Source: Candidatus Woesebacteria bacterium | GTDB lineage: Bacteria; Patescibacteriota; Microgenomatia; UBA8517 | Assembly (NCBI GenBank): GCA_016432525.1 | Contig: CP066693.1 | Location: 160,815 to 224,814 of the forward strand | Length of the DNA stretch: 64,000 bases | Direction: 5' to 3' | Part shown: piece after piece, positions 1 through 64,000 of the stretch | How positions within the stretch are numbered: the first letter of the stretch is position 1 | How the letters are laid out: every line of letters begins with the position of its first letter | Program-made: the position numbers and the translations under genes | The notes under the pieces: model-generated | Told to the model about the DNA's origin: nothing | Seen by the model: only the letters and a program-made list of their open reading frames with translations | The model's database searches: none

Positions 1-1377
1 TAAATATCAATTGGGTTAAAATCTCCATCCACCTTCCCCAAAGAAAATGATGACTGTACTCCTCCCGAAAATTCTTCTAGATCCCCATTGTCTGAAAGAA
101 TCCATATATTTCCATCAATTACAAATCGCCTAGCGTTCGTCAAATCAGGCTTTACCCCTACCCCAAACCAATTATCACGTACAGAGAATTTCCCTCCACC
201 AACCCCTTGATATCTATAAATAACCCCATCGTTCTTTTTAAGGATATAAACATTTCCTGTATAAGCAGTAAAAAAATCAGAAGTTGAATAGCTCTCATCT
301 AAAATTTTTGAGGAATTTTCAGCTATATCCCAAATTCCATCATTTCCCATTACAAAATCATGGTCTGAATAAGAAGATAGAAAAATCGGGTTCACAACAA
401 GTGGAATTGCAAATGTCTGAGTTTTCTTGCTTTGTAAATCAATTGTTACAATTTTATGCTGTTTCGAATTCAGTACAGCCATGTGCCCTTCTGATTGCGA
501 AACATCAGAAGTCTCAAATCCATCAGAAATTAAAGTTAGATCAAGATAAAGACTTGGCTCACCCTCAAAAACATGTGAAATTGACCCTATGTTTTGGGAA
601 ATATCAGTAGACAGTTTCTCTAATTCAGGATCTTTAATTCCTTCTGTCTGAAGGCCCAAAACAGATCCCTTAGCCTTAAAGGCAAGCTCTCGTGCCTTTT
701 CAGGATCAACACTAGCTAGTGCCTTAGCATCAGAAAAATCACGTGCTGCCTGCTCAATTTTTGGTTTATAAATTGCTTTCCTTTTATCATCTTCAATTTT
801 CCTAAAACCTAAAAAAATACTTATCAAAAAAAGTGCTCCAATAAAAATACTTAAATATTTAACTATTTTTCTTTTTCTAGGATTAGTTCTCTCTACAAAA
901 GAAGCACCCGTACGCCCTTTAGGTAAAAATTTAGGTAAACGCAAAACAAATGGCCTCAAATCCAAGGTTGGAATCCTATTTATGGAAAAATTAATAAAAT
1001 CAAAACCAGGGTTTCCCAGGGTCAAGGTATCACTCTCTTTTATAATTCCCGACCCACTCTCATTAAAAATCCACAACTTTCCACCACGATTAAGAGAAAG
1101 TTTTGCCTTACCAAACAAATAAAAATACAAAACGTTGCCTCTGAAACATAAAATCCCCAAGCTCTCCATTCCGCGATTTGTCTTTTCTTCTTCAAAAACC
1201 CCTGAAATATAGGCAAACAAATCTGAGTAGTCTTTCTTTGATTTTACTTTTTCAATTACGCTCTCTTCAAAATCAGTCGGTCCCAAAATAAAAACGCAAA
1301 AATTGTCAAGCTCTTTTATGTAAAATTTACCATCAAAAGGATTGGTTAACCTCTGTGAAGTTGCTTTAAGCTTCATG
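1..1377 (-). CDS. Hypothetical membrane-anchored protein, partial (3' end runs off the window); N-terminal soluble region, one central hydrophobic segment, large C-terminal domain
   Basis: Long open frame on the minus strand starting with ATG (reverse complement of cat at 1375-1377: MKLKATSQRL...) and continuing to the window edge. One strongly hydrophobic stretch (IFIGALFLISIFLGF). The plus-strand ORF 284..610 is antisense inside it. Confidence 0.45.
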
Positions 1378-1406
1378 CTTTATTTTAAACCCCTTTGGAA
1401 AGGGTA

Positions 1407-1637
1407 TTAAAGTACTGTTAAAGCAAACAAAAAAAGAAAAAGCGCAAATAAAAAATGTAAGTAAGATAAAATCTTAATTGGAACTTCAAGTCCAATCTCC
1501 AAAGTATTAGTCATAATTCTTGTTTGTCTGACAACAACAAATGCAAAAACTACATACAAAGCCAAAAGTATAACAACTGGTATTTTAACAATTATCCACG
1601 GATCCACTCTTCCGAGGTTTAAAAAATCTAAGCTCAC
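1407..1637 (-). CDS. Small hydrophobic membrane protein (76 aa)
   Basis: Two predicted TM segments; ATGA-type 4-nt overlap with the downstream gene 1634..2284, suggesting co-translation. Confidence 0.3.
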   Translation of the reverse strand: MSLDFLNLGRVDPWIIVKIPVVILLALYVVFAFVVVRQTRIMTNTLEIGLEVPIKILSYLHFLFALFLFLFALTVL

Positions 1638-2284
1638 CTTACAACTCCCTCTCTTTCTTCTATTTCTTCCTCAACTCTCAACTCTCTCAAAATTTTTGCG
1701 ACTCGATCAGGTTGTGGAACAGCTTCAAAATCAAACTCCTGCTCCTCAGCTGCAGTTTGAATCAAGATATCTCCGTAATTTAAGACAGTTCGTATTACGC
1801 TTCCAACTCTAACAGTAACATCCTGAATTTGTGAAAGTTCACAATCGGATATTTGTCTAAAAACAAGATTGTAAAAATCAACATCAAAAATTCTCTCATC
1901 AGTCACAATATAAACATTAAAAAACCAAATTAAAAAATTCTCAAAAATATAAGCAGAAGTAATCAAATACCACGAAAGTATTGCTACCATAAAAAATCTA
2001 AAAGGAAGAAAAGAAAGAACCGGAAAACTAAGTGCCACCAAAGGAGCAGCTAACATCAAAATTCCAACCACAATCCATTTAATATTAGTAATAGGATGCT
2101 TTCTCATAAGCAAAACAACTGTTTCCTCACTATCTTTATTCTCAAAATTAGCATGTGCTGGATAATAACAAAAAGAAGAGAGTGGATTATGGCTCTTTTT
2201 CTGTTGGGCATGAAATTCAGAATGTGATCCGTCTTTTTGAAGAGCTTCCTTCTTTTTTTTCTCAGCAACAAAAATATCCGCCAT
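1634..2284 (-). CDS. Membrane protein with bacterial PH (YdbS/YdbT-like, bPH_2) domain
   Basis: Two N-terminal TM helices followed by YIVTDERIFDVDFYNLVFRQIS...VTVRVGSVIRTVLNYGDILIQT, typical of membrane-flanked bPH_2 domains. Confidence 0.5.
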   Translation of the reverse strand: MADIFVAEKKKKEALQKDGSHSEFHAQQKKSHNPLSSFCYYPAHANFENKDSEETVVLLMRKHPITNIKWIVVGILMLAAPLVALSFPVLSFLPFRFFMVAILSWYLITSAYIFENFLIWFFNVYIVTDERIFDVDFYNLVFRQISDCELSQIQDVTVRVGSVIRTVLNYGDILIQTAAEEQEFDFEAVPQPDRVAKILRELRVEEEIEEREGVVR

Positions 2285-2295
2285 ATTAGAGCCTA

Positions 2296-4026
2296 TTATA
2301 GCTTTTCTATATTAAAAAGACTACTTTTTATACCCACATAACCAGGAGCTCTCAAATTAAATGCGCGCGCAAGCTCTCCACCATCAATCGTGACAGATCC
2401 CTTGTTTGTAGAAAAAGTAACATTCAAAGTATTCCCGCTATTTGAATAAATTACAGATACTCCAGATACACTGCTATATCCACCAATCCCGGCCAAATCA
2501 GACAGTGAGTAAGGGTTTCCTCCCCAACAAGAAGTGTCAATTGGTGAAACACGAGACGCATCTCCAGTTTGCTTATATAAAACCGTCCACGCATTTACTA
2601 TATCTGCCATTTCAGAGGAAGTTAGCCAAGGGTTACCTCGGCCACAAGAAGCTCCACCTCTAGATTTATACCAACCTTTATAAAACCAAGGTGATCCAGC
2701 CAACCTTTCATAGGCAGTTGAAGGCCAATCCCCAGATGCATCTTTAATTCCACTCCACCCCCATTGAGAAATTGTATATCCTCCAGAAGTTGAAGCATAG
2801 TAGGCGGCAGCTGGCTTTCCATCTTTCAATAAAACCATACCCCTTGTTGATGAAACTGCATCCCTCCATTTACCGCTCTTAAGTTGTGACTTATACACCT
2901 GACAAGATTCATCTGGACAAATCGAAGAGGCTCCATTATTTGTAGCATACAAAGCATAGCTTCGAGCTGCAATTGCCTGAGCTTTCAAAGCTTCAAATCC
3001 ACCATTATCTCCCCAACTTTCTGGAATCTCATAAATTCCCAAAAGATAATTATCCTCAAACGAAATTGCTCCATAACCACTAACAGTTATGGATCCTGGT
3101 TCAGAATATCCAGAGGTAAGCTGTGCTCCTTGGTAATAAGCTGATAGAATTGTTTGAAATGATTGCCCTGATTTTGCTCTTCCATAAGCTCCATATTGGC
3201 TCATCCCAGTTCTGTGAGGAGCTCCAAACGAAAAAGCAGCAAACGCAGGGCGATATCCAGGGTCACAAAAATTAGATGTACCACTAGCTCCAGAGCAAGG
3301 CTCAAGTGTATCTGGCGTATCCCCAACTGAAGTAGCAAATCCTCCAGCTTTCAAAGCTTCAAGCTCTTGTTGTTTTGATGAAAGCTCGGATAAATAACTG
3401 TCAACTTTAGAAACCTCTCCCGCCAAAAAAGTCGCCCTGCTATCAACTTGCGCGCGAGCGGCAGAAAGACTTGCCTTATTCTTTTCTAAGTTTGTCTTGT
3501 CACCTTTAAGTTTGGTCAAATCCTGTGAGTAAGCGTCCATTGTTGCTCTATCTTGATCCGCAATTTTTGCTCTTATAAAAATTTCTTGAAAAGCCTCTGA
3601 AGCAGAGTTTGACTCCAAAAAAGAAATCAGAGGATCGTAAGTTCTCAAAAATTTGTAATGGTTAAAAGTTTTTTCATCAAAAACTTGTTTTGTATAAGAA
3701 AGGTCAATCTCTCTCTGTTGTATTTGCTTCTCCAAATCATCAAGGTTCACAGAAATTCCACTAATCCTATTTTTAAGATCAGTTAGTTGCTGATTTAAAG
3801 ACGAAAGCTCTTTTTTGTTTGCCTCCTGAGCAGGAGCTAGTTTATCAATCGCATCTTTAATTTGAGAAATACAGAAGTTTAAATCAGTTTCAGGCCCTGG
3901 ATTATCACAATTTGTATCAGCCATCACTTTCTCAATTCTTCCCAAAAATAAGCTGACCAAAACAAAAACCGTCACAATCCATACAAACAATTTAAAATTC
4001 AAAATTTTGAGACTAAACTTTTTCAT
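2296..4026 (-). CDS. SpoIID/LytB-domain protein with N-terminal signal anchor and long coiled-coil region
   Basis: C-terminal half has SpoIID-family motifs (AIAARSYALYATNN...CPDESCQVYKS...GMVLLKDGKPAAAYYASTSGGYT). N-terminal TM is followed by heptad-like Q/E/K/L-rich region. Confidence 0.7.
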   Translation of the reverse strand: MKKFSLKILNFKLFVWIVTVFVLVSLFLGRIEKVMADTNCDNPGPETDLNFCISQIKDAIDKLAPAQEANKKELSSLNQQLTDLKNRISGISVNLDDLEKQIQQREIDLSYTKQVFDEKTFNHYKFLRTYDPLISFLESNSASEAFQEIFIRAKIADQDRATMDAYSQDLTKLKGDKTNLEKNKASLSAARAQVDSRATFLAGEVSKVDSYLSELSSKQQELEALKAGGFATSVGDTPDTLEPCSGASGTSNFCDPGYRPAFAAFSFGAPHRTGMSQYGAYGRAKSGQSFQTILSAYYQGAQLTSGYSEPGSITVSGYGAISFEDNYLLGIYEIPESWGDNGGFEALKAQAIAARSYALYATNNGASSICPDESCQVYKSQLKSGKWRDAVSSTRGMVLLKDGKPAAAYYASTSGGYTISQWGWSGIKDASGDWPSTAYERLAGSPWFYKGWYKSRGGASCGRGNPWLTSSEMADIVNAWTVLYKQTGDASRVSPIDTSCWGGNPYSLSDLAGIGGYSSVSGVSVIYSNSGNTLNVTFSTNKGSVTIDGGELARAFNLRAPGYVGIKSSLFNIEKL

Positions 4027-4059
4027 TATCTCATTATACCAATCTGCTAAAATTAAATT

Positions 4060-4917
4060 ATGAAAAAGCTATTCTTTTTGTTTTCTCTCTTTGCAATATT
4101 CATTCTAATTGGATCAGTAAATAAAATATCCGCCGCCTCATGTTCAAATTTTAATGTCACTCCTAATTCAGGACAAAGTGACACTGCTTTTACTTTTACA
4201 GCAACCTGCACTCAAGATGGTACATATCATCTCTTTATCACAGATCCCAATGGAGACACCAGCTTAAGCCAAATTATCGAAGTTCAAAATGGTCAATTCA
4301 CTACCATAGTTTCATCTGCAGCAGTGGTAGGACAATACAAAACCCAACTTGTATTCATTACAGATGTTCTAGCTCAAACTAATTTTACAGTTAACCCAGG
4401 AGGAAAAAGCCCAACTTGCTGTTCCATTACTTATTCCGACAAAAATTTCTGTTCAAATGTTCAAGGTCAAATTACACAAGGAAGTTGTAATCCAGTCCCT
4501 TCAGGATCAGAAGCCTGTCCTGAAAATTGCCCTGCTATAGATTTGCGTACAACTTGTGGCGGAAATGATATTTGGGTATGTGCAGGTACTTCTTCCATTC
4601 CCCAATATCTTTGTGCCCCCAACGGAACACAAAAAGCAGAAGGAGTAAATACAGCAATAGGCTGTGTACCAATCACAAAAATCGAAGATACCACAAGTTT
4701 CCTTTTAGTAAGAGGTGCCCAGTTAGCAGGCGGAATTTCTTTTCTTTTTATGATTGCAGGAGCATTCCAGTTAATTACCTCCCGTGGCGATCCTGAAAAA
4801 TTAATTTCAGGTCGACAACTAATCACTTCAGCAATAGGAGGTCTTGTTCTTCTTATCTTTTGTGTATTTTTATTAAAACTAATTGGAATTGATATCCTAG
4901 GTGTAATTACAAAATGA
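4060..4917 (+). CDS. Fusion protein: signal peptide + ~200-aa Cys-rich secreted domain + C-terminal VirB2/TrbC-like T4SS pilin module
   Basis: N-terminal signal peptide, more than 14 Cys in ectodomain. The C-terminus GCVPIT...TM1...TSRGDPEKL...TM2...IGIDILGV has the hydrophobic-loop(GDP)-hydrophobic topology of TrbC/VirB2-type pilins. Paralog of the next nine genes. Confidence 0.55.
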   Translation: MKKLFFLFSLFAIFILIGSVNKISAASCSNFNVTPNSGQSDTAFTFTATCTQDGTYHLFITDPNGDTSLSQIIEVQNGQFTTIVSSAAVVGQYKTQLVFITDVLAQTNFTVNPGGKSPTCCSITYSDKNFCSNVQGQITQGSCNPVPSGSEACPENCPAIDLRTTCGGNDIWVCAGTSSIPQYLCAPNGTQKAEGVNTAIGCVPITKIEDTTSFLLVRGAQLAGGISFLFMIAGAFQLITSRGDPEKLISGRQLITSAIGGLVLLIFCVFLLKLIGIDILGVITK

Positions 4918-5864
4918 AAAAAATAATCCTTCTCTCGCTACTCTTCTCTTTTTTTCTTCTTTTTGCAAGGCAAGCGCAAGCCCAACAACCAGCCAACACT
5001 TTTCAATGTAGCTGTGTTAGTGACGGCTTAGGCGGAAAAACATGCGTAATAGTTAGAGAAAATTGCAACTCTGGCTCTGTCTCAAATCTAAACTTATGTT
5101 CAACCGATCCTGGCTGCAAAGACTTTCTCAATGGAGCAACATGTACTATCCAATGTGTCGCAAGTTCAAACATCCAAAATATCACCTGGGGAGGCGCATG
5201 CGACCCTAATAATTCAAATCAAAAATGCGCTGACAACACAAGCTGTAGAACGGATTTTTCAAATAATTTTAGATGCCTTCTACCTGTAAATTCAGTCAAC
5301 ACAAATAAACAATGCCAAGACACAAACGAATGCATCGGCTATACAGATCCTCTCATTGTATCAAGATGTGGAACTCCTCAAGGCTCAACCCAGTCTATTT
5401 GTCAACCACTACCAAAAGGCCAACTCTGTAAAGACACTCCAAATGCTTCATGTAAAGCAAGTTGTAACACTCAAACAGAAGATCGAATTTCTGCAAACGT
5501 AACAGATTGCTCAGGTGCTACTCCAGTTTGTTGCGCCCCCAAATCTTCCACAACTGATACAGTTGTTTGTAAAACCAACGGAAAAGACGGGATCGACACA
5601 GCCGTAGGCTGTGTTCCCATTACAGAAATAAATTCGTTCGCAGCCAAAGTCTTTGGCTTTGCAGCGGGGATCGCTGGAGGAATTGCAATTTTTCTCATCA
5701 TAGTAGGTGGTTTTCAAATAATCACATCCCAAGGCGATCCTTACAAACTAAAAGAAGGCCGTGAAGTGTTAAATTCAGCAATTCTAGGTCTTCTTTTTAT
5801 AATCTTTGCTGTCTTTTTACTTAGAGTAATTGGAGTTGATATACTGGGAGTAATACCAAAATGA
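4914..5864 (+). CDS. Fusion protein: signal peptide + ~230-aa Cys-rich secreted domain + C-terminal VirB2/TrbC-like pilin module
   Basis: ATGA overlap with the upstream gene. Cys-rich region (more than 25 Cys). C-terminus GCVPITEINSF...TSQGDPYKL...VIGVDILGVIPK is homologous to the 4060..4917 C-terminus. Confidence 0.55.
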   Translation: MKKIILLSLLFSFFLLFARQAQAQQPANTFQCSCVSDGLGGKTCVIVRENCNSGSVSNLNLCSTDPGCKDFLNGATCTIQCVASSNIQNITWGGACDPNNSNQKCADNTSCRTDFSNNFRCLLPVNSVNTNKQCQDTNECIGYTDPLIVSRCGTPQGSTQSICQPLPKGQLCKDTPNASCKASCNTQTEDRISANVTDCSGATPVCCAPKSSTTDTVVCKTNGKDGIDTAVGCVPITEINSFAAKVFGFAAGIAGGIAIFLIIVGGFQIITSQGDPYKLKEGREVLNSAILGLLFIIFAVFLLRVIGVDILGVIPK

Positions 5865-6232
5865 AAACAAAACTATTATTTCTACTTCCAACGTTTTCCC
5901 TTCTTTTTCCTCGAATCGCTTTAGCCGCAGTCGCAAATAGTCCAACTGACTGTCAGGATTTTGGCATCAATACAGCTTTGGGATGTATTCCCTTAACAAA
6001 TATTAATAGCTTTACTGGAACCTTTTTGCGAATCAGCTTAGGCCTAGGTGGTGGCATAGCAACTCTTTTAATAATTTATGCAGGTTTTATAATGACCACC
6101 TCAACCGGTGATCCTAAACGCCTCCAGGCAGGAAAAGAGCTTCTTGGAGCTGCAATTGGAGGTTTAATGCTTTTAATTTTCGCAGTTTTTGTACTAAGAT
6201 TATTAGGAGTAAATATTTTAGGAGTACTATAA
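5861..6232 (+). CDS. VirB2/TrbC-like T4SS pilin paralog (subfamily 1, short N-terminal Cys pair)
   Basis: Signal peptide, CQDFGINTALGCIPLT, then TM1-TSTGDPKRL-TM2-LGVNILGVL; ATGA overlap with upstream gene. Confidence 0.55.
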   Translation: MKTKLLFLLPTFSLLFPRIALAAVANSPTDCQDFGINTALGCIPLTNINSFTGTFLRISLGLGGGIATLLIIYAGFIMTTSTGDPKRLQAGKELLGAAIGGLMLLIFAVFVLRLLGVNILGVL

Positions 6233-6577
6233 ATGAACCAACTCGCACAAAACGTTGATTTCAATACAATTCAAAGTCAGGGCCTTCCTGGCTTTAAATT
6301 CTCAACTGGCACAGTAGGATCAGTAACTTCAGCCCTCCTCCCCTATATCTTCGCCATAGCAGGTATAATTCTGCTTCTATTTCTAATTTCCGCAGGAATC
6401 TCATATATGACAGCCAGAGGTGATCCCAAAGCAATCTCAGGCGCTCAAGCAAGAATCACCTATGCGTTAATCGGCTTCATTATAATTCTTTTAGCCTACT
6501 GGGGGGCCCAGGCCGCAGGTCTTATTTTAGGCCTAGGCCAAATTACAAACACTTTCAAATATACACCTCCTTTTTGA
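6233..6577 (+). CDS. VirB2/TrbC-like T4SS pilin paralog (subfamily 2)
   Basis: MNQLAQ leader, TM1 (LLPYIFAIAGIILLLFLISAGISYM), loop TARGDPKAISGAQ, TM2 (ALIGFIIILLAYWGAQAAGLILGL). Confidence 0.55.
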   Translation: MNQLAQNVDFNTIQSQGLPGFKFSTGTVGSVTSALLPYIFAIAGIILLLFLISAGISYMTARGDPKAISGAQARITYALIGFIIILLAYWGAQAAGLILGLGQITNTFKYTPPF

Positions 6578-6594
6578 TGGTTTATAATTAATCT

Positions 6595-6915
6595 ATGAAA
6601 AATTATTTAGCCCAAGTTAACATAGGAAAAACTTTTGGTTCCCCTTTTGGCCAAGGAAAAGGAGTAAATGATTTAGTCTCCCTAGCCGTAAAAGTAGGCT
6701 TTGTCTTAGCAGGCATAATTATAATTTTTTATTTTATTTTAGGCGGTTATCAAATAATGAGTGGAGGTTCATCTGATCCACGCGCCAAAGAACAAGGAAA
6801 ACAAACAATTACAAGTGCAGTAATTGGATTTGTCATAGTCTTTGTGGCATACTGGATAGTAAGATTAATTGAAGTAATAACTGGCTCAAATTTCATAACA
6901 AATCCAGGATTATAA
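6595..6915 (+). CDS. VirB2/TrbC-like T4SS pilin paralog (subfamily 2)
   Basis: MKNYLAQ leader; TM1-SGGSSDPRAKEQ-TM2 topology. Confidence 0.55.
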   Translation: MKNYLAQVNIGKTFGSPFGQGKGVNDLVSLAVKVGFVLAGIIIIFYFILGGYQIMSGGSSDPRAKEQGKQTITSAVIGFVIVFVAYWIVRLIEVITGSNFITNPGL

Positions 6916-6917
6916 AT

Positions 6918-7253
6918 ATGTTTCAGATATTTGGTACTATCACACAACCCTCTCCCCTGGCTAAATTTGGATCTCTTGAATCAGGTGGAGCCGGAAATTT
7001 TTTAAATTTAATTTTTAAAATTTTGGTAGTTGGAGCAGGAATTTATGCTGTTATAAATATAATCTTAGCAGGTTACTCTTTTCTCTCTGCTGGCGATGAT
7101 CCAAAAGCAATAGCAGGAGCCTGGAATAAAATTTTGCAAACACTTATTGGCTTGGCAGTAGTAGTTGGCTGTTTTGTTTTAGCAGCAATCTTTGGAATTC
7201 TAATTTACGGTGATGCAGGCGCAATTCTTGCGCCTAAAATTCCTACGTTATAA
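6918..7253 (+). CDS. VirB2/TrbC-like T4SS pilin paralog (subfamily 2)
   Basis: TM1-SAGDDPKAIAGA-TM2 topology; 2-nt spacer from upstream paralog. Confidence 0.5.
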   Translation: MFQIFGTITQPSPLAKFGSLESGGAGNFLNLIFKILVVGAGIYAVINIILAGYSFLSAGDDPKAIAGAWNKILQTLIGLAVVVGCFVLAAIFGILIYGDAGAILAPKIPTL

Positions 7254-7266
7254 CAAAGTCACAAAT

Positions 7267-7635
7267 ATGAAACTAACTGATATTCCACTATCTCCCCCAG
7301 GAGGATTTAGTCATCCTTTTGGTCCTTTAGGGCAAACAAATAACGCCGCCGCACCATCACAGTTTACAAATTTCCTCTCAAGCGTAATAGGCGTAATGAC
7401 AATAATTGCAGCGATCTGGTTCACCTTTATTTTTATTTCAGGCGGAATTGGAATAATTTCATCAGGTGAAGACAAAGGGGCACTGGAAAACGCCAGAAAA
7501 AGAATTACAACAGGCATAATCGGCCTTTTTGTAGTCGTTGCTGCTGTTTTTGTAATAAACTTAATTGGAAATCTGCTAGGATTTGGATCAATTCTAAATC
7601 CAATCGATCTTATAAACCAAGTAAAACCAAGATGA
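7267..7635 (+). CDS. VirB2/TrbC-like T4SS pilin paralog (subfamily 2)
   Basis: Track ORF 7210..7635 overlaps the previous gene. The internal ATG at 7267 (MKLTDIPLSPP...) avoids the overlap. TM1-SGEDKGALENA-TM2 topology. Confidence 0.5.
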   Translation: MKLTDIPLSPPGGFSHPFGPLGQTNNAAAPSQFTNFLSSVIGVMTIIAAIWFTFIFISGGIGIISSGEDKGALENARKRITTGIIGLFVVVAAVFVINLIGNLLGFGSILNPIDLINQVKPR

Positions 7636-7997
7636 AAAATTATTTAGCTGCAGCAGGAGGAGATGTTCCAACAGGCGGGATTACCAATCCTGTTCTTAAC
7701 AAATCAATCCAAAACCAAACCGGCCTTAGTTTTTTCCAAACCATTATCCCCAATTTCATAACTCTCGCGCTCGTTGTTGGTTCTTTAATCTTTGTTTTTA
7801 TTCTCATAACTGGCGCAATCTCTTGGATTTCCTCAGGTGGCGACAAAGCAAGTGTAGAATCAGCCAGAGCAAAAGTGACCCACGCTTTAATTGGTCTAGT
7901 AATTTTATTTTCCGTTTTTGCAGTAATTAAGCTTGTCGAAGCCATTTTTGGTTTGAAAATTTTGACTCTTGACATAGCTCCTCTTTTCATTAAATAA
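7632..7997 (+). CDS. VirB2/TrbC-like T4SS pilin paralog (subfamily 2)
   Basis: MKNYLAAAGG leader; TM1-SSGGDKASVESA-TM2; ATGA overlap with upstream gene. Confidence 0.55.
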   Translation: MKNYLAAAGGDVPTGGITNPVLNKSIQNQTGLSFFQTIIPNFITLALVVGSLIFVFILITGAISWISSGGDKASVESARAKVTHALIGLVILFSVFAVIKLVEAIFGLKILTLDIAPLFIK

Positions 7998-8004
7998 TAA
8001 ATAC

Positions 8005-8361
8005 ATGAGAACATTATTAGCACAAGGAACCGGAGGAAGAGGAGATACCATCAACCTATCACCAACAGGTCAATTCGCTAATTTAAATGGAATAACAATT
8101 CCAGGAATAATCACTTTTGCAGTTACAGCAGTTTTAGTAGTAGCAGGTTTAATCTTCTTCTTCATGCTAATTATAGGAGGTATTAAATGGATTGTCTCAG
8201 GTGGAGATAAAGCAAACACAGAAGCAGCTCGAAATCAAATTACAGCAGCCTTAATTGGCTTAGTAATAGTTTTCGCAGCCTGGGCAATAATTACCTTATT
8301 AAGCAATATATTTGGAATTTCAATTCTAAATCTAACTCTTCCAGGTATTCAACAAGGCTAA
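8005..8361 (+). CDS. VirB2/TrbC-like T4SS pilin paralog (subfamily 2)
   Basis: MRTLLAQGTG leader; TM1-SGGDKANTEAA-TM2. Confidence 0.55.
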   Translation: MRTLLAQGTGGRGDTINLSPTGQFANLNGITIPGIITFAVTAVLVVAGLIFFFMLIIGGIKWIVSGGDKANTEAARNQITAALIGLVIVFAAWAIITLLSNIFGISILNLTLPGIQQG

Positions 8362-8446
8362 AACCTATCTAATATATCTTTCAATATGCATATATTGTTC
8401 ATATTGATTTCTCTCTGCTTTTTACTTTAGACTTATATTTAAAGGT

Positions 8447-8794
8447 ATGAATAATTTACTAGCTCAAGCCACTAAGATTCCCGAAGTCCCTCTCCAGGTT
8501 GGTCAAAACACAACTGTCAGTATTCCCTCTTTAAAAGGCTTTGAGACTCTTTTTGCAAATGTCCTTCAAGTTGCAATAGCTCTAGCAGGTATTGGTTTTT
8601 TTGTAATGCTTCTCATAGGTGGCTTTAAATATCTAACATCTGGCGGCGATCCAAAAGCAGTTGAGTCAGCCAAAAACACTCTTACTTGGGCAATTTTCGG
8701 TCTAGTTGCTGTTGCTCTCGCCTTTCTGATTCTTCTTGCAATTGCAAACTTTACTGGAGTCACAAGTATTCTAAATTTCCAGGTAGCCCCATGA
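8447..8794 (+). CDS. VirB2/TrbC-like T4SS pilin paralog (subfamily 2)
   Basis: MNNLLAQATK leader; TM1-SGGDPKAVESA-TM2; stop overlaps start of the hydrolase gene (ATGA at 8791-8794). Confidence 0.55.
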   Translation: MNNLLAQATKIPEVPLQVGQNTTVSIPSLKGFETLFANVLQVAIALAGIGFFVMLLIGGFKYLTSGGDPKAVESAKNTLTWAIFGLVAVALAFLILLAIANFTGVTSILNFQVAP

Positions 8795-11700
8795 GATTAA
8801 AAAAAAAGTATTTTCTGGCAACTATTTTAGGTTTTTTAATATTTTTTTCATCACAAGTTGGTAATTTAAGTAATACCAAAGCAGCAGTTGCATCCCCTCA
8901 GCTTAAAACTGAAATAAATTTCTTTCTCAATCAATCAGATACCAGTGGCTATCTTCTTTGGCAATACTCTGGAACTACTGATCCAGCAGGAATAATCGGT
9001 GGCGACTCGGTCGACTCATACTCGTTCTACGGAAACGGTACCGTTTGTGCAACATTAAAGGAAATGTCCCAATCTCTTCCTTCTGGAAAATTCTTAGGTG
9101 TAAACGTCCACGCCTTAAGTAATCACTTAGATAAGCTAAATACTGTTCTAGATGATCTCGAAAACAATTGCGGTACATCAGTAATTAGAATTTTTGGAAC
9201 TTCGGGAAACGGTGGCCCGGGAGCTGTCAAATCTGTTTTGGATGCAGCAGCATCCAAAGGAATGAAAGTAATTGTTGCAGCAGATGATTATTCAAATATC
9301 ATAGGTCCTGCAAACCCAGACCCCACAAATTGGTATCGAAGTGGATATAGAACTACATATCTTCCTTATGTTTTATCTCTTGCCCGTACAATCGGAGGAA
9401 ATCCAGGTCTTTTTGCAATAGAACTTGCAAACGAACCTCACTGTAGTGGTGTTATAGGTTGTGTTCCTTATTACAACTCTTGGGTAGCAGACGTTTCAAG
9501 CCAAATAAAGGCAATTAATTCAAGTATCCAAGTAAGTATTGGACAAATGGGAAATAACACCAATAATCGAGGCGATTCTCCTCCTCCAGGAGATTACAAA
9601 CAAAGCAATAGTGTAAGCACAATTGACATTGGATCAGGACACTATTACACAACAGGCGAAAGAACAATAGTTCAACAAGCGCAGTCTCAAGCCCAATCTC
9701 TTGGAAAGTCTTTCTATATTGGTGAGGCAAGCTCAACCTTGGTTGTTAATGACAACACCTCAACTGGGGGCAACCAACCTCCTATTCAAACCCCCAAACC
9801 AGATCCTTTTGTTCCTTGTGATGAAGTAAGATTAAGCCAAGGAAATACAGAATTCCATTCTCTCAGGCCTTACCAATCAAGCCCCTGTAATACTCAAATG
9901 TCAGATGAAGCTTTATATTGTGGAAACGATCTAATCGTTAAAAAAACTTTTACTGTAACCCCAAGCCAGGGAACATGTACCTCTTTTTGGCCTGACGGCT
10001 CTCCCAAAACCTGTAATTTTACCTTTGACAATACTATCAATTCAACAAATATTTCAGTTGACCTTTCAAACGCCAAATTTCCAATTATGGGTAATACAGA
10101 AAATGTTCCAAACGAATACGGCCAAGGCGTTACACCTCAGGCAACAGACACACAAAAAGTAAATGAATATGTAAGTTGGTACTTGCAAGGATCAAAACAA
10201 AAAGCAGAAGAGCCTTTAACCAACGTTCAAGGAACTGATGACGCAGATACAAATTCAGATGCTTACAAACTGGTCAATCTCACAGGTCCACTGCGAAGGC
10301 TTTTACCAGAACGCCTTCAAAGAGTTCAAAGATATTCGACCATAGTCAAAGCAACCAAAGGAATGCCTCCACCAAAAGCCAACGGTGCAATATCAGATAT
10401 GAGAATCGGAGCCCTTAACCCAACTCTTCAAAAAGAATCTCATGACGAAACAGTTGGTTGCATGAATAATGGCAATGGAGAAGTTTTTCCATGTACTACT
10501 AATACAGATGAAAGTGAACGCATAAGGCTATCTTTCTTCCTAAATAAACTTGTAGGCCCGGGAGGCGGTTCTCCTCTTTTGGAAGAATTTCCAGCCTATC
10601 AAACTAACGGTCAATTCGATTTCTATAAATTCTGGCAAGCCTATCTTACATTTAACGGCAATCCTGTGTGTATTATTTATGGCTTTCTCTGCCCAACCGA
10701 CCCTGTAGGTAGAGCCCAAGCTAACATTTTCTTAAACATTCCCTTCTCTTCAACCGAAGATCGTTTAGGTCAAACATATACAAACAATGGGCTGGTTATA
10801 GATCCAAATTTAGTCTCCCAACCCCAATCAGACTCTCAAGTTTCAAATGTGGAGTTTGTTCCCACAAACACAAAACACAGACTCTATTTTGCCCATATGC
10901 AAGAAAGCTCAGAGCTTGCAACTTTAATCCAAAACACTTTCCTTCCAAAAGGAGTTACCGCTTTCGACCCCTCCCCTCCTAGTCAAACCTTTTATAACTC
11001 CCAAAGGTGTGAAATAAAAGATGCAAGGTCAAACCCAGGAGACAATCTCTTTGGTAATTTCACTCAGCCTGCCAATAGTCCAATTTCAGGAGACCAGACA
11101 ATCGCAGGGAAAATCTCATACACTGTAAAGTTTACATGCGAGTTTCCCCAACCCACTCCAAATCAATCATGTATAAACGATTGTATCTTTAACCTTTCTA
11201 AAGCTGGCCTACCAACAAATACTTGTTCGTCTCAATGCCCCCCAATTCAACCAACATGTACAAGAACTTCACTTACCGCTCTTTCAATCTACACCCAAAC
11301 TCCAAAAATCAATGATGTTTGGCAACAATTGGTTGAAGGTCCCTCCTCAGTCTTCAAAAGAATATTTCCACAAGTAAGCCCCAATGCACCAGTTACTGAG
11401 ATCAAAGATGTTCCAGGAGTAACCCAAGCCTCTTATTCAACCTCCTCAGATGAAGTCCTTGCAGGCGACCCAGGAGCTAATCGTGCTGGCTCTCAAGCTC
11501 AACTCTTCTTTCCTCATATTGGAGGAATCTATGATTATTTCCTAAAAGATATTCAAACAGCCTTAAGACCATACGGAGTTGCGCCAGATTCCCCAGGTAC
11601 TACCGCCCAAGTGTCCCCTGTATCTTCAAGCGTTGATCCTGGTCAATGCAGAAGTTCAATCTGGTCAGGAATACCAATAGACGGTTTTCCAGGCCCAATT

Positions 11701-12279
11701 GCTGATGCATTTCGAGCTGCATCCGCAAAATTCAATATCCCAACTTGTGTCCTAACGGCAATTGCAAGCATCGAAGGCTCAACAATGAGAAATCTATCAA
11801 ACACAGAAGCCCAAGCGATCGCAAGACCTTGGACAAGTGGGCCTCAAGCAGAAATTCCCGATTCTCTATATCCAGGCTTACTAAATAAAATAAATTGTTA
11901 CCTTAACTCAGCCGGAGCAATTGGCCCTATGCAAATTACAATTGATTCCTGGAATGGATATCAAGATGCATCTCAAGGTTATCTTGGAACAAGAGTTCCA
12001 GATAGATGTAATGCAGCTGATGCAATTTTCGCTACAGCTAAATTCCTTGTAAATGGAAGATTGCCAATATACGGCTTTCCAGCAGGATCTGGCTGGTCAG
12101 ATCCCAGAAAATTCTGCGCCGCAGGCCAAACTAACTATGGATCTTGTAGGCTTGATCGCCCAACTTGTAACAATTTAGGAACAAACTACTGTGACTTTCT
12201 CCTTAACTATTGTAAAGGTTCAGTAAATCTTCCATCTAGCGCCAAATGTTCTGATTACTTTCCAACAGACCCACGATAA
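8791..12279 (+). CDS. Giant secreted cell-wall hydrolase: N-terminal GH5-like glycoside hydrolase domain, Cys-rich middle, C-terminal lytic transglycosylase (SLT/VirB1-like) domain
   Basis: Likely start is the ATG at 8791 (MRLKKKYFLATILGFLIFF signal peptide); track ORF start 8686 overlaps the previous pilin gene. IELANEPHC resembles the GH5 NEP acid/base motif. The C-terminus TAIASIEGS...AIGPMQITIDSW...AADAIFATAKFL resembles SLT-domain motifs (ES...GxMQ). Confidence 0.5.
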   Translation: MRLKKKYFLATILGFLIFFSSQVGNLSNTKAAVASPQLKTEINFFLNQSDTSGYLLWQYSGTTDPAGIIGGDSVDSYSFYGNGTVCATLKEMSQSLPSGKFLGVNVHALSNHLDKLNTVLDDLENNCGTSVIRIFGTSGNGGPGAVKSVLDAAASKGMKVIVAADDYSNIIGPANPDPTNWYRSGYRTTYLPYVLSLARTIGGNPGLFAIELANEPHCSGVIGCVPYYNSWVADVSSQIKAINSSIQVSIGQMGNNTNNRGDSPPPGDYKQSNSVSTIDIGSGHYYTTGERTIVQQAQSQAQSLGKSFYIGEASSTLVVNDNTSTGGNQPPIQTPKPDPFVPCDEVRLSQGNTEFHSLRPYQSSPCNTQMSDEALYCGNDLIVKKTFTVTPSQGTCTSFWPDGSPKTCNFTFDNTINSTNISVDLSNAKFPIMGNTENVPNEYGQGVTPQATDTQKVNEYVSWYLQGSKQKAEEPLTNVQGTDDADTNSDAYKLVNLTGPLRRLLPERLQRVQRYSTIVKATKGMPPPKANGAISDMRIGALNPTLQKESHDETVGCMNNGNGEVFPCTTNTDESERIRLSFFLNKLVGPGGGSPLLEEFPAYQTNGQFDFYKFWQAYLTFNGNPVCIIYGFLCPTDPVGRAQANIFLNIPFSSTEDRLGQTYTNNGLVIDPNLVSQPQSDSQVSNVEFVPTNTKHRLYFAHMQESSELATLIQNTFLPKGVTAFDPSPPSQTFYNSQRCEIKDARSNPGDNLFGNFTQPANSPISGDQTIAGKISYTVKFTCEFPQPTPNQSCINDCIFNLSKAGLPTNTCSSQCPPIQPTCTRTSLTALSIYTQTPKINDVWQQLVEGPSSVFKRIFPQVSPNAPVTEIKDVPGVTQASYSTSSDEVLAGDPGANRAGSQAQLFFPHIGGIYDYFLKDIQTALRPYGVAPDSPGTTAQVSPVSSSVDPGQCRSSIWSGIPIDGFPGPIADAFRAASAKFNIPTCVLTAIASIEGSTMRNLSNTEAQAIARPWTSGPQAEIPDSLYPGLLNKINCYLNSAGAIGPMQITIDSWNGYQDASQGYLGTRVPDRCNAADAIFATAKFLVNGRLPIYGFPAGSGWSDPRKFCAAGQTNYGSCRLDRPTCNNLGTNYCDFLLNYCKGSVNLPSSAKCSDYFPTDPR

Positions 12280-12304
12280 TTGTTGCCATAGCCTTTGAAA
12301 AAAT

Positions 12305-13828
12305 ATGTTAAAATCTAAACACATGTATAAAAAAATTTTTCTCTCATTGATGCTTGCCTTCTCTACTCTTCTTTTTACAATTGCCCCAGCAGTTCATGCT
12401 CAAACCACCTGGTGGGACCCTACTCTTCAGGAATTTGGAACTAAAGTTTCCCAAGGAAATCCAAATGATATCTTTGGAGAAAGATACACCTACGCACAAG
12501 TCAACTGGATTATCCTCTCTTTAATTACAATTATCGAAGGAAAACAATTAGCAACATGCTCATCAAGCGCTGATTTTGGCGCAACCATTACTTGTTTATC
12601 TACAAAATTAAGTAGTCAAGCACCAGACGGCCCGATTCTGGCTTTAGCAAGTTGGTCAGACAGTTTTCTTAAAACAAAACCCGCCTCAGGGGTTGATTGG
12701 ACAACCAACTTAGCAAGCAATCTCCGCCTTATTCCAGAAGCCAAAGCTCAAGGTTATGGATTTAAAACTCTTTCAGTTGCAGCAACTCTTTGGAAAGGTA
12801 GCAGAAACTTTGCATATGCTTTAATGACAATTGCAATCGTTATTCTTGCTTTTATGATCATGTTTAGAGTGAAAATTTCCCCACAAGCCTCGGTTACAGT
12901 TCAATCAGCTATTCCCAAAGTTGCAATTGGTTTGGTACTTATAACATTTTCATACGCAATTGCAGGATTTTTGGTTGACTTGGCATTTGTAGCACAAGGA
13001 ATAATAGGTTTAATGTTTAATACAACAGGAATCTCAGGTGAATCTGCAATCAGCCTCTTCAACAACATGAACAATGGTTTGGGAGGAATTCTTACATTGT
13101 CATTAGGTCTGATGGTTCTTGCTCTTGTACCAGTTGCTGGAGGTTTAATTCTCACAGTCACAGGTGTGGGGGCAATAGCAGGAACACCTTTATTCCTTGG
13201 GGGTATACTATTGATAGTATTAATATTCATAGCATTGTTTATTTCAATAGTTAGGATATTTTGGCTACTTCTTAAAACTTACGTTGTTCTTCTTCTTTTG
13301 GTAATAGCCGCACCGTTCTTTATACTCTTCTCAATTGTTTCTCCCGGTTTTGGTTTCGGAGGCTGGTTTAGAACATTTATTGCAAATTTGATCGTTTTCC
13401 CAACTGTAAGTATATTAATACTTTTCGGTCATATGCTGCTTTGGAGCGGAATTAGCACAGGACTTACAACACAAGGGTCTAATCTTAATCCTGCAAATCC
13501 ATTTTGGATAATGCCTATTAACGCCGGTCAAACAATTGGAGGTACTACAGCAGCCCTACCTACCCTAGGAGGTGGAATACGCATTGAATTTATTAGTTAT
13601 TTCGCTGCATTCTTCTTGTTAATGTCTATCGTCTCGATTACAAATGTAATCAAAGCACTCTTTGAGTCAGGAAGACTAGGAAGATATGAATCCGCAGTTG
13701 GCCAAACAACAGGAGTTGTAACAAGGCCAGTGCAAAATTTTGTTGTTTCACCTGCAACCAGCGCTGTTCAAGGTAGTATCAAAAATGTAATATTTAATCG
13801 TTTAGGAGTGAAGCCTCCTGGACCATAA
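12305..13828 (+). CDS. Polytopic membrane protein, VirB6/TrbL-like candidate
   Basis: Signal peptide, ~150-aa extracytoplasmic domain, then at least 6 TM helices over ~300 aa; position between pilins/hydrolase and VirB4 as in T4SS loci. No motif-level confirmation possible by eye. Confidence 0.4.
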   Translation: MLKSKHMYKKIFLSLMLAFSTLLFTIAPAVHAQTTWWDPTLQEFGTKVSQGNPNDIFGERYTYAQVNWIILSLITIIEGKQLATCSSSADFGATITCLSTKLSSQAPDGPILALASWSDSFLKTKPASGVDWTTNLASNLRLIPEAKAQGYGFKTLSVAATLWKGSRNFAYALMTIAIVILAFMIMFRVKISPQASVTVQSAIPKVAIGLVLITFSYAIAGFLVDLAFVAQGIIGLMFNTTGISGESAISLFNNMNNGLGGILTLSLGLMVLALVPVAGGLILTVTGVGAIAGTPLFLGGILLIVLIFIALFISIVRIFWLLLKTYVVLLLLVIAAPFFILFSIVSPGFGFGGWFRTFIANLIVFPTVSILILFGHMLLWSGISTGLTTQGSNLNPANPFWIMPINAGQTIGGTTAALPTLGGGIRIEFISYFAAFFLLMSIVSITNVIKALFESGRLGRYESAVGQTTGVVTRPVQNFVVSPATSAVQGSIKNVIFNRLGVKPPGP

Positions 13829-13860
13829 ACCTTACACATAAACCTTACAAAAGAAGCAAA

Positions 13861-15618
13861 CTATTTTCTTTTCTTTCCTCCACCACCCCCACCTCTACCT
13901 GCACCTGTTAGCGCATCTACCCTATCTAAACGACCAAAAAGGGTTGTAATTCCTCTTTTTGCACCAATCTCTTTCATTTCTCCAGGAGTCAAAAAATAAA
14001 CAAGAAAAGAAACATTTTCCTTTTTCTTTTCCATCGGTTTAACAATATTAGAAACAACTTCATTGTTGTATTTCCAACGACTCCATCCCAAATCTGCTGC
14101 AATTGCAGCGCTCCTGAAAGTGGATACTAAAGCACCTTCTATAAAATAATACCTCAATTTAAGACTTCTATCTGGATCAACGGTATCAAAAATTCCAAAC
14201 CAACTTTCAACTCTGTCTCGCTTAAACATGTCAGGCTCCCAATCACTCTGCAAAAACATATCATGAGCTTCAAGTATTCTAGGAAGAGTGGTAGACAAAT
14301 AATTTCCATATTCTTCGCGACCTAGATTCATAAAATTCATAACACCTAAATCCAACTTTTGAGAATCATTTCCCAACCTTGCTCCTCTGTCAGTTAATGG
14401 ACCTCGAACAGTCCTTGCCATTCTAAAAAATGACGATCCAAATCCCACAACTTTATCAACAGTGACTTCAGGACCACGATCTCTACCTATACCTCTTCCT
14501 TCCCTATATTTTTGCAAATTAATCGACTCTGCAAGTGGATCTACCCCTGCCAACTCGCTATTCCACACAGACACCTCCAACGTTGCCCAAGCAAGTCTTC
14601 TCGCCAGTTGAACCGCTTTGTTTGCAGCCTCTCCCCCTCCCATATCTCTTACAATTCTTCTATAAACTCTCTCTTCTTGATCCTCAGAAATTGACTTTTG
14701 AAAGATTTCCTTCCTAAGAGCTGCATCTTGAATCCTTCCAAAAGCTTCCTTAATGTTTATACCAGGTATTTCGTCACGCAAGGTATCAAAATCACTACCT
14801 TCTAAAACTCTACCTTTGGAACTCAATTCCGTTTGAGCTCTCTTAAATAATCCACCTGGAATCTTTTTATCTCTATCGTTCCCTCCTTCTTTCAAAGCTG
14901 CCTTCACCAAAATATAACAATCCTGCAATCTCAATCTTGCTAAAATTTCAGCTTTCACTTTAGGTTCCAAATCACGATTTGTAAGCAAGTCTTTGAGTCT
15001 GTCATTATCAGATTGGTTCGTAACATCGTAAGTATTAATATCATTCGCTTCAATTCTGTCCAAAAGCCTACGAGCCATCTCTCTTTGTTTCTCAATTGAC
15101 AAAGGCAACTCCCCACTTAAACCAATTTCTGTTCTAATTCTTCCAAGATTTTTTGCATATCTATATTCTTTTACTCCATCCAAAACTGCCATATCGTCCT
15201 CAGAAACATCACTATAATCAAACTTAAAACCACCCAAATTAGCTTCAAGGATCTCATCTTCAACCCTTTCAAGAAACTTTGCTTTCTGAGAATCAAAATC
15301 TGAAGCACCTTCATTTTTCTTCAATCGATCCGCCCTTTGCTCAAAAGCCTTAGATCTTTCTTCTACTTCCTCCATTAATCCATGTCGTTCAGCAATGTTA
15401 AGAAGTTGATTCATTCGATCATCAACTTGATCAAATCTTTGTCTTTCTTGGTCAGTTAAATCTCCAAAACGCTCCTTAAGCCTCTCGTAATCACGTCTGG
15501 CCTCTTTAAAAGTCATTTCACTAGGAGGAATCACTCCCTCATGTCGTTCAGTATCACGGTGCATAGGATTAAAACCCCTTGGTCGCGTAGGTTCTGGAGG
15601 CTCGCCATTAGGATTCAT
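13861..15618 (-). CDS. Hypothetical highly charged soluble protein (585 aa) with C-terminal GRGGGGGGKKRK tail
   Basis: Long minus-strand ORF, about one third E/D/R/K, no TM segments, ends in a Gly6 run followed by KKRK; locally higher GC than neighbours. Confidence 0.45.
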   Translation of the reverse strand: MNPNGEPPEPTRPRGFNPMHRDTERHEGVIPPSEMTFKEARRDYERLKERFGDLTDQERQRFDQVDDRMNQLLNIAERHGLMEEVEERSKAFEQRADRLKKNEGASDFDSQKAKFLERVEDEILEANLGGFKFDYSDVSEDDMAVLDGVKEYRYAKNLGRIRTEIGLSGELPLSIEKQREMARRLLDRIEANDINTYDVTNQSDNDRLKDLLTNRDLEPKVKAEILARLRLQDCYILVKAALKEGGNDRDKKIPGGLFKRAQTELSSKGRVLEGSDFDTLRDEIPGINIKEAFGRIQDAALRKEIFQKSISEDQEERVYRRIVRDMGGGEAANKAVQLARRLAWATLEVSVWNSELAGVDPLAESINLQKYREGRGIGRDRGPEVTVDKVVGFGSSFFRMARTVRGPLTDRGARLGNDSQKLDLGVMNFMNLGREEYGNYLSTTLPRILEAHDMFLQSDWEPDMFKRDRVESWFGIFDTVDPDRSLKLRYYFIEGALVSTFRSAAIAADLGWSRWKYNNEVVSNIVKPMEKKKENVSFLVYFLTPGEMKEIGAKRGITTLFGRLDRVDALTGAGRGGGGGGKKRK

Positions 15619-15717
15619 TAGTCTCTATTTTACCTCAAATATCTTTTTTACACAAAAAAAAGGGCGCCTTTCATGAAATATTTCTATTTCCAGGCGTCCT
15701 CTATTAAAAACATCAAA

Positions 15718-16191
15718 TCACAATTTAACAATTCCTCCACCTACTAGTAACAAAATAACCAAAAAACAAAAAGAGATAAAAAACAAAAAGAATAAAGCCA
15801 GCAAAAGGACTAAAGGAAAACCCTGAGAGCCTTCATTCTCTTGTTTTCGCAGTTCACCCTCTAAAAGATCAGTTACAAGACTCTTATTCTGCGCACAACG
15901 TTCACATACACTATAGTTAGAAACCGAAGCTAGATGTTCAAAACAAGTCTGTTTTTTACATATACTACAAGTGCCCAAATCAGCAGCAACCACACCCCAT
16001 CCAGGCCAACTACCTAATAAATCATTGGGAAGTTCTTTTGTCTTTTCGCTTTGCCTACCACAAATATGGCAAAAAAATTTCCTTTTATGGTTGTTAATCC
16101 TCTCCTGCAACCGAAGTTGTTCCTCTGTTTCCAAACGTACATCTCTCTCTTCTGCAGTCTTCTTAAGATCAGATTTCCAATCGTTTGACAT
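15718..16191 (-). CDS. Cys-rich zinc-ribbon-like protein with C-terminal TM anchor
   Basis: CHICGR...CSICKK...CERCAQ Cys pairs; C-terminal hydrophobic LVLLLALFFLFFISFCFLVILLLV. Confidence 0.4.
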   Translation of the reverse strand: MSNDWKSDLKKTAEERDVRLETEEQLRLQERINNHKRKFFCHICGRQSEKTKELPNDLLGSWPGWGVVAADLGTCSICKKQTCFEHLASVSNYSVCERCAQNKSLVTDLLEGELRKQENEGSQGFPLVLLLALFFLFFISFCFLVILLLVGGGIVKL

Positions 16192-16303
16192 CTTAGTTTC
16201 CTTATTTTAAAGAACTTTCGATTCCTAATTATAACACTATAAGATGAAATATGCTATAATAATCCTGTCCATCTAGTATATTGTTCCTTGAAAGGGAAAT
16301 TTC

Positions 16304-16720
16304 ATGTTCTGTCCAAACTGTGGCAAAGAAACCCGAGAAGATTTTAACTTCTGTCCTCATTGCGGCCATAAGCAAAACGACGAACTAGAAGATACAAAGC
16401 CAATACAAAAAACGGAAATTGTAGAAAAATATATAGACCTCAAAAGCCTAAAGATCTACCTTGCAGTTGGTTCAAAAGTTGAAGAAGAACAGGCATGGAA
16501 AAAAGTTTCAAAAACAGTTCTCGATGAGATTTCTCATTTTGAAAAAGAAGGGCTAAAGCTTATCGATCAAGTCATCGGACCAAATTTACTTGTCTTTGAA
16601 AATGCAGGGAATACTCTAAAAGGAATGCAGATAAATTTCAAAATTGGAGCAGGAGGTGTTAATAACCTCAGCGCTGGAAGAGTAACGGGTGCACGTCTAC
16701 ATTTTAGAAAAAAAATTTAA
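16304..16720 (+). CDS. Zinc-ribbon domain protein
   Basis: N-terminal MFCPNCGKETREDFNFCPHCGHKQ double CxxC zinc ribbon. Confidence 0.45.
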   Translation: MFCPNCGKETREDFNFCPHCGHKQNDELEDTKPIQKTEIVEKYIDLKSLKIYLAVGSKVEEEQAWKKVSKTVLDEISHFEKEGLKLIDQVIGPNLLVFENAGNTLKGMQINFKIGAGGVNNLSAGRVTGARLHFRKKI

Positions 16721-16768
16721 AACCATGGTAAAACATATAGGCAAATAGCATTTTAAAAAGAGGTAAAA

Positions 16769-17038
16769 ATGTCAGACCTTTCCAATGACCAAATAGCACA
16801 AATGGTTGAACAAAATCTGGCTCGATCAGACCATCAACTACTGGCCATAATCGCAACTTATCAGCTAATTCAAGTAAGACAACTAAGCGAACTTCAAGAG
16901 TTACTTGGTAAGTTTATTCAAAAAACAGGACAAGACATTCAAGATATTTCAACAAACACCGCTCGATCAAGAGTCGATTTAGACAGTTTATATAAAAAGG
17001 AATTTAACACAACCAAAGTTCCTTGGTCAGAAGATTAA
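16769..17038 (+). CDS. Hypothetical small protein (89 aa)
   Basis: ORF with upstream GAGG-like RBS (aagaggtaaaaatg). Confidence 0.35.
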   Translation: MSDLSNDQIAQMVEQNLARSDHQLLAIIATYQLIQVRQLSELQELLGKFIQKTGQDIQDISTNTARSRVDLDSLYKKEFNTTKVPWSED

Positions 17039-17084
17039 TCCAACCACATTCACAGCCCTCAACCAAACAAAAACCAGTTGGGGG

Positions 17085-17915
17085 CTAATTTTCTTCTCTC
17101 CACACCTTTTCCTTCTTGCACTTTGGACAATGAATCATTCCTCCATAAATTTGAGCCGCAACTTCATTTCCACAAAAAGGACAAACACAACACAAAATTC
17201 TAACTTCTCCAGAAAAAACCTTAAACGCAGATCTAGTTGGACAACTGATATCCAACTTCTCAACATAATTTGAAAAGTTTGATCCCCTGCTTCCTCGAGA
17301 CAGCTCTCTAGCTAATGGTTCCATTTTTTTTAGAATTTCATCTCTTTTCTCAAAATCATAACCTGATGCAATTTGATCGACCACTTGCGCTCCTATGTTT
17401 TCAGACAAAAACAACATCAAATTCTGATAATCTGATGGCTTAATAAAAATTGGGTACCTTCTTAAATTTTCAATTGACTGAGTTTTAAATATTCTCAAGA
17501 CCTCGCTCTCGTCCCAATTGGTTTTAATTGCTCTATTCAAAAGCATTTTATATCCATCTTTTTCCAAAATTTCACTCAATATAATTTTGGAAACTGAGTA
17601 GACCCCTTTATAAGGTGGACTAACCCATACAGACAATCCTTCACTTTCCCGATTTGCCCAATCTTGTATATCTAAAAGCGCATCCATCTCAACTTTTCCC
17701 AAATAAGTCTCTGTCTCACAAAAATCCTCAACCGGTCTATTAGTTATACTGTCCCTTAGCTTTCCGTCAATCAAAGGATAATAATAAGGATCAGGAATCT
17801 GCTCTGTCTCCAAAACACACGAAGTAAGCTCGATTGCAATTCTTCTCAAATCTCCGAATCGCCACGAATCAATTAAATCATTAGCTAAACTCAAAGTATT
17901 TCTTTCAATAGTCAT
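17085..17915 (-). CDS. Hypothetical protein with C-terminal Cys4 zinc ribbon
   Basis: C-terminal CCVCPFCGN...HCPKCKKEK. Confidence 0.45.
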   Translation of the reverse strand: MTIERNTLSLANDLIDSWRFGDLRRIAIELTSCVLETEQIPDPYYYPLIDGKLRDSITNRPVEDFCETETYLGKVEMDALLDIQDWANRESEGLSVWVSPPYKGVYSVSKIILSEILEKDGYKMLLNRAIKTNWDESEVLRIFKTQSIENLRRYPIFIKPSDYQNLMLFLSENIGAQVVDQIASGYDFEKRDEILKKMEPLARELSRGSRGSNFSNYVEKLDISCPTRSAFKVFSGEVRILCCVCPFCGNEVAAQIYGGMIHCPKCKKEKVWREEN

Positions 17916-17977
17916 CTTGCTCGAGAATAAAAATCACCTGCCTGCCGGCAGGCTGGTCTGCTAGTTTTCCGACTTTA

Positions 17978-17994
17978 CCCCGATTTAATCGGGG
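17978..17994. repeat. Hairpin-forming 17-mer ccccgatttaatcgggg (copy 1, intergenic)
   Basis: 7-bp stem ccccgat/atcgggg with tta loop. An identical 17-mer recurs at 18707..18723. It sits 23 nt downstream of the perfect 12-bp palindrome cctgccggcagg (17941..17952) in the divergent promoter region. Confidence 0.5.
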
Positions 17995-18164
17995 TTTACG
18001 GTTGCGGCACAGCGAGGGATTTACACCCTACTTCCTTTAACACAGATTAGTATTAAACATATTCTCAAGTGGTAAACTTGTAAAGATAACAAACTATATA
18101 AAAAGATTCACCGTGAAAATGTGAAATACTTGATTAAATCTCTTCACGATATAAGCTTAAAGTA

Positions 18165-19217
18165 ATGCAAGAACATCCAGTACCCCAACAAATTTCATCA
18201 TATAGCTTCAAATTAGTCGGAGATATGACTCTTAAGCAATTTTTTGAAGTTGCAGGCGGAGTTGGTGTTGGAATTCTTTTTTACATCACAGGTCTTCCAG
18301 GAGTTATAAAGTGGCCCTTGATTCTTATCTCAGTTATCACAGGAGGAGCACTTGCTTTTATCCCTTTTGAAGAGCGTCCTCTAGAACAATGGATTTTTGC
18401 CTTCTTTAGATCAATTTACTCTCCAACTCTTTTCTATTGGAAAAAGTTAGAAGCTCGCCCACAATATTTCCAAAAGGAATTGCCAGTTATTCCAGAACAG
18501 TTTCAAAAACCAAAAGAACAAGTTCAAGAAATTGAAGCAATAAAACCAGAAATTCTAGCTCAAATTCAAAAGAAAGAAGTTCAAAAAGCAGACACACAAA
18601 CTCAAAACTTTCTTTCAAATCTTGAAAATACCGAAAAAGCTTTTCTTTCTCAAATCAACAATCTTTTTAGCCTCAATCTTGTTCCTCCAAAGCCTTCTAA
18701 AGTTCACCCCGATTTAATCGGGGAAAAACCAAGCCTTACAGTTCCACCAACCTTAAAAGTTGCCGTCTCCCCTTCTTCAAACATTCCCAAAGTTGAAAAA
18801 GTTATAATTCCAGCCCAAAACGTACAGGTCAGTAAAGTCTCAAAAACTTTAAAATCAAATCCTATTTTGGATGCCATGCAGGCTCAATTTACAACTAATG
18901 TTCCTTCAATGCCAACTCAGTCAAATACAATAACAGGACAAATTCTAGACACAACAGGAAAAATAGTAGAAGGCGCAATAATAGAAATTCGAGATGCTGC
19001 AGGCCGTCCAGCTCGTGCACTTAGAAGCAACAAGGCAGGACATTTTCTTATAAGTATTCCTTTTTCTAATGGAAAATATGAAATAATCGTAGAAAAAGAG
19101 GGTTTAGCATTTACCCCTGTCAGCTTTGAAGCAACAGGTGGCATCATTCCACCAATTCTCATAAAAGCAGATAAAGAGGTTGTAATAAAAGATATTTTCC
19201 AAAATGAAAAGCTTTAA
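18165..19217 (+). CDS. Membrane protein with two N-terminal TM helices (VirB3-like position), Q-rich linker and C-terminal carboxypeptidase-regulatory-like beta-sandwich domain
   Basis: Two TM segments near N-terminus directly upstream of the VirB4 region. C-terminal GQILDTTGKIVEGAIIEIRDAAGRPARALRSNKAGHFLISIPFSNGKYEIIVEKEGLAF resembles CarbopepD_reg-like folds. Confidence 0.4.
   Translation: MQEHPVPQQISSYSFKLVGDMTLKQFFEVAGGVGVGILFYITGLPGVIKWPLILISVITGGALAFIPFEERPLEQWIFAFFRSIYSPTLFYWKKLEARPQYFQKELPVIPEQFQKPKEQVQEIEAIKPEILAQIQKKEVQKADTQTQNFLSNLENTEKAFLSQINNLFSLNLVPPKPSKVHPDLIGEKPSLTVPPTLKVAVSPSSNIPKVEKVIIPAQNVQVSKVSKTLKSNPILDAMQAQFTTNVPSMPTQSNTITGQILDTTGKIVEGAIIEIRDAAGRPARALRSNKAGHFLISIPFSNGKYEIIVEKEGLAFTPVSFEATGGIIPPILIKADKEVVIKDIFQNEKL
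18707..18723. repeat. Hairpin-forming 17-mer ccccgatttaatcgggg (copy 2, inside CDS 18165..19217, encodes HPDLIGE)
   Basis: Exact second copy of the 17978..17994 sequence; flanks also similar (tt[c/a]ccccgatttaatcgggg). Confidence 0.5.
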
Positions 19218-19911
19218 AAATTTTACAAACAAAATACCAATATTAAATATTCCAGATGTTCCAATTGTTGCAACAACCCAAGATCATCTTCCAATTGAAG
19301 ATATTGTAGATAACATGCTTATCTACAAAGATGGTGGAGCAGCAATTGTATTAGAATCAACATCTTTAAACTTTGGTCTTCTCTCTGATAACGAGCAAGA
19401 AGCAGTAATCGCAGCTTACGCAGCACTCCTAAATAGCCTTTCCTTTTCAATTCAAATTCTAGTCCGATCTCAAAGAAAAGATATTTCAAATTACTTACAG
19501 TATTTAGAAAAAGAAGGAGCAAAAATCCAAAATCCCAAACTCCAGGTCTTAATGACTGGTTACAGAAACTTCATATCAGAAACTATTAAAAAGAAAAATG
19601 TACTAGGAAAACGCTTTTTTATAATTCTCATGTTTTCTTCTCTAGAGCTGGGAGTTACAAAATCCTTTATGGCTTTCACTAAAAGATCAAAGATCCTTCC
19701 TTTTTCAAAAGAATATGTCATAAAAAAAGCAAAAATCACTCTCTATCCCAGAAAAGACCACATTACCCGCCAGGCATCTCGCTTGGGTTTAAAACTCAAA
19801 GAGTTAGATTCAAACGAGTTGGTAGAATTATTCTATGATATCTATAATCCAAAGCCACCGGCTACATCAATAAGAGAGGAGAAAGATGAATCCACAACAA
19901 TCACAAGCTAA
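19204..19911 (+). CDS. Hypothetical protein in T4SS-like cluster (immediately upstream of and overlapping VirB4 start)
   Basis: 235-aa ORF, translationally coupled (overlaps) on both sides; no recognizable motif. Confidence 0.4.
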   Translation: MKSFKNFTNKIPILNIPDVPIVATTQDHLPIEDIVDNMLIYKDGGAAIVLESTSLNFGLLSDNEQEAVIAAYAALLNSLSFSIQILVRSQRKDISNYLQYLEKEGAKIQNPKLQVLMTGYRNFISETIKKKNVLGKRFFIILMFSSLELGVTKSFMAFTKRSKILPFSKEYVIKKAKITLYPRKDHITRQASRLGLKLKELDSNELVELFYDIYNPKPPATSIREEKDESTTITS

Positions 19912-22900
19912 TCCACCAGTCAAAGTTAAATGGGTTCCTCCAAAATCAGAAAAGCCACCCATTTCAGATCTTCAAAAAGAAATTGAAGAGAAGAAACTAG
20001 TTCCAGAGGATCTAATTTCTCCACCAAATCTAGAGGTTGATTTTGATTTCATAAAAATTGGGGACGTTTATCTTCGAACCCTTTTTATAGGAGGCTATCC
20101 CCGCTTTGTAACAGCAGGCTGGCTAGAACCAGTCATTAATTTCAATCACTCAATGGACATTTCTTTTTACATTTATCCAGTCGAGGGAAAATCCGTTCTT
20201 GATGACCTTCGTCGAAAAATTGCAGAAATGGAAGCAGAAATCTCCACTGACTTGGAAAGAGGAAAAATTGTGAATCCATCAACTACAGCCAAACTGGAAG
20301 ACGCCAAAGTTTTACAAGATCAACTTGTTAAAGGCATTGAGCGCTTCTTTGAATTTTCTTTCTATATCACAATTCCAGCCCCGTCTTTAGAAGAGCTCAA
20401 CCACTTAACTCGTCAAGTTGAATCCACCCTAGGAGCTTTATTAATTGTGGCAAAAAGAGCAGCACTTGATATGGAAAATGGCTTTGCATCAACTGCTCCC
20501 TTTGGAATTGACAGATTAGCTATAACAAGAAATATGGATACAACCTCTCTTGCAACGACTTTTCCCTTCACCTCAGCTGAACTTTCATCAGATGAAGGAA
20601 TTCTCTATGGAATAAACCCTCAAAACGATTCATTCATAATTTTTGACCGTTTCTCTTTGGAAAATTCAAATATGACAATTTTTGCAACCTCTGGAGCTGG
20701 AAAATCAACGAGCTACAACGATCCTGTTCTTTTTGACAATGGATCCGGTCCAAAGTTAGAAAAAATTGGAAAACTCATAGAAAATTTAATGCAAAAAAAT
20801 AAAATCACACAATTAGATCAAGAGTCTGAGGGTGTAATTAATCCTAATCTAAAAATATTTAGTTTTGATAAAAATCTTAAAACAAAATGGTCAGACGTAA
20901 AAATCGCTGCCAGAAAATTGTCGCCAAACGATATGTACCAAATCATAACTCAAAGTGGCCGCGAAATTACAATAACAGGTGATCATTGTCTGGTAGCACT
21001 AAAAAACGGTAAGGTAGTAACAATCAAAGGGAAAGCCGCAAAGATTGGCAATTACCTACCAGTACCAAGGCTAATTGAAAATTTAGAAGTTAAAAACAAT
21101 TTTTCTCAAGAATTATTGACTCTATTGGGACTAATAACTAGTGAGGGGCATACAAGAAAGGAGTTTGTTTCAATATATAATACAGACAAATTCGTACTAA
21201 AAAAGATCGAGAAATGCGCTCTTAAACTAGGTTTCTATGTCTCCCCAATATCTAAAGACAAAAAAATTAGAGGGTATTACTTAAGACCAGCAGACAAAGC
21301 AAGAATTTTAATTAAAAAATTTGGTGGTTTTGGAAGTTCAAAAGAAAAAAGAGTGCCTTCAATAATATTTTCTCTTCCAAATAGCGAAATTGCCCAATAC
21401 TTAAAAGCCTACTTTGAAGGAGATGGTGGTTGTGAAGACCACGAAATAACTGCAACAACAAAGTCAAAAAACCTTGCTTCAGATCTCTCTTATCTTCTCT
21501 TGCGCTTTGGAATAATTGCAAGAATAAAAACTAGAAAGAAAGCGGCAACAAATACTGTTGCCAAAACAAAAAGAAAATATTATCGAGTATCAATTTCTGG
21601 ACAAGACAACATCAAAAAATTTATTGACAACATAGGATTTTTGACTGAAGAAAAAAATACCAAGGCACAAAAACTACTGAAAGCTGGCAACACTAATGTT
21701 GATATAATTCCAGAGATTGAGTCCATTTTCAAAGAAATATACCCCATACTCTACAATTCAGAAATTCCTGCACCCCAAAAGTTTTCAGAAATCAAACTAG
21801 GAATTTTTAAACCCTCGCGCCAAAACCTGTTAACCGTCATCGCTGAAATCGAAAAAAGAATCCAAGAAATCAAATCTTTAGAAACAGATGGACTGTCTAC
21901 TCTTAATACCTTAAAAATCTTAGAAGCAAAACGTCCACCCAAATTAAAGCCTGCACTTAAAATTATAAATACTGAGTATGGTTATAACTACACCCAGAAA
22001 GACATTACAGGAGCAGTCTATAGAAGCTTTCAAAAAACAGGTGAATCACTTATTAGATTCGATAAGTCACTTTGGTCAGCTATAACACAAGTAAATCAAA
22101 ATCCTCTATATCAAAAAGTACTTAATGCCCGAGAGTTTATAAATCAAAAATACGAAGAGAAGAAATTTAAATTAAAAGAGATAAAAGAAAAACTATCTTG
22201 GCTCAAAACTTTAGCGAACTCAGACCTTTTCTGGGATCCAATTGTAAAAATCAAGAAAATAAAATCAAAACATAAATATGTATATGACCTGGAAGTAGAC
22301 AATGCAGTTTTTATGGCTGGTCATGGTGGTCTTTTTATTCACAACTCTTTCTTTGTCAAACTTGAAGCTCTCCGCTCTTTAATGCTTGGAACTCAGATAA
22401 TAATTCTTGATCCAGAAAACGAATACAAAACTCTCTGTGAAGCCGTAGGTGGCGAATTTATTACTTTTTCTTTTTCCTCTCCTTCAAAAATTAACCCTTT
22501 TGACCTTTCAACAGTTTACGAAAAAGGTGAAAGTGCATTAGGTCTTAAAATTCTCTCTCTTCACTCGCTTTTTAAAATCATAATGGGTGCTCTTACTGCT
22601 ACCCAAGAAGCTATGCTTGATCGTGCAATAATTATGACTTACAAAGCAAAAGGAATAACTCAAGACCCTGAAACCCAAACAAAAGAGCCTCCTTTAATGG
22701 AAGATCTTTATAAGACTCTTATCGGAATGGAAGTTGCAGATGCGCTTGACATGGCAGCTCGTATTGAAAAATTTGTTAAAGGCTCATTTGTTGGAATTTT
22801 TGATCAGCAAACAAATGTTGATATCAAAAACCCATTCACAGTCTTTTCAGTCCGCGATCTTCAGGATGCACTTCGCCCTATCGCCATGTTTATAATTCTT

Positions 22901-23401
22901 GATTTTATCTGGACCAAAGTCAAAAAAGATTTAGCTCGAAGATTAATGATCGTCGATGAGGCATGGCACATGATGCGCTATGAAGACTCCGCCCAATTTT
23001 TATGGTCCATCGTCAAACGCGCCAGAAAATACTATCTAGGAATCACTACAATCACTCAAGACGTCGAAGATTTCTTAAGTCAGGACATTGGAAAAGCCGT
23101 TGTCACAAACTCAGCGCTTCGCGTTCTTCTTAAACAATCCCCTGCAGCAATTGATCGAGTCGGAGAAATTTTCTATTTATCCCAAGGTGAACGCCAACTT
23201 CTGCTAGCAGCAAATGTTGGAGAAGGGATTTTCTTTGCAGGACCCCATCATGCACCAATCAGAGTTGTCGCATCCCCTGAAGAATACAAACTTATTACAA
23301 CCAAGCCTCAAGAGCTTGTTACACAAAGCCAAAAACCAAAAGGGAGTGAATTTTCTCCATCAGAAGTAGTCACTGTAGTTAAAGAGTTCAATAAAACATA
23401 A
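19886..23401 (+). CDS. virB4: VirB4/TrbE-like T4SS ATPase interrupted by an intein
   Basis: Walker A FATSGAGKS(T) at 20693-20710. Extein resumes SFFVKLEALRS... at 22346, and Walker B-like MIVDEAWHMM follows downstream. Minus the intein the protein is ~625 aa, with the typical VirB4 C-terminal NTPase layout. Confidence 0.7.
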   Translation: MNPQQSQANPPVKVKWVPPKSEKPPISDLQKEIEEKKLVPEDLISPPNLEVDFDFIKIGDVYLRTLFIGGYPRFVTAGWLEPVINFNHSMDISFYIYPVEGKSVLDDLRRKIAEMEAEISTDLERGKIVNPSTTAKLEDAKVLQDQLVKGIERFFEFSFYITIPAPSLEELNHLTRQVESTLGALLIVAKRAALDMENGFASTAPFGIDRLAITRNMDTTSLATTFPFTSAELSSDEGILYGINPQNDSFIIFDRFSLENSNMTIFATSGAGKSTSYNDPVLFDNGSGPKLEKIGKLIENLMQKNKITQLDQESEGVINPNLKIFSFDKNLKTKWSDVKIAARKLSPNDMYQIITQSGREITITGDHCLVALKNGKVVTIKGKAAKIGNYLPVPRLIENLEVKNNFSQELLTLLGLITSEGHTRKEFVSIYNTDKFVLKKIEKCALKLGFYVSPISKDKKIRGYYLRPADKARILIKKFGGFGSSKEKRVPSIIFSLPNSEIAQYLKAYFEGDGGCEDHEITATTKSKNLASDLSYLLLRFGIIARIKTRKKAATNTVAKTKRKYYRVSISGQDNIKKFIDNIGFLTEEKNTKAQKLLKAGNTNVDIIPEIESIFKEIYPILYNSEIPAPQKFSEIKLGIFKPSRQNLLTVIAEIEKRIQEIKSLETDGLSTLNTLKILEAKRPPKLKPALKIINTEYGYNYTQKDITGAVYRSFQKTGESLIRFDKSLWSAITQVNQNPLYQKVLNAREFINQKYEEKKFKLKEIKEKLSWLKTLANSDLFWDPIVKIKKIKSKHKYVYDLEVDNAVFMAGHGGLFIHNSFFVKLEALRSLMLGTQIIILDPENEYKTLCEAVGGEFITFSFSSPSKINPFDLSTVYEKGESALGLKILSLHSLFKIIMGALTATQEAMLDRAIIMTYKAKGITQDPETQTKEPPLMEDLYKTLIGMEVADALDMAARIEKFVKGSFVGIFDQQTNVDIKNPFTVFSVRDLQDALRPIAMFIILDFIWTKVKKDLARRLMIVDEAWHMMRYEDSAQFLWSIVKRARKYYLGITTITQDVEDFLSQDIGKAVVTNSALRVLLKQSPAAIDRVGEIFYLSQGERQLLLAANVGEGIFFAGPHHAPIRVVASPEEYKLITTKPQELVTQSQKPKGSEFSPSEVVTVVKEFNKT
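20708..22345 (+). mobile_element. Intein (~545 aa) with LAGLIDADG homing endonuclease domain inserted in the VirB4 P-loop
   Basis: Begins with Ser right after GAGKS(T) (N-terminal boundary uncertain by one or two residues). Two LAGLIDADG-like motifs (LLTLLGLITSEGHT and IAQYLKAYFEGDGG). Ends ...LFIHN (His-Asn at 22340-22345), followed by +1 Ser of the extein. Confidence 0.7.
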
Positions 23402-24796
23402 ATGGCAGAGGAAAAAAAACAACAAAACACCCGAAACGCAACTAAAACAGCTTCTGCAGCAACCGGCATAGCAGCAACTTGGGTCACTCGAGCAGCACTT
23501 CTAGCTACAGGAGTCGGAGAAGCAATAGGTCCCCTACTTGAACCCCTAGCAAGAGCAATAGGAGCTTTAGTATCCAAAATAACAAGAGAGGTATCGAAAT
23601 ACATTAAAAAACATCCCATTGCTGCTGGAATTGCAGCTGGAGGATTTGTTCTCCCTGCCCTTTTGGCTGGCACAACCGGAGCAGTCGCATTAACCACTCC
23701 ATTGTTAGTCGCCGGAGGTGTTTTTTTTATATCTGCAATTTTTGGAGGAGTAATTCTTGGAGCAGTCTTTGCTGGATTTATGGCTGCTTTTTTAGGATTC
23801 ATAATATTTCTTGCGATTACAATTTTTATAATTAATTCAGGAGCGTATCTTGTTCCTCCAGCCCCACAATTAGGAAGCTCTATAGGAAACCTTCCACCAG
23901 GTTCCACAGCTATCTCAAATCCTTACATAGAAGTAACTAAAATAGCAGATCCTCCAGGTCCTTTCCAAAACGGAGCTGTCCCAAACCCTATAACTTACAC
24001 AATTACAATAAAAGCTAAACAAGGAGCTTTAATAAACCCCCGCTTTGACAATAAATGTAACGTTCTCACAGCCAGATCTAACAGCACTTCTGATGTAATT
24101 AGAGAAACTAACCCAATCTGTCCAGCTCCAATTCCAATAGGCAACACTCCACAAACAATAGATCCTGGATCCAGTGGTTATACATTTAAATATACAGCCG
24201 ACTACACTTCCAGTGCTTTTACTGATGCTCTAGTTACAGATACCTTTACAGTTACTGCAACTGTAGAAGGGGTCAGTGACCAAACAGCAGCAGCAACCGC
24301 AGGAATTGTAATAGGTAATCCACCAGCTCAATGTCCAAATGGCTGGCCAATTCTTCCGCAGGGAAGCGAAAGATTTTTATCTATAATACAAGGGCCTTAT
24401 GGTCTTTATTCCCACTCAAGAATTGAGGCAATTGACGTTGTAGCTTCAATAGGCCATTCAATAACCGCACGAAATTCTGGAACTGTAACGGCTTACAACA
24501 CACCAGCGGATGCTTATGGAAAACATGTTGTAATATCGTCTGTTTGTAACGGTAAAAAATACAATACTATATTTGGACATCTAGACATTATATCCGTAAG
24601 AACTGGAACAACAGTATCTCTAGGCACTATAATAGGATATAGTGGAAACAATGGACATAGCGATATTCCCCACCTTCACTACGAGTTTAGCCCCCCATTG
24701 CCAAATGTTGCCGTACCAATGTCCCAACCATTTATTCCTAAAAATGTCAAAAAATATTGCTATTATCTAAACCCTTGTGACGCAACTGTGCCGTAA
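23402..24796 (+). CDS. Membrane-anchored M23 (LytM-type) peptidoglycan endopeptidase
   Basis: Ala/Gly-rich N-terminus with 3-4 TM helices. C-terminus has M23 motifs (HSRIEAIDVV...GKHVVI...NTIFGHLD...GHSDIPHLHYE with HxH). Confidence 0.65.
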   Translation: MAEEKKQQNTRNATKTASAATGIAATWVTRAALLATGVGEAIGPLLEPLARAIGALVSKITREVSKYIKKHPIAAGIAAGGFVLPALLAGTTGAVALTTPLLVAGGVFFISAIFGGVILGAVFAGFMAAFLGFIIFLAITIFIINSGAYLVPPAPQLGSSIGNLPPGSTAISNPYIEVTKIADPPGPFQNGAVPNPITYTITIKAKQGALINPRFDNKCNVLTARSNSTSDVIRETNPICPAPIPIGNTPQTIDPGSSGYTFKYTADYTSSAFTDALVTDTFTVTATVEGVSDQTAAATAGIVIGNPPAQCPNGWPILPQGSERFLSIIQGPYGLYSHSRIEAIDVVASIGHSITARNSGTVTAYNTPADAYGKHVVISSVCNGKKYNTIFGHLDIISVRTGTTVSLGTIIGYSGNNGHSDIPHLHYEFSPPLPNVAVPMSQPFIPKNVKKYCYYLNPCDATVP

Positions 24797-24811
24797 TTAA
24801 TGTCTTAAAAT

Positions 24812-25801
24812 ATGAAAAAGAAATTCTTTATCTTTATCTTTATAATTTCTGTAATCTTCTTGATTTTTATTTATTTTAAATATATAAAAAACAGAGGAGT
24901 TGCTCCCTATATACCTACCCCAAAAATCACAAACTATTTAAAAAACCAAATCCCTATAGAATTATCTCTAAAAGAAAGCGATTTCAAAATGCCACAAAGC
25001 GCCCGCCCTTTAGATAACCAAAATACAAATCCGATAACAGACGAGCAAGCAATGCTATATGGCAAAAATGCTGGTTTCCAAAATGAACCAATCATTGCAG
25101 ATGACGTATTTGATGGAAAAACATTCATTTGGAGTAACGAAAAAGAAGCCCTAACAGTTTACTCTCAATCATCTACGATAAAATATTCTTTAAACACACA
25201 AGACAGAAATGGAGCTAGCAAAAAACCCAAAGACGAACTAATAAAAATATCTAAAGAATTTCTAATATCCAAAGGCCTCTTAAACTCTAAAGAATCTTCA
25301 GAATTCTCTTATATTACTTTTCTGAAAAATAGACAGCCTGATGGATTTTATCCCACAACTGAAAATGACGCGGATTTCTATCAAGTCAACTTCGCACCTA
25401 TATCTGGTGGTAAAAAAATTCTCACCCTAGATCCCGATGCCTCTCCGATAAATGTCTGGATTCTTCCAGATGGCACAATAACCAAAGCTATAGTAATTCG
25501 TTTGGGACATGTAAAAGAAGCTACTACCTCTTATAAACTAAAAAATTATCAAGAGCTAGTAGGTTCCTTAAATAACGCTACAATAGTCAGCCTAGATAAT
25601 GGAAATGCTGGTCTTGTAGAGACAGGAAATGAAGTCAAAAAAATAACAGTTAACCAAATAGAGCTCGTATATCTTATCGACACCCCCAAAAGTAAAATCT
25701 TCCAACCTGTTTACCTTCTAAAAGGAGACGCAACGCTCAAAGATGGTATAACTACAATAAACACAATGCTTTATCTCCCTGCAATTTCATATCTCCCTTA
25801 A
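24812..25801 (+). CDS. Hypothetical N-terminally anchored extracytoplasmic protein (329 aa)
   Basis: Single N-terminal TM (FFIFIFIISVIFLIFIYF); last gene of the cluster, converging on dnaN with overlapping stops. Confidence 0.4.
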   Translation: MKKKFFIFIFIISVIFLIFIYFKYIKNRGVAPYIPTPKITNYLKNQIPIELSLKESDFKMPQSARPLDNQNTNPITDEQAMLYGKNAGFQNEPIIADDVFDGKTFIWSNEKEALTVYSQSSTIKYSLNTQDRNGASKKPKDELIKISKEFLISKGLLNSKESSEFSYITFLKNRQPDGFYPTTENDADFYQVNFAPISGGKKILTLDPDASPINVWILPDGTITKAIVIRLGHVKEATTSYKLKNYQELVGSLNNATIVSLDNGNAGLVETGNEVKKITVNQIELVYLIDTPKSKIFQPVYLLKGDATLKDGITTINTMLYLPAISYLP

Positions 25802-26898
25802 ATCTTCACAGGCATAATTAAATGAAGAAAATCTGGGTTTTTAGAATCTCTAAATACTCCAGGAGAAGCCGAATCGTTAAGTCCAATTTCAACTTCCTCT
25901 GACTCGCATATTCCCAAAAACTCTTCCAAGAATCGGTAATTATAGGAAATAGTTAGACCAACCCCTTCAACTCGCGCATCCATTTTCGTTTTCTGCTCAC
26001 CACTCTTTGCACTTTGCGAAGAAATTTCAACGTTATTCTCGTTAACAGTTATTTTAATTATATTAGCCGAGTCGCGAGCAAACGCCGATGCAAGCTTTAT
26101 TGCTCGAACAAAAGTCTCACGATCAACATATACTTTTGTAGCAATACTCTTGGGGATTATTTTTTCGAAATTGGGAAAATCTCCTTCTATCACACGACTT
26201 GCAATTACACTATCAGAAAAAGAAAAAAGAGCTTGATTTTCCTCCTCTTTAAAATCAAGATAAATTTTATGACCAGTTTCGTCTTTAATTCTTATTATCT
26301 CAGAAAGAACGCTTCGAGGAATTGTAATTCTTTTTGTTAAGTTTAATTTACTATCCTTAAACGAAATCCTTGAGAGCCTAAACCCATCCGACGAGACTAA
26401 AGACAAAACTCCCTTTTCAAAAATAAACAAAACTCCAGTCAAAATCGGTCTTGTTTCATCTTTTGAAGTAGCAAAAATAATTTTCGAAAGAGAATTTAAA
26501 AGGGTCTCTATATCAAGTTCAAATGCGTTTTTAGAGAGCTCTCTGGGTACAACCGGGAATTCAGACGAAGAAAGACCACTTACTCTTCCAGAAAACCCCT
26601 CAGAAAAAATTTTAACTCCCTCCTTTTCAGATTCAATCAAAACACTTCCATGAGACAAGTTTGCAATTATTTCAAAAATAACTTTTGCATTAACACTGAT
26701 CTCCCCTTCCTGAAGAATTTTTGCCCCAATATTTTTACAAATAGATGCCTCCAAATTTGTTGCCAATATTGAAAGCTTACCTTTTTTAGCTTCTAAAAGT
26801 ATGTTTGATAAAACTGGCAGAGCTGCTCTTGTTGAAACAAAGCGAGAAGTAAGATTTAATGCACCAGAAAAATCCTCCTGAAGAATTTCAACCTTCAT
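25798..26898 (-). CDS. dnaN: DNA polymerase III beta subunit (sliding clamp)
   Basis: 366 aa; N-terminus MKVEILQEDFSGALNLTSRFVSTRAALPVLSNILLEAKKGKLSILATNLEAS matches beta-clamp; directly downstream of dnaA. Confidence 0.85.
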   Translation of the reverse strand: MKVEILQEDFSGALNLTSRFVSTRAALPVLSNILLEAKKGKLSILATNLEASICKNIGAKILQEGEISVNAKVIFEIIANLSHGSVLIESEKEGVKIFSEGFSGRVSGLSSSEFPVVPRELSKNAFELDIETLLNSLSKIIFATSKDETRPILTGVLFIFEKGVLSLVSSDGFRLSRISFKDSKLNLTKRITIPRSVLSEIIRIKDETGHKIYLDFKEEENQALFSFSDSVIASRVIEGDFPNFEKIIPKSIATKVYVDRETFVRAIKLASAFARDSANIIKITVNENNVEISSQSAKSGEQKTKMDARVEGVGLTISYNYRFLEEFLGICESEEVEIGLNDSASPGVFRDSKNPDFLHLIMPVKI

Positions 26899-27063
26899 AT
26901 TGTATTTATTATCATAAAACTAGTAGTTGTAGTAGTAGGAACTGTGGATATGTGGATATTTACGCCCGTCCAATCTCAAAAATTTTGTTGATAACCCTCT
27001 TAGTTTTTATGAATAATTTTGTTGAAAGTGATTTTTAAATCTGTGAATAAGTTGATAACCTTA
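26899..27063. promoter_or_regulatory. Candidate oriC / DnaA-box cluster in dnaA-dnaN spacer
   Basis: AT-rich 165-bp spacer. Two adjacent tgtggatat 9-mers (26943-26959) are the reverse complement aTATCCACA, 8/9 to TTATCCACA. tgtgaataa (27042-27050) is the reverse complement TTATTCACA, a full match to TTATNCACA. tgttgataa (26986-26994) is the reverse complement TTATCAACA, 8/9; a second gttgataacc lies at 27051-27060. Confidence 0.45.
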
Positions 27064-28467
27064 CTATAACGCACTTTTTATCCCCAAGATATCCTCTCTT
27101 AACTTAGAATCGAGTGAGGATAATTTGGTGATAGTTGTTACAGCATGCATAACAGTTGAGTGGTCCCTTCCTCCAATAAGTCCTCCAACATCAGCGTAAG
27201 GCATGTGCAGTTCAGATCGAAGTAAATACATTAGAATTTGCCTAGGCCTTGCAACCATTCGCGCACGAGCTGGTCCCATCAATGCTTTTTTGTTTACTGA
27301 AAAATGAGAAGAAACAGCGTCGATTATTGCCTCAGGTGTGGGAATTCTTCTTTTTCCGTTTACATCAAGTTTTTCTTTTCCTAACAAATTTGAAACAAAC
27401 TCCTCAGATATCTCAACCTGCCTGAATTTAAGTTCAGATGAAAGTTTTATCAAAAACCCTTCAATTTTTCTCGGGGAATCAAGATTTCCAGAAATCAAAG
27501 AAACATAATTCATTTCAAGATCTAATCCTTTCTCTTGTGCCTTAATTGAAGTAATTGCACATCTAAGTTCAAAGTCAGGATTTCCCACATCAACAATAAG
27601 TCCAGCCTCAAATCTACTTCTTAATCTTTCCTCAATTCCCATAAGCTGATGAGGTGGTTTATCAGAAGTTAAAATGACCTGCCCCCCTGCCCCTGTCACA
27701 GCATTAAATGTATGGAAGAACTCCTCCTGTGCAGCATCTTTTCCAGCAATAAATTGAATGTCATCAACAAACAAACATTTAAGTTTTCTGTATTTCTCTC
27801 TAACGTTTTGTGTGGTTTTATTTCTTATTCCCATAACAATATCATTGGTAAAATCCTCACCAGTACATAGTAAAACTTTGAAATCCATGTTTTTTTTCAA
27901 AACACTATACCCAACTGCATTCATAAGATGAGTCTTCCCCACTCCAACTCCTCCCCAGATAAAAAGTGGATTATAAGAAGAGCCAGGATTTTTTGAAACA
28001 GCATCGCAAGCTGCCCAAGCCATTTGGTTTGAAGAAGAAACTGCATAGTTCTCAAAAACCTGACTTGGTCTAATTCTTGATTGGTTAAGTCTCTCAACAA
28101 AATAAGTGTTATCCATTTCAACTTCAAAAAGTGGAGTCTGTGCTTGAGTGTTCGTGTTCAAACTCGACTCAGGCTGTTTTATGACAAATACCAAATCGCA
28201 CGGGAATCCCAAAGCTGAAGTTAAGCTGTCTTGAATTAGTCCAAAATATCTGCTTTCTATTGTTGCCTTGACAAAAGAAGATAAACATCCAATTTCAGCA
28301 ATATATCTATCCCCTCCTTTCTTCTTCAAGCTAACAAGGTGTGTTTTGCAAATCCATGTAGAAAAAACTGCAGACGAAACAGAAACCTTGACACTTCCAA
28401 GCACTTGATTCCATATTTGATTTTTGTCAGGTTTCATAACTTGTTTTCTTTGTAATAAGTTATCCAC
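27064..28467 (-). CDS. dnaA: Chromosomal replication initiator DnaA
   Basis: Walker A GGVGVGKTHLMNAVG, AAA+ sensor motifs, C-terminal DNA-binding signature LIGGRDHSTVMHA. The start appears to be GTG (gtggataac... VDNLLQRKQ), with an alternative internal ATG 10 codons in. Confidence 0.9.
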   Translation of the reverse strand: MDNLLQRKQVMKPDKNQIWNQVLGSVKVSVSSAVFSTWICKTHLVSLKKKGGDRYIAEIGCLSSFVKATIESRYFGLIQDSLTSALGFPCDLVFVIKQPESSLNTNTQAQTPLFEVEMDNTYFVERLNQSRIRPSQVFENYAVSSSNQMAWAACDAVSKNPGSSYNPLFIWGGVGVGKTHLMNAVGYSVLKKNMDFKVLLCTGEDFTNDIVMGIRNKTTQNVREKYRKLKCLFVDDIQFIAGKDAAQEEFFHTFNAVTGAGGQVILTSDKPPHQLMGIEERLRSRFEAGLIVDVGNPDFELRCAITSIKAQEKGLDLEMNYVSLISGNLDSPRKIEGFLIKLSSELKFRQVEISEEFVSNLLGKEKLDVNGKRRIPTPEAIIDAVSSHFSVNKKALMGPARARMVARPRQILMYLLRSELHMPYADVGGLIGGRDHSTVMHAVTTITKLSSLDSKLREDILGIKSAL

Positions 28468-28468
28468 A
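28460..28468 (+). promoter_or_regulatory. Perfect DnaA box TTATCCACA overlapping the dnaA start codon
   Basis: ttatccaca at 28460-28468; classic autoregulatory arrangement. Confidence 0.4.
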
Positions 28469-28514
28469 TTGAGTCAACTATCAAAAACAAAATCTCTATG
28501 ATATAATCTCACAA

Positions 28515-28655
28515 ATGTCGACCAAAAGAACTTATCACCCTAGTAAAATCAAAAGGCAAAGAAAGTTTGGATTTAAAGCTAGAAATAACAGTAAAAGTGG
28601 TAAATTAGTTTTAAAACGAAGACGCCTGCACGGCAGGAAAAAACTTAGTGAGTAA
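28515..28655 (+). CDS. rpmH: 50S ribosomal protein L34
   Basis: 46 aa [46 protein letters not shown]; not in ORF track (under 60 aa); canonical position upstream of rnpA. Confidence 0.85.
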
Positions 28656-28657
28656 AA

Positions 28658-29002
28658 ATGCTCCCCCGCCAAAATAGACTTAAAGGTGTAAAAAATTTTA
28701 AAGAAGTTCAAAAAAAAGGAAAAGTAATAAATTCAAATTCCTTCGGTCTAGCTTATCTCAAAAGAGAAGACGAAAAACCATCTAGATTTGGTTTTGTAAT
28801 ATCCACAAAAATCAGCAAACTTGCAACTCTGAGAAATCGAGCCCGCCGCGCTCTTGGTGAAAAAATTCGCCAATCAAGTAAAAATATTAAAGATGGTTAT
28901 GATTGTATTTTTCTTGCAAAACCTCCAATTATAAAAACTTACACTCAGGACTTAATGAAAGAAGTGGAAGAAATTCTCACCAAAGCTAAAATCTACAAAT
29001 GA
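28658..29002 (+). CDS. rnpA: Ribonuclease P protein component
   Basis: 114 aa, basic, RFGFVISTKISKLATLRNRARRALGE motif; follows rpmH by 2 nt. Confidence 0.8.
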   Translation: MLPRQNRLKGVKNFKEVQKKGKVINSNSFGLAYLKREDEKPSRFGFVISTKISKLATLRNRARRALGEKIRQSSKNIKDGYDCIFLAKPPIIKTYTQDLMKEVEEILTKAKIYK

Positions 29003-29208
29003 AAAAGATAGTTGTAACTTACCAAATTTTTTTTTCCAAAAGCGTAAGGATTCTTTTTGGCCCTGGTTGTAGGTTCACTCCAAGCTGTTCAGAATACGCA
29101 CGACTTGCAATTGGCAAACACGGTATCTTTCATGGTACAATTATAGCTTGTAAACGCCTCATGCGCTGCCATCCATTTAGTGGTCGCTCAGGCTTCGATC
29201 CAATATGA
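28999..29208 (+). CDS. yidD: Membrane protein insertion efficiency factor YidD
   Basis: 69 aa with CRFTPSCSEYARLAI...RLMRCHPF signature; ATGA overlap with rnpA. Confidence 0.8.
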   Translation: MKKIVVTYQIFFSKSVRILFGPGCRFTPSCSEYARLAIGKHGIFHGTIIACKRLMRCHPFSGRSGFDPI

Positions 29209-30053
29209 ATATTTTCACTTTACTTTTAACCCAACCTCTGGCGAATGGCCTAGTTCTTTTCTATAAAGTTTTAGGTGAAAACATGGGTTTAGCAATTATC
29301 GGCTTCTCTCTGTTGCTTAGGGTTATCTTAACTCCTCTTACAAAACCTTATCTTGAGTCTATGAAAAAAATGCGCGAAGTAGCTCCCCAACTCGAAAAAT
29401 TAAAACAAAAACACAAAGGCGATAAAACCAAACTAATGAAGGCACAAGCCGATTTCTATAAAGAAAAAGGAATCAATCCTTCAGCAGGATGTCTTCCTCA
29501 AATTCTTCAAATAATCGTTTTAATTGCTCTTTATAATGTATTCACAAAAGCTTTGGTAGATGGAGGTATTGTCACAAACAATTTTAACTCTCTTCTTTAT
29601 GCCCCTCTGAAATTCATTGAAGGGGCAAAAATTAATACTCAATTCTTATATCTAAACATCTCAAAGCCAGATGTCATAAATGTTGGACTTCCTTTTTCTC
29701 TCCCTGGTCCAATTTTAATTCTCGCTGCTCTCTCGCAAATGATATCTGCTAAAATTGCCGCCCCCTATCTTGAACTAGAAGAAAAAATGGCTGCAAAAAC
29801 ACCCAAAAAAGAAGATGACTTTCAAGTAGCCATGCAAAACTCTGCAATTTACACTTTTCCCTTAATGACAATTCTAATTGGAGTTCGCTTTCCGTCAGGA
29901 CTCGCCCTTTATTGGCTCTTGTTTTCACTCTTCCAAACTCTCCAGCAATATAGAAGTACAGGCCTTGGAGGCCTCACCCCTTGGCTAAAACGCCTAAATC
30001 TGCTAAAATTGCCCCACAATGACAAAAAAAGTCGAAAATCAAAAAATAATTAA
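29205..30053 (+). CDS. yidC: Membrane protein insertase YidC (short form)
   Basis: 282 aa polytopic; conserved YidC core (LLRVILTPLT...NPSAGCLPQILQIIVLIALY); operon context. Confidence 0.8.
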   Translation: MNIFTLLLTQPLANGLVLFYKVLGENMGLAIIGFSLLLRVILTPLTKPYLESMKKMREVAPQLEKLKQKHKGDKTKLMKAQADFYKEKGINPSAGCLPQILQIIVLIALYNVFTKALVDGGIVTNNFNSLLYAPLKFIEGAKINTQFLYLNISKPDVINVGLPFSLPGPILILAALSQMISAKIAAPYLELEEKMAAKTPKKEDDFQVAMQNSAIYTFPLMTILIGVRFPSGLALYWLLFSLFQTLQQYRSTGLGGLTPWLKRLNLLKLPHNDKKSRKSKNN

Positions 30054-30498
30054 AGATCTCCTCGAAAATCTTTTGGATCTTCTTTCAATTCAATGCGAGT
30101 TTAAAATAGAAAAAATTGACCCTGGTTCAGAGGAAGAATCCTACAATGTAAAAATCGAAACCAAGAACCAGGATGAAGGCTTGCTTATTGGCACTCATGG
30201 TGCAAATCTTCAAGCCATCGAGTCTTTTATGAATTTAGCAGTCCGTCAACAAAAAGGTGAATGGCTTCGTGTAAACCTCGAAATAGGGGATTGGCGTAAA
30301 AAACAAAAAGATAGTCTTGTCTCACTTGGTGAACAAGCTGCAAAAAGAGCAAAAGAGACAGGGGAGCCACAGTTTCTTTACAATTTAACTCCACAACAAA
30401 GAAGAGAAATTCATGTAAGCTTAAAGGAAAATGATGAAATTGAGACCTATTCAGAAGGTGAAGGCGAAAATCGCTATCTGGTTATCAAATCCCGATAA
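30019..30498 (+). CDS. jag: Jag/SpoIIIJ-associated KH-R3H RNA-binding protein
   Basis: 159 aa; KH-like GTHGANLQAIESF and R3H-like C-terminus; downstream of yidC. Confidence 0.7.
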   Translation: MTKKVENQKIIKDLLENLLDLLSIQCEFKIEKIDPGSEEESYNVKIETKNQDEGLLIGTHGANLQAIESFMNLAVRQQKGEWLRVNLEIGDWRKKQKDSLVSLGEQAAKRAKETGEPQFLYNLTPQQRREIHVSLKENDEIETYSEGEGENRYLVIKSR

Positions 30499-31693
30499 AT
30501 TAGTTTTCAGTCTACTTCTTCTTTTTCTTCCAACTCAGTTAGCTTTTCACTTTTGGCCTGATTGGGCTCTTGTTTATGGAATCCGAGTCGATTATCTTGC
30601 TCCCACCCTTTATTTTACAGATATTTTAACTTTTGTATTATTAGTTCTCGTTGCTAAAAAAATCCATCTTTCTAAAAAGTTTTTGCTTTTAATTTTCATT
30701 CTCTTTAACATTGTTTTTGCACACATCGCGCAAATCGCTGTTCTTTATTGGCTCAGATTTTTGGAGGGCTATTTTTTAGTTTTCTATGTTTCGAAAAACA
30801 GAAAAGAAATCTTAAAGAATTTAGAGACCCCACTTTCTCTTGCAATAATTTATGTGTCACTGATTGCTTTTGGACAATTCTTTTTACAAAAAACAATAGG
30901 AGGTCCTCTTTACTGGCTAGGGGAGAGAAGTTTCAATTCATCTACTCCTGGTATTGCTCTAGCAAATTACTTTGGTGAAATTCTCATGCGACCTTATTCA
31001 ATTTTTCCACACCCAAATGCTCTTGCTGGTTTTCTAGCAGTTTCAATTTTTCTGCTTATTTCACAAAAAACAAAAAAAATCACTACAAAAACTTCTATAA
31101 TTTTCGCAGTTTTAGTAATTTTTCTCACTTTCTCAAAAACAGTCTGGTTCGCAAGTTTATTTTGCTTGATTATTCTCTTACTTAGAAAACACCTTAATTT
31201 AAAATTCCTAAAAATTATTCTTTTCTCAATTATTACTTTTACCTCCTTATTTTTTGCTTTTGGTAAATCTCCTTCAAAATCAGAAGGAATTTATAAACGA
31301 TTTGAACTTTCTCGTGTATCACTAAAAATTTGGGAATCACAGCCAGTTTTTGGAGTAGGTCTAGGTAATTCAATAACCCTTCTCCCAACTATTGCGCAAA
31401 AATATCCAAAAATTATTTCACCTTCAGTCTCATGGTGGTTACAACCAGTTCATAATATCTATTTGTTAATTCTTTCAGAAACAGGTCTTGTAGGTTTTTT
31501 GCTTTTTCTTTATTTAGTAATTAGAATATTTAGAAATTCATTAAAAATTAAACCTGCCTTGCCGGCAGGTAGGAATTGGAAATTAGTAATTTCAATCATG
31601 CTAATTTTATTAACAGGATTGTTTGACCACTATTGGCTTACAATTCATCAGAATTTTTTGTTAGCATCAATTCTGTTAGGTCTACTAACATGA
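30431..31693 (+). CDS. Polytopic membrane protein, O-antigen ligase/polymerase (Wzy_C)-like
   Basis: More than 10 TM helices with a larger extracytoplasmic loop (PLYWLGERSFNSSTPGIALANYFGEILMRPYSIFPHPNALAG). Start uncertain: the listed ATG overlaps jag by 68 nt. Confidence 0.4.
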   Translation: MMKLRPIQKVKAKIAIWLSNPDKLVFSLLLLFLPTQLAFHFWPDWALVYGIRVDYLAPTLYFTDILTFVLLVLVAKKIHLSKKFLLLIFILFNIVFAHIAQIAVLYWLRFLEGYFLVFYVSKNRKEILKNLETPLSLAIIYVSLIAFGQFFLQKTIGGPLYWLGERSFNSSTPGIALANYFGEILMRPYSIFPHPNALAGFLAVSIFLLISQKTKKITTKTSIIFAVLVIFLTFSKTVWFASLFCLIILLLRKHLNLKFLKIILFSIITFTSLFFAFGKSPSKSEGIYKRFELSRVSLKIWESQPVFGVGLGNSITLLPTIAQKYPKIISPSVSWWLQPVHNIYLLILSETGLVGFLLFLYLVIRIFRNSLKIKPALPAGRNWKLVISIMLILLTGLFDHYWLTIHQNFLLASILLGLLT

Positions 31694-32121
31694 CAAACAT
31701 AAAAATATTTACAGATGGGGGAGCGCGAGGAAACCCTGGTCCCGCTGCTTCTGCTTTTGTGGTGTTTGACAGTACCGATAAAGAAATTTACAAAAGTTCA
31801 AAATTTATTGGACTTACTACCAACAATGTTGCGGAATATAAAGCTTTATTAATGGCACTTGATTGGCTTAAATTCTTCCAAAATTTAAAGGATTTAAATT
31901 TAATAAATTTTTATCTTGATTCCGAATTGGTTGTCAAACAACTAACAGGTATATATAAAATCAAAAGTCCTGATCTAATTCCATTAACATTAAATATTAA
32001 AGAGCAAGAGAAGTTGATTAATAAAAAAATTATTTATCAACACATACCAAGAGGTCAAAATAAATTAGCTGACAAACTTGTAAACCTTGCATTAGATAAA
32101 GAGCTTTCTTCACATAAATAA
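31690..32121 (+). CDS. rnhA: Ribonuclease HI
   Basis: Start at ATG 31690 (ATGA overlap with upstream gene): MTNIKIFTDGGARGNPGPAASAFVV..., RNase H type 1 fold motifs. Confidence 0.75.
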   Translation: MTNIKIFTDGGARGNPGPAASAFVVFDSTDKEIYKSSKFIGLTTNNVAEYKALLMALDWLKFFQNLKDLNLINFYLDSELVVKQLTGIYKIKSPDLIPLTLNIKEQEKLINKKIIYQHIPRGQNKLADKLVNLALDKELSSHK

Positions 32122-32210
32122 GTTCACGTCGCCGAAGTTTTTAAATGTTTTATCGTGCCGAGAAAAGCCTCATTTAATAGTGAGGTAAAAAAAGATATGA
32201 TTAACAAAGT

Positions 32211-34352
32211 ATGCTAGCAACGATCTTTTCCGATGAAAGTATATTCTCTTTACATCTTCAAAAACTGCTTAAAAAAACTAATTGCAATATTCACGTCTCC
32301 GGTCAGGAGAATGATATTCCTCAAGAAACCAACTACTTATTCGTAATCCTATCTACTCCTACAAAGATATCAACTAAACTATCTGGACCGTTAAATAACA
32401 ATCACATAAAGTCATGTATTATTGTTTTAAATTCTTCAAATAAAATTGACACAATCGACTTTCCAAAAACTCCAATTATTTATATAGGAAATGATGCGGA
32501 TAAAGAATTAGTTAGCGGCGAAATAGTTAAAAAAATCTTTTCTTTTGGTTTTGAAAATAAAGAAAATTTTTTCGGAAATCAACTTCCTTATAAAAACCTA
32601 ACAAAGACAAAGAAAGAAAAGATAACTAAAAACAATAAAATTTATTTAAGATCTATTCTCTTTCTAACAACAATTTTGTTTTGGTTTTTGACTCTTCCTT
32701 TTCTTTTAATCCCCATATCTTCATCAACACTTTTACTTTCTTATTTTTTAATAACTCAAAAAAATTTTCCTCTAGCCAATCTAAGTTTACATACAACAAA
32801 ACTTCTCTCAGAAGTTTCATATAATGAGTTAGTTTCTTTAAGTAATTTACCTCTTATATCTGAAGGTTTTAATCTCCCCAAAAGAGTCTCTGCTGCGGAA
32901 AAAGAAATTTCAGAAATTGGAATTAACTCTATTGACTCCTATGAAATTCTTAAAAATTCCTTTGCAAATTCTCTCAACAAAAAAGACTACGATTTAATAA
33001 AAACTAAAAACAACCTTCTCAAAAACGTACAAAAGATAAATGATAATATTTCGTCTTTGGAAAATGAACTTTCCTTAATTCCATATACCAAAAACTTTAT
33101 TTCAAAAAATGAAAAATCAATTGGCTATATAAAATCCTTTCTAAACCTTAGCGAAAATTTTTTAATTTCAGCGCCCTCTATCTTAGGAACCGAAAAACCA
33201 AAAACTTACTTAATTCTTTTTCAAAATTCTTCTGAACTTCGCCCCACAGGAGGTTTTGTTGGTTCTTTTGCATTAATTACCTTTGAAAAAGGAAAACTTT
33301 TCAATTTGGAGGTTTATGATATCTACGATGCTGACGGTCAACTAAAAGGTCACGTAGACCCTCCAAATCCACTCAGAACTTATTTAAAAGAGGGTGGCTG
33401 GTACTTTAGAGATTCTAACTGGAATCCTGATTTTCCTTCTTCTGCTAAGGTAGCCGCTTGGTTTCTTGATAAGGAAATGGAAATCAAAGTCGATGGCGTA
33501 GTTGCAGTTGATTCAGAATTTATAATTTCCTTACTTCAAAAAATAGGCCCAATAAATTTACCTAACTCAAATCTTCAAATTACTTCTCAAAACTTTTACG
33601 AAAAAATAAATTCCCAAATAGAAAACAATTTCTTTCCAGGCTCAAGAAATAAATCCAATCTTCTAAGTGATCTTTACAAAACCCTTATCCAAAAAGTATC
33701 AACCCAAGGCCTAAGCTTCGAATCTTTAGCTCGTTTGTCTCTAAACGCCCTAAGTCAAAGGCACATTCAAATTTACTTTAATGATGTCCCTCTGCAAAAA
33801 ACACTATCCGACTTAAATTGGGCAGGGGAGATTAAAAAAACTTCCTGTTTCGACTGTGACAACATTACTATTTCTTTGGTTGAAGCTAATCTAGGAGTGA
33901 ACAAAGTCAACCCCTTTATTGAACGGGAAGCTTTTCTTTCACAAAAAATACTAGACAATTTTATAGAAAACTCCCTAATCGTTAATTTCACAAACAAAAA
34001 TAGCACACTTGCTTACAAAAACTATCTAAGATTAATTACTAATAAAGACACTACATTTGATGGAGTTTTAGTTCAAAATCAAAAAATCACGCAAACTTTA
34101 ATTCCCGAGCTCGAAGAGCATGATTCAAATTTTACGTCAGCAGGTGTATTTGTTGAAATAAATCCCAAATCACAAACCTCAATTAAATTTTCCTGGAAAA
34201 CAAAATCATTGAAGGACAAAAAATCATTTTTGATAAGAAAACAAGCGGGGCTAGTAGATGAGCCTATGACAATAAAAATTGAAAACAATAAGAATTTAAG
34301 CTATACTAGTTCCTTACTAGAAGATTTTATATATGAGTACTCAAAAAATTAA
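32211..34352 (+). CDS. Large membrane-anchored protein with ~550-aa extracytoplasmic domain (possibly DUF4012-like)
   Basis: Cytoplasmic N-terminus, TM helix at ~150-185, conserved-looking block GGFVGSFALITFEKGK...YDADGQLKGHVDPPNP...GGWYFRDSNWNPDFP. Confidence 0.4.
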   Translation: MLATIFSDESIFSLHLQKLLKKTNCNIHVSGQENDIPQETNYLFVILSTPTKISTKLSGPLNNNHIKSCIIVLNSSNKIDTIDFPKTPIIYIGNDADKELVSGEIVKKIFSFGFENKENFFGNQLPYKNLTKTKKEKITKNNKIYLRSILFLTTILFWFLTLPFLLIPISSSTLLLSYFLITQKNFPLANLSLHTTKLLSEVSYNELVSLSNLPLISEGFNLPKRVSAAEKEISEIGINSIDSYEILKNSFANSLNKKDYDLIKTKNNLLKNVQKINDNISSLENELSLIPYTKNFISKNEKSIGYIKSFLNLSENFLISAPSILGTEKPKTYLILFQNSSELRPTGGFVGSFALITFEKGKLFNLEVYDIYDADGQLKGHVDPPNPLRTYLKEGGWYFRDSNWNPDFPSSAKVAAWFLDKEMEIKVDGVVAVDSEFIISLLQKIGPINLPNSNLQITSQNFYEKINSQIENNFFPGSRNKSNLLSDLYKTLIQKVSTQGLSFESLARLSLNALSQRHIQIYFNDVPLQKTLSDLNWAGEIKKTSCFDCDNITISLVEANLGVNKVNPFIEREAFLSQKILDNFIENSLIVNFTNKNSTLAYKNYLRLITNKDTTFDGVLVQNQKITQTLIPELEEHDSNFTSAGVFVEINPKSQTSIKFSWKTKSLKDKKSFLIRKQAGLVDEPMTIKIENNKNLSYTSSLLEDFIYEYSKN

Positions 34353-35001
34353 AGCAGAGAATAGAAAAATAACCGGCCGAAAAGTAAAAGCCTTAAGAAG
34401 TCAGGGAATTCTTCCAGCCAATATTTTTGGTAAGAAAATCAAGTCAGTTGCTATTCAAGTTGATTATAAGGATTTTGAAAAGGTTTACCATGAGGTAGGG
34501 GAAACAGGAATCATAGAAATAATACTTGCTAAGAAAACTCTCCCAACCTTAATTAGCAATCTCCAAAAAGATACTGTAACCGGGAAAATTATTCACGCAG
34601 ATTTCCACTCTATCGATCTTAAAGAAAAAGTTACTGCAAAAGTTCCAGTTGAGATAAAAGGCGAGTCACCAGCTGTAAAGAATGGTTTAGGCACAGCCGT
34701 TCAACAACTTGACGAAATAGAGATTGAAGCTCTTCCGACAGATATTCCTGAAAAATTTGTTGTTGATATTACATCTCTTGAAAATGTTGATGATGGAATT
34801 TATGTAAAAGATATTAAGTTTAGTAAAAAGATCGAAGTCAAAGAAGATCTTGAAAAGATTGTTATAAGTGTTCAACCTCTTCAAAAAGAAGAAGTAGTAG
34901 TTGTTGCTCCTAAACCAGAGCAAGAAGCACAAGTAGAAGGAGAAACTCCCAAAGAAGAAATTCCTGCCGAAGAAAACAAAGAGGAAACTCCAAAAGAATA
35001 A
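34333..35001 (+). CDS. rplY: 50S ribosomal protein L25 / general stress protein Ctc
   Basis: N-terminal L25 domain (KAENRKITGRKVKALRSQGILPANIFGK) plus acidic E/K-rich C-terminal tail. Confidence 0.75.
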   Translation: MSTQKIKAENRKITGRKVKALRSQGILPANIFGKKIKSVAIQVDYKDFEKVYHEVGETGIIEIILAKKTLPTLISNLQKDTVTGKIIHADFHSIDLKEKVTAKVPVEIKGESPAVKNGLGTAVQQLDEIEIEALPTDIPEKFVVDITSLENVDDGIYVKDIKFSKKIEVKEDLEKIVISVQPLQKEEVVVVAPKPEQEAQVEGETPKEEIPAEENKEETPKE

Positions 35002-35331
35002 CTATTTTAGCTTGCCAGAAATTTCCCTAATTTTCAAAGAATTTGGATCAATTTTGAAAGCTTGGTTTATATAGTTATTACTCTCTCCTGTATTTCCAAT
35101 TTGTTTTTCAAGTATCGCAAGTTTCAAATATCCATCAATGTAGGTTGGGTTCTCAGAAACAATTTTTTTCCAAAAATTTAACTCTTCCGTTAGTCGCGGC
35201 TCAGGAATTGGCTGCTCAATTGAAGCTCCTAATACTTTCTGTGTATTAAATGCTCCACTCAAAGAAAGATATGAAGCTATATTAAGAAAAGTTAAGCTTA
35301 AAAGTATCGCTGAGACTAGTGGCAGTTTCAT
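35002..35331 (-). CDS. Small secreted/anchored TPR-like protein
   Basis: N-terminal hydrophobic signal; helical repeat-like remainder. Confidence 0.35.
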   Translation of the reverse strand: MKLPLVSAILLSLTFLNIASYLSLSGAFNTQKVLGASIEQPIPEPRLTEELNFWKKIVSENPTYIDGYLKLAILEKQIGNTGESNNYINQAFKIDPNSLKIREISGKLK

Positions 35332-35348
35332 TAAAGATCATCTTAAAA

Positions 35349-37445
35349 TTATAAGGGCCATTTTGCCAGAGCCAAAATAGGGGAGTCAAAATGTCTCGGA
35401 TCCTGAGCATATCCAAAAGACCAAATAGCCTCAGTCACAAACGGAGCAAAAGGATGGAGAAGTTTCAAAAATACAACAAGCCCTTCTCTTAACGCTTTTT
35501 CTGAAAGCTCTCCTTTCTTGCATTTCTCTATACACTCATCGCAAAACCAATGCCAAAATTCAGTATACACGCTCTCAGTAGCTTGAGAGATTTTAAAACT
35601 GTCTAAATTTTTAGTTACCAGTTTTTTTACCTCTTCTAAATGCTTATAAAACTCCTTATCTTCTCTCTTTTCACCATTCCCTTTTTTGTCCTGTATAAAC
35701 CTAGAAGCATTCCAAATTTTGTTTGCAAAATTTCTCTGTCCTCGAATATTATCCTCAGAAAGTGAAACATCATTCTCTGTTAAAGCTCCCCACACAAGTC
35801 CCATACGAAGGCTGTCAGATCCGTATTTCTCAACCATACCAATAGGATCAATTACATTCCCTTTAGACTTGCTTATTTTCTGTCCCTGTTTATCGCGTAT
35901 CAATCCATGGATTAAAACTTCCTCAAATGGAACTTTGCCTGTCACATACAAAGAAAGCATAATCATTCGAATTACCCAAAAAGGCAAAATATCATAAGCA
36001 GTATTCATGACCGTTGTCGGATAAAAATATTCAAAATCACCTTTTTTAGTGGTTTTAAGAGTTGCAAATGGCCACTGACCAGAACTAAACCACGTGTCAA
36101 AAGTATCTATATCTTGAACAAGTTTTCTATAAGAGCATTCACTACATTTTTTAGGAGTTTCGCCATCTGTTATTGTCCATTGACTGCATTTTTGACATTT
36201 CCATGCCGGAATTCTAATTCCCCACACAATTTGACGGCTAATATTCCAATCTCTCAAATTTGTAAGCCAATGCATTGCAACTTTCTCATATTTTTTAGTA
36301 ACAAATTTAACTTTTTTATCCTTAATTGCCTTGAGTCCTAATGCTGCTAAACTTTCCATCTTTATAAACCATTGCATCATAGGCATTGGTTCAATCACGT
36401 TTTTGCATCTATAACAAACTCCAATTACATGTTTATAACTCTGGTCTATTTTTTCAATTAAGCCTTCTTTTTCAAGTTCAGCTACAACTTTCCTTCTCGC
36501 CTCTTTTATATATTCCCCTCCACCGTACTTTTCTGGAACAACATTCATTATTTTCCCGTCAGTCCCGACAACTTGAATAGAGGGAATTCCATGTTTTAGG
36601 CAAATCTCCTCATCGTTAAAATCATGTGCAGGAGTTATTTTTACAATCCCAGTTCCAAACTCAGGATCAACAAAACTATCTTCTATTATTTTCATCTCGT
36701 TGTTTGAAAGTGGATTTAGTATTTTTTCGCTCTTGAGATTCTTGTATCTTTTGTCTTTTGGATTTACTGCCAAATAAGTATCAACATAAATAGTTTCCGG
36801 TCTTGTTGTAGCAATTGTAATATGTCCTCTGTTTGCCTTGGGAAACTTTACATAATAAAGTGGATCCATTCTCTCAATATGGTTTACTTCAAGCTCGGAA
36901 TATGCAGTTCCACAAAAAGTACAATAATTTACCACTTTTTCACCTCGATAAACTTTCTTTTCTTCCCAAAGTCTTTTGAAAGTTTGATAAACAATCTTTA
37001 TTATCTCCGGATCAAGTGTGAATTTATGCCTGCTCCAGTCACAAGAAGCTCCAAGCTGCTTAAGCTGTTGCTTCATTGCTCCCGTGTTTTTAGATACATA
37101 ATCCCAGATCATTTTGTACAAAGTTTCCCGATCATAATCAAAACGACTCTCTCCTTTTTCTTTAAGTTTTTTCTCAAATACAAACTGGGTTTCAATCCCA
37201 GCATGGTCAGATCCAGGAAGCCAAAGTGTTACATCACCTTTCATTCTGTGATATCTAATTAAAATATCCTCAATTGCAACAAATCGTGCATGTCCAATGT
37301 GGAGTGGATCATTGGCATTTGGTGGAGGCATGATAATGCTAAAAGTATTTTTGCCCTTGGTTAGGTTAGGTTCAAATACTTTATTCTTCTCCCAAAGTTC
37401 ATAAATTCTGGCCTCATTCTCTTTGTGATTATAAGTCTTATCCAT
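35349..37445 (-). CDS. valS: Valyl-tRNA synthetase (compact, 698 aa)
   Basis: N-terminus MDKTYNHKENEARIYELWEKNKVFEPN...IMPPPNANDPLHIGHA closely parallels bacterial ValRS (HIGH motif). Also DWNISRQIVWGIRIP and KMSKS variant KISKSKGN. The C-terminal region after KMSKS is only ~170 aa, so the coiled-coil is absent. Confidence 0.8.
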   Translation of the reverse strand: MDKTYNHKENEARIYELWEKNKVFEPNLTKGKNTFSIIMPPPNANDPLHIGHARFVAIEDILIRYHRMKGDVTLWLPGSDHAGIETQFVFEKKLKEKGESRFDYDRETLYKMIWDYVSKNTGAMKQQLKQLGASCDWSRHKFTLDPEIIKIVYQTFKRLWEEKKVYRGEKVVNYCTFCGTAYSELEVNHIERMDPLYYVKFPKANRGHITIATTRPETIYVDTYLAVNPKDKRYKNLKSEKILNPLSNNEMKIIEDSFVDPEFGTGIVKITPAHDFNDEEICLKHGIPSIQVVGTDGKIMNVVPEKYGGGEYIKEARRKVVAELEKEGLIEKIDQSYKHVIGVCYRCKNVIEPMPMMQWFIKMESLAALGLKAIKDKKVKFVTKKYEKVAMHWLTNLRDWNISRQIVWGIRIPAWKCQKCSQWTITDGETPKKCSECSYRKLVQDIDTFDTWFSSGQWPFATLKTTKKGDFEYFYPTTVMNTAYDILPFWVIRMIMLSLYVTGKVPFEEVLIHGLIRDKQGQKISKSKGNVIDPIGMVEKYGSDSLRMGLVWGALTENDVSLSEDNIRGQRNFANKIWNASRFIQDKKGNGEKREDKEFYKHLEEVKKLVTKNLDSFKISQATESVYTEFWHWFCDECIEKCKKGELSEKALREGLVVFLKLLHPFAPFVTEAIWSFGYAQDPRHFDSPILALAKWPL

Positions 37446-37525
37446 TTTACAATGTGCCTAATTATACTACAAACCACATGTAATTTCGCCCTTATTATTT
37501 ATGGGCCGATTTCGGCCGTAATTAT

Positions 37526-38545
37526 TTAAATTTCAGAAGTAATAGTTAGTTCAGGAATAGCGTTAATTTTTCTCCAATCAACTTTCTTGTTGTTAAAATA
37601 AGCAGCTGATGCTATGTAAGCTGCATTGTCAGTACAAAGTGAAGGCTCTGGTACAAAAAACTCTACGTTTTCAAGCTTTGAAATTTTTTCGCTAAACTTC
37701 TCCTTTAATCTTTGGTTTGCAGCAACCCCTCCAGCTAGTAGAAAACTTTTTGGTTTCAGATCTTCAATCGCTCTCACGGTTTTAATGACCAAACTATCTA
37801 CAATTGCTTCTTGAATTTGCGCAGCAAACTCAACTCTCCGAAGCTTTAACTCAGAAGGACTACACTTTTGAATTTCTCTTGCAACTGCTGTCTTAAGTCC
37901 TGAAAAACTCCAATCATAATTCTGTTCATTAATCATTGGCCTAGGAAAAAGATCAAGTTTAGATTTACTTTTATTCTTCAAAGCTTCTTTTGAAATTGAA
38001 GGTCCACCTGGGTAGCTAAGCCCCAAAAGCCTTGCACACTTATCAAATGCCTCACCTGCTGCATCATCACGAGTGCCACCAATCCACTTTATTTTTCCAT
38101 GGTTCCCCATCCAAACCAAATCGGTGTGTCCACCAGAAACTACCAACACCAAGATAGGAAACTCTGGATTTTTATAAGTTTCTAAAAAGTTTGCATAAAT
38201 ATGACCAACCAAATGATTAACTGGAATAACAGGTTTTTCCCAAAGATAAGATAAGACTCTTGCAGTTTCTATTCCCACCAAAAGCGAACCAATAAGTCCT
38301 GGTCCAATTGTCACAGCAATCGCCTCTATCTCATCGTGGTCTTGTCGTAGTGGCGTCATTGCCTCTTCTAAAACAGGGATCATACTTTTAATTTGCTCTC
38401 GTGCAGCTCTCTCCGGAATCACACCTCCAAATTTTGCTTGTATTAAAGCCGATGAAGCAACAACGTTAGAAATAATCTTTGTTCCATCTTCAATTATTGC
38501 ACAAGCAGTTTCATCACAACTCGTCTCAATTCCAAGTATCTTCAT
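37526..38545 (-). CDS. tsaD: tRNA N6-adenosine threonylcarbamoyltransferase TsaD
   Basis: MKILGIETSCDETACAII N-terminus, conserved His pair (HLVGH), Kae1/TsaD family. Confidence 0.85.
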   Translation of the reverse strand: MKILGIETSCDETACAIIEDGTKIISNVVASSALIQAKFGGVIPERAAREQIKSMIPVLEEAMTPLRQDHDEIEAIAVTIGPGLIGSLLVGIETARVLSYLWEKPVIPVNHLVGHIYANFLETYKNPEFPILVLVVSGGHTDLVWMGNHGKIKWIGGTRDDAAGEAFDKCARLLGLSYPGGPSISKEALKNKSKSKLDLFPRPMINEQNYDWSFSGLKTAVAREIQKCSPSELKLRRVEFAAQIQEAIVDSLVIKTVRAIEDLKPKSFLLAGGVAANQRLKEKFSEKISKLENVEFFVPEPSLCTDNAAYIASAAYFNNKKVDWRKINAIPELTITSEI

Positions 38546-40239
38546 GTCTTGACTCCTCTCAAAAATTTATTGCTCCAACTCTCATATTCTGAATTAAAAG
38601 TTTTCGCAAATATAGTTTGTCCATCCCGAATAACTGTGTAATCAAATTTTACTTTAGCCCCAGGAGCTTGAAAATCAACTTGTTTAACCTGTCCCGTGGG
38701 TAGTGTAGGATCATCAGTATATTCATCAGGCAAAGGAGGCTTTTGCTCAGTTATAACTGGTTTTGAAATTATCGCCTTTCTCCCGTCGCTTGTCCCATAA
38801 AGATCAAAATACAATGTGTATGTATAAAGATCAGCTCTTGCCTGAATTAGAATATAATTTCGGGTATCATTTTTTATTTTTAAATCAGGTGAAGGTGAAT
38901 AAACTGTTGCATCAAGCCCAGGAGCTGAATCTTGTTCGTAATAGCCAACGCGATACGCATGAGCGGTTCTAGAAATAATAGGAAGACCAGTATTTAGTGC
39001 TGCTCTAAAAAGTGTCGTTGAAACTTGGCACACTCCACCTCCATCTCCCAAAATAGTTTTTCCATTCTCTATAATATAAGCCTCCTGATATCCAGTAAAT
39101 TTAGAAACATTCCCCAATTCCTCATTAAAAGAAAAAATCTCTCCCGGTTTTATTAAAAGTCCATTAATTCTGCTTGTAGCCAAAACTATATTATGAACAC
39201 GAGATGCAATAGAATGTAAAAACCTGCTTTTCCCTGATCCAATTAGCTCAGTAATTCCAAGATCGTTAGTATCAGAAATTTTACTTTTAGGCTCAATTGT
39301 TGAGATAGGAACCAGAACTTCAATATTATCTTTATCGCTTGTTTCTAAAATTTTCAAAGAATCTTTCAATTTTTTAATTAACTCGTTTCTATTAACGTAA
39401 ATTCCATTTATGGGAGGCGAAAACTCAGTTACCTTTCCATTTGCAAAAATAAAAGTTGCCTCATGTGCTTCTTGATCAATCGAAGACTCTATGCTTGACA
39501 CAAAATCCGAAAGATTTTTGTCTGAATAAGAACCAAATGTGAGTAAGCTTACAAGTTTTTTTCCAGGAAAATCGAACTCTTGGTCTCCACTGACAAGTTT
39601 TAAGCTTTTCTTTAAAATTCCCAAAGCCCTCGACTTCAAAACTTGAGCTTCATCTTCAGTAATGCTCGGGTCATCTACTCTTATGGAAATCTCGATCTTG
39701 TTTGAGGAAATAGGGTTTGCAAGGTATTTGTCTGTGAGGTCAATAAGGCTATTTATATCCACTTCAGCTCCTGCTGTTCCTTTGTCAATAATAATATCGC
39801 CGTTAGAAAAAGAAACAGAAGGAGAAGTGGAAGGCTTATTAAATTGAGGTGAAATGTTCTTGCTAATAAAACTCTTCAAACTATCAGAATTGTAATTATA
39901 CTCAAATTTAAAATGTTTTTCCGAAAAAAGTGCTCCCCTCCCATTATAAAAAGCATTCCAAAGCGTTTTATCAAGATCATAATTTAAAGAGATATCTGAA
40001 GTGTTTAATTTAAAACTTTGACTGTCTTTATTAAAAACTATTTCACTTGGAAAGTTTATTTTTTCACTTATTAAAGATTTTGCCTCACCAAAACTTCTTC
40101 CTCCAATATAAATATCGTTAATGTAAACCAGGGGATAAGCTCTCTTGGAAAAAAAAAGAAAAAAGCCTAAAATCAAAAAAAGTAAAATCCCAAAAACAAA
40201 AACTAAAACTCTCTTGTAAATCAATTTATCTTTTGCCAT
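38542..40239 (-). CDS. VanW-family protein with N-terminal TM anchor
   Basis: C-terminal VanW-like block (LIKPGEIFSFNEELG...ILGDGGGVCQVSTTLFRAALNTGLPI). Start taken at the ATG at 40239 (MAKDKLIYKR); the track ORF extends to 40311. Confidence 0.6.
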   Translation of the reverse strand: MAKDKLIYKRVLVFVFGILLFLILGFFLFFSKRAYPLVYINDIYIGGRSFGEAKSLISEKINFPSEIVFNKDSQSFKLNTSDISLNYDLDKTLWNAFYNGRGALFSEKHFKFEYNYNSDSLKSFISKNISPQFNKPSTSPSVSFSNGDIIIDKGTAGAEVDINSLIDLTDKYLANPISSNKIEISIRVDDPSITEDEAQVLKSRALGILKKSLKLVSGDQEFDFPGKKLVSLLTFGSYSDKNLSDFVSSIESSIDQEAHEATFIFANGKVTEFSPPINGIYVNRNELIKKLKDSLKILETSDKDNIEVLVPISTIEPKSKISDTNDLGITELIGSGKSRFLHSIASRVHNIVLATSRINGLLIKPGEIFSFNEELGNVSKFTGYQEAYIIENGKTILGDGGGVCQVSTTLFRAALNTGLPIISRTAHAYRVGYYEQDSAPGLDATVYSPSPDLKIKNDTRNYILIQARADLYTYTLYFDLYGTSDGRKAIISKPVITEQKPPLPDEYTDDPTLPTGQVKQVDFQAPGAKVKFDYTVIRDGQTIFAKTFNSEYESWSNKFLRGVKT

Positions 40240-40268
40240 ACTTTGTATGATAACATCAAAATACTGCC

Positions 40269-41744
40269 ATGAAGCAAGATAATTCCAACTCACCACAAAC
40301 CAATATACCACCTACCCAGCCTGCAGCTCCGCCACCTTCACCCCAAACGCCTTTTGTTGCAGCGACTCCTCCTGTAGTAACTCCACCAACTGGGAGCAGA
40401 TCATCAATTTCCAAAATCCTTCCCATTATAGGAGGTTTAATAGTTTTAGTTATTTTAGTCTTTCTGGCAATTAAGTTTGTGCCTTCAATTCTTAAAAAAT
40501 CCAATCTTAGTGGGCAAACAACAATTACTTGGTGGGGCCTTTGGGAAAACGATAGCGTTGTAAAATCGTTAATTGACGAATATCAATCTCAAAATCCCAA
40601 AATTAAAATTGATTATGTCCATCAGTCAAAAGAAGATTATCGTGAACGTTTAACTAATGCCTTAGCTCAAGGAAAAGGCCCCGATATTTTCAGATTTCAC
40701 AATTCCTGGGTTCCAATGTTTAAAAACACTCTTGATTCAGTTCCTCCCAAAGTCATGACTCAAGCAGATTTTTCTCAAAGTTACTATCCAGTAATAATTT
40801 CAGATTTAACAACAGCTAATGGAATAATGGGTCTACCTATCGATTTTGATAACATTGCTCTTTTCATAAATCAAGACATTTTTGACACATATGGAAAATC
40901 AGCGCCTCTAACATGGGATGATTTAAGACAAACCGCCCAAGCTCTAACGGTTAAAGATGAAAATGGAAGTATAAAACAAGCAGGAGTAGCTCTTGGCCGA
41001 ACAGAAAACGTTGATCACTGGCCAGAAATTTTAGCACTTATGATGATGCAAAATGGTGTAAAGCTAAATACTCTAACTCCTTCCGATAGGTTAACAAACA
41101 CCCTTTCTTTCTTCACTCTTTTTTCAAAAACAGATGATGTTTGGGATGAAACTTTGCCTCCTTCAACCGTAGCTTTCGCTAATGGAAAAGTTGCAATGTA
41201 TTTTGGTCCTAGCTGGAGGGCTCATGATATTCTTACAATAAATCCAAACCTGAAGTTTAAAACATATCCGGTCCCTCAACTTCCAAAAGAGCATCCAGAC
41301 GATCCAAGTATTACCTACGCAAGTTATTGGGTAGAAGGCGTTTCTAAAACAAGCCCCAACAAAGAAGCAGCTTGGGATTTTATGAAATTTATAACTAGTA
41401 AAGATTCCCTTCAAAAACTTTATACAAACGAAACAAAACAGAGAATGTTTGGAGAAATTTACCCAAGAGTCGATATGGCAAATCTAATTGCAAACGATCC
41501 CTTGGCTGGAGCGTTTGTTCGACAAGGACATGACGCTCAATCCTGGTTTCTCCAGTCTCTAACTTGGGATGGCCAAACTGGTATAAATTCAGAAATTAAC
41601 AAATATTTTGAAGACGCAATTGGCTCAACCCTTAAAGGTAGCAGTCCTGATCAGGCTGTTTCAACTTTAACAAATGCCACTCTTCAAGTATTATCACAGT
41701 ATGGCCTCGCAAAAGCTCCATCTCCATCACCTAAGTCGCAGTGA
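40269..41744 (+). CDS. ABC transporter extracellular solute-binding protein (family 1, sugar-type), Pro-rich N-terminal anchor
   Basis: TITWWGLWEND...QNPKIKIDYVHQSKEDYRERL...GKGPDIF pattern typical of SBP_bac_1; no permease/ATPase adjacent in window. Confidence 0.6.
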   Translation: MKQDNSNSPQTNIPPTQPAAPPPSPQTPFVAATPPVVTPPTGSRSSISKILPIIGGLIVLVILVFLAIKFVPSILKKSNLSGQTTITWWGLWENDSVVKSLIDEYQSQNPKIKIDYVHQSKEDYRERLTNALAQGKGPDIFRFHNSWVPMFKNTLDSVPPKVMTQADFSQSYYPVIISDLTTANGIMGLPIDFDNIALFINQDIFDTYGKSAPLTWDDLRQTAQALTVKDENGSIKQAGVALGRTENVDHWPEILALMMMQNGVKLNTLTPSDRLTNTLSFFTLFSKTDDVWDETLPPSTVAFANGKVAMYFGPSWRAHDILTINPNLKFKTYPVPQLPKEHPDDPSITYASYWVEGVSKTSPNKEAAWDFMKFITSKDSLQKLYTNETKQRMFGEIYPRVDMANLIANDPLAGAFVRQGHDAQSWFLQSLTWDGQTGINSEINKYFEDAIGSTLKGSSPDQAVSTLTNATLQVLSQYGLAKAPSPSPKSQ

Positions 41745-42543
41745 CAAAAGTTCTATTTACTATCACAATCTCTTTGAATATCCACTTACAGCCTCTGAGC
41801 TCATCAAATGGAAAGTCACCTCAGGAATAAAACTAAAAAGAGATTTATTTTTCTCAAATAGCTCCGGCTTTTATTTTCTAAAAAATAAAGAAAATCTAAT
41901 AAAAAAACGTTTTCAAAAAGAGAAAATAAGCGAAAAAAAAATCAGAATTGCCATAAAGGCAAGCAAAATCATCAAAAAAATACCTACGATTTTGTTTGTT
42001 GGTTTAACTGGTTCGTGTGCAATGAAAAATGCAACCTCAAAATCAGATATAGACTTAATTATAATAGTTAAAAAAGACACCTTATGGATAACCAGGCCTT
42101 TTGTGTATTTATTATTGGAAATATTTGGCTTTCCTTTCAGAAGATCTTTTTCTAAAAACTTAAAAGACAGACTGTGTTTAAATATTTGGCTAGACACAAA
42201 AAATTTAAGATGGAAAACAAAAAATATTTTTACAGCTCACGAAATTGCCCAAATTAAGCCACTTGTAAATCATCAAAAAACACATCAAAAATTCCTCAAC
42301 AAAAACAAATGGATATTAGATTTCTGGCCAAACGCAGTCAAAATTCCTAGAAAACTAAAATTTACAAAAAATTCTTCCAAAATTGAAAATTTATTAATTC
42401 ATAAATTCATTGAAAACTTAGCTTTTAAAGCTCAATATCTTTACATGAAACCAAAAATTACTAGAGAAGTGATAACAAAAAACAGGGCAATTTTCCACCC
42501 AATTAATTGGAGTAAAAAAGTAGAAAATTATCTAAATCAATGA
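41701..42543 (+). CDS. Nucleotidyltransferase-domain protein (Pol-beta superfamily)
   Basis: GLTGSCAMKNATSKSDIDLIIIV motif (GS...DxD); start uncertain (in-frame ATGs at 41674 and 41701 overlap upstream gene end). Confidence 0.45.
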   Translation: MASQKLHLHHLSRSDKSSIYYHNLFEYPLTASELIKWKVTSGIKLKRDLFFSNSSGFYFLKNKENLIKKRFQKEKISEKKIRIAIKASKIIKKIPTILFVGLTGSCAMKNATSKSDIDLIIIVKKDTLWITRPFVYLLLEIFGFPFRRSFSKNLKDRLCLNIWLDTKNLRWKTKNIFTAHEIAQIKPLVNHQKTHQKFLNKNKWILDFWPNAVKIPRKLKFTKNSSKIENLLIHKFIENLAFKAQYLYMKPKITREVITKNRAIFHPINWSKKVENYLNQ

Positions 42544-42597
42544 TTCCTCTTGACAGCCTCGGAGTTTCTTGTATAAAATAGCACTCGCAAGTTACAA

Positions 42598-42912
42598 ATG
42601 CCAAAAAATAAATCAAAAAAAATCAACTTAATTCCAACTGCCGGCTATCTTCTTATTAAACAGGATGAAGATAGCAAAAAAACTTCAGGAGGAATTTATC
42701 TTCCAGATACAGCAACCACTGAAAAACCTCAAAAAGGAAAAGTAATAGCAATTGGAACTGAAGAAATTTTAGAAAACGGCACCAAAAGAAAATCTCCAGC
42801 TAAAATTGGAGATACAGTTATTTATAAAAAATGGGGCGGAAACGAAGTAAAACTTGACGATTTGGAATATCTATTTGTAAAATTCGACGATGTCTTGGCT
42901 GTTGTAGTTTAA
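42598..42912 (+). CDS. groES: Co-chaperonin GroES
   Basis: 104 aa; LIPTAGYLLIK...SGGIYLPDTA...GKVIAIG; directly upstream of groEL. Confidence 0.85.
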   Translation: MPKNKSKKINLIPTAGYLLIKQDEDSKKTSGGIYLPDTATTEKPQKGKVIAIGTEEILENGTKRKSPAKIGDTVIYKKWGGNEVKLDDLEYLFVKFDDVLAVVV

Positions 42913-42922
42913 ATTCTTTTGA

Positions 42923-44587
<1,665 letters not shown>

Positions 44588-44647
44588 ACTTTACCCCACA
44601 AACTATACTTGTAAATTACAATTCAATAATTGTAGAATTAGCTTAGA

Positions 44648-45394
44648 ATGCCTGCTAAAACAAAAAAACCAATCAAGGTAGTAGCTCCAAAAAGAAGAGT
44701 TCGTCCAGTTGTTGAAGAAATTGAAGTTCCACAAGCAAGTTCTCCAACTCCAAGCCCAATTTCAGAAACACCACCTCCCGCTGTTCCAGAACCAGTTGCT
44801 CCTACTGTATCTCAAACTGCTCCTGAGCCAGAGCCCATAGCTCCTCAAATAAAAACAGATTCTGATCAAGCAATTGATTTTTCAGCTGAAACCGAAAAAC
44901 CAAATTTTTTCAAACTGCTTTTGATTACAATTGGAGTTGCTTTAATTGTAGCTGCAATTGCAGGAAGCCTCTATGTCTATTTTTCTGGAATAAGTAAAGC
45001 CAAAAAGCAAAGCCCAACTGAAACTCCATCTTCAACCCTTCCTCCAACTCCAGCCGGAACATCTTCTCCATCAATTACTCCTTCTCCAAGTCCAATCCCA
45101 GCTGAAAAACTAAGCTCCCTTAAAATAAGCATTCTGAATGGAAGTGGCAAAATTGGAGTAGCATCAAATGCAAAATCTCTGTTAGAAAAGGCTGGCTTTA
45201 CAGTTACTTCAACTGCTAACGCTCAAACTTTTGATTATACAGACACAATAATTCAGGTAAAGGGGACTATCGATGCATCAATTGTTAACCTCGTAAAGCA
45301 AACTCTTTCAAGCGATTATCAGGTTAAAGTAGGTGATCCACTCAATTCAGGAAATTTTGATATTGTAATTACTGTCGGCTCGGCAGGAAGTTAA
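44648..45394 (+). CDS. LytR_C (cell envelope-related C-terminal) domain protein with Pro-rich N-terminus and TM anchor
   Basis: TM helix, then LKISILNGSGKIGVASNAKSLLEKAGFTV...TIIQVKG resembles LytR C-terminal domain. Confidence 0.5.
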   Translation: MPAKTKKPIKVVAPKRRVRPVVEEIEVPQASSPTPSPISETPPPAVPEPVAPTVSQTAPEPEPIAPQIKTDSDQAIDFSAETEKPNFFKLLLITIGVALIVAAIAGSLYVYFSGISKAKKQSPTETPSSTLPPTPAGTSSPSITPSPSPIPAEKLSSLKISILNGSGKIGVASNAKSLLEKAGFTVTSTANAQTFDYTDTIIQVKGTIDASIVNLVKQTLSSDYQVKVGDPLNSGNFDIVITVGSAGS

Positions 45395-45986
45395 AAGGAT
45401 TCTGTGGAATATTATCTTGCCTGATCTCCAAGTGAAGATGTGTTCCAGTTGAATGTCCAGTTGATCCCATCAGTCCTAATACTGTTTTTGTCTCAACTTG
45501 TTCCCCAAGGTTTACAAAAATTTTAGACATATGCGCATAAAGTGAAGTCAAACCTCCCCCATGAGAAACAATCACAGCATTTCCGTAACCAAAAGGAGAG
45601 TATTGTATATCACTCACAAGTCCAGTCATTATAGGATGAATTTCTTCTCCAAGGTAACCTCCTAAATCAACTCCTGGATGAAATATGTAAAATCCTTGGT
45701 TAACTTTGATTGGTTCAACCGGGTTTTCAATTCCATGATTGGTTACGAGTGTAGTTTTGTCATTATTAATTACTTCTGAAAAATTTGAATTGGAAAATAC
45801 TGTGTTTGAAGCTGGAATTAGTGTTGAGGCAATAACTGCGGCTGCGATATTCGGAGCAAGAATTTTATTAATTTTTTTGTGCTCAACTGCTCTCAAAAAA
45901 TACACTTTCCCCTTCCCCATGAATTTGTTAAATTTATTAACAAAATGTGTAGGCTTCAGGGGCAAGATGTGTTTTTTGTTTCTCAT
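45369..45986 (-). CDS. M23-family peptidase
   Basis: FHPGVDLG...YGNAVIVSHGGGLTSLYAHMS...GSTGHSTGTHLHLEI (HxxxD and HxH M23 motifs). Confidence 0.7.
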   Translation of the reverse strand: MRNKKHILPLKPTHFVNKFNKFMGKGKVYFLRAVEHKKINKILAPNIAAAVIASTLIPASNTVFSNSNFSEVINNDKTTLVTNHGIENPVEPIKVNQGFYIFHPGVDLGGYLGEEIHPIMTGLVSDIQYSPFGYGNAVIVSHGGGLTSLYAHMSKIFVNLGEQVETKTVLGLMGSTGHSTGTHLHLEIRQDNIPQNPFNFLPSRQ

Positions 45987-46455
45987 AATAGCCTCGTGGG
46001 CATTAGAGGCTAAATGTAGGGCAGAGAGCTCAAATTATACTAAAATCTTGACCAAATTACAAGTTCAGCCATACTTCATCAATAAGTTCTTTACCAGTCA
46101 AAAGGGGCATGAGATGATCTCTTGGAAGAAATTATTCCACCAACTTCAACTCCAGAACCAACTGTCACTCTCACGCCGACTGCACTTTTTTACATCCGGA
46201 GTACAATAAAACCAAATAATTAACCTCAAAATTAAACCTATAATAGTTGACAAAAACTCATTTTTATGTTATTATTCTTATACTTGAATTGAGTTTGTTC
46301 TTGAAGAGGGCAAACTCTTTTTTTGTACATTAACAAAGAGATAGGAGCCTGAAGGCAGGAGTTTGGGTGTGAGCTTAAGCTGCTCGTGCTCAAAACCATG
46401 CCTTTAGGCAGAAGTTTGTTCTGGCACATCTGTGCCTACGCCATAGGAGGAAACC

Positions 46456-46752
46456 ATGAGCCAGAAATTGCTGGAAGTCGTCAAGTTGCTAGTCGAAGAA
46501 ACCGAAAGCTTAGTCGGCTATTTAAAACCCGACCAAGGACAAAGGTATTCCGTAGATGGTCTTGATGGACTTGATCTGGTTTCGGCCCTAAAGATTTGCG
46601 GCATATGGATGGCTGCGAATCTTGACAGGATTTCTGGCGGAGAAATTTCTTACCACATCATGATCAAACCCGAAGGGAAAACCCCAGATGGTTTGAAATG
46701 GGCAGCTTTTTCTGCCTATAACGTAGTCTCAAACTACGTAGAAGGTAAGTAA
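46456..46752 (+). CDS. Hypothetical protein (98 aa) in locally GC-rich segment
   Basis: Good RBS (aggagg 6 nt upstream of ATG); composition differs from flanks; followed by nested hairpin structure. Confidence 0.4.
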   Translation: MSQKLLEVVKLLVEETESLVGYLKPDQGQRYSVDGLDGLDLVSALKICGIWMAANLDRISGGEISYHIMIKPEGKTPDGLKWAAFSAYNVVSNYVEGK

Positions 46753-46768
46753 TTTCTTGTTTGTCTCT

Positions 46769-46825
46769 GGCGGAAGCTTGGATTGATGAAATTTATTTCA
46801 TCTTGTCTTTATCCTCGCTTCCGCC
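46769..46825. terminator. Nested stem-loop (outer 9-bp ggcggaagc/gcttccgcc enclosing inner 8-bp gatgaaat/atttcatc) downstream of ORF 46456..46752
   Basis: Perfect inverted repeats seen in sequence; no clear U-tract, so terminator function uncertain. Confidence 0.3.
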
Positions 46826-46879
46826 TCTGAACTTTGACTATTTAATAAAGTATTCAAAGCATAGAATTTTCTTCAAATC

Positions 46880-46908
46880 TTGACAACTATAGGAATAAAA
46901 ATTATAAT
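46880..46908 (+). promoter_or_regulatory. Consensus sigma70-like promoter (TTGACA - 17 nt - TATAAT)
   Basis: ttgaca at 46880-46885, 17-nt spacer, tataat at 46903-46908; ~138 nt upstream of CDS 47046..47630. Confidence 0.4.
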
Positions 46909-47045
46909 TCTTGTTAACTATCGGGAGAATTAAAGGGCTTTTTGCAACAGTATTGGAGTTCATTTTCCAACTCTTTACTGTAATTTTCAGTTTGCAAGCC
47001 CCTCTTAACTCTCCCGTTTTCATCTAAGTTGATATACTAAATTAT

Positions 47046-47630
47046 ATGGACCTTCAACCCGCACGAGTTTATTTATTTCAAAACCTAGAATGGATGCTCT
47101 GGAATCTATTTCTGGCTGCAATTCCTTATTTTCTTTCTCTTTATCTTTTTCGCCCTAAAACCAAAGTAACTAAAATTTGGAGTGCTGCCTTCGCAATTTT
47201 TATTCTATTTCTTCCCAATGCTCCATATATCTTAACCGACATAATCCATCTTTATACTTTAAGTTTTAAACTAGCTTCAGTTAGAGGACTTATGGCTGCA
47301 ATTCTGCAATATTCAATTTTTGTAATATTAGGCGTAGCTCTTTTTCTTAAAAGCTATCAAAGATTTGAAATTTTCCTAGTTAAAAAACTCAAAATCTACG
47401 TGCTTCCATTTAGAATTACTATCTTTGCCATTTTAAGTATTGGAGTTTACCTAGGAAGATTTTACCGTTTTAATAGCTGGGATCTTTTTATAAATCCAAT
47501 TTCTCTATTGCAGAATTTAAAATATCTACTCTCAGTGAGCGGAGTGTCTTATATCGCTCTTTTTACAATAATGATCGCTCTTTTATACTACCTCTACGAA
47601 AATTTCTCCTCTTTAGCTAAACTAAAATAA
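47046..47630 (+). CDS. Integral membrane protein (5-6 TM), unknown function
   Basis: 194 aa, multiple hydrophobic helices. Confidence 0.45.
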   Translation: MDLQPARVYLFQNLEWMLWNLFLAAIPYFLSLYLFRPKTKVTKIWSAAFAIFILFLPNAPYILTDIIHLYTLSFKLASVRGLMAAILQYSIFVILGVALFLKSYQRFEIFLVKKLKIYVLPFRITIFAILSIGVYLGRFYRFNSWDLFINPISLLQNLKYLLSVSGVSYIALFTIMIALLYYLYENFSSLAKLK

Positions 47631-47631
47631 G

Positions 47632-49173
47632 TTGCTTACTAAAATTGCATCAGCCGCCCATTTTGGTCTGGAGTCAGTCCCCATTACAGTAGAGGTTAAT
47701 GTTTTCAAAAAAGGTTTTCCCGGTTTTAATATAATCGGTCTTCCAAATAAGGCAGTTGACGAAGCAAAGGAAAGAGTAAAAACTGCACTAATTAACTCAG
47801 GCATTGATTTCCCAACCCTTAAAATAATTGTAAATCTAGCGCCAGCCGATATTCCCAAAGAGGGGAGCGCCTACGATTTACCAATTGCAATTGGAATTTT
47901 AAACTCTCTAGAAATAATTAAATTACCAAATGAAAAATCATACTTTTATGGAGAGCTCTCTCTAGATGGAACTCTTCGTCATACAAAAGGAGTTTTACTT
48001 TTAGCAATAGAAGCCCGCAAAAATAAAGTAAAAAATCTCTTTGTCCCAGAAGACTCTTCTCACGAAGGAGCAGTTGTGAAAGAAGTAAATATTTATCCAG
48101 TTAAATCAATAACTGCACTAATTTCGCACTTAAATGATGGCGCTAAGATTCCTAAATTAAAACCTAAAATCGGCAAAACAAACTCAAAAAGAAAATTTTT
48201 TGTTGAGTTCGATTTCTCAGAAATTATAGGCCAAGAGCAAGCAAAAAGAGCTCTAACTATTGCAGCCTCGGGTGGACACAACATTTTTATGCAGGGCCCT
48301 CCAGGCTCTGGAAAAACAATGCTAGCTCGAGCTGTCCCAGGAATTTTACCCGATTTATTGGATGAAGAAAGTCTAGAAGTAACCAAAATTTACTCAATTG
48401 CAGCTCTAATTTCTCCCGGCCAATCTTTAATAAGAACACGCCCTTTTAGAGTTGTTCATCATACAACTTCCAGAATAGGACTAATTGGAGGAGGAAGTAA
48501 TCCTCATCCTGGTGAAATTTCTCTTGCCCATCGTGGAGTATTGTTTCTGGATGAGTTTCCAGAATTTAGTCGCAGTTGCCTCGAAAGCCTTCGTCAACCC
48601 TTGGAGGACGGGGTGGTTTCAATCTCTCGCGCAGCAGGTTCAATAAAATTTCCAGCCGAATTTATGTTGATTGCAGCAGCCAATCCCTGTCCTTGTGGCT
48701 ATCTTGGTGATCCCAAACGAAATTGTAAATGTTCACCACGCTCAATTATGCGCTATCAATCAAAGCTTTCAGGTCCTTTAATGGACCGCATAGATCTTCA
48801 TATAAACGTCCCAACAGTTGATGTAGATAAGCTCATAAATACAGAAAAAATCAAAACTAATATTCAAAATAGTCAGTCAATTCGAAAAGAAGTAATAAGA
48901 GCAAGAAAAATTCAATCAGATCGTTTTAAAAAAGACAAAATATTTACAAATTCGGATATGAAAAATAAACACATCAAAAAATATTGCAAACTAAATCCTT
49001 CAGGAAGTTTAATTCTAAAACAAGCAGTTGCATCCTTTAATTTATCAGCCAGAACTTATTTTAGAATTATAAAAATCGCAAGAAGCATTGCTGATTTGGA
49101 TAATTCAAACTTCATTGAAGATAAGCACATAGCTGAAGCTCTTCAATACAGAGTCCGTACAAATATTAATTAA
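47632..49173 (+). CDS. comM: YifB/ComM family Mg-chelatase-like AAA+ ATPase
   Basis: N-terminal ChlI-like lon-protease-like domain (GLESVPITVEVNV...GFPGFNIIGLP), Walker A GPPGSGKTML, C-terminal Mg-chelatase domain; TTG start. Confidence 0.8.
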   Translation: MLTKIASAAHFGLESVPITVEVNVFKKGFPGFNIIGLPNKAVDEAKERVKTALINSGIDFPTLKIIVNLAPADIPKEGSAYDLPIAIGILNSLEIIKLPNEKSYFYGELSLDGTLRHTKGVLLLAIEARKNKVKNLFVPEDSSHEGAVVKEVNIYPVKSITALISHLNDGAKIPKLKPKIGKTNSKRKFFVEFDFSEIIGQEQAKRALTIAASGGHNIFMQGPPGSGKTMLARAVPGILPDLLDEESLEVTKIYSIAALISPGQSLIRTRPFRVVHHTTSRIGLIGGGSNPHPGEISLAHRGVLFLDEFPEFSRSCLESLRQPLEDGVVSISRAAGSIKFPAEFMLIAAANPCPCGYLGDPKRNCKCSPRSIMRYQSKLSGPLMDRIDLHINVPTVDVDKLINTEKIKTNIQNSQSIRKEVIRARKIQSDRFKKDKIFTNSDMKNKHIKKYCKLNPSGSLILKQAVASFNLSARTYFRIIKIARSIADLDNSNFIEDKHIAEALQYRVRTNIN

Positions 49174-49904
49174 TGGAAAATCCGATTAAGTATTAAAGTA
49201 AGTTCAAACAAAATTACTAAAGGCAAGGTGAGTAAGATGTCTGCAAGTACCGAATCTGGTGGCAATAGGACAGCAAAGATAAAAGAGCCGAGATAAATCC
49301 ATGGACGTTGCTTGCTTAGATGTTGATGCTTAACAATTCCGATACGCATCAAAAGTAAAAGAACTATTGGAAATTGAAAACCAATTCCCATCAAAGCAGA
49401 AGTCAAAACTACTGTTGTAAGTAAATTGCTAATGTCTAGTATATTGCCAATGCCCAATGAAATTGATCTACTAAGAAATATTTGAATTTGCCATTTCATG
49501 ATAAGAGCTCCAAACAAAAATCCGCCTAAAAAAAGAATCAGTGAAAAAGGCAAAAACCTGACAACCATTTTATACTCCTTTATCCTAAGAGCTGGCTTCA
49601 AAAAAGATAAAATTTGAATTACAAGGACTGGAAAGGACAGAATAAGTCCAGAAGCCACCCCACAAGAAATCGCTAGATTAATAAATTGAAAAGGTGAAGT
49701 AAAAACTATATTAATACCTTTTAGACTAAGAATGTCAATCAAAAATTTTATTATCTCTTCATAAAAGAAAAATCCACCCATGGTTGCTAACCCAAAAACC
49801 AAAAGTGTAAAAACGATTCTTTTTCTAACTTCGTTTAAAAAAGGGGAGTACTTATCAACTAAAGCTTTTAGCTCAGGAGAAGTAAGGGGTTTAATATTTT
49901 CCAC
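49170..49904 (-). CDS. tatC: Twin-arginine translocase subunit TatC
   Basis: 244 aa, 6 TM; N-terminus LTSPELKALVDKYSPFLNEVRKRIVFTLLVF typical TatC. Confidence 0.7.
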   Translation of the reverse strand: MENIKPLTSPELKALVDKYSPFLNEVRKRIVFTLLVFGLATMGGFFFYEEIIKFLIDILSLKGINIVFTSPFQFINLAISCGVASGLILSFPVLVIQILSFLKPALRIKEYKMVVRFLPFSLILFLGGFLFGALIMKWQIQIFLSRSISLGIGNILDISNLLTTVVLTSALMGIGFQFPIVLLLLMRIGIVKHQHLSKQRPWIYLGSFIFAVLLPPDSVLADILLTLPLVILFELTLILNRIFH

Positions 49905-49926
49905 AATAACAACATTTTAACAAACT

Positions 49927-50091
49927 TTACTCTTTTTTTTCTTTTTCATCGCTATCTTTTGAAGCTTTCTTAAACTCTCTGACAGCATCCCCAAGACCCT
50001 TGAAAAATTCTGGGATTCTCTTACCTCCAAACAAAAGAAGTACTATAACTGCAACAATTATTAATTCAGTCGGTCCTATAGATTGAAACAT
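49927..50091 (-). CDS. tatA: Twin-arginine translocase TatA/E-family protein (second copy, 54 aa)
   Basis: Not in ORF track (under 60 aa). Reverse-complement translation MFQSIGPTELIIVAVIVLLLFGGKRIPEFFKGLGDAVREFKKASKD... has the TatA TM-hinge (FGxK.P)-amphipathic helix pattern. Confidence 0.6.
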   Translation of the reverse strand: MFQSIGPTELIIVAVIVLLLFGGKRIPEFFKGLGDAVREFKKASKDSDEKEKKE

Positions 50092-50094
50092 AAC

Positions 50095-50307
50095 CTACTT
50101 TGAAGCCTCCTTTTCTTTTTTAGAAGATTTGTCACCATCATCTTCTATCGCTTCAGTAAAATTCTTTTTAATTTTTTTAATCTCTCTAAAAGTCTCGCCC
50201 GCTCCTTTACTCAAATTGATAACTACTTTACTGCCAAAAAATACTATCAAAATTAAAGCAATAATTACAAGCTCTGTCGGGCTTATATTTTTTATAAAAT
50301 CAAGCAT
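50095..50307 (-). CDS. tatA: Twin-arginine translocase TatA/E-family protein
   Basis: MLDFIKNISPTELVIIALILIVFFGSKVV...LSKGAGETFREIKK. Confidence 0.65.
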   Translation of the reverse strand: MLDFIKNISPTELVIIALILIVFFGSKVVINLSKGAGETFREIKKIKKNFTEAIEDDGDKSSKKEKEASK

Positions 50308-50362
50308 TTTAGTTTATTCTGACTATATATCTCTAAATTTTAAAAGGCAATAGCTAAAGTGC

Positions 50363-50563
50363 CTACACTTTACTCATGGCCGTTGTAAACCAATAAGACC
50401 CGTTAAAATATTCAAGACTATTGGTTTGGGAGTTAAAGCCAAACGTTCCTCGTCTTGCTTTTTTTGGCCTGCTGCGATTAGTCCATGAAACAAGTGTCGG
50501 AAGACTGATTATCACGGATAAACCTTGACCAAGATCCATCAAGAGGGGTAATTTTTCTGCCAT
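50363..50563 (-). CDS. Stand-alone copy of the conserved C-terminal module of the S-P-S-[I/V] repeat protein (66 aa); possibly a gene fragment/cassette
   Basis: SWTNRSRPKKARRGTFGFNSQTNSLEYFNGSYW aligns residue by residue with SWNIAGRPKNVKKGTFGFNFQTNHLEYWNGSAW at the C-terminus of CDS 50580..52169. Confidence 0.45.
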   Translation of the reverse strand: MAEKLPLLMDLGQGLSVIISLPTLVSWTNRSRPKKARRGTFGFNSQTNSLEYFNGSYWFTTAMSKV

Positions 50564-50579
50564 CTGAAAGTATTATATA

Positions 50580-52169
50580 TTAAATTTTCTTCATTGGAAG
50601 TTTTAGCCAGGCTGATCCATTCCAATATTCCAAATGGTTTGTTTGGAAATTAAATCCAAACGTTCCCTTCTTTACATTTTTCGGTCTGCCGGCAATATTC
50701 CACGATGGGATTACCTTCTGTTCAATAGGACCAAATAATTGTTGAGTAGCTGTAATTTTGCGGCTAATGATCTGAGGATTTCTCATAAATATTGGTTTTT
50801 CTTCAACCAATGGCAATGGTAATTCGGCTACAGAAGGACTAGCTGATGGGGATGGACTTATGCCGGCGGAAGGGGATGCGGAAGGGGATGCGGAAGGGGA
50901 AGGACTACTTACACCAACTGATGGTGACACAGATGGTGAAGCGCTTGCTCCGGCCATAGAAGGGCTGGCTGAAGGACTAATACTGGGTGATATAGAATTC
51001 GGAGGTGAAATACTTGGAGAGATTGAAGCCGATGGAGATACACTCGGGCTGGCTGAAGGACTAATACTGGCGCTGGGAGAAATAGAAGGCGATCTTGACG
51101 GCGAGATTGATGCTGACGGTGACACAGATGGTGAAACACTTGCAGAGATGCTAGAAGAAAGAGATGGGCTAACAGATGGAGATATAGATGCTGATGGAGA
51201 GATTGAAGCCGATGGAGATACACTCGGGCTAACAGATCGAGAAACACTTGGTGAAGCAGACGGTGAAATACTTGGAGAGATTGACGGGGATGTGCTCGAA
51301 ACGGCTGATGGTGAAACAGAAGGGCTAATTGAGGGACTTATTGACAGACTAATAGATGGAGAGATTGATGCTGACGGTGACACAGATGGTGAAATACTTG
51401 GAGATCTTGAAGGTGAAACGCTTGGACTTGGAGACATTGAGGGGGAAATCGATGGTGATACTGATGGAGAGGTGCTTGGACTAGGCGAAACAGAAGGCGA
51501 GATACTCGGGCTAGATGAAGGAGAAATTGATGGCGAAGGAGATACAGACGGAGACACACTTGAGCTTGGTGAAACTGAAGGTGATACTGAAGAGCTGATA
51601 GACGGTGAGACAGAGGGCGAGATAGATGAGCTAATGGAAGGAGATACAGATGGGGAAGGTGAGATCGATGGACTAACCGAAGAACTGATGGATGGTGAAA
51701 TACTTGGACTTGGTGAAACTGACGGACTAATTGACGGACTTATAGATGGAGATATTGAAGGAGATGGTGAAACAGACGGCGATGCACTTACCCCAACTGA
51801 AGGTGAAACTGATGGTGAAATCGAAGGAGAAATTGATGGCGAAACAGATGGAGAGACAGATGGGGACGCACTTACACCAACTGATGGCGAAACCGAAGGA
51901 CTTATAGATGGTGAGACACTCGGACTTGGTGAAACAGAAGGGGAGATCGATGGTGATCTTGAAGGAGATACGCTTGGGCTAATGGAAGGAGATATAGATG
52001 AGGAAGGTGAAATAGATGGACTTACTGATGGTGAAATAGAGGGTGAAACACTTGGACTAGGTGAAACAGATGGACTAATTGACGGACTTACAGATGGTGA
52101 AATACTTGGGCTTGGTGAAACAGACGGACTTATTGATGGTGAAACAGAAGGAGAGATCGAAGGTGACAC
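50580..52169 (-). CDS. S-P-S-[I/V] tetrapeptide-repeat protein, segment C (repeat tract + conserved C-terminal domain)
   Basis: About 110 tandem SPS[IV] units then ...ELPLPLVEEKPIFMRNPQIISRK...KGTFGFNFQTNHLEYWNGSAWLKLPMKKI. GTG start lies 17 nt after the stop of segment B in the +2 frame. Confidence 0.55.
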   Translation of the reverse strand: MSPSISPSVSPSISPSVSPSPSISPSVSPSISPSVSPSPSVSPSISPSVSPSISPSSSISPSISPSVSPSRSPSISPSVSPSPSVSPSISPSVSPSVGVSASPSVSPSVSPSISPSISPSVSPSVGVSASPSVSPSPSISPSISPSISPSVSPSPSISPSISSSVSPSISPSPSVSPSISSSISPSVSPSISSSVSPSVSPSSSVSPSVSPSPSISPSSSPSISPSVSPSPSTSPSVSPSISPSMSPSPSVSPSRSPSISPSVSPSASISPSISLSISPSISPSVSPSAVSSTSPSISPSISPSASPSVSRSVSPSVSPSASISPSASISPSVSPSLSSSISASVSPSVSPSASISPSRSPSISPSASISPSASPSVSPSASISPSISPPNSISPSISPSASPSMAGASASPSVSPSVGVSSPSPSASPSASPSAGISPSPSASPSVAELPLPLVEEKPIFMRNPQIISRKITATQQLFGPIEQKVIPSWNIAGRPKNVKKGTFGFNFQTNHLEYWNGSAWLKLPMKKI

Positions 52170-53700
52170 TGACGGTGATGCACTTACTCCAATTGAGGGG
52201 AAACCGAAGGACTGATTGATGGACTAATAGAGGGTGAGATAGATGGTGATGGTGAAACAGATGGCGAAATACTTGGTGATCTCGAAGGTGAGACACTCGG
52301 ACTTGGTGAAACCGAGGGTGAAACAGATGGGCTGACAGAAGGAGATATGGAAGGTGATGGTGATGCGGATGGCGATATCGATGGTGATCTTGAAGGAGAT
52401 ACGCTTGGGCTAATGGAAGGTGATATTGATGGACTTGGAGAAACAGATGGAGAAATAGAGGGGCTAATTGATGGTGAAATACTTGGGCTTGGAGAAACCG
52501 AAGGACTGATTGATGGACTAATAGAGGGTGAAGCGCTTGGTGAAATACTTGGACTTAGAGAAGGTGAAACAGATGGACTAATTGACGGACTTACAGATGG
52601 TGAAATACTTGGGCTTGGTGAAACAGACGGACTTATTGATGGTGAAACAGAAGGAGAGATCGAAGGTGACACTGACGGTGATGCACTTACTCCAATTGAG
52701 GGGATATAGATGCCGAGGGTGATACAGAAGGCGAGACGCTCGGACTGATGGATGGAGAAACAGAGGGTGAAGGAGATACAGAAGGAGATACGCTTGGCGA
52801 GATAGATGGAGACACACTTGGACTAACTGATGGTGAAACACTTGGACTAGGAGAAACAGATGGTGATATTGATGGACTAATGGAAGGAGATATAGATGAG
52901 GAAGGTGAAATAGATGGACTTACTGATGGTGAAATAGAGGGTGAAACACTTGGACTTGGAGAAACCGAAGGACTGATTGACGGACTTACAGATGGCGAAA
53001 TACTCGGACTAACTGAAGGAGAGACACTTGGTGAAACCGAAGGACTTATAGATGGTGAAATACTAGGACTTGGTGAAACAGATGGCGAAATACTTGGCGA
53101 GATAGATGGAGACACACTTGGACTAGGTGAAACAGATGGACTAATGCTGGGTGATATTGATGGAGATATAGATGCCGAGGGTGATACAGAAGGCGAGATA
53201 CTCGGACTGATTGATGGAGAAATACTAGATGATGGTGAAACAGATGGACTAATTGACGGACTTACAGATGGAGATACACTCGGACTTGGTGAAACAGATG
53301 AACTAATAGATGGTGAAATAGAAGGTGAAACTGACGGACTAATACTTGGACTGACAGATGGTGATACTGATGGTGAGGGGGAAACAGATGGACTAATAGA
53401 TGGACTTATTGACGGTGAAAGAGATGGTGAGGGGGAAACAGATGGGGAGATTGAAGGGCTAACTGAAGGAGAAATGGATGGTGAAGGAGATACAGAAGGA
53501 GATACGCTTGGCGAGATAGATGGAGACACACTTGAACTTGGTGAAACAGAAGGGGAGATCGACGGTGACACTGATGGTGAAACAGATGAACTAATAGATG
53601 GTGAAATAGAAGGTGAAACTGACGGACTAATACTTGGACTGACAGATGGTGATACTGATGGTGAGGGGGAAACAGATGGACTAATAGATGGTGAAAATGA
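50830..53700. repeat. ~2.9-kb degenerate 12-nt (4-codon) tandem repeat tract encoding (S-P-S-[I/V])n on the minus strand
   Basis: Plus-strand units of the form ga[tc]gg[tcag]ga[ag]a[ct][at]ga[at]gg...; every frame on both strands is open, giving the mirrored D/E/G-rich and H/L-rich ORFs in the track. Exact 142-nt repeats at 52060-52201 and 52563-52704. Confidence 0.9.
52184..52672 (-). CDS. S-P-S-[I/V] repeat protein, segment B (pure repeat, 162 aa)
   Basis: Begins GTG and ends SPQLE-stop inside an exact 142-nt repeat. Reading frame of A continues into B and C if one nucleotide is restored at each junction. Confidence 0.45.
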
Positions 53701-54375
53701 AGACCCTGCCTCATTCCAAGTAAGTGTTATTGCGCCAACAGCACCTGTTCCGCCTCTTTTGACGGTTGTTCCTGAATTACTTCCCGCGCCGCCTCCACCA
53801 CCGCCAGGATATACACCGTTAGAACCGTTAGCATTAGCTGCTCCACCACTTCCACCGCTTCCGCCGCCTCCTGCGCCGCTTCCGCCGTTGGGCGGTGCAC
53901 CATTGGTACCGCTGGCTCCATTCTGGGCATTTCCAGCTGCAGCTCCTCCACCTCCGCCTACGGTGGTTGCATTCGCAGCGCCATTTCCACCATTATTTCC
54001 AGCAGGAATTGAATTAACTCCGTTTCCTGCAGCACCTCCAGCACCACTTCTGTTTCCGGCGCCACCACCTGAAGCTTCAACCTCATTATTGTTATAACCA
54101 GACTGCCCACCTGGAGTTCCGTTAGTATTGTTGGTACTTGCCCCTGCACCTCCAACGCCGATTAGAATAGTCAAGACATCGTTTGGATTTGCAACGACAC
54201 TATTGATAGTATAAGCTCCACCTCCGCCTCCTCCAGCACCATGAGCGCCTGTAGTTCTACCGTAAGAACCACCTCCACCTCCGCCTCCCCAAACTTCAAC
54301 AGTAACATTACCACTTATATTGCTTGGAACTGTCCAGTTATTATTATTGTTGAAGGTGATTGTATTTTGGGCCAT
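52687..54375 (-). CDS. S-P-S-[I/V] repeat protein, segment A (Gly/Asn-rich N-terminal domain + repeat tract)
   Basis: Firm start (in-frame TAG two codons upstream): [39 protein letters not shown]...[12 protein letters not shown]. ~210-aa Gly/Asn/Ala-rich domain then ~85 SPS[IV] units. No signal peptide. Confidence 0.6.
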
Positions 54376-54450
54376 ATTCTAGAATTCAATCTTCCGCAAA
54401 ACGGTGTGGAATGTTCCTGTTACAGGTGCGGCACTATTTGATGTTCTCGA

Positions 54451-55704
54451 TTATCCTTTAATGACGTACCATATCCGCCCCGGCCCAATTGCCGGCTTTA
54501 GCAGACAATCAAAAAGGGCTTTCTTAACCGTCTCATGATCATAATCATGTCCGCAAAATAACTTCTTACACTTCGGAAGCCAGGCCTTTACATCCTTCAC
54601 GACCGAATCATAATCATGAGAAGCATCAATCCAGACCATATCAATAGAATTGTCCTCAAACTTTTCAGATGCGGTTATACTATCCAATCGAATAAGATCA
54701 ACATTGGAAAAATCTTTTGTATTTTTTATAAATTCTTTCTCAACATCCACGGCCGGTGAATCTCCAACTTTAGGTATAAGAAACCTCTCCGGAACAGTGG
54801 CGTATCCGTCGGATGGATTTGCTTGAAAATTATCGATTGCATATACCTTGCCCTTGCAAGCACTAGCCAGAGCGTGTGCGTCTCTCCCTTTCCAAGCGCC
54901 AATTTCAGCAACACAGTTCATATCTTTGGCCATGAGGTAGAGCCACGACAGTTCAGGTAAATCTGTCCATCCCTCAATCTTCGGGTCTTTATAATCCGTT
55001 ATTTCCCATGTGGCGAGAATATTTTTCATCAATTCCACTTTTTCCTTTATATTGATGGTATATTGGTGCCAGAAATAGTTTCCGCCGCCGCGTTCTTCTA
55101 TAATCTTATCCACTCTCTTAAACTTTAAACCAAAACGGGCGATATTTCGAGAAAGCATATAATCATCTATCAAATGCTCGCGAGTAATTACCGTATTCAA
55201 TTCATTCTGGATTGGAAATATATTCTTTAATGCCTCTTCGTAAGGTATATCTAAAGGATGCCAGAGATCCAGACACCAATCAGAAGCAATTGTCAGCCAA
55301 TTACAAGAACCAATATGCCGTCCATCCCGACGGAAATAATCATCATATCGCCAACGAATATTTGCCATGTCATTACCATTATGGCAAACCGTGTCTTTAG
55401 AAATAAACTCTGTTACATCAAACATATCCGGGTGAACTAAAGCATCGGAGTCAATATAAATATTCCAATCATTTTTCATTTGCCGGCCGAGGTCATAAAT
55501 TTGCATCTTCTCATATACCGGTGGAAATTTGGGAAACTTGCGCTCTTTGATAATATAAAAATCAGCCCCTATTTTATCTGCGTAGCGCTTGATCAAGGGA
55601 TAAGTAAATTCTGTTATTTCCGGAGCATACCCGTCAACATTGAGAGTAAAAATAGTTTTTTTTAATTTTCTTTGACCCATACTATCTGTATTATACAATT
55701 CCAT
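54451..55704 (-). CDS. Bifunctional-looking protein: N-terminal GT-A-like nucleotide-sugar transferase domain (DxD) + C-terminal class I SAM-dependent methyltransferase (Methyltransf_24/TylF-like)
   Basis: N-terminus ...NIYIDSDALVHPDMF (DxD). C-terminus CVAEIGAWKGRDAHALA...IDMVWIDASHDYDSVVKDV...LFCGHDYD, characteristic of macrocin-O-methyltransferase-like MTases. Confidence 0.5.
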   Translation of the reverse strand: MELYNTDSMGQRKLKKTIFTLNVDGYAPEITEFTYPLIKRYADKIGADFYIIKERKFPKFPPVYEKMQIYDLGRQMKNDWNIYIDSDALVHPDMFDVTEFISKDTVCHNGNDMANIRWRYDDYFRRDGRHIGSCNWLTIASDWCLDLWHPLDIPYEEALKNIFPIQNELNTVITREHLIDDYMLSRNIARFGLKFKRVDKIIEERGGGNYFWHQYTINIKEKVELMKNILATWEITDYKDPKIEGWTDLPELSWLYLMAKDMNCVAEIGAWKGRDAHALASACKGKVYAIDNFQANPSDGYATVPERFLIPKVGDSPAVDVEKEFIKNTKDFSNVDLIRLDSITASEKFEDNSIDMVWIDASHDYDSVVKDVKAWLPKCKKLFCGHDYDHETVKKALFDCLLKPAIGPGRIWYVIKG

Positions 55705-55709
55705 TTATA

Positions 55710-56816
55710 TTAAAGTAGACGACCTGCATTAATTCGAGAATCGTAAATGGTTTTTGTAATAAATCTGTCAGGCTGAGGCTCACTTTCTTCAGATTTGATA
55801 TCATTACTTGCCCCATTAAATTTAAAAGTATTTGCTTTCAACTTTGCCAGCTCCGCTTCCGTCCAACCCTTAACCGGCCAAAATTTTTCCAGAAGCCAGC
55901 TTAGAGGATGAACCTGTTTGGGCCAATTATTATTAAAAAAAAGTTCCCGGGCATAGGTCCTGGCTTTTTCTTGGTCCTTATTAGACATCGGGTAGGGGAA
56001 ACCAAAATCTCCCCCTTGGGTTCTAAACATATGAGCATACCACGTCTTATGATTGACGAAAACTTGTCCTCCAGAAAGCCAAGTTTTGACTGCCACTTCA
56101 ATTCCTTGGGAACCCCAACCTCCGAAATTCTCATCGCAGACATCTAATTGCCAGTATTTCTCTCGAGTCAGCATCCAAGCTGATCCCTGAAGAGACATTG
56201 TCTCGGTTAGTCCTTTTCCTTTTTTATCTTTTTCGTATTGTGGTCTATGCTTCCAGTCTTCAAAATATTGAAAGTGGGGAGTTGAATCAAAACAATAGGA
56301 AGTGCTCTGGGGATTGTGCTTTCCGGCCCAAATCAATTTTCTAATAAACTTTTTACTGTCACAAGGTTTACCAGTTTTTCTAAAATTAGTCTCACGACAT
56401 TTAGTTGGAGTTGGCCCTTGGTACCATTTCTTTCCACATTTTAGGCATTTCCAATCAAACGCCCAGAGATTTCTCATTATAGGGACCATTGTTACATTGT
56501 CTCCTGTAATTTTAAATGCCTCGAGCATTTTGCGGTCAAATCCTTTGTCAAAAGAACAATGAGCATCACACTTCATAACGTATTTTGCCCGGGAGAGCTT
56601 GCAAGCAAGATTAGTAGCTGCTCTTTGTCCAATTGACTCCGGAAGATAAACAACATTAACCCGGTCATTCTGCGTGATTGGCGGCTCTGCAAGCTTACCA
56701 TCCAAGACGACAATAATTTCTGTATCAGCTTCAATGTTTACCAAAGCATCGTCTACAGTGTTTTTGAGAAACATCTCATTGCGAGCAGGAATTAAGATAC
56801 TCAAATCATGGTCCAT
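55710..56816 (-). CDS. GT-A fold glycosyltransferase with DxH and WG..E motifs reminiscent of polypeptide GalNAc-transferase (GT27/GT7/GT2 clade)
   Basis: LSILIPARNE (GT2-type N-terminus), VVLDG, YVMKCDAHCSF (compare ppGalNAc-T LDAHCE) and FGGWGSQGIEVAVKTWLSGGQVFVNHKTWYAHMFR (compare WGGENLEISFRVWQCGG...GHVFR). Soluble, no TM. Confidence 0.5.
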   Translation of the reverse strand: MDHDLSILIPARNEMFLKNTVDDALVNIEADTEIIVVLDGKLAEPPITQNDRVNVVYLPESIGQRAATNLACKLSRAKYVMKCDAHCSFDKGFDRKMLEAFKITGDNVTMVPIMRNLWAFDWKCLKCGKKWYQGPTPTKCRETNFRKTGKPCDSKKFIRKLIWAGKHNPQSTSYCFDSTPHFQYFEDWKHRPQYEKDKKGKGLTETMSLQGSAWMLTREKYWQLDVCDENFGGWGSQGIEVAVKTWLSGGQVFVNHKTWYAHMFRTQGGDFGFPYPMSNKDQEKARTYARELFFNNNWPKQVHPLSWLLEKFWPVKGWTEAELAKLKANTFKFNGASNDIKSEESEPQPDRFITKTIYDSRINAGRLL

Positions 56817-56867
56817 GTTTTGTTATGCAAAATTCTAAGCTTAACTGTTGCGCAAAGCAAGTGAAGA

Positions 56868-57401
56868 CTATGCTTTTTGGAACTTGAAGTAATAGTGTTG
56901 ACGATCATATTTATATATCGGACCGTCTACTAACCTAAAACCTGCATTATCAACAGTGATTACAAGGTCATTTGGCGTCCATGTGTGGTAACGCTGACCA
57001 GGCTGTGTAAACCTTCCACCTGATGAAATGCTTACGTAAAAGTATTTTTTAATGACACGCCTTGCTTCTGACAATGCCTTTTTGAAGTTGCTAATATATT
57101 CCAAAGTGTCTGACATTAGAGCTGAATCAAATTGCCCTATTTTATAAGGAAGACGGGTGGCGTTTCCTAAATCGACCTTGACGCCCTTTTCAGCTGCAAG
57201 TTTGATAGCGTAAGGATCATTGTCAACTCCTTTTATGGTAAGAACATGGCTAATTAAGCCATCGCCAGCACCGATATCAATGGTATTTTCCTCGCGAACG
57301 TATCTACTTAAGAATTGGACATGCCTCACATATCGTTGCTTTGCTCCAGCATACCAATCCCAATGATACGCTCCAAGCTTTTTATAGGGAGTTGTTACCA
57401 T
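56868..57401 (-). CDS. Class I SAM-dependent methyltransferase
   Basis: Motif I IDIGAGDGLISHVL; post-I acidic residue; 177 aa. Confidence 0.6.
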   Translation of the reverse strand: MVTTPYKKLGAYHWDWYAGAKQRYVRHVQFLSRYVREENTIDIGAGDGLISHVLTIKGVDNDPYAIKLAAEKGVKVDLGNATRLPYKIGQFDSALMSDTLEYISNFKKALSEARRVIKKYFYVSISSGGRFTQPGQRYHTWTPNDLVITVDNAGFRLVDGPIYKYDRQHYYFKFQKA

Positions 57402-57447
57402 CTGTATAATTTATAATACATCAATCATGGTTTGACAATGGTGACTA

Positions 57448-58026
57448 TTAATATTTTTTTCTAACAATAATTAATATGTCACGTTTTCTGTTGTCAGGAA
57501 ATTTAAAAACTTCACAGTTATACTCTGTTAATTCGTTCTTGATGCAATCCGGACGGTTGGAGTCTTCAATTACATAGATAACGTCTTTTTTAAGAAGGGG
57601 CATAAGAGTGCAAACTGCTTGTAATTGAAATCGTTCATTGTGAGGTCCATCGTCAATTACAAGATCTATATCTGAGCCTATTTCTTTTATCAGATTTTGC
57701 AAGTTGGGGATTCGTGACGTACTTGATAAGATTGTTTTTATTCTGTCAGTTTGGAAAATAGTGCTTGGGTGTCGGTCTACGCCATAAATTTGGGCATTTG
57801 GGAAAAAATCTCGCCACATCAAAAGACTTGCGCCTGTTTGATAGTGTTTTGGAACATATTGCATTGTATATTTGCTACCAATGCCTAATTCTAAGATTTT
57901 TTTAAATTTTTCTTTTTTGTCTTTTAGGAGTTGGTAGTATACAGGAGTGTAGTTATGTCCAAGTTGAGGGCACTTATCGGTTCCGTATTTATAAGCTAAT
58001 TCGCAAAGCGGTGTTTGATTTTTCAT
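57448..58026 (-). CDS. Class I SAM-dependent methyltransferase
   Basis: ILELGIGSKYT motif I, ...IYGVDRHP..., DLVIDDGPH. Confidence 0.55.
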   Translation of the reverse strand: MKNQTPLCELAYKYGTDKCPQLGHNYTPVYYQLLKDKKEKFKKILELGIGSKYTMQYVPKHYQTGASLLMWRDFFPNAQIYGVDRHPSTIFQTDRIKTILSSTSRIPNLQNLIKEIGSDIDLVIDDGPHNERFQLQAVCTLMPLLKKDVIYVIEDSNRPDCIKNELTEYNCEVFKFPDNRKRDILIIVRKKY

Positions 58027-58865
58027 ATGATTTTATATTTATAAAATAAGTCTCTTAATCTCTCATTAACTAAGACTTTGTTTAACTTATTTTTGCCAAA
58101 GACGCAAACACCAATATTATCATTGCCCAATTCCACCTCTCTTTTGTCAAAAGGATGGAAATGGATAACCTTAAGAGGCTTTTTAGCCTCTTCGTAACAA
58201 ACAGAAATATTTCTTTTCCTGGTCGCAAAATTGTAAGTAATATTTAATTTTTTAATAAACTCATTCATATTACTTCTATTTCTTCTAGTTAATGCTAAGA
58301 GAGCTACTTCTTCGTTAGATTGATATTGATAAACCTTGTCTTTTATCAATCTGAAAATAAATTCAGAATCTTTGGTAAAAAAGATACTTCCAGTACTCCA
58401 CCATCTGTCATGAGATTCGTTGATGGTAGTTTTTCCATAACCTGTTAAAGCAAACGGAAAATTCCCCAAATTAAGCTCTTCCTCGGTAATTTTCTCTAAT
58501 TGGAAGGCATCTAGATCATGAAACCACCAAAGATCATCTCCAATTAAGCCTTTGTCAAAAAGATAAAGTATTGCAAGGATTTTGGTTGCCCTCTTTTTTA
58601 TTTCGCAGAAAAGTTCATCGGGCACAACCATGGATTTGATTCCCATGTATTCATAATCAAAATTAGTTATAAATATAATATCTTTGGGTTTCCAACCCAA
58701 CTCTAAGCTATTTTCAATCTGAATTTTTGCCAAAATTTCACTTTCTTTATTCCACTCATCTTCAGCAAAACATTTTTGGGGATTAAGATAAATAAGTAAA
58801 TTTTTCATGACAACACCTCCTTCAAGTTCCAACCAGGTATTTTGTCTATTGTTGTTTCGATCCAA
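58023..58865 (-). CDS. Hypothetical protein, possible GT-like enzyme (HDLDAF DxD-like motif)
   Basis: Soluble 260-280 aa. Start likely MKNLLIYLNPQK (about 58806) to avoid overlap with upstream gene. Assignment weak. Confidence 0.35.
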   Translation of the reverse strand: MDRNNNRQNTWLELEGGVVMKNLLIYLNPQKCFAEDEWNKESEILAKIQIENSLELGWKPKDIIFITNFDYEYMGIKSMVVPDELFCEIKKRATKILAILYLFDKGLIGDDLWWFHDLDAFQLEKITEEELNLGNFPFALTGYGKTTINESHDRWWSTGSIFFTKDSEFIFRLIKDKVYQYQSNEEVALLALTRRNRSNMNEFIKKLNITYNFATRKRNISVCYEEAKKPLKVIHFHPFDKREVELGNDNIGVCVFGKNKLNKVLVNERLRDLFYKYKII

Positions 58866-59509
58866 CCAGTAGGTTTGTGAATAAACTGATTTAATCTTAC
58901 TTTTGATGAGGAGAATGTTCCAACATGACGTATGTCAATATTTGGATATTTAGAACTCCATTCTTCATTTTTCTCTTCAAGAAATGCTCCATTACGTCTT
59001 TTCTTGCGTCCCGGTTCATATCCCCATACTCGGGCTAAATATGGATCTTTCTCACGGAATTTCTCAAAGCCAAGTTCCTTCATTCTTTTCTGCCGTGCTT
59101 TGAAATGATTGAATAATAGAACTCTATTTGCGCAAAGCTGGGAAAGAGAAGTTAATCCGTCGTATTTAATTATTTTTTTGCTTGGATAACCCCATCTCCA
59201 GTTGCTCATATTATAGTAGTAAACATCTTCTTTTGAAGGTGTAAAGTCAAAATGTGATTTATGGTACAAAACATCATGCTCACAAAAAAATACACAATCT
59301 ACACTACTTGCTTCAAGAGCCGCAATAATTTGATTAACCATGGTAGGATATCCTGGTTTGCCTTCAATAACTATATTCTTACCAAAATTTATCGGCTTTA
59401 AAGAGACACTTGTTATTGGCAATCCTGATGCAAGTATGTATTTTTGGCAGATAGAAAAAAGAGGTTCTATTAATCTGTTATCAGTATAATAAATAATACC
59501 TTTGGTCAT
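58805..59509 (-). CDS. Hypothetical protein in glycan-modification cluster
   Basis: 234-aa soluble ORF, co-directional and overlapping with neighbours; no recognizable motif. Confidence 0.4.
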   Translation of the reverse strand: MTKGIIYYTDNRLIEPLFSICQKYILASGLPITSVSLKPINFGKNIVIEGKPGYPTMVNQIIAALEASSVDCVFFCEHDVLYHKSHFDFTPSKEDVYYYNMSNWRWGYPSKKIIKYDGLTSLSQLCANRVLLFNHFKARQKRMKELGFEKFREKDPYLARVWGYEPGRKKRRNGAFLEEKNEEWSSKYPNIDIRHVGTFSSSKVRLNQFIHKPTGWIETTIDKIPGWNLKEVLS

Positions 59510-60120
59510 GGTTTGAAGAACATGTAGCTTAAGATATCATCAACTCTCCTCCCAGTGATTGATTTTTCCCTACCTAAAATATACCAGTTGGTTATGTTTT
59601 TAGCTTTGACAAATGCTTCTATTATAAAAGTAACATCATTGGTGTGAGAGCCATTGGTTTTAGAACCAATCACTTTATGATAGTCGTGTCCGGCTATAAT
59701 TCCACCAGATTTAACCTTGTCATACCATTTCATTAGGTCCATCGCTACATAACCGAAAGTATGATTGGCATCTATATAAACAAAATCAAGACTGTTGTTT
59801 TGTATATCTAATAAAGCATCCATTGAAGTTTTGCGGATAATACTACAGTTGGAGTATTGTGCTATCCTTTTTATGGTAGTAAGATACATATCTTCCAATC
59901 TTCTTGGAGCTCGATAACCCTGATAACTTGCCCATGGATCAATTCCGTACATTGTGAGGCCGGCGTGACAATATAATACTAGATTTCTTCCTGTAAAAAC
60001 ACCAATTTCAGCACCAGTTTTAAATCCTAACTGCTTAAAAAATTCAGGTAATTCATTTCTGGAGGAATCTGGTATTTCAAAAGGTTTACCTTTATGTTTC
60101 AACGCATCAATTAGTTTCAT
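59506..60120 (-). CDS. Class I SAM-dependent methyltransferase (Methyltransf_24-like)
   Basis: GAEIGVFTGRNLV motif I; FVYIDANHTFGYVAMDLMKWYDKVKSGGIIAGHDY. Confidence 0.55.
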   Translation of the reverse strand: MKLIDALKHKGKPFEIPDSSRNELPEFFKQLGFKTGAEIGVFTGRNLVLYCHAGLTMYGIDPWASYQGYRAPRRLEDMYLTTIKRIAQYSNCSIIRKTSMDALLDIQNNSLDFVYIDANHTFGYVAMDLMKWYDKVKSGGIIAGHDYHKVIGSKTNGSHTNDVTFIIEAFVKAKNITNWYILGREKSITGRRVDDILSYMFFKP

Positions 60121-60151
60121 TCATTAACAATTTTGACTATGATAACATATC

Positions 60152-61717
60152 ATGATAATGAAAATAGTTGGGTTTCAATCAGGCCATGACGTAGCTTATT
60201 GCATTTTAGAAAATGGTATTCCAATTCTTCATGAAGAATTGGAAAGATTTAGTAGAAGGAAAATGGAAGTGGGGGATGGATTAAAATTTTTCTTTTCAAG
60301 ATTTAGTGAGAATACCAACGATATAAAATATTTCACCTTTGGAAATCTAAACGGCAGGACTGGTAAATGGCAGAGTCGTTGTGGTGAAAAAGAAAGCGAT
60401 GACAAAATGAAAAAAATTTTAAGAGAAAATCACGGCTCTTTTTATGAATTTCCACATCATTTATGCCACGCTGCTAACGCCTTTTTTACCAGCAGTTTTG
60501 ATAGATCTTTAATTATTACTCTAGACGGCGGAGGATTTGAAGCAGACGATTCAGTGACGTCGTTTACCATAAGTGAAGGGATTGGCAATAAAATCAAAAG
60601 AATAAAGGTATTTCCCATCTCAGAAATTGATTTTGGTGGCCTTTGGAATGATGCAACTAAAAATATATTTAGTTTATCAGTCGGCCCTCCGAAAGGCAGT
60701 CAAGAAGGTACTGTTATGGCAATGGTAGCTCTCGGCGAACCAAAATATCTTAATCTTTTTAATCCGTATAGGCGAAGTAAATTACACTCAATTGCTAATT
60801 TGTCGGAGCAGGAAAAATTTAATGTTGCTACATCTTTGCAAAAGTTTACAGAAGATACATTTTTAAATTATGTATCAAAATACATTAAAAAATCAGGTCA
60901 CGAAAATATTTGTTTTTCAGGAGGCGTGTCATTAAATAGTGTCATGTTAGGCAAACTTAAAAGTTGGTTCCCTCAAATCAAAAACGTTTTTTGTGACCCT
61001 GTTCCATATGACGCAGGTCTAGCTTTGGGTTCTGCTCGTTATCTCTGGCATCATGTCTTAGAATATCCACGAATTAAAGATATTAAAAACATGCCCCCAT
61101 ATTTAGGAAAAATATATTTAAAAAAAGATATAAAAAGTGCTTGTAAATCTTATATAAATAAAATTAAAGTGAAGAAAGTTGATGATGATAAGGTTGTAAA
61201 ATTAATTGACGATCAAAAAATAGTATCTGTTTTTGGTGGGGGATCAGAAAGTGGGAGGAGGGCGCTTGGAAATAGAAGCATTTTAGCTGATCCAAGAAAT
61301 CCTGAAATGAAGAAAATTATAAATGAAAAAGTAAAACACCGAGAGTGGTTTAGACCTTTTGCTCCATCGATTTTAGAAGAAAAAGTAACTGACTGGTTTG
61401 AGGATAATTACAAAAGTCCTTATATGTCTTTTGCAGTAAAGTTTAAAAAAGAAAAAAGAAATCAAGTACCTGCTGTCGTTCATTATGATGGTACTGGAAG
61501 ACTCCAGACTGTTAATGAAGTCTTAAGTCCTTGGTATTACAACTTTATAAAAAAATGGGAGTTGATATCAGGTGTGCCGATTTTATTAAATACTAGCTTC
61601 AACGATAGTGAACCAATTGTAGAGACCCCAGAAGATGCAATAAGGTGTTTTTTGGGAACTCAAATAGATTATTTATATTTTTTTGATTATGGCTTATTAG
61701 TTGAGAAATTAATTTAG
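60152..61717 (+). CDS. Carbamoyltransferase (NodU/CmcH family)
   Basis: N-terminus MKIVGFQSGHDVAYCILENG (Kae1-like carbamoyltransferase N-domain), conserved GGVSLNSV and C-terminal carbamoyltransferase domain (FRPFAPSILEE). Confidence 0.7.
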   Translation: MIMKIVGFQSGHDVAYCILENGIPILHEELERFSRRKMEVGDGLKFFFSRFSENTNDIKYFTFGNLNGRTGKWQSRCGEKESDDKMKKILRENHGSFYEFPHHLCHAANAFFTSSFDRSLIITLDGGGFEADDSVTSFTISEGIGNKIKRIKVFPISEIDFGGLWNDATKNIFSLSVGPPKGSQEGTVMAMVALGEPKYLNLFNPYRRSKLHSIANLSEQEKFNVATSLQKFTEDTFLNYVSKYIKKSGHENICFSGGVSLNSVMLGKLKSWFPQIKNVFCDPVPYDAGLALGSARYLWHHVLEYPRIKDIKNMPPYLGKIYLKKDIKSACKSYINKIKVKKVDDDKVVKLIDDQKIVSVFGGGSESGRRALGNRSILADPRNPEMKKIINEKVKHREWFRPFAPSILEEKVTDWFEDNYKSPYMSFAVKFKKEKRNQVPAVVHYDGTGRLQTVNEVLSPWYYNFIKKWELISGVPILLNTSFNDSEPIVETPEDAIRCFLGTQIDYLYFFDYGLLVEKLI

Positions 61718-62823
61718 AACTTAACTAGTTCTGGAAAAGTATCTGGATCTTTTGGATCATATATTTCATTAATCCAAAATATTGTTAATAGATCTTTCTT
61801 TCCAATATTTTTGATTGAATGGGTATGAAATGTTGGCATATCGATATACACAGGTCGTTTCCCAGAAACTTTGTATGTATAAACCTTTTTGGAAAATAAT
61901 CTTCTTATTTTTATTTCTGCCTTACCTTTAATTACACAAAAACGTTCAATTTTTCGGGTATGATAATGATTTCCTCTCACTATGTTTGGGTGAGTTGTAG
62001 AAAAAGAAATTTGACCGCGTGTTTTGGTTTTGACAACTTCAACAAAAGCTCCACGCTCATCTTTTTTCAGATCTAAATTTACTGGAAAATGATTAGGATA
62101 AAGATAAGAACGAAAAGTGTTAAATAACTGAAGTTCGAAATTATTTTTAAATTTGGGAAAAATATCAAAAAAATACACGTCCCTAAAATTTTTCAATAAA
62201 GAGTAAATATCAGTTAGTTGCATTTTTTTGCCATTTGGAATAATTGTTTTAGAAGATTTTTTCTTAAATAAGCTAGTAATTAAGCAACATATATCTTGAA
62301 TATAAATTAGTTCAACTTTTGCATCAGGATTTACAACTGACTTTTTATTTTTTGAAAGTTCGTAAGCTAAGCTAGCAATAGCGGAATTATAGTAGGGTTG
62401 TGCAAATTCACCAAAAATATGTGGCGCAACTATTGAGAAAGTGGCAACTCTATTTTTTGTACCCCAATCTAGGATCATTTTTTCAGAGTCTCTCTTTGAA
62501 CGTCCATAAGCTGTGTTTCTTGTATTGTGGGTCGAAGACAAAAAAATAATTTTCGGTCTTTTATTTATCTTATCAAGAGTAGTTAGTATTGTTTTTGTTA
62601 ACTTGGTATTAATTTCGTATATTTCTTTTTCTTCTCCACGGTTTAATCCAGCTAAATGGACTACGATATCACATCTTTTAAGTTTTTTTGCAAGTTTTTC
62701 AGAAGTAGAGAAATCAGATTTTTGTACGGAAATTGGTTTATATTTATCTCTTTGTCCATATAAAAAGAAACGCAAATGAGTCCCAACAAATCCTGAAGCG
62801 CCTGTTATTCCTACTCGTACCAT
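61714..62823 (-). CDS. Bifunctional NAD-dependent sugar epimerase/dehydratase (N-terminal Rossmann) + cupin sugar 3,4-ketoisomerase/3,5-epimerase-like (C-terminal)
   Basis: MVRVGITGASGFVGTHL Rossmann GxxGxxG; C-terminal GAFVEVVKT...RGNHYHTRKIERFCVIKGKAEI cupin motif. Confidence 0.6.
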   Translation of the reverse strand: MVRVGITGASGFVGTHLRFFLYGQRDKYKPISVQKSDFSTSEKLAKKLKRCDIVVHLAGLNRGEEKEIYEINTKLTKTILTTLDKINKRPKIIFLSSTHNTRNTAYGRSKRDSEKMILDWGTKNRVATFSIVAPHIFGEFAQPYYNSAIASLAYELSKNKKSVVNPDAKVELIYIQDICCLITSLFKKKSSKTIIPNGKKMQLTDIYSLLKNFRDVYFFDIFPKFKNNFELQLFNTFRSYLYPNHFPVNLDLKKDERGAFVEVVKTKTRGQISFSTTHPNIVRGNHYHTRKIERFCVIKGKAEIKIRRLFSKKVYTYKVSGKRPVYIDMPTFHTHSIKNIGKKDLLTIFWINEIYDPKDPDTFPELVKF

Positions 62824-63938
62824 ACAACTCTTTTGATGTAGTTTATATAACTAAGTATGATCCGCAAGACCTTCTGGGAAACATGAGGATGTGAGTATTC
62901 TTGAGATACTGTTGGTTTATATCCATCACTTTGTTGTTTTTTAGTTAAGTTTATTGATTGCAAAACTCTCTCTGGGTCAAGTCCTGACATAATAACGGCC
63001 GCCTCATCCATAGCTTCAGGTCTTTCGTGGGCTTCACGAAGGTTAATTGCTGGAAAACCAATAATAGAGGATTCTTCGCTAATTGTTCCAGAGTCTGAAA
63101 GCGTACAAAAAGCATTTATCTGAAGATTTAAGTAGTCAAAAAAGCCTAATGGTTTTAAAACTCGAACAAGTCTAGGTAGTTTTTTATTGATTGATTTGAT
63201 GCGTGCGAGCGTTCTTGGATGACAAGAAAAAATAATCGGCATTTTATATTCTTTTGTAAGTTTATCTAATGTGTCATATAGTTTACTAAAATTTATCGGT
63301 GAATCGACATTTTCTTCTCTGTGAACTGATAATACAAAATATTTTTCTTTTAGAATTTTTAATTTTTTAAGAATGTTTGATTTATCGATTTCTTTTTTAT
63401 GTTTGTTTAAAACCTCATACATAGGAGAACCCGTTTTTATAATTCGATCGGAACTTAACCCTTCACGTAATAAATTTTGGCGCGCAAGCTCAGAGTAAGG
63501 CATATTAATATCGCTTAAGTGATCTATAAGTCGGCGATTTATCTCCTCAGGCACTCTAAAATCAAAACATCTATTGCCGGCCTCCATATGGAAAATTGGA
63601 ATTTTTCTACGTTTTGCAGCATATGAAGACATGGAGCTGTTGGTGTCTCCCAAAACAAGAAATGCATCTGGCTTTTCTTTTTCTAATATTTTATCCATCC
63701 CAGTGATAATGTTACCTACTGTGATTGTTGCTGTTTTTCCTATAGAGTTTAAAAAATAGTCCGGCTTTCTTAAATCTAAATTGTCAAAAAAAATTTGGGA
63801 AAGTTCATAATCATAATTTTGACCTGTATGAACAAAAATGTGATCAACATGTTTATCTAATTCTTTTATTATTTCTGATAATCTAATAATCTCAGGTCGG
63901 GTTCCTACAACTGTTAATACTTTTAATTTCTTATTCAT
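62811..63938 (-). CDS. wecB: UDP-N-acetylglucosamine 2-epimerase (non-hydrolysing)
   Basis: MNKKLKVLTVVGTRPEIIRLSEII...HTGQNYDYELSQIFF...LVLGDTNS family signature. Confidence 0.8.
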   Translation of the reverse strand: MNKKLKVLTVVGTRPEIIRLSEIIKELDKHVDHIFVHTGQNYDYELSQIFFDNLDLRKPDYFLNSIGKTATITVGNIITGMDKILEKEKPDAFLVLGDTNSSMSSYAAKRRKIPIFHMEAGNRCFDFRVPEEINRRLIDHLSDINMPYSELARQNLLREGLSSDRIIKTGSPMYEVLNKHKKEIDKSNILKKLKILKEKYFVLSVHREENVDSPINFSKLYDTLDKLTKEYKMPIIFSCHPRTLARIKSINKKLPRLVRVLKPLGFFDYLNLQINAFCTLSDSGTISEESSIIGFPAINLREAHERPEAMDEAAVIMSGLDPERVLQSINLTKKQQSDGYKPTVSQEYSHPHVSQKVLRIILSYINYIKRVVWYE

Positions 63939-64000
63939 TTAACTCTTTTTTAATGTAGTCGAGTGAAAGAAGTAGTTTTTCAATTTCGGGAACAATAAGG

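Follow-up and report, generated by a model that had tools for sequence, protein, structure and literature searches.

Nearly all ultra-small Patescibacteria (CPR) carry an origin-adjacent type IV secretion system (T4SS) or pilus cluster without a relaxase. Descriptions have been given in Wang 2023 Cell (PMC10633639), Quinonero-Coronel 2025 Microb Genom (PMC12102498) and a 2025 FEMS review, and PMC12857230 is further literature for the Patescibacteria T4SS reading. In Southlakia epibionticum, the homologous cluster (SEML1_0006-0019) and its pilins were essential for epibiotic growth in a Tn-seq experiment, and neither a coupling protein nor a relaxase was recognised in the cluster (PMC10633639). 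A survey of 3,035 Patescibacteria genomes described TrsD, PrgI and arrays of 2-11 pilin genes, found the VirB4 clade of Patescibacteria nested in MPF_FATA, and located the cluster near dnaA/dnaN in Microgenomatia and Paceibacteria; in Microgenomatia, VirB6 and VirB1 homologues were reported to be scarce (PMC12102498). VirD4-like homologues were present in 2,918 of these genomes, mostly far from virB4, and relaxases in only 103 (PMC12102498).

We analyzed a 64-kb stretch (the window) of the chromosome of a Candidatus Woesebacteria bacterium (Microgenomatia, CPR), in which positions 2296-25801 form a T4SS/pilus gene cluster of this type, to which a role in host-dependent growth has been ascribed. 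Most probably it is a chromosomal T4SS of the 'Patescibacteria clade', derived from MPF_FATA and operating in a monoderm envelope, which gained an array of VirB2-type pilins and lost its link to conjugation. This interpretation of a fixed machine has already been published, including the pilin arrays, the absence of a relaxase and the proximity to dnaA. Our additions are small: for Microgenomatia, a VirB6 assignment at the level of fold, and a putative transglycosylase domain of MltB-like character.

The core genes run in two co-directional operons, 4060-13828 and 18165-25801, which we take to be translationally coupled because the ORF ends overlap or abut. Operon 1 encodes 12 pilin paralogues, a secreted wall/polysaccharide hydrolase and a membrane platform with a VirB6 fold; operon 2 encodes PrgI/VirB3, TrsD, VirB4, a membrane M23 endopeptidase and an ectodomain protein. 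The locus resembles that of S. epibionticum ML1 and the Patescibacteria-clade T4SSs in its VirB4 of MPF_FATA ancestry with TrsD directly upstream, in PrgI/VirB3 and VirB6, in the tandem divergent VirB2-like pilins, in the peptidase/lysozyme-type hydrolases after virB4, in the absence of relaxase and T4CP from the cluster, and in its chromosomal position beside dnaA/dnaN. It differs from them in the large Cys-rich N-terminal domains of two pilins, in the GH5 domain of the hydrolase, in the VirB4 intein, and in that what a first-pass annotation of the window had called an island is broken by a variable segment of 4.3 kb that contains a cobalamin riboswitch. There are 12 pilin genes here, as compared with 2-11 in the survey (PMC12102498) and six in S. 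epibionticum.

The pilin operon and its hydrolases

The left-edge neighbour of the pilin operon is a divergent gene on the minus strand (2296-4026), which encodes a SpoIID/LytB-type lytic transglycosylase with an N-terminal TM helix and a coiled coil (PF08486, E 6.6e-14; TIGR02669, 118 bits, cutoff 83). The SpoIID(-)/pilin(+) arrangement and the pilin array are also found in one relative (L082), indicating that the left edge is conserved there. The array consists of 12 consecutive genes for two-TM proteins (4060-8794) with a mean pairwise identity of 29%. PF18895 (T4SS_pilin) matches 11 of the 12 at E <= 0.09, seven of them above the gathering score, and the twelfth has no match to this model yet is clearly alignable. 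Both the SpoIID-like protein and the pilin array had been proposed in the first-pass annotation, and these matches bear the two proposals out.

Two of the pilins are long (285 and 316 aa; 4060-5864, plus strand), each combining a Sec signal and an N-terminal domain rich in Cys with a two-TM pilin domain of VirB2-like type at the C-terminus. Their N-terminal domains contain 13 and 24 Cys, and PF18895 is matched at E 4.5e-7 by 4914-5864 and at E 0.086 by the C-terminus of 4060-4917. The other ten (5861-8794, plus strand) are short VirB2-like paralogues of 106-123 aa (PF18895, E 2.7e-12 to 1.6e-3), which share a GDP(K) loop between the two TM helices. Their genes are tightly packed or overlapping, and the ORFs, all on the plus strand, include 5861-6232, 6233-6577, 6595-6915, 6918-7253, 7267-7635, 7632-7997, 8005-8361 and 8447-8794.

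The pilins are followed by a secreted multidomain protein of 1162 aa (8791-12279, plus strand), composed of a GH5 domain, a middle region and a putative C-terminal MltB/SLT_2-like domain. It had been annotated as a VirB1-like lytic transglycosylase fused to a GH5-like domain. The glycoside hydrolase part of that description is correct, with aa 145-313 matching PF00150 above the cutoff (26.5 bits, cutoff 23.5), and the domain is lineage-specific, being found in 3 of 34 relatives of the C-terminal domain. The transglycosylase part holds only partly, through two of these relatives and a profile match at E 0.1. The middle region (aa ~330-960) is the sole part of the protein that is conserved in relatives, and the C-terminal domain (aa ~930-1162) is divergent, a putative lytic transglycosylase. 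This part gave no Pfam, NCBIfam or PDB-sequence match of its own; one of the 34 relatives matches SLT_2 (4.9e-6) and another matches SLT (8e-4). The best PDB match of the domain profile is Slt35/MltB, a weak one (E 0.1), in which an invariant Glu and a GPMQ motif align to the catalytic motifs. The AlphaFold model (pLDDT 47.5) was too poor for use. By this weak transitive homology, the putative domain resembles MltB (family 3) more than VirB1.

The last gene of operon 1 (12305-13828, plus strand) encodes a polytopic membrane protein whose fold resembles that of VirB6. Sequence-level searches, profile searches included, returned no match. The AF2 model (pLDDT 80.2, pTM 0.65), however, retrieved R388 TrwI/VirB6 chains, their identity checked, at all of the first five ranks of a Foldseek search of the PDB (E 5e-3 to 4e-2, TM 0.36-0.48). 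The earlier description of a polytopic VirB6-like protein is thus supported at the fold level, with modest Foldseek scores (E 5e-3, TM 0.27-0.48), and not at the level of sequence or profile. VirB6 is the pilus-assembly platform (PMC9259494), and the protein is a candidate for a pilus-assembly/translocon platform. Its gene lies upstream at a conserved position in 44 of 46 relatives, and a VirB6-fold protein is present here despite the scarcity reported for Microgenomatia in the survey (PMC12102498). Like the MPF_T systems (A. tumefaciens VirB, R388 Trw), the locus has VirB2-like two-TM pilins, a VirB6-like fold, for which these systems give the best PDB structural match, and a VirB3-VirB4 pairing. 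Unlike them, it lacks VirB5, VirB7-VirB10, VirB11 and VirD4 and belongs to a monoderm envelope, and the likeness to VirB6 is one of fold only.

The VirB4 operon

Operon 2 begins with a PrgI/VirB3-like two-TM protein (18165-19217, plus strand; PF12666, 32 bits, cutoff 27) that carries a C-terminal CarboxypepD_reg (beta-sandwich) domain (PF13620, E 1.8e-7) and is encoded in 77 of the 80 related loci. Overlapping both of its neighbours is a gene that the first-pass annotation had missed (19204-19911, plus strand). Its product is TrsD-like and homologous to the N-terminal domain of VirB4; it matches NF041427 (TrsD, E 4.6e-7) and NF045975 (VirB4 N-region, E 5.7e-8), with scores that stay under the curated cutoff of either model. 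The gene is found in 79 of the 80 loci at 46-69% identity, and the homologues carry PF26593 (TraC-like).

The VirB4 ATPase (19886-23401, plus strand) is of the MPF_FATA/CD1110 type (NF045971 conju_CD1110, 357 bits, cutoff 325; also PF19044, PF14890 and PF14528). Its Walker A motif (GAGK|S) is interrupted by an intein of 547 aa with a LAGLIDADG homing endonuclease (nt 20705-22345), which had also been overlooked, and the ATPase is predicted to be active only after the intein is spliced out. The predicted spliced protein of 624 aa shares 75-82% identity with most of the VirB4 proteins without an intein that are listed for Woesebacteria/Microgenomates, and in one relative (P0003) VirB4 has an intein at this site too. 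We infer that the VirB4 belongs to the MPF_FATA lineage and its Patescibacteria clade, relying on the top-scoring NCBIfam model and on this identity to Woesebacteria proteins.

A membrane-anchored M23 peptidoglycan endopeptidase follows (23402-24796, plus strand; PF01551, E 1.2e-17), with its gene at the same position in 38 of the 80 loci. Together, these results confirm the two-TM protein at the VirB3 position, the VirB4 and the membrane M23 endopeptidase that had been recognised from the sequence alone. The last gene before dnaN (24812-25801, plus strand) encodes a single-pass membrane protein with an external domain of ~300 aa (u329). Members of its family occur in 17 loci and sit immediately upstream of dnaN in every one of them, and searches of PDB and Pfam, with a profile included, found no match. 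A VirB8-like subunit was not identified in the cluster, and this protein, which has an N-terminal TM helix, is a candidate for the missing VirB8/TcpC-like subunit.

The conjugative T4SSs of MPF_FATA (CTn2 CD1110, pCF10 Prg, pGO1 Trs, pIP501) are similar to the locus in that VirB4 scores above the CD1110 cutoff, PrgI and TrsD homologues are present, outer-membrane core subunits are absent and there are dedicated cell-wall hydrolases. In contrast to them, the cluster has no relaxase, T4CP or integrase and is fixed in the core genome, and it has VirB2-type pilins, which monoderm conjugation systems lack. No PrgB-type adhesin was seen.

Position beside the origin and candidate functions

The gene identified by Pfam as dnaN (25798-26898, minus strand) starts at the end of the cluster and is followed by dnaA (27064-28467, minus strand; also by Pfam). 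Between them lies a group of six DnaA-box-like sites (26943-27123), a probable oriC, 1.1 kb from the end of the cluster; one perfect DnaA box is found at 28460. The GC skew across the window was uninformative on the origin. The first-pass annotation had suggested synteny beside dnaN as a test, and we applied this test to 80 genomes, at species level, from Woesebacteria and further Microgenomatia. A recurring gene order is [pilins]-hydrolase-VirB6-like-[variable]-PrgI-TrsD-VirB4-M23-(u329)-dnaN-dnaA-rnpA-yidC-jag. Of the 59 related species whose loci have enough flanking sequence, 55 have dnaN downstream of virB4 at a distance of <=4.7 kb. The mean identity in the same loci is 73.5% for VirB4, as compared with 54% for DnaA and 44% for DnaN, and the divergence of VirB4 correlates with that of DnaA, DnaN and YidC (rho 0.51-0.65), all three of which are less conserved than VirB4. 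Because VirB4 is better conserved than DnaA and the adjacency to dnaN is so widely shared, the cluster is vertically inherited core genome and not an ICE.

Among all sizeable ORFs of the 64 kb, Pfam revealed no coupling ATPase of the VirD4/TraG type and no relaxase, VirB11, integrase or transposase, in agreement with the absence of coupling ATPase, relaxase, VirB11 and recombinase noted at first pass. There are no tRNA genes in the 64 kb. Integration repeats around the island had been named as evidence that would speak for an ICE; no long flanking direct repeats were found, and repeats of >=18 nt do not exceed the chance level. The proposal of a chromosomally fixed machine, rather than a conjugative element, is therefore supported by synteny, by the co-divergence of VirB4 and by the absence of integrase and att-like repeats, and the literature agrees. 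A conventional ICE with a relaxase, a coupling protein and an integrase located beyond the window would suit a VirB4 whose best match is a conjugative-element family (CD1110 of CTn2), and other parts of Patescibacteria genomes commonly encode T4CP homologues, relaxases occurring in a few genomes (PMC12102498). Such an element is nevertheless very improbable given the shared position beside dnaN, a VirB4 that diverges along with its housekeeping neighbours, 64 kb with neither integrase, att-like repeats nor a tRNA target, and the rarity of relaxases in the survey (PMC12102498). Coupling-protein homologues elsewhere in this genome are likely, judging from the same survey, and substrate coupling or DNA transfer by a distant gene is conceivable here because such homologues are common and mostly far from virB4.

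The function of the fixed machine, be it secretion, pilus formation or uptake, is inferred by analogy. On the model of the R388 structure and of MPF_FATA systems, PrgI/VirB3 would anchor VirB4 hexamers that power the extraction of pilins from the membrane, and the pilins would polymerise on the VirB6 platform. The SpoIID, MltB-like and M23 hydrolases would open the cell's own peptidoglycan, and perhaps also that of the host, and the divergent pilins, among them the two whose ectodomains are rich in Cys, would set contact with different hosts. Saccharibacteria genetics suggests that the machine would be needed for growth on a host cell and would export proteins or otherwise mediate exchange with the host, rather than conjugative DNA transfer. 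It shares with T4CP-less T4SSs (Bordetella Ptl, Brucella VirB, Helicobacter ComB, archaeal Ced) a cluster in which no coupling protein is recognised, and a non-conjugative character (PMC12102498, PMC12857230). Those systems differ from it in being diderm MPF_T-type or archaeal and in having other accessory subunits, and the comparison of homology covers VirB4, VirB3 and VirB6 only.

Archaeal Ced/Ted and Helicobacter ComB work with an ATPase of the VirB4 type together with membrane subunits, and have neither a relaxase nor a coupling protein. We consider it unlikely that the cluster encodes a machine of this kind, which would take up or release DNA or nucleotides and scavenge the nucleic acids of the host. 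The combination of VirB4, VirB3, a VirB6-like protein and wall hydrolases with no T4CP or relaxase does fit relaxase-independent DNA transporters, Patescibacteria cannot synthesise nucleotides de novo (PMC10633639), the cluster of class ABY1 co-localises with comF, recG and radA (PMC12102498), and a ComM-like gene is located at 47632-49173 of the window. However, competence in S. epibionticum needs comEC, and because deletion of comEC is viable whereas the T4SS is essential (PMC12857230), transformation does not explain that essentiality. In addition, no Ced- or ComB-specific subunit was recognised in the cluster, and VirB2-type pilin arrays are foreign to Ced/ComB systems. Alternatively, the VirB4/VirB6 core might only build VirB2-type adhesion filaments for attachment to hosts, with no substrate translocated. 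Twelve divergent pilins, two of which have Cys-rich ectodomains, suggest surface variation, the 64 kb hold no coupling protein, and in the R388 model VirB4 and VirB6 are conceptually enough for pilus biogenesis (PMC9259494). Type IV pili, however, already serve adhesion in Patescibacteria (PMC12102498, PMC12857230). Sequence data cannot separate this pilus-only reading from the host-exchange machine that we prefer, and we regard it as rather improbable.

The variable insert

The segment that splits the cluster (13861-18164) escaped the first-pass annotation; it is poorly conserved, carries genes on both strands and does not belong to the T4SS core. It encodes a charged cytoplasmic protein of 585 aa (13861-15618, minus strand), a 157-aa protein on the minus strand, a 138-aa Zn-ribbon protein and an 89-aa protein, both on the plus strand, and a 276-aa Zn-ribbon protein. 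None of the insert proteins gave an informative Pfam or NCBIfam match. The large minus-strand ORF has a positional analogue in 47 of 53 loci, and these fall into many sequence clusters.

A speculative possibility, to which we give little credence, is that the locus encodes a host-tapping organelle with a contact surface diversified by its 12 pilins, in which the Cys-rich long pilins would act as tip adhesins replacing VirB5, the hypervariable, antisense-encoded 13861-15618 protein, like its positional analogues, would be a fast-evolving secreted effector or specificity factor, and one accessory gene would be switched by cobalamin. If this were true, the cobalamin switching would tie the machine to the acquisition of host cofactors or nutrients. 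The cobalamin riboswitch (17931-18047, minus strand) precedes the gene for the 276-aa Zn-ribbon protein (17085-17915, minus strand).

Gene content and position of the cluster

We assigned the components by Pfam and NCBIfam profile matches, which confirmed most parts of the first-pass annotation. The cluster (2296-25801) runs from the SpoIID gene (2296-4026, minus strand) through the last gene preceding dnaN, and the ORF map shows two tightly packed, co-directional operons. Beside SpoIID lie twelve consecutive genes for two-TM pilins (4060-8794). PF18895 (T4SS_pilin) matches 11 of the 12, seven of them above the gathering score; their mean pairwise identity is 29%, a GDP(K) loop is common to all, and two carry N-terminal domains with 13 and 24 cysteines. 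They are followed by a 1162-aa protein with a GH5 domain found by Pfam (8791-12279), a VirB6-like protein recognized at fold level (12305-13828), a variable segment that splits the cluster (13861-18164), and PrgI/VirB3 fused to a CarboxypepD_reg domain (18165-19217). A TrsD-like protein, homologous to the VirB4 N-domain (19204-19911; NCBIfam), had been overlooked in the earlier reading. VirB4 itself (19886-23401) matches NF045971, conju_CD1110, at 357 bits (cutoff 325), and a membrane M23 peptidase follows (23402-24796). SpoIID, the pilin array, the two-TM protein in the VirB3 position, VirB4 and the M23 endopeptidase were thus all recovered as annotated. The genes directly after the island are dnaN (25798-26898) and dnaA (27064-28467).

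Pfam searches with every sizeable ORF of the 64 kb revealed no VirD4/TraG-type coupling ATPase, relaxase, VirB11, integrase or transposase, and the ORFs outside the T4SS were housekeeping and envelope genes only. The earlier claim that the 64 kb hold no coupling protein, relaxase, VirB11 or recombinase therefore stands for the window. We also looked for the integration repeats that would flank an integrative conjugative element (ICE), and found no att-like or otherwise meaningful direct repeats in the window. The statement on the coupling protein has to be qualified, because VirD4-like homologues occur in 2,918 of 3,035 surveyed genomes, mostly distant from virB4 (PMC12102498).

Six DnaA-box-like 9-mers at 26943-27123, within the dnaN-dnaA spacer and close to it, probably mark oriC, and a perfect DnaA box, TTATCCACA, lies at the dnaA start (28460-28468). 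Cumulative GC skew had no turning point at the dnaN-dnaA region and was uninformative as origin evidence.

A conserved chromosomal machine and its likely role

We compared the window with 80 Woesebacteria/Microgenomatia loci, taking one genome per species; the organism titles of many of these records are mislabelled. tblastn with the window proteins showed a recurring gene order: [pilins]-hydrolase-VirB6-like-[variable segment]-PrgI-TrsD-VirB4-M23-(u329)-dnaN-dnaA-rnpA-yidC-jag, where u329 is the gene of a single-pass membrane protein. In 55 of the 59 loci with enough flank, the distance from virB4 downstream to dnaN was at most 4.7 kb, and the VirB6-like gene lay upstream in 44/46. One relative even has SpoIID divergent from an array of eight pilins, as in the window. 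Across the same species, mean identity was 73.5% for VirB4, 54% for DnaA, 44% for DnaN and 56% for YidC, so that in these loci DnaA is less constrained than the VirB4 ATPase, and VirB4 divergence correlated with that of DnaA, DnaN and YidC (rho 0.51-0.65). Taken together, the adjacency to dnaN, the conservation and the co-divergence indicate that the cluster belongs to the core genome, is inherited vertically under strong constraint and is no ICE. A conventional ICE whose missing parts lie elsewhere, the reading that distant VirD4-like genes might invite, is contradicted by the synteny and the co-divergence. These data and the missing mobility genes support the earlier proposal of a chromosomally fixed machine rather than a conjugative element.

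Such a system has been described before. In Candidatus Southlakia epibionticum (Saccharibacteria), Tn-seq showed that the homologous cluster genes 0006-0019 and the pilins are essential for epibiotic growth; that cluster also lies at the chromosome start, and no coupling protein or relaxase could be recognised in it (Wang et al. 2023, PMC10633639). A survey of 3,035 genomes placed most VirB4 proteins in a Patescibacteria clade nested in MPF_FATA, accompanied by TrsD, PrgI and, especially in Microgenomatia, arrays of 2-11 VirB2 genes; relaxases were rare, and in Microgenomatia and Paceibacteria the cluster was located close to dnaA/dnaN (Quinonero-Coronel et al. 2025, PMC12102498). A 2025 review also treats the system (PMC12857230). 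The observation is confirmed and its interpretation supported; because its central claim, a pilin-rich T4SS beside the origin that lacks a relaxase and was repurposed from conjugation, has been published before, no new question is opened. Patescibacteria make up a very large, mostly uncultured share of bacterial diversity. Few of their machines have been proved essential for life with a host; this T4SS is one of them, on evidence from Saccharibacteria. The window is a clean Woesebacteria example, and it adds a VirB6 assigned by fold and a candidate MltB-like hydrolase to a class in which the survey found such subunits scarce. It differs from the published picture only in minor ways: twelve pilins instead of 2-11, a VirB6-fold protein at a conserved position although VirB6 is reported as scarce in Microgenomatia, an MltB-like hydrolase with GH5, a VirB4 intein and the two Cys-rich pilins.

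By analogy with the R388 T4SS (PMC9259494), VirB4, anchored by PrgI/VirB3, would extract pilins and polymerise them on a VirB6 platform. SpoIID, the MltB-like domain and M23 may remodel peptidoglycan, and the divergent pilins could provide a varied contact surface, a machine that would serve host-cell interaction rather than conjugation. Relaxase-independent uptake of DNA or nucleotides, of the Ced/ComB type, would also need no relaxase; this reading is weakened by the viability of a comEC mutant of the Saccharibacteria epibiont (PMC12857230). An organelle that is only an adhesive pilus is inseparable by sequence from the host-interaction machine that we favour.

VirB6-like protein, putative wall hydrolase, intein and u329

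The VirB6-like protein (12305-13828) had no match in Pfam or NCBIfam, by phmmer against PDB or with a 37-sequence profile against PDB; one of the 37 relatives alone matched TrbL (E 0.013). An AlphaFold model from 70 homologues (pLDDT 80.2, pTM 0.65) was compared with PDB by Foldseek, and each of the best five matches was a TrwI/VirB6 chain from the R388 T4SS (E 5e-3 to 4e-2, TM up to 0.48); we verified the chain identities against the structure paper (PMC9259494). The annotated VirB6 likeness thus draws modest but specific support from the predicted fold, but none from sequence.

The 1162-aa protein (8791-12279) had been called a VirB1-like transglycosylase fused to GH5. The GH5 (cellulase-family) domain, 8791-9800 on the plus strand, is present and retains the NEP and GE catalytic motifs, whereas the VirB1-like part is the weakest assignment. 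The window sequence had no transglycosylase match in our searches, and its C-terminal domain matched nothing in Pfam at E <= 10. Among 34 relatives, the C-terminal domain of one matched SLT_2 (4.9e-6) and that of another SLT (8e-4); a profile of the domain had E. coli Slt35/MltB as its top PDB match (E 0.1), with an invariant Glu and a GPMQ motif aligned to the catalytic motifs. These distant links make it a candidate MltB-like transglycosylase/hydrolase. A word-indexed homologue search with the domain returned a single relative, and the AF2 model built from two sequences was unusable (pLDDT 47.5); we rejected its Foldseek matches as noise, a phi6 lysin appearing only at E 3-8. Wide conservation is confined to the central part of the protein. 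GH5 occurs in 3/34 relatives, suggesting that this lineage-specific addition is a recent domain accretion; its target is possibly a host polysaccharide.

The Walker A motif of VirB4 is split (GAGK|S) by an intein of 547 aa that carries a LAGLIDADG homing endonuclease (20705-22345, plus strand). It is missing from nearly all relatives; a further protein from Woesebacteria is interrupted by an intein at the identical position. Inteins in VirB4, and their insertion into the P-loop, have been described (PMC4760082), and earlier reports of VirB4 inteins are rare.

The gene u329 (24812-25801, plus strand) encodes a single-pass membrane protein with an ectodomain of ~300 aa. Its family was seen at 17 loci and invariably occupies the position just before dnaN; a profile search against PDB and a Pfam scan of 16 members gave no match. 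We regard the protein as a candidate VirB8/TcpC-like subunit, a component apparently missing from Patescibacteria.

The variable segment and other features

In 47 of 53 relatives the variable segment opens, directly after the VirB6-like gene, with an antisense minus-strand ORF of 440-1122 aa. The window copy (13861-15618, minus strand) encodes a cytoplasmic protein ending in GGGGGGKKRK. These ORFs are hypervariable, falling into many unrelated sequence clusters, and could encode a fast-evolving effector or specificity factor. We rejected a cryptic coupling ATPase, since only 2/47 have a Walker A motif.

The leader of a gene divergent from prgI (17085-17915, minus strand) contains an RNA (17931-18047, minus strand) that resembles cobalamin (AdoCbl-clan) riboswitches; the gene product, of 276 aa, is uncharacterised and has a Zn ribbon at its C terminus. 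Rfam had no match in the window at gathering score; this RNA scored 41.6 bits against RF01482 (gathering score 50; E about 1e-6 locally), and two relatives had near-threshold AdoCbl-II matches at the equivalent position. A covariance model found the RNA in 12-13 loci, 11 of which abut a same-family Zn-ribbon gene (about 11/81 related loci, at the same spot). Compensatory changes occurred in 14/23 base pairs, and 88.9% of cells were paired, versus 36-47% in slid controls. In the literature searched, no paper linked a cobalamin riboswitch to Patescibacteria. The RNA has an extra hairpin, CCCCGATTTAATCGGGG (17978-17994), and an exact copy of it lies 729 nt further on, within the coding sequence of prgI (18707-18723), with 0.02 chance matches expected; it is missing from the 80 related loci.

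GC content across the window was 31-42%, and no tRNA genes were found in it. A GC-rich stretch (50580-54375, minus strand; 43-47% GC) raised the suspicion of rRNA at 50-54 kb, which we rejected because Rfam gave no match: its product is a protein of surface type, in which an N-terminal Gly_rich_2 domain precedes >1,000 residues of SPS(I/V)SPS repeats. The gene is fragmented into three ORFs, for which misassembly or frameshift errors within the repeat may be responsible, and spurious long ORFs lie opposite it. Envelope/competence-related genes outside the island encode a VanW/PG_binding_4 protein (38542-40311, minus strand), a second M23 peptidase (45369-45986, minus strand) and a ComM/Mg-chelatase-like ATPase (47632-49173, plus strand).

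Follow-up and report, generated by a model that had tools for sequence, protein, structure and literature searches.

What is the role of ten adjacent genes for small membrane proteins, all ending in the same module and two of them carrying large cysteine-rich secreted domains, on the chromosome of a monoderm ultrasmall bacterium? We addressed this question in Candidatus Woesebacteria (Patescibacteria/CPR), using a window of 64,000 nt, i.e. the whole stretch of DNA analysed, to which all positions refer. As the first-pass annotation had proposed, positions 4060-8794 are occupied by ten consecutive co-directional ORFs (Table 1), and all ten proteins end in two hydrophobic helices with a [ST]-x-G-D-[PK] loop between them, in which Asp is invariant. 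The division into two subfamilies, g1-g3 (here class 1) and g4-g10 (class 2), is also real. Several details of that annotation have to be amended. The ATGA overlaps, described as many, exist, but they are found at three of the nine internal junctions (g1/g2, g2/g3 and g7/g8), with a fourth at 8791 between g10 and the next gene. The C-terminal motif given as common to g1-g3 needs a minor correction, as g3 reads LGVNILGV, and the M-x-N-[YL]-LAQ leader ascribed to all of g4-g10 persists as M-x-x-(x)-L-A-[QA] in five of these seven genes and is absent from g6 and g7. The cysteines, put at >14 and >25, number 13 in g1 (12 in the ectodomain and one in helix 2) and 24 in g2. The start of g7 is ambiguous, the alternative to ATG 7267 being GTG 7210, which gives a longer ORF.

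Table 1. The pilin-like array and its surroundings (window coordinates; fractions are loci with a homologue among the 80 related loci)
Feature	Position	Strand	Length (aa)	Description
Membrane protein	1634-2284	-	216	Weak bPH_2 match; conserved array neighbour; 64/80
Coiled-coil protein with SpoIID domain	2296-4026	-	576	PF08486, E = 6.6e-14; 65/80
g1	4060-4917	+	285	Class 1; predicted signal peptide, ~170-aa ectodomain with 12 Cys, GVNTAIGCVP, C-terminal helical hairpin
g2	4914-5864	+	316	Class 1; predicted signal peptide, ~205-aa ectodomain with 24 Cys, GIDTAVGCVP, hairpin
g3	5861-6232	+	123	Short class 1; predicted signal peptide, 2 Cys flanking GINTALGCIP, hairpin
g4	6233-6577	+	114	Class 2, ortholog group 1
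g5	6595-6915	+	106	Class 2, ortholog group 2
g6	6918-7253	+	111	Class 2, ortholog group 3
g7	7267-7635	+	122	Class 2, ortholog group 4; length from ATG
g8	7632-7997	+	121	Class 2, ortholog group 5
g9	8005-8361	+	118	Class 2, ortholog group 6
g10	8447-8794	+	115	Class 2, ortholog group 7
Secreted protein, GH5-like domain	8791-12279	+	1162	35 Cys; PF00150, E = 5e-6; 28/80
Polytopic protein	12305-13828	+	507	Signal peptide; four long hydrophobic stretches (hydropathy scan); 36/80
PrgI (VirB3-like)	18165-19217	+		PF12666, 32 bits (gathering score 27)
VirB4-type ATPase with intein and LAGLIDADG endonuclease	19886-23401	+		PF19044, E = 4.5e-28; PF14528, E = 1.6e-21; PF14890, E = 9.7e-17
M23 peptidase (cell-wall hydrolase)	23402-24796	+		Adjoins VirB4; PF01551, E = 1.2e-17

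The T4SS pilin identity suggested in the first pass holds at the level of the PF18895 (T4SS_pilin) family. Seven of the ten proteins exceed its gathering cut-off of 26.6 bits, taken on whole-protein scores (g2 30.3, g3 27.2, g4 34.1, g5 40, g7 33.2, g9 38.1 and g10 47 bits); g6 (18.9 bits) and g8 (21.4 bits) remain below it, and g1, which has no Pfam match, is tied to the family by the 51-54% identity of its module to that of g2. The helical hairpin expected for this module was recovered in AF2 models with pLDDT > 90, both in g9 (helices 32-64 and 69-103) and in g2 (helices 239-271 and 276-305). A direct link to canonical VirB2/TrbC, on the other hand, could not be shown: the best score of the ten array proteins against PF04956 was 19.2 bits (g5) for a cut-off of 27.9. 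The profile search of PDB sequences gave no pilin among its matches, and the fold comparison with PDB structures gave no significant pilin match. Alignment with hhalign to an approximate A. tumefaciens VirB2 sequence returned a probability of 0.2. Homology to canonical VirB2/TrbC could not be demonstrated by sequence or fold.

The fold matches of the array hairpins are generic membrane or coiled-coil hairpins, ATP synthase subunit c among them. This favours a reading in which the hairpins form a channel, stalk or platform that lies in the cytoplasmic membrane or immediately above it, similar to F-ATPase subunit c or FliQ-type export-gate proteins, with no extended pilus, the class-1 proteins being hairpin-anchored surface proteins; seven distinct and fixed class-2 subunits (see below) would also be easier to reconcile with such a defined complex than with a homopolymer, and T4SS of monoderms normally lack pili (PMC12857230). 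We nevertheless regard this membrane-embedded hetero-oligomer as rather unlikely. The modelled helices, 33-35 residues long, exceed what a bilayer requires, and the literature annotates and treats the family as VirB2-like pilins on structural grounds (PMC10633639, PMC12857230). Moreover, when the g2 module is compared with the PDB, the match of highest probability is a pilin of the archaeal Ced/Ted conjugation type (8dfu, Aeropyrum pernix; TM-score 0.65 on target, probability 0.75), but at 13% identity and E = 1.9 this match is not significant.

The genomic context points to a T4SS. PrgI, VirB4 and the M23 peptidase are located at 18-25 kb of the window, followed by dnaN, dnaA, rnpA and yidC at 25.8-30 kb; PrgI, VirB4, the M23 peptidase, dnaN, dnaA and yidC are all within 25 kb. 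Such a chromosomal T4SS near the replication origin matches the published Patescibacteria layout near oriC (PMC12102498). The same survey defines a VirB2-like pilin array as at least two pilin genes in tandem, or with one non-pilin gene between them, in a VirB4-encoding Patescibacteria genome, and we find ten adjacent genes together with VirB4. The 1162-aa GH5-like gene belongs to the array operon, since its start overlaps the g10 stop. The 507-aa protein that follows has no Pfam match; its hydrophobic stretches can be read as about six helices, and by topology and position it is a candidate VirB6 analogue. The SpoIID gene is divergent from the array and its product is a candidate cell-wall remodelling partner.

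One might argue that the array makes up an independent surface or cell-wall module together with the divergent SpoIID-like gene and the genes for the GH5-like giant secreted protein and for the polytopic protein, and that virB4 is nearby only by coincidence. The array and virB4 are separated by 11 kb with opposite-strand genes between, the conserved neighbours in related loci are these same genes and not classical T4SS genes, the 10-kb flanks of those loci contain VirB4 in one case and PrgI in six, and significant VirB2 similarity is lacking. However, 10-kb flanks are too short to reach a virB4 gene at the distance seen in the window, and weak TrbC matches recur over the same region of the array proteins. 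In Saccharimonadia the homologous pilin series sits inside the T4SS cluster (PMC10633639), and 1135 of 1948 assemblies have a pilin gene near virB4 (PMC12102498). That the array is no T4SS component thus appears very improbable, whereas it is probable that the locus is the Microgenomatia form of the Patescibacteria T4SS-associated pilin array, composed of ten small membrane proteins sharing a C-terminal PF18895 helix-loop-helix.

Such arrays are already known: 441 of them, with 2-11 pilin genes each, were reported in Patescibacteria, and they are especially abundant in Microgenomatia (Quinonero-Coronel et al. 2025, PMC12102498). The size of the present one, which the first-pass annotation considered unusual, is so only relative to classical T4SS, and not for this phylum, as its ten genes fall at the upper end of the published range. 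What our data add is a fixed plan, obtained from 80 related species-level loci; these were picked by class-1 module similarity, which limits the frequencies to arrays of the Microgenomatia type. The plan, which is the usual one in Microgenomatia, consists of one to three class-1 genes and seven Cys-free class-2 genes, with exactly seven class-2 genes in 39 of the 80 loci. Over these 39 loci, 96.1% of 10,374 cross-locus best hits fell on the same ordinal position, and the median identity was 47% for the same position across loci as compared to 32% within an array. Gene by gene, the best hit was at the same position in 38/38 loci for g4 (position 1), g6, g9 and g10, in 37/38 for g7, 36/38 for g5 and 35/38 for g8; the g9 group is the most conserved, with a median pairwise identity of 56% and 2135 homologues found. 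Each of the seven class-2 genes belongs to an ancient group of orthologs of its own, and throughout Microgenomatia the order of these groups is unchanged. Their products have a hydrophilic N-tail of 25-45 aa and mostly a short M-x(0-5)-hydrophobic-A-Q start in place of a signal-peptide-like N-terminus.

This conservation bears on a second idea of the first-pass annotation, that the array is a reservoir for pilin variation. In such a reservoir the paralogues would be interchangeable major pilins expressed alternately, so that antigens or host range would vary, a role put forward for the virB2 arrays of Bartonella and Anaplasma. The published survey suggested this analogy (PMC12102498), both systems showing a run of several VirB2-type genes within a T4SS locus; the array paralogues are just 19-34% identical to the g1 module, and the class-1 copies vary in number without detectable positional orthology among the related loci. 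The positional best hits argue against such a reservoir, as the seven groups keep the same order in deeply diverged lineages and each is more conserved across species than are the paralogues within a genome. In place of diversifying selection, the comparison of sister strains indicates purifying selection (dN/dS 0.06-0.07 for class 2 and 0.06-0.13 over the array), neither repeats nor recombination cassettes were noticed in the array, and the Southlakia counterparts are essential by Tn-seq (PMC10633639). Whereas the Bartonella and Anaplasma genes are recent lineage-specific amplifications with a presumed role in antigenic variation, those described here are ancient and syntenic. We therefore consider the reservoir improbable.

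The two long class-1 proteins follow a different pattern. In g1 and g2 the module and a secreted Cys-rich domain are genuinely encoded by one gene, rather than joined by sequencing errors: the independent sister assembly GCA_040960765.1 has the same fused ORFs (285 and 317 aa) with all cysteines kept (13/13 and 24/24), and the g2 protein is identical to NCBI HYS03_00485 of Candidatus Woesebacteria. The heads are themselves under purifying selection (dN/dS 0.09-0.13 between sister strains), and g1 and g2 as genes give 0.11 and 0.10. As the same fused ORFs occur under strong purifying selection in an independent assembly and the plan recurs in dozens of species, the ten-gene pattern is not due to chance. 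Class 1 evolves faster, with sister-strain identities of 79-86% against 90-92% in class 2. The heads are hypervariable, the 61 long ones of the related loci falling into 52 BLAST clusters. The g1 ectodomain is an orphan, with a single relative, from the sister strain (85% identity), among 5.8 billion clusters. The g2 head has about seven relatives, every one fused to this pilin module in the same architecture. AF2 models residues 25-87 of the g2 head at ~80-88 pLDDT and residues 101-215 below 50.

Of the 91 class-1 proteins of the 80 loci, 60 are at least 170 aa long; PF18895 matches 56 of the 61 long relatives, and adhesion-type domains (VWA, BACON, CarboxypepD_reg) occur in other heads. A hydrophobic N-terminus resembling a signal peptide is present in 75 of 91 class-1 proteins versus 44 of 383 class-2 proteins, an even number of cysteines in 72 of 91, and a Cys...TA[IL]GC motif in 74 of 91. 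Judging from the sequence, the C-x(10-16)-TA[IL]GC[IV]P motif would be placed just outside the membrane, and we take its flanking Cys pair as a putative disulfide.

Comparison with known systems delimits what may be specific to this array. It resembles the other Patescibacteria arrays (the SEML1_0006-0019 cluster of Southlakia epibionticum, the 'Sec secreted array' of TM7x and the 441 survey arrays) in its PF18895 membership, its tandem divergent small hairpin proteins and its T4SS, encoded close to dnaA on the chromosome of an ultrasmall monoderm. The papers on these arrays state that no adhesins were detected, and their searchable texts do not describe the split into a Sec-dependent Cys-bearing class and a signal-less one, the seven positional orthologous groups or the hypervariable heads. 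With canonical VirB2/TrbC/TraA pilins (PF04956 and relatives) the array proteins share a size of ~100 aa, two hydrophobic helices, a short polar loop and association with VirB3 and VirB4; they differ by the apparent lack of a long cleaved leader in class 2, the sub-threshold PF04956 score, the absence of a match to solved pilins, the monoderm host, and many non-redundant paralogues in place of one major pilin. The minor pilin and pseudopilin sets (GspG-H-I-J-K, FimU-PilVWX with PilY1, large-domain minor pilins) offer a functional analogy, as conserved paralogues of a polymerisation module in fixed gene order, one member of which bears an additional large domain that sits at the tip. No membership is claimed, as those proteins have a single N-terminal helix and a prepilin peptidase whereas ours have a C-terminal hairpin, and fold and biogenesis are unrelated.

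The array is best read as encoding a heteromeric pilus or stalk whose host-binding heads are interchangeable, and the adhesin- or tip-type role first suggested for g1 and g2 is retained in this reading. We know of no Patescibacteria T4SS for which a filament has been seen. The class-1 proteins would be exported by Sec via their predicted cleavable signal peptide, g1 and g2 bearing in addition large, presumably disulfide-rich and lineage-specific heads. The class-2 proteins would probably be inserted as N-out/C-out hairpins in a YidC-style manner, each representing a distinct, ancient and non-redundant subunit. A T4SS core made of the VirB4 ATPase, PrgI/VirB3 and the co-operonic 507-aa polytopic protein, as VirB6 analogue, could then pull the hairpins out of the membrane into one heteromeric pilus or stalk crossing the cell wall. 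In this structure the seven class-2 subunits might hold fixed roles (shaft, base, adaptor), by analogy with minor pilins and pseudopilins. The class-1 subunits would expose their variable heads, as modules of host-cell recognition and adhesion, on the surface or at the tip, and the large, fast-changing Cys-rich outer domains of two of them may bind the host cell.

It is possible, though we would not call it probable, that Microgenomatia assemble seven fixed VirB2-like subunits, none of them redundant, into a heteromeric T4SS-type pilus or stalk, and that host specificity is set by interchangeable disulfide-rich heads fused to an eighth, Sec-dependent class of subunit. If this is true, the essential T4SS of Patescibacteria would have its missing adhesin, or VirB5 equivalent, in this Sec-dependent class.

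The ten genes of the array (g1 to g10) are consecutive and co-directional and share a C-terminal hairpin module, as the first-pass annotation had described. Their intergenic gaps range from -4 to +85 bp, with ATGA overlaps at three internal junctions and a fourth between g10 and the next gene at 8791. The module is made of a pair of long hydrophobic helices with a [ST]-x-G-D-[PK] loop between them; its Asp and two Gly are the same in all ten proteins. The division into two subfamilies also stands: class-1 (g1 to g3), with a signal peptide, a Cys motif and often a large ectodomain, or head, N-terminal to the module, and class-2 (g4 to g10), which are short. The first two genes are indeed Cys-rich, but with 13 Cys in g1 (one of them in helix 2) and 24 in g2 the earlier counts were slightly high; g3 has 2, g6 has 1 and the other class-2 proteins have none.

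Coordinates of the array, its neighbours and other features of the window
Feature	Position	Strand	Remarks
SpoIID-domain 576-aa coiled-coil protein and 216-aa membrane protein (weak bPH_2 match)	1634-4026	-	Adjoin the array, divergent
Array g1 to g10	4060-8794	+	Ten consecutive ORFs of 285, 316, 123, 114, 106, 111, 122, 121, 118 and 115 aa
Possible sigma-70-type site, near consensus	7969-7998	+	Just upstream of g9; TTGACA, 18 nt, AATAAT; 11/12 matches
1162-aa secreted protein, 35 Cys, GH5 (cellulase)-like domain	8791-12279	+	ATG overlaps the g10 stop (ATGA)
507-aa protein, signal peptide, ~130-aa extracellular N-domain, polytopic region	12305-13828	+	Downstream, in the direction of the array
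PrgI/VirB3, intein-containing VirB4, M23 peptidase	18-25 kb		Followed by dnaN, dnaA, rnpA, yidC
VirB4-type ATPase with intein and LAGLIDADG homing endonuclease	19886-23401	+	PF14890, PF14528, PF05204
GC-rich segment (0.43-0.47, against ~0.36 elsewhere)	50580-54375		Strong GC skew; mirror-image long ORFs on both strands

Membership of the array genes in PF18895 (T4SS_pilin) is established, in agreement with the pilin assignment first made: seven of the ten pass the Pfam gathering score, g6 and g8 are sub-threshold, and g1 is missed despite 51-54% identity between its module and that of g2. Unlike this membership, canonical VirB2 homology is not established. PF04956 (TrbC/VirB2) gave below-threshold matches only (best 19.2 bits, cut-off 27.9), and the comparison of the class-2 profile with VirB2 by hhalign was negative, as was a PDB sequence-profile search, which returned only de novo designed helical proteins with a 'GDPxxxE' helix-loop motif, rejected as irrelevant. 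The AF2 model of g9 is a confident helical hairpin (helices 32-64 and 69-103, pLDDT 90-95). The model of g2, which is 100% identical to HYS03_00485 of Candidatus Woesebacteria bacterium, starts with a signal helix, followed by a small domain (25-87, pLDDT ~80-88), the Cys-rich middle (101-215), a beta-hairpin next to the membrane (219-235) and the two helices of the module (239-271 and 276-305). The pLDDT of the Cys-rich middle is below 50, so Foldseek matches of the g2 head are meaningless. The top-probability structural match of g2 is the Aeropyrum pernix conjugation pilin 8dfu (probability 0.75, target TM-score 0.65, E = 1.9). That the array is a module without relation to the T4SS we regard as highly improbable.

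A scan with the class-1 module alignment as query, taking one genome per species, retrieved 80 related loci, whose ORFs were then searched with local HMMs. All 80 lie in Microgenomatia-type MAGs (Woese-, Gottesman-, Blackburn-, Davies-, Roizman- and Beckwithbacteria, among others). Many of the records (L002, L008 and L010, for instance) are titled 'uncultured Gammaproteobacteria bacterium' despite their Patescibacteria-type array, and these titles are probably wrong. The common plan is class-1 followed by Cys-free class-2 genes. Class-1 is present once in 72 loci, twice in 5 and three times in 3 (and in the window), and the number of class-2 genes is exactly seven in 39 of the 80.

We compared the class-2 genes by ordinal place, from position 1 (g4) to position 7 (g10), in the 38 seven-gene loci with a recovered split plus the window. 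Each class-2 gene of the window has its best BLAST match at its own position in 35-38 of the 38 other loci and, over all 39, 96.1% of the 10,374 cross-locus best matches fall on the diagonal. Median identity is 47% between same-position genes of different loci vs 32% between paralogues within one array. The g9 group, at position 6, is the most conserved (56%). The same-position best matches and this pattern of identities show that the seven short genes are ancient, non-interchangeable subunits, and not the product of recent amplification. No positional orthology could be detected among the multi-copy class-1 genes. In 12 of the 39 seven-gene loci more than 500 bp separate positions 1 and 2, so that class-1 and the first class-2 gene travel together; in split arrays such as L005, L033, L058, L068 and L076, class-2 genes 2-7 lie several kb from that pair.

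The 'M-x-N-x-LAQ' leader first ascribed to all the short genes is found in five of the seven (g4, g5, g8, g9 and g10, at 6233, 6595, 7632, 8005 and 8447) and is absent from the other two. Across the 80 loci, the motif M-x(0-5)-[LIVMF]-A-Q occurs at the N-terminus of 86/383 class-2 proteins, 1/91 class-1 proteins and 3/823 other ORFs. It is not followed by the hydrophobic core of a signal peptide, and may mark a place of processing or recognition.

Three features are common to the class-1 proteins: an N-terminus that is hydrophobic and signal-peptide-like (75 of 91), the motif C-x(10-16)-TA[IL]GC[IV]P (74 of 91) and a conserved anchor. Their length ranges from 76 to 626 aa (at least 170 aa in 60/91, at least 250 aa in 41/91) and their Cys content from 0 to 38, the number being even in 72/91. 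Diversity among the heads is extreme: BLAST sorts the 61 that reach 80 aa into 52 clusters. A single relative of the g1 head turned up in 5.8 billion clusters, and about seven of the g2 head in 1.84 billion representatives, these all having signal peptide, head and module. Pfam recognised almost nothing in these heads: one VWA, one BACON and, in another homologue, CarboxypepD_reg.

The fusions of head and module are real genes and not artefacts of sequencing error, since the sister-strain contig (GCA_040960765.1) carries matching fused ORFs of 285 and 317 aa. Between the two strains every Cys is kept (13/13 in g1, 24/24 in g2), and the Nei-Gojobori method gives dN/dS values of 0.11 (g1) and 0.10 (g2), or 0.13 and 0.09 for the heads alone; class-1 evolves somewhat faster, with 79-86% amino acid identity vs 90-92% for class-2. 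The first-pass annotation had also offered the array as a reservoir for pilin variation. This purifying selection and the positional orthology of the seven class-2 genes both speak against such a role, which we consider improbable.

The layout of the window is the near-oriC T4SS arrangement of Patescibacteria (Quinonero-Coronel et al. 2025, PMC12102498). Of the 80 related loci, 65 have a homologue of the SpoIID protein and 64 one of the 216-aa membrane protein; these neighbours may take the part of VirB1 in remodelling the cell wall. The GH5-like protein has a homologue in 28/80 loci; its C-terminus had been read by eye as an SLT/VirB1 domain, a reading dropped when Pfam up to E = 1 found nothing. 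The 507-aa protein (homologue in 36/80) has four long hydrophobic stretches, read as about six helices, and no Pfam match; it is a candidate for a divergent VirB6 of Microgenomatia, missed by the published survey. The VirB4 intein interrupts the TraG P-loop domain, one half of which lies on either side of it. A promoter and terminator scan of the region gave no enrichment over shuffled sequence. An rRNA operon suspected at 50-54 kb from GC content was ruled out, Rfam being empty there; Gly-rich proteins are encoded instead, the minus-strand ORFs including one with a Gly-rich domain (PF21722). No RNA genes were found by Rfam or ARAGORN across the whole 64 kb.

Patescibacteria cannot live on host cells without their T4SS. 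We propose that class-1 proteins would be exported by Sec, oxidised and anchored by their hairpin N-out/C-out; class-2 proteins, which have no signal peptide, would by homology be oriented likewise, their insertion probably being of the YidC type (yidC lies in the window). Extraction of the subunits and their assembly into a single heteromeric pilus or stalk would fall to a T4SS core made up of VirB4 and PrgI, perhaps joined by the 507-aa protein of the same operon in a VirB6-like role. The conserved hydrolases (SpoIID-like or M23) would open the cell wall. A hetero-oligomer that stays embedded in the membrane, in place of an extended pilus, seems to us rather unlikely. Within a heteromeric pilus or stalk, each of the seven class-2 groups would have its set place, in the manner of minor pilins and pseudopilins. 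Host binding, specific to each lineage, would be the task of the class-1 heads and would close the 'no adhesin, no VirB5' gap; the adhesin idea put forward for the head-bearing proteins is retained.

In this lineage large pilin arrays were already known, and the unusualness first claimed for the present one is not borne out: 441 VirB2 arrays of 2-11 pilin genes have been reported in 383 Patescibacteria assemblies (PMC12102498), of which kind our locus is a typical, upper-range member. That survey proposed an analogy with the virB2 amplifications of Bartonella and Anaplasma, detected no adhesins and found VirB6 homologues scarce in Microgenomatia (PMC12102498); a 2025 review described six VirB2-like pilins in Southlakia and speculated on a pilus in a monoderm. 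Whereas the published surveys draw on antigenic variation (PMC12102498), the window and its 80 relatives have fixed short pilins instead. The internal logic of the array is absent from the published work searched: seven fixed orthologous groups, Sec-dependent class-1 proteins whose heads are hypervariable, and a conserved set of neighbours from outside the T4SS. The short pilins form a fixed kit of seven parts, and the variable element is a separate class of pilin-module proteins whose hypervariable secreted heads are concrete candidates for host-specificity determinants. This offers a testable architecture for the array subunits (shaft vs base vs tip), points to the polytopic protein of the array operon as a candidate VirB6, a component not yet found in Microgenomatia, and makes the function of an essential system more testable.

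Follow-up and report, generated by a model that had tools for sequence, protein, structure and literature searches.

A 64,000-nt window of the chromosome of a Candidatus Woesebacteria bacterium, an ultra-small CPR/Microgenomates bacterium (CP066693.1, GCA_016432525.1), carries a giant Ser/Pro-repeat gene that we read, with a probability of roughly 0.6 for the explanation in full, as encoding a long cell-surface protein of modular, fibre-like build: probably a mucin-like, cytoplasmically O-glycosylated attachment fibre related in design to those of phages. The gene belongs to a conserved Microgenomates family for which we found no published description. Related loci were collected from genomes (18) and metagenomes (80), 78 of them non-redundant, and follow a common plan, in which an N-terminal head that varies between loci is joined by an (SPSx)n stalk, at most ~1,700 residues long, to a C-terminal module of ~75 aa that is conserved. 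The head-repeat-tail architecture proposed in the initial annotation is genuine and recurs in related loci, where intact giants of 987-2,248 aa carry unrelated heads; one metagenome locus (L043) encodes an intact 2,105-aa single ORF whose head is homologous to that of the window (45% identity). Across relatives heads are freely swapped, while the stalk, the C-terminal module, its 66-aa paralogue and the tat genes are kept. The features of the locus are collected in Table 1.

Table 1. Features of the giant gene and its surroundings (window coordinates)
Feature	Position	Strand	Remarks
tatC	49170-49904	minus	TatC PF00902, E 1e-41
tatA, second	49927-50091	minus	ORF position
tatA	50095-50307	minus	tightly spaced after 66-aa gene
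66-aa gene HY044_01165	50363-50563	minus	separate, stand-alone paralogue of C-terminal module (type B, N-terminal PLLxDxGQGLS...)
Conserved C-terminal region	50580-50804	minus	74 aa + stop; PIFMRN... then IPSWNIAGRPKNVKKGTFGFNFQTNHLEYWNGSAWLKLPMKKI
ORF3	50580-52169	minus	529 aa, GTG start
Third segment	50580-52196	minus	repeats + C-terminal domain
(S-P-S-[I/V])n array	50826-53697 (~2.9 kb)	minus	~945-950 residues; three successive frames
ORF2	52184-52672	minus	162 aa, GTG start
Middle repeat segment	52184-52699	minus	frame open from SIGVSAS; end ...VSPQLE*
Frame break 2 (-1)	52197-52200	minus	sequence identical to break 1, 503 nt downstream
ORF1	52687-54375	minus	562 aa; head + first ~335 repeat residues; end ...SISPQLE*
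Frame break 1 (-1)	52700-52703	minus	C4 run within ATATCCCCTCAATTGGAGTAAG
Head (aa 1-226 of ORF1)	53698-54375	minus	TNF-like + glycine-rich (TG) domain, Gly/Asn/Ala-rich
Fusion protein directly upstream of giant gene	54451-55704	minus	N-terminal part + Methyltransf_24 (E 7e-13)
Soluble GT-A glycosyltransferase (GT2)	55710-56816	minus	CDAH (DxH-type) + Gal/GalNAc-T-like motif
Methyltransferases	56868-57401, 57448-58026, 59506-60120		glycan cluster
Proteins without assigned function	58023-58865, 58805-59509		glycan cluster; 58805-59509 conserved with glycosyltransferase
NodU-like carbamoyltransferase	60152-61717	plus
WbcJ/FnlB-like reductase	61714-62823		glycan cluster
WecB-type UDP-GlcNAc 2-epimerase	62811-63938		glycan cluster

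The repeat array, its coding strand and its frame breaks

The initial annotation described a giant SPSI/SPSV repeat gene filling positions 50363-54375, with a tract of ~3.8 kb and more than 250 copies. The tract is real and encoded on the minus strand, but its extent had been overstated, the three ORFs and two frame breaks of the assembled gene had been missed, and so had the separate gene for the 66-aa paralogue at the downstream end of the interval. Analysis by TRF, repeat families and codon-position entropy gave, over 50830-53697, an array of ~945 residues (S 475, P 228, V 97, I 94) holding 161 exact SPS[IV] units, 196 SPSx units and ~236 unit-lengths. Its minus-frame codons show 1.6-1.7 bits at third positions, and positions 1-2 are invariant save for a coupled TCN<->AGY serine switch (AGY, 26%) that leaves the minus-strand product unchanged but would exchange Asp/Glu and Leu in the open plus-strand frame. 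Given this codon-position entropy and mixing of serine codons, the minus strand is the selected coding frame, as initially annotated, and the Ser/Pro array is under protein-level selection. The ATG at 54375 is firm, as had been claimed, with an in-frame TAG two codons upstream and the first predicted beta-strand starting at residue 3, so that neither a Sec nor a Tat signal could fit.

As assembled, the giant gene is not one ORF; its frame changes twice, by -1 each time. A single added base would restore the reading frame at break 1. Both breaks border an exactly repeated block of 143-146 nt (52562-52704 and 52059-52201), break 1 lying at its 5' edge, and paralogues of the break motif stand in frame at ~51878 and ~51794. 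The in-frame paralogous units read TCGCCATCAGTTGG and the broken ones TCCCC-TCAATTGG, exactly one base shorter. All other non-redundant arrays keep a single frame except that of L008, the sole other locus with frame changes (L066 is the same 85,822-bp contig recovered again). In L008 the breaks border an exact repeat of 99 nt. Its organism is also represented by an independent assembly (L068, 99.8-100% identical), in which the ORF of 1,674 aa is intact and the repeat tract is longer by 64 and 646 bases precisely where the two breaks of L008 lie. No second assembly of the window's organism was found, its junction DNA had no match in the metagenome contigs searched, and no record of its three ORFs as assembled was found in sequence databases. 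Because the other arrays are unbroken and that of L008 is intact in an independent assembly, both -1 breaks are most likely errors of assembly by repeat collapse, and the real gene would therefore be a single ORF with ~1,250 codons or more.

Three other accounts of the array have been weighed. The most serious, although we consider it unlikely, is that the breaks are real: a Pro codon would have lost 1 nt (CCN->CC), intragenic recombination would have carried the loss to a second unit, and the inactivated gene would be either a pseudogene or one of on/off variable type. Slippage is common in repeat arrays, the broken units are short of their in-frame paralogues by just one base, and their 143-146 identical bases are as expected from gene conversion. 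Other non-redundant arrays are nevertheless in frame, L008, the one other broken case, can be shown to be an artefact of assembly, the downstream segments and C-terminal module show no further decay, and the breaks border an exact repeat of about short-read length, the signature seen in L008. Programmed -1 ribosomal frameshifting, which would give nested products (head with short stalk, intermediate, full length), is very improbable: both breaks are -1 and identical in sequence, with a zero-frame stop directly after, and tRNA-Pro could re-pair from CCU to CCC, but an X_XXY_YYZ slippery heptamer is absent at both sites and at those of L008, whose equivalent breaks vanish in the second assembly, and no relative conserves such a site. 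We give practically no credence to a plus-strand Asp/Glu/Gly-rich product or non-coding repeat DNA in place of a Ser/Pro protein. Plus-strand ORFs of 451, 120 and 449 aa do lie open across the array; however, wobble positions are common to both frames whereas the serine switch is synonymous in only one, recognisable domains flank the array in frame on the minus strand only, and relatives retain up to ~1,700 unbroken Ser/Pro codons fused to the same C-terminal module.

Terminal modules and their phage relatives

The Gly/Asn/Ala-rich N-terminal domain, initially put at ~210 aa, spans ~225 aa and matches Pfam PF21722 (Gly_rich_2; E 3.6e-13, 50.5 bits against a cut-off of 24.3). Its AF2 model (pLDDT 86, pTM 0.86) matched, in a Foldseek search of the PDB, the Bxb1 tail tip (9d93_Qa, E 6e-7), the fibre protein gp24 of cyanophage Pam3 (7ypx_A, E 1e-6, TM 0.68) and the TG domains of ALK/LTK (E ~3e-3), which share their fold with the phage tail-fibre tip domain. 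In Pam3 gp24, the TNF-like/glycine-rich domain is the distal tip recognising the host receptor (PMC9608196). By its Pfam match and modelled structure, the head belongs to the domain type found at the receptor-binding tip of phage tail fibres, and like the tips of Pam3 gp24, Salmonella phage S16 gp38 and Bxb1 it joins a TNF-like to a glycine-rich (polyglycine-II lattice) domain.

The C-terminus of the giant gene bears ...KGTFGFNFQTNHLEYWNGSAWLKLPMKKI, the distinct terminal domain that the initial annotation had recognised; over this region the NCBI annotation has the 68-aa ORF HY044_01170 alone. The module shares 44-58% identity with the corresponding ends of giants from related loci and matches phrog_1325 (E 4e-6) as well as, by tblastn, minor tail/fibre proteins of phages (E down to 6e-7). 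It has 1,100 representatives, many bearing 3-17 tandem copies, and 275 phage records annotated as minor tail protein or tail fiber (for example, Yosif gp26). Judging by these matches, the module is homologous to a repeat of phage minor-tail and fibre proteins. The 66-aa paralogue, which immediately follows the giant gene in almost every related locus, likewise matches phrog_1325 (E 4e-7) in addition to DUF7360 (E 0.016) and has 591 relatives in the protein collection searched. The module is modelled by AF2 as a confident small beta-fold (core pLDDT >90). Foldseek aligned it with the N-terminal region of CBA120 TSP3 (0.8 A over 39 aa), and also with collagen XV/XVIII trimerisation domains and cyanophage glycine-rich proteins; since E-values of this 40-residue module against the PDB are not significant (0.6-0.8), a role in trimerisation or anchoring is suggested by structural analogy. 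In cyanophages the module is joined to heads of the glycine-rich, LamG or F5/8 type, some of these proteins uniting the same two modules as the giant, and other proteins of ~80 aa consist of the module alone.

The initial annotation had named a phage-tail-fibre-like role as an alternative, and both end domains do match phage fibre/tail proteins. That the gene is itself a phage or prophage structural gene, encoding the tail fibre of a Woesebacteria virus and not a cellular surface protein, appears improbable. The closest characterised relatives of both terminal domains are phage tail fibres, the lack of a signal peptide is as in virion proteins, and two related loci (L015, L004) bear further phage-like fibre proteins upstream; yet the window is chromosome (dnaA, leuS, groEL, comM and tatC all lie within it), capsid, terminase, portal and tape-measure genes are absent within 10 kb in the window and in long related loci, the position beside tatA/tatC is constant across several Microgenomates lineages, unlike that of prophages, and Ser/Pro stalks of 1,000-1,700 residues correspond to no known tail-fibre shaft. 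Compared with phage fibres, the giant has reversed polarity (head N-terminal, conserved module C-terminal), has a Ser/Pro stalk ~950 residues long (in relatives as long as ~1,700) where those have a folded shaft, and is chromosomal and syntenic with tatAC, with no phage structural module nearby.

Linkage to tat genes and to a glycan cluster

The giant gene lies between a glycan-modification cluster and tatA-tatA-tatC on the same strand, a gene order that had been correctly annotated. The order giant gene, small paralogue, tatA, tatC is found in 16 of the 18 genome loci, while TatA and TatC accompany 64 and 55 of the 78 non-redundant loci, respectively; where the sequence extends for more than 1.8 kb downstream (50 loci), TatA lies within 2.5 kb in 45 and TatC in 39. 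This linkage, and thus synteny alone, makes Tat the leading candidate for export. It could also reflect conservation of gene order devoid of functional meaning, and Tat is not dedicated to the giant protein, given that the related genome L004 encodes at least one ordinary Tat-like signal (SRKDFLK).

Upstream, the glycosyltransferase (PF00535, E 8e-13; Glyco_transf_7C, weak) has as its only PDB relatives the polypeptide GalNAc-transferases (ppGalNAc-Ts) 9, 1, 7 and 4 (E 1e-4 to 1e-3), a modest match aligned chiefly over one motif region. As read from its sequence, its GT-A fold starts right at the N-terminus, with no membrane anchor ahead of it, which suggests a soluble, cytoplasmic enzyme. In L001, L011, L017 and L010 the giant is preceded by homologues with 59-69% identity; counting metagenome loci, homologues occur in ten, nine upstream and one downstream. 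The enzyme is thus found upstream in nine other loci, albeit in only about a third of those with a visible upstream region. The N-terminal part of the adjoining fusion protein may be GT-A-like, from IDSD as a possible DxD motif, its match to Glyco_transf_21 being not significant (E 0.075). The cluster further supplies methyltransferase, carbamoyltransferase and 6-deoxy-hexosamine pathway genes. The heavy O-glycosylation initially proposed gains indirect support from the conserved upstream enzyme with its exclusively ppGalNAc-T PDB relatives, and is still something we infer.

A proposed surface fibre and its known analogues

We propose that the Ser/Pro stalk would act as an extended, mucin-like spacer, O-glycosylated in the cytoplasm by the neighbouring glycosyltransferase and the methyl- and carbamoyltransferases. 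The C-terminal module and the small paralogue may oligomerise or anchor the fibre at the cell, and the variable N-terminal head would form the distal end and bind a partner surface, which for an episymbiotic CPR cell would be that of its host. Export would be independent of a signal peptide, possibly through Tat. Since the protein sequence has no signal peptide, twin-arginine motif, membrane anchor or sortase signal, its placement at the surface is wholly inferred.

The design recalls several known systems. Like the serine-rich-repeat proteins (SRRPs) of Gram-positive bacteria (GspB, Fap1), the giant combines a very long Ser-rich stalk with a binding domain, and its gene adjoins genes for soluble glycosyltransferases and an export machine. 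Two accounts (PMC7948813, PMC6973325) describe SRRPs as being glycosylated inside the cell before their export. The giant is, however, no serine-rich-repeat adhesin in the family sense: it has no long KxYKxGKxW-type signal peptide or LPXTG anchor, its locus has no SecA2/SecY2/Asp (aSec) or GtfA/B genes, its repeat is SPS[I/V] in place of S[AVTE] dipeptides, and its neighbours are Tat as the translocase and a ppGalNAc-T-like glycosyltransferase. With eukaryotic mucin-type O-glycoproteins it shares dense Ser/Pro tandem repeats, although its Ser residues are flanked by Ile/Val. The DxH-type (CDAH) and Gal/GalNAc-T-like motifs of the adjacent enzyme align with those of GT27 ppGalNAc-Ts, a weak similarity (E 1e-4), and unlike these the enzyme has neither a lectin domain nor a membrane anchor. 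A further parallel is the BclA exosporium filament of Bacillus, whose head is likewise TNF/C1q-like, whose repeat stalk varies in length and is glycosylated with methylated deoxy-sugars made by a neighbouring operon, and which also has no signal peptide; BclA differs from the giant in its collagen GXX stalk, its C-terminal head and its assembly inside the mother cell.

The giant gene and its coding strand

The window is part of a bacterial chromosome, has a G+C content of ~35% and carries dnaA, leuS, groEL, comM and tatC together with a monoderm-type T4SS cluster. Searches of the window for tRNAs and Rfam families returned no feature, and a promoter/terminator scan gave the same result as for shuffled sequence. 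Read on the minus strand from 54375 to 50580, the giant-gene region encodes a Gly/Asn/Ala-rich domain (head) of ~225 aa, ~945 residues of the S-P-S-[I/V] type (stalk) and a distinctive C-terminus [Table]. The initial annotation had treated 50363-54375 as one locus with more than 250 repeat copies in ~3.8 kb of repeat. The repeat tract is real but the sequence as assembled holds three ORFs following two -1 frame changes, plus a separate 66-aa gene; the 945 residues contain 161 exact SPS[IV] and 196 SPSx units, and the repeat part measures ~2.9 kb. As first described, the gene sits between a glycan-modification cluster, with glycosyltransferase (GT2) and methyltransferase genes upstream, and the tat genes (tatA/tatC) downstream. 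The upstream genes share its strand with the exception of that encoding the carbamoyltransferase.

Coordinates (window positions) of the giant gene, its neighbours and other features of the window
Feature	Position	Strand	Remarks
ORF1	52687-54375	-	562 aa
ORF2	52184-52672	-	162 aa
ORF3	50580-52169	-	529 aa
Separate small gene	50363-50563	-	66 aa; last 200 nt of the feature as initially annotated
NCBI-annotated ORF	50580-50786		68 aa; HY044_01170, starts MRNPQ...
Frame changes	52700-52703, 52197-52200	-	-1 each
In-frame duplicate	53287-53403, 53575-53691		117 nt, 100% identical
Fusion of possible GT-A-like part and Methyltransf_24	54451-55704	-	IDSD, possible DxD motif; no significant GT match
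GT2	55710-56816	-	
Further methyltransferases (three)	56868-57401, 57448-58026, 59506-60120	-	
Proteins of unknown function (two)	58023-58865, 58805-59509	-	
NodU-like carbamoyltransferase	60152-61717	+	
WbcJ/FnlB-like reductase	61714-62823	-	
WecB-type UDP-GlcNAc 2-epimerase	62811-63938	-	
T4SS-pilin-domain protein	4914-5864		
Small-ORF run	5861-8794		
Protein with GH5 cellulase domain	8686-12279	+	1197 aa
VirB4/TraG-type ATPase	19886-23401	+	1171 aa
M23 peptidase	23402-24796		

Assignment of the gene to the minus strand, and its start codon, stand as initially annotated. Third codon positions in the stalk are near-random (1.6-1.7 bits) and positions 1 and 2 are fixed apart from a serine switch, equivalent positions using TCN in 74% and AGY in 26% of cases. 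The open frame on the plus strand has the same wobble positions as the minus frame and the TCN/AGY switch there would exchange Asp/Glu and Leu, so that only the Ser-Pro frame of the minus strand is under protein-level constraint. In addition, it is only on the minus strand that recognisable domains lie in frame on both sides of the repeat tract. An in-frame TAG two codons upstream of the ATG makes the start codon firm.

Where the giant gene ends, NCBI annotates only a 68-aa ORF. Records 100% identical to the 68-aa and 66-aa proteins of the region (HY044_01170 and HY044_01165) come from a Candidatus Woesebacteria MAG on a 916,571-bp contig; exact-product look-ups gave no record for ORF1, ORF3 or the NCBI 68-aa stub. 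We note that the database "type A" small proteins P0024, P0025, P0026 and P0029 look like comparable stubs, derived from the C-termini of giants that are fragmented or lack annotation.

Frame changes in the repeat tract

The giant gene as assembled is interrupted between head and C-terminus by two reading-frame changes, at which the sequence is identical (...TCCCCTCAATTGGAGTAAGTGCATCACCG...; spacing 503 nt), the previous frame ending ...SPQLE-stop and the next one then being open. Both coincide with the 5' edge of an exact repeat of 143-146 nt, comparable in size to a short read. Paralogous units that stay in frame have TCGCCATCAGTTGG where the broken ones have TCCCC-TCAATTGG, so that the defect equals 3n+1 missing bases. 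Frame changes were found in only one other sequenced stretch of the family, that of Woesebacteria GW2011_GWA1_44_23 (loci L008 and L066, on the same 85,822-bp contig), whose array has two of them, both -1 and both bordering an exact repeat of 99 nt. An independent assembly of that organism (L068; 99.8-100% identical) encodes an intact 1,674-aa protein and has 64 and 646 extra repeat bases exactly where L008 has its two breaks (L008 positions 7323/7324 and 8591-8593 versus L068 6614-6677 and ~7948-8591). By analogy with this pair, the window breaks are probably artefacts of repeat collapse or mis-joining, a reading to which we give a probability of roughly 0.7.

The main alternative, namely that a real 1-nt deletion was propagated within the array, seems to us rather unlikely. 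A search of metagenome_contigs with the window junction DNA gave 0 matches, and no second assembly of the organism was found. Programmed frameshifting is very improbable, since an X_XXY_YYZ slippery heptamer is absent and the breaks of L008 are gone in L068. Separate translation of ORF2 and ORF3 was also considered and appears unlikely, as the GGAG preceding their GTG starts lies at a spacing of 17 nt, which is too long, and the pure-repeat 162-aa product of ORF2 has no counterpart in 78 loci.

Other spots at which short-read assembly of the array could be wrong are a 117-nt in-frame duplicate inside the first repeat segment and an 80-nt exact repeat at offset 898. The public GenBank assembly of GW2011_GWA1_44_23 lacks the 64 and 646 repeat bases, its 1,674-aa gene thereby being split into three frames. 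With giants broken both by gene callers (the NCBI 68-aa stub) and by assemblers (artefact-like breaks in two public assemblies), the family is systematically under-annotated.

Terminal modules and distribution of the family

The ~75 C-terminal residues of the giant (C-module), ending ...GTxGFNxQTxxLEYWNGxxWLxLPMKKI and with the core IPSWNxAGRPKxxKxGTFGFNxQTNxLEYWNGxxW, are 44-58% identical to those of at least 20 other giants. Comparison of this module with species-representative genomes and JGI metagenomes yielded 18 and 80 loci, respectively, 78 of which are non-redundant. The family is widespread in Microgenomates; loci that bear a more precise taxonomic name come from Woese-, Levy-, Davies- and Roizmanbacteria and Microgenomatus. 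In almost all loci a Ser/Pro array immediately precedes the C-module in the same frame. Each complete gene consists of one ORF (987-2,248 aa), with mutually unrelated N-terminal heads, none of which has a signal peptide, and some giants display two or three globular domains with repeat tracts between them. The giant, a ~66-aa paralogue, tatA and tatC follow each other in this order in 16 of the 18 genome loci; in the 50 loci whose sequence extends for more than 1.8 kb downstream, TatA and TatC are encoded within 2.5 kb in 45/50 and 39/50 loci, respectively. The window giant likewise combines the C-module and an in-frame Ser/Pro array with a ~66-aa paralogue, tatA and tatC directly downstream on the same strand. 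Literature searches on DUF7360, CPR O-glycosylation or serine-rich proteins, Patescibacteria Tat, and CPR tail fibres or adhesins retrieved no description of the family.

Searches of PDB sequences with the head and with the C-module gave nothing significant, and only fold comparison produced matches. The head matches Pfam PF21722 (Gly_rich_2) above the gathering threshold (50.5 bits, cut-off 24.3, E 3.6e-13, aa 10-220) as well as PHROG 863, annotated in PHROGs as tail fiber assembly. Its confident AlphaFold (AF2) model, built on 22 homologues (pLDDT 86, pTM 0.86), was matched by Foldseek to a mycobacteriophage Bxb1 tail-tip chain (9d93_Qa, E 6e-7), to the tail fibre gp24 of cyanophage Pam3 (7ypx_A, E 1e-6, TM 0.68) and, more weakly, to the ALK/LTK TG (TNF-like plus glycine-rich) domains (E ~3e-3). 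The head genuinely belongs to PF21722, and its modelled fold is equivalent to that of solved TG domains; in Pam3 gp24, it is the TG domain that forms the distal tip and recognises the receptor (PMC9608196). The proposal that the glycine-rich head is fibre-like receives support from PF21722 and from the Pam3 fibre and Bxb1 tail-tip matches. In the model, the first beta-strand begins at residue 3, so that the giant has no signal peptide, consistent with the TAG two codons 5' of the ATG and with what had been concluded initially. A phmmer search with the window head found no match in the first 18 related loci, indicating that the heads of the family are unrelated; it recurs in only 1 of the 78 loci (L043), where an intact 2,105-aa giant combines a head 45% identical to it with ~1,500 SPS[I/V] residues and the same C-terminus.

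The C-module matches phrog_1325 and, by tblastn, 275 phage genomes (~50% identity over 35-38 aa, E down to 6e-7) at features annotated as minor tail protein or tail fiber. In Streptomyces phage Yosif gp26, a unit of this type is followed by HxH fibre repeats and by a C-terminus that, as read from its sequence, looks like an S74-type chaperone domain. An exhaustive profile search retrieved 1,100 cluster representatives, many with 3-17 tandem copies, indicating a widespread repeat module of ~45 residues; clusters of the small paralogue number in the hundreds in the database. The module is confidently modelled as a four-stranded mini-domain (pLDDT >90), to which Foldseek matches best phage CBA120 tailspike 3, in its N-terminal region (39 residues at 0.8 A), and collagen XV/XVIII trimerisation domains, both with non-significant E values given the small size of the domain. 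The top BFVD matches come from cyanophages and are "glycine-rich domain-containing" proteins 300-350 aa long, and module-only proteins of ~80 aa are found as well; phages therefore join the same two modules in reversed order and without the stalk. The giant thus has in common with phage fibres the W.T..RP..G..GFN....E.WNG..W repeat and a glycine-rich tip.

Tandem pairs of giants with different heads occur in L008 (1-3380 and 5890-10207), L010 (3926-10201 and 10356-14648) and L016 (1-1536 and 3388-10101), and only the last giant of each tandem precedes the small paralogue and tatAC. Paralogous proteins of ~370 aa without Pfam match are encoded upstream of the giant in some relatives (L015 913-2025 and 2113-3270; L004 55-3386), for instance MADAHKNFAYS...PFNATIWP, which we take to be reminiscent of phage minor tail proteins, and MYVTYEFTPSG.... 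We also note a Microgenomates-type locus, with the same synteny and a TatC of 54-71% identity, in TPA_asm MAG records (L001, L003, L005, L007, L009, L011, L014, L016 and L018) that bear the titles "uncultured Gammaproteobacteria", "Pseudomonadales" or "Oligoflexia"; these titles are probably taxonomic mislabels.

Proposed glycosylation, export and role

The sole relatives of GT2 in PDB are polypeptide GalNAc-transferases 9, 1, 7 and 4 (E 1e-4 to 1e-3, aa 188-300). The alignment spans the Gal/GalNAc-T motif, CDAH of GT2 facing DSH only in a non-significant segment, and Pfam reports Glycos_transf_2 plus a weak Glyco_transf_7C match (E 0.06). As read from its sequence, GT2 lacks a membrane anchor and opens straight with the GT-A fold. 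These features are the best available support for a putative cytoplasmic O-glycosylation of the Ser/Pro stalk, with GT2 as a possible GT27-like initiating enzyme of a mucin-type O-glycoprotein. GT2 has homologues (59-69% identity) in 10 loci overall, including L001, L011, L017, L010 and further metagenome loci; in all but one, where it is downstream, the gene lies upstream of the giant. Homologues of the 234-aa protein (58805-59509) occur in 8 loci, sometimes fused with the GT2 homologue into one protein. The conserved upstream proteins of 234 and 280 aa, as well as several upstream genes of relatives, had no match in Pfam, NCBIfam or PDB.

Serine-rich-repeat (SRRP) adhesins, proposed initially as a parallel, resemble the present locus in the association of dedicated glycosylation and export genes with a serine-rich-repeat adhesin (PMC7948813, PMC6973325). 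SRRPs have a long signal peptide and an LPXTG anchor, whereas the giant has neither and ends ...LKLPMKKI without LPXTG or transmembrane tail. Nor are the secA2/secY2/asp and gtfA/gtfB genes linked to SRRPs present among the annotated window neighbours, which are tatA/tatC and GT2/methyltransferase genes, and the assignment fails on the signal peptide, the anchor and the accessory-Sec genes alike. The suggested phage-tail-fibre-like role holds for the fibre modules at both ends and not for the context: phage tail fibres are encoded in phage structural modules, whereas the giant is chromosomal, in a conserved position, and a gene for capsid, terminase or portal is absent from its vicinity. It may work similarly to a phage receptor-binding fibre. 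We would rate it as a putative glycosylated repeat-stalk surface fibre, an unusual mosaic of phage parts with a conserved, unexplained link to Tat.

Tat is a candidate export route because of the conserved gene linkage. Tat substrates carry an N-terminal twin-arginine signal (S/T-R-R-x-F-L-K followed by an h-region), whereas no such motif was found in the N-terminus of the window giant, in those of 10 related giants or in the small paralogues, and a scan of ~950 kb of related loci returned only TatC itself and spurious ORFs. A 280-aa protein of L004 (14091-14930, minus strand) begins with MPEQGRGLSRKDFLKALGLGSIATGLGL, a Tat-type signal (SRKDFLK) with RK replacing RR; related genomes probably do have ordinary Tat substrates. 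Together with the lack of RR in the giants and small proteins, this signal counts against a dedicated Tat role.

In the mechanism that we propose, the stalk would form an extended, glycosylated spacer, the variable head would be the distal binding end, and the conserved C-module and small paralogue may oligomerise or anchor the fibre, the giant possibly leaving the cell through Tat although it has no signal peptide. More widely, Microgenomates (CPR) may have turned parts of phage tail fibres into host-attachment fibres of their own, with a swappable receptor-binding head, an attachment or oligomerisation module with its small adaptor paralogue, and a giant mucin-like stalk to which a ppGalNAc-T-like enzyme would add glycans in the cytoplasm; the folded, glycosylated fibre would then exit via the Tat machinery encoded alongside it, perhaps as a hitch-hiker on the 66-aa paralogue. 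We hold this complete scheme, in which CPR bacteria glycosylate a phage-derived host-attachment fibre in the cytoplasm and export it through Tat, to be a tentative and, on balance, doubtful one. If it is true, Tat would here play the part that accessory Sec plays for SRRPs, and the fibre would be a candidate host-range determinant in episymbiotic bacteria. To our knowledge, every cultivated member of the CPR/Patescibacteria is an episymbiont. The sole CPR host-attachment factor characterised so far is the type IV pilus (PMC12206443). The family is built from phage receptor-binding parts. Its layout, with a variable binding head, a long stalk and a conserved base, is that expected of a host-range determinant, and a large, probably glycosylated fibre without signal peptide encoded beside tatAC poses an export puzzle of its own.

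Elsewhere in the window, the VirB4/TraG-type ATPase is split by an intein with a LAGLIDADG homing endonuclease and is accompanied by the T4SS-pilin-domain protein and the M23 peptidase in a Patescibacteria-type T4SS cluster (compare PMC12102498). The homologue of the GT2/234-aa pair in L010 (62-2746) also carries an intein (Intein_splicing and Hint domains), inteins thus being found in two unrelated genes of the window and a relative. The gene for the protein with a GH5 cellulase domain comes after a series of small ORFs, which lie downstream of the pilin gene of the T4SS.

Follow-up and report, generated by a model that had tools for sequence, protein, structure and literature searches.

Two identical one-base lesions divide a giant Ser/Pro-repeat gene of a Candidatus Woesebacteria bacterium into three reading frames

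One ancestral reading frame interrupted twice

The minus-strand interval 54375..50580 of the window (the whole 64-kb stretch of DNA that was analysed) is one ancestral ORF that carries two identical −1 lesions, and its present split is a derived state. Three collinear minus-strand ORFs of 562, 162 and 529 aa (segments A, B and C) occupy the interval, and ORF calls, repair of the frame and Pfam matches delimit the gene and its parts as follows.

50580..54375, minus strand: whole disrupted gene
52687..54375, minus strand: segment A, 562 aa, ATG start, Gly_rich_2 domain and repeats, ending SISPQLE-TAA
52184..52672, minus strand: segment B, 162 aa, SxSP repeats only, ending SVSPQLE-TAA
50580..52169, minus strand: segment C, 529 aa, repeats and a non-repetitive C-terminal part
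53716..54348, minus strand: Gly_rich_2 (Pfam PF21722), aa 10-220, E = 3.9e-13
50583..50798, minus strand: conserved C-terminal domain, ...IPSWNxxGRPKxxKxGTFGFNFQTNxLEYWNGSxWLKLPMKKI, defined from a family alignment (A1)
50363..50563, minus strand: stand-alone 66-aa paralog of the C-terminal domain, directly downstream of the gene, at a position conserved in syntenic loci

Segments A and B both close in ...SPQLE followed by TAA (52689-52687 and 52186-52184, respectively), and the GTG opening B and C lies in each case 14 nt past the preceding stop, or 17 nt counting from the start of TAA, exactly the stop-and-restart arrangement described in the original prediction. The ORF coordinates agree with its placement of segment B in the +2 (equivalently, −1) frame relative to A, and C is in turn shifted by −1 relative to B. 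Restoring one nucleotide at each of two sites, as it had proposed, fused the three segments into a single ORF of 1265 aa, in which the N-terminal Gly_rich_2 domain is followed by ~960 aa of (S-x-S-P)n repeats (50% Ser, 24% Pro) and then by the conserved C-terminal domain.

The same C-terminal domain ends one continuous SP-rich repeat ORF in all 89 related loci fetched, and hence the split is the derived state. Comparison with orthologous loci had been suggested beforehand, with orthologs split at the same site named as evidence against a frameshift; none of the 89 has a split gene, or an SP-rich stretch in another frame upstream. Eighteen of the related genes are complete, with 989-2321 open codons; in each of them a start codon lies close to the upstream stop and the N-terminal domain is unique, and the remaining loci are open up to the contig end, except one short locus. 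A scan of GTDB genomes returned six relatives, the source genome not among them. Three loci (L005, L007 and L008) are syntenic with the window in the order giant gene, 66-aa paralog, TatA, TatA, TatC, and L007 has the Gly_rich_2 head in common with the window gene, at 45% identity. The split into A, B and C is an ordinary gene disruption or a sequence error and involves no new mechanism.

The exact repeat and the sites of base loss

Both junctions lie within copies of one exact repeat, and two further modules of the array show the same junction without the loss of a base.

52562..52704: copy 2 of the 143-nt exact repeat, containing the A/B junction
52059..52201: copy 1 of the 143-nt exact repeat, containing the B/C junction
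G52698/A52699 (plus-strand bases), minus-strand gene: frameshift site 1, base lost between the two, coding TCC CCT ^CA ATT GGA
G52195/A52196 (plus-strand bases), minus-strand gene: frameshift site 2, same as site 1
51883-51868 and 51799-51784, minus strand: two intact in-frame SPSVGVSASPS modules, paralogs of the junction

The two copies are spaced by 503 nt (2 mod 3). The identity of 52060-52201 with 52563-52704 at this spacing had been predicted and was recovered, except that the maximal repeat measures 143 rather than 142 nt. Exact direct repeats of at least 60 nt form only three pairs in the 64-kb window (143, 117 and 80 nt), all of them inside this gene, and the remaining units of the array are 60-80% identical, so that identity over 143 nt is not due to chance. 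Plain tandem duplication of a 503-nt unit was ruled out: identity drops to the repeat background a few bases beyond the 143 nt (the flank beyond copy 1 reads AACCGAAGG from 52202 onwards, and that beyond copy 2 reads TATAGATGCC from 52705 onwards), and segment B has no close copy elsewhere.

Site 1 is 6 nt within the gene-5′ edge of the repeat. The motif TCCCCT^CAATTGGAGTAAGTG occurs exactly twice in the gene, and a T inserted into each copy yields the 1265-aa ORF. As deposited the junction reads TTGAGGGGA and with the extra base TTGAAGGGGA, and after repair both junctions encode one identical 11-residue peptide. Frame bookkeeping across the array gives the same answer, since the spacing of exact repeat pairs is 0 mod 3 when no junction lies between them, 2 mod 3 when one does and 1 mod 3 when both do; spacing thus tracks the number of junctions crossed, and each junction amounts to a net −1.

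The two intact modules sit 300-400 nt downstream in the gene, with the DNA CC(A/T)TCAGTTGG(T/G)GTAAGTGC, and bear out the view that the junction is a variant of the recurring SVGVSASPS unit. Compared with them, the broken modules lack either position 3 of the Pro codon or the T of the Ser codon. As one of these in-frame paralogs reads CCA TCA, the lost base need not have come from a TT doublet, and of the single-T deletion originally predicted the loss of one base stands but the identity of that base as T is not obligatory.

Origin of the lesions

We lean towards a history in which 54375..50580 is one giant Ser/Pro-repeat gene, the lesion is real in the sequenced DNA and a patch bearing it was subsequently copied. 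One base would have been lost from an SPS-(I/V)GVSASPS module (CCT TCA ATT GG to CCT CA ATT GG), shifting the frame by −1 and bringing in TAA three codons on, and a similar module at a distance of 168 codons would then have received a copied patch of ~143 nt with the lesion. The copying probably proceeded by intragenic recombination or gene conversion, the process that appears to scatter exact patches of 40-220 nt across all genes of this family, and its outcome would be two identical breaks and three ORFs. Inactivation or truncation of this kind would leave only segment A (the head and 337 aa of stalk) to be made. The event is likely to be recent, as frames B and C contain no further stops and the C-terminal domain keeps all 20 invariant columns of alignment A1 (20/20). 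Intragenic patch copying is normal for the family: the 18 complete genes hold 55 exact intragenic repeats of at least 40 nt (40-223 nt, for example 179 nt at a spacing of 438 and 223 nt at a spacing of 636), every one of them spaced 0 mod 3. The gene compares with tandem-repeat surface-protein genes of other bacterial genomes that a frameshift has disrupted, by pseudogenisation or mis-sequencing, and in which, too, one base is lost, a stop follows immediately, downstream frames stay open, orthologs are intact and the lesion lies in an array homogenised by intragenic recombination, but it differs in having the same lesion twice, probably carried by a copied patch.

It is possible, though we consider it the poorer explanation, that the gene is truly intact and that an error made while the array was being reconstructed removed the base (from one site or from both) or created the 143-nt identity. 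Contigs of the same organism in independent Logan assemblies (SRR12113414 and SRR12113415), located via the neighbouring genes, are 100% identical to the window flanks for 7.9-9.6 kb, free of indels, which speaks against such an error; the same contigs end at the array, however, the one stretch of the neighbourhood that these k=31 assemblies failed to cross. The contig end, at 53662, is exactly that predicted from a map of the window's repeats at k=31, in which the junction unitigs are only ~56 nt long. The probable source study (He et al. 2021, PMC7906910, PRJNA640378; the link is the locus-tag style only, neither run number turned up in its supplementary data, and its text speaks of no closed genomes) used MEGAHIT, whose largest default k is 141, followed by IDBA-UD scaffolding. 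If that study is indeed the source, the 143-nt repeat barely exceeds k, and both copies could derive from one collapsed graph node via scaffolding, in which case a single error would be shown twice, and the assembler itself could have produced the identity of the copies as well as the number of 503-nt units. The absence of any such break from the related loci (0/89) and the full integrity of the downstream frames and the C-terminal domain also fit an error, as does the presence, in a streamlined genome of 0.9 Mb, of a 3.8-kb gene that bears two inactivating lesions yet shows no other decay.

Against this, the Illumina adapter at the start of one contig (L003) identifies both runs as Illumina, a technology with a low rate of indel errors, and no other split gene was seen among the overlapping ORF pairs within the window. 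De Bruijn mis-joins occur within shared k-mers and should preserve codon phase, and by this reasoning they could not produce a one-base deletion outside a homopolymer. Furthermore, on one side only 6 nt separate the site from the unique flanks, so that flank-specific k-mers must contain the lesion at both copies. None of segments A, B and C had an entry in exact-protein look-ups, and searches of JGI metagenome contigs with the junction DNA pattern, with or without the extra base, gave 0 matches. On balance we favour a real mutation over an assembly or consensus error, both of them among the origins offered at the outset.

Very improbable is on/off switching of a full-length fibre, by exchange of broken and intact GVSASP modules through gene conversion or by slippage at the site. 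The array does hold the module four times within ~900 nt, twice broken and twice intact, the exact patches indicate frequent intragenic copying in the family, and a surface fibre would be a plausible target for variation; nevertheless, both lesions would have to be repaired to turn the gene on, and the ‘off’ state was found in 0/89 related loci. Slipped-strand phase variation, one of the explanations first offered, is disfavoured and unlikely at this junction: such slippage would call for a homopolymer of about 7 bases upwards, or for a short unit repeated several times, at the shift site, which instead holds C4 and then a single T and no hypermutable tract. The gene is like phase-variable contingency loci in that a run of identical bases coincides with a frameshift in what is probably a surface-protein gene, but unlike them in that the run is far under slipping length, that no length variants were seen and that two sites must revert. 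The narrower form of a cassette-conversion switch inside one gene, with the lesion moving in and out of the array and the fibre off, or made as a head-only stub, and then on, is a shade less probable again; if true, it would represent single-gene phase variation in a CPR episymbiont (Woesebacteria).

We give still less credence to programmed −1 ribosomal frameshifting, whereby the P-site tRNA-Pro would slip from CCU to CCC in U-CCC-CUC-AA to generate the nested products A, A+B and A+B+C. Exactly the repaired protein would result from a −1 slip at C CCU, the stop lies three codons past the slip site, and the signal occurs twice in identical form. An X XXY YYZ heptamer is nevertheless absent, and with zero-frame codons CCU CAA only a single P-site slip is feasible; folding of the 120 nt downstream is no more stable than that of shuffled sequences (MFE −8.2 kcal/mol versus −11.8 on average for the shuffles, z = +1.33), there is no Shine-Dalgarno-like stimulator upstream, and the two-frame arrangement is unconserved, the relatives all being single-frame. 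A true arrangement of three genes, with A, B and C each translated from its own start, is the least probable explanation, because the GTG codons 14 nt past the preceding stops, which would favour it, are simply the first in-frame starts (as that of segment B is in its frame), the GGAG 19 nt upstream is too far for a ribosome-binding site, B is 162 aa of pure repeat without a domain, and the orthologs are single ORFs.

The product, its family and its annotation

The repaired product is probably a giant fibrous Ser/Pro-repeat protein of the cell surface. Its Gly_rich_2 match is well above the gathering cut-off (50.4 versus 24.3 bits) and covers profile positions 4-225 of 226, and the N-terminal head also matches phrog_863 (‘tail fiber assembly’, E = 2.2e-10). 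The last ~40 residues of the C-terminal domain are predicted to form a small three-stranded beta unit. This unit matches phrog_1325. No Pfam family scored above threshold for the C-terminal domain, and no sequence relative of it was found in the PDB; DUF7360 (PF24059) reached at best 15.5 bits (cut-off 27.6), solely for the 66-aa paralog, and was weak in 2/9 family members. In a fold search with the C-terminal model, the nearest structures were small trimerisation domains and pieces of tail fibres, all non-significant (best E 0.26, TM 0.3-0.55), and a literature search on the Pfam names found nothing. The repaired protein has no LPx[TSA]G motif, its 19-residue hydropathy peaks at 1.19, and its N-terminus carries neither a hydrophobic nor a twin-arginine motif.

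In its very long Ser-rich S-x-S-x stalk, and in the glycosyltransferase genes that adjoin it (54451-56816), the gene is reminiscent of the serine-rich repeat glycoproteins (SRRPs) of Gram-positive bacteria. It differs from these in that every second x is Pro, that LPXTG, a signal peptide and a hydrophobic segment are absent, and that the head is Gly_rich_2 and the tail a different small beta domain. The matches to phrog_863 and phrog_1325 and the nearest folds also recall phage tail fibres or tailspikes and the trimerisation domains of collagen XV/XVIII; we treat this as a lead only, given that the fold matches are non-significant and that TatA/TatC, YifB-like and glycan-synthesis genes adjoin the gene, with no phage context. 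A GT2 glycosyltransferase, methyltransferases and TatA/TatC were found on scanning the immediate neighbours.

In the deposited annotation (protein accession QQG47682.1; 916,571-bp contig, deposited as complete) the locus is represented by a 68-aa stub; the record should hold one pseudogene or one repaired gene instead. The split would mean either that one surface-fibre gene was recently lost or truncated in a single Woesebacteria population or that the deposited genome is flawed. Plus-strand ‘GETDG...’ ORFs over the repeats were ruled out as real genes, the Pfam head and the conserved tail being in the minus-strand repeat frame here and in all relatives.

Members of this Ser/Pro-repeat family (1,000-2,300 aa) are common in Microgenomates-type genomes and adjoin TatA/TatC in the window and in the three syntenic loci. 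The family is largely invisible in public protein sets, because gene callers choose the open antisense frame over the repeats and call only a C-terminal fragment of 51-113 aa, and because most short-read contigs break within the array.

Two identical breaks in a giant Ser/Pro-repeat gene

Three collinear open reading frames, A, B and C, run on the minus strand from 54375 down to 50580, and an intact version of the module found at their junctions occurs further down the gene:

52687-54375, minus strand: segment A, 562 aa, ending in ...SISPQLE-TAA
52184-52672, minus strand: segment B, 162 aa, ending in ...SVSPQLE-TAA
50580-52169, minus strand: segment C, 529 aa, with a normal stop
51883-51868 and 51799-51784, minus strand: intact module SPSVGVSASPS, DNA CC(A/T) TCA GTT GG(T/G) GTA AGT GC

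B and C both start with a GTG 14 nt past the preceding TAA, and each junction falls within one copy of an exact direct repeat (52059-52201 and 52562-52704; spacing 503 nt, or 2 mod 3). The split at SPQLE-TAA with a GTG restart inside exact repeats 503 nt apart, as described in the original prediction, was confirmed on the window sequence; the 142 nt reported there as identical are so, but the maximal repeat is 143 nt. Only three pairs of exact direct repeats of at least 60 nt (143, 117 and 80 nt) occur in the whole window, all in this gene.

At both junctions the coding strand reads TCC CCT CAA TTG GAG TAA GTG, and one base added after CCT yields CCT TCA ATT GGA GTA AGT GCA TCA CCG (P-S-I-G-V-S-A-S-P). 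Repair at both sites gives a single ORF of 1265 aa. The spacing of the other exact repeat pairs in the gene is 0 mod 3 when no junction is crossed, 2 mod 3 when one is and 1 mod 3 when both are; since it follows the number of junctions crossed, each junction amounts to a net -1. These data support the proposal of a single ~1265-aa gene broken up by the loss of one base, the loss having been copied within a repeat, a phenomenon of a known, ordinary kind.

Continuous frames in relatives

We compared 89 related loci: three syntenic JGI loci retrieved via small called proteins, six from GTDB genomes and 80 further metagenome loci. All three JGI loci have the gene order giant gene, 66-67-aa paralog, TatA, TatA, TatC, and the sense strand of each holds one open frame (1425, 2113 and 1887 codons) with the same C-terminal domain at its end; one of them, L007, starts with a Gly_rich_2 head that is 45% identical to that of the window gene. 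The six GTDB loci (Levy-, Woese-, Collierbacteria and others) are continuous, two with 2078 and 989 codons and the rest open to the contig end. Among the 80 metagenome loci, 14 hold one complete ORF each (1026-2321 codons), whose start codon lies near the upstream stop and whose N-terminal domain is unique; another 65 run open to the start of the contig, and one is a short ORF adjoining unrelated sequence. In none of the 80 does SP-rich sequence appear upstream in a different frame. Orthologs split at the same site, together with uniform read support, had been named in the original prediction as the mark of a genuine multi-gene arrangement; none of the 89 relatives is split, and the three-ORF layout of the window is therefore derived, not conserved. 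In the metagenome contig L062 (1-1230), just ~50 aa of repeat precede the C-terminal domain, and the sequence before them is GC-rich and unrelated; the contig may be chimeric or the gene a short family member.

Origin of the breaks

Exact intragenic repeats (40-223 nt) number 55 in the 18 complete orthologs, among them one of 179 nt with a spacing of 438 and one of 223 nt with a spacing of 636, and every spacing is a multiple of three. Since exact repeats likewise occur in these orthologs, the 143-nt patch is what intragenic copying ordinarily yields in the family, and it stands out only by the one-base lesion that it carries. The pattern is compatible with one base having been lost first from one module, and a patch with this lesion then having been copied within the gene. 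A plain 503-nt tandem duplication fits poorly and was rejected, as B lacks a close copy and the identity breaks off sharply, falling beyond the patch to the array background of 60-80% within a few bases.

We consider it rather likely that the lesion is real and recent. That the break was instead introduced in the assembled sequence is possible, if doubtful. Only at the array do independent assemblies break off, the sequence downstream of the breaks is undamaged, and 143 nt is just above 141, the largest default k of MEGAHIT; the probable source study, tentatively linked to the window, used MEGAHIT and then IDBA-UD scaffolding, so that both repeat copies may derive from a single graph node. Against this, the Logan assemblies of two runs match at 100% over 7.9-9.6 kb either side of the gene with no indel, and stop at 53662, precisely the position expected from a k=31 repeat map of the window. 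Where other ORFs overlap in the window, the pairs are separate genes rather than pieces of one. Graph mis-joins, moreover, are expected by reasoning to fall inside shared k-mers and keep codon phase, and because the lesion lies 6 nt from unique flank, copy-specific k-mers must contain it at both sites. One Logan contig, SRR12113415_28195, opens (1-22) with Illumina TruSeq adapter sequence (22 nt, TCAGACGTGTGCTCTTCCGATC) joined to genomic sequence at window position 50306, an artefact of the public assembly from which we take the data to be Illumina, a further point in favour of a real lesion.

Switching, recoding and separate genes together account for the small probability that remains. In programmed -1 frameshifting, a P-site tRNA-Pro slip from CCU to CCC would yield exactly the repaired protein, but the junctions lack an X XXY YYZ heptamer, the 120 nt that follow are no more stably folded than their shuffled versions (z = +1.33) and no relative uses two frames. 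Slipped-strand phase variation requires a hypermutable tract, but the site consists of C4 and one T. It is unlikely that B and C are translated independently: their GTGs are just the first in-frame start codons, the only GGAG is 19 nt upstream, and B alone would be pure repeat.

Protein architecture, annotation and neighbourhood

The head (first 220 residues) matches Pfam Gly_rich_2 (PF21722; 50.4 bits, cut-off 24.3) and PHROG 863, annotated 'tail fiber assembly'. It is followed by a stalk of ~960 residues of (S-x-S-P)n, where x is Val or Ile (50% Ser, 24% Pro), and a non-repetitive tail of ~80 residues, whose last ~45 form the conserved motif IPSWNxxGRPKxxKxGTFGFNFQTNxLEYWNGSxWLKLPMKKI. AlphaFold modelled the final ~40 residues confidently as three short strands (pLDDT 85-92); the closest PDB folds, collagen XV/XVIII trimerisation domains and pieces of phage tail fibres or tailspikes, fall short of significance (best E 0.26) and offer only a lead. 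A scan of the giant protein for a signal peptide, twin-arginine motif, hydrophobic segment or LPXTG found none. We infer that it is probably a long, fibrous surface protein, putatively glycosylated. Heads vary strongly between genomes (Gly_rich_2 in the window, L007 and metagenome locus L037; unrelated domains in other complete loci, L029-L094) while the stalk type and C-terminal ~45 aa stay conserved, a pattern of modular head swapping reminiscent of receptor-binding fibres.

NCBI protein QQG47682.1 (HY044_01170, Candidatus Woesebacteria bacterium, from a contig of 916,571 bp) is identical to the last 68 aa and is the sole product of the gene returned by searches; exact protein look-ups with A, B and C found no record. 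On related public contigs, gene callers annotated antisense ORFs and reduced the real protein to a C-terminal stub of 51-113 aa. Because callers take the antisense frame, full-length proteins of this family are nearly absent from databases, and its being largely overlooked by public annotation is a side result worth noting. Read on the antisense strand, the SxSP array also lacks stops over hundreds of codons ('GETDGLIDG...' ORFs), and a stand-alone paralog of the C-terminal domain (GTFGFNxQTNxLEYxNGSxW; 66-67 aa) lies between the giant gene and TatA/TatA/TatC in the window and the three syntenic loci:

Window 50860-52215, 52347-52709 and 52748-54097, plus strand: antisense ORFs
L007 3452-6673, L008 3923-5443 and 6563-7972, L005 3379-4587 (JGI loci), minus strand: antisense ORFs
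Window 50363-50563, minus strand; L005 5363-5563; L007 8360-8563; L008 8172-8372: stand-alone paralog

The paralog, 66 aa in the window and followed there by TatA and TatC, gave a match to phrog_1325 and a weak one to DUF7360. Immediately upstream of the giant gene, a glycan-type run (54451-58865, minus strand, and 60152-63938) comprises a methyltransferase that weakly resembles glycosyltransferase-21 (below threshold), a GT2 glycosyltransferase and three more methyltransferases, extended in Logan gene calls by a carbamoyltransferase and an epimerase; its products could be candidate modifiers of the Ser-rich stalk. Elsewhere, the window encodes a T4SS pilin-like ORF (8447-8794) and a 1171-aa TraG/VirB4-like P-loop ATPase (19886-23401, plus strand) interrupted by an intein that carries a LAGLIDADG homing endonuclease (Pfam Intein_splicing, LAGLIDADG_3, P-loop_TraG).
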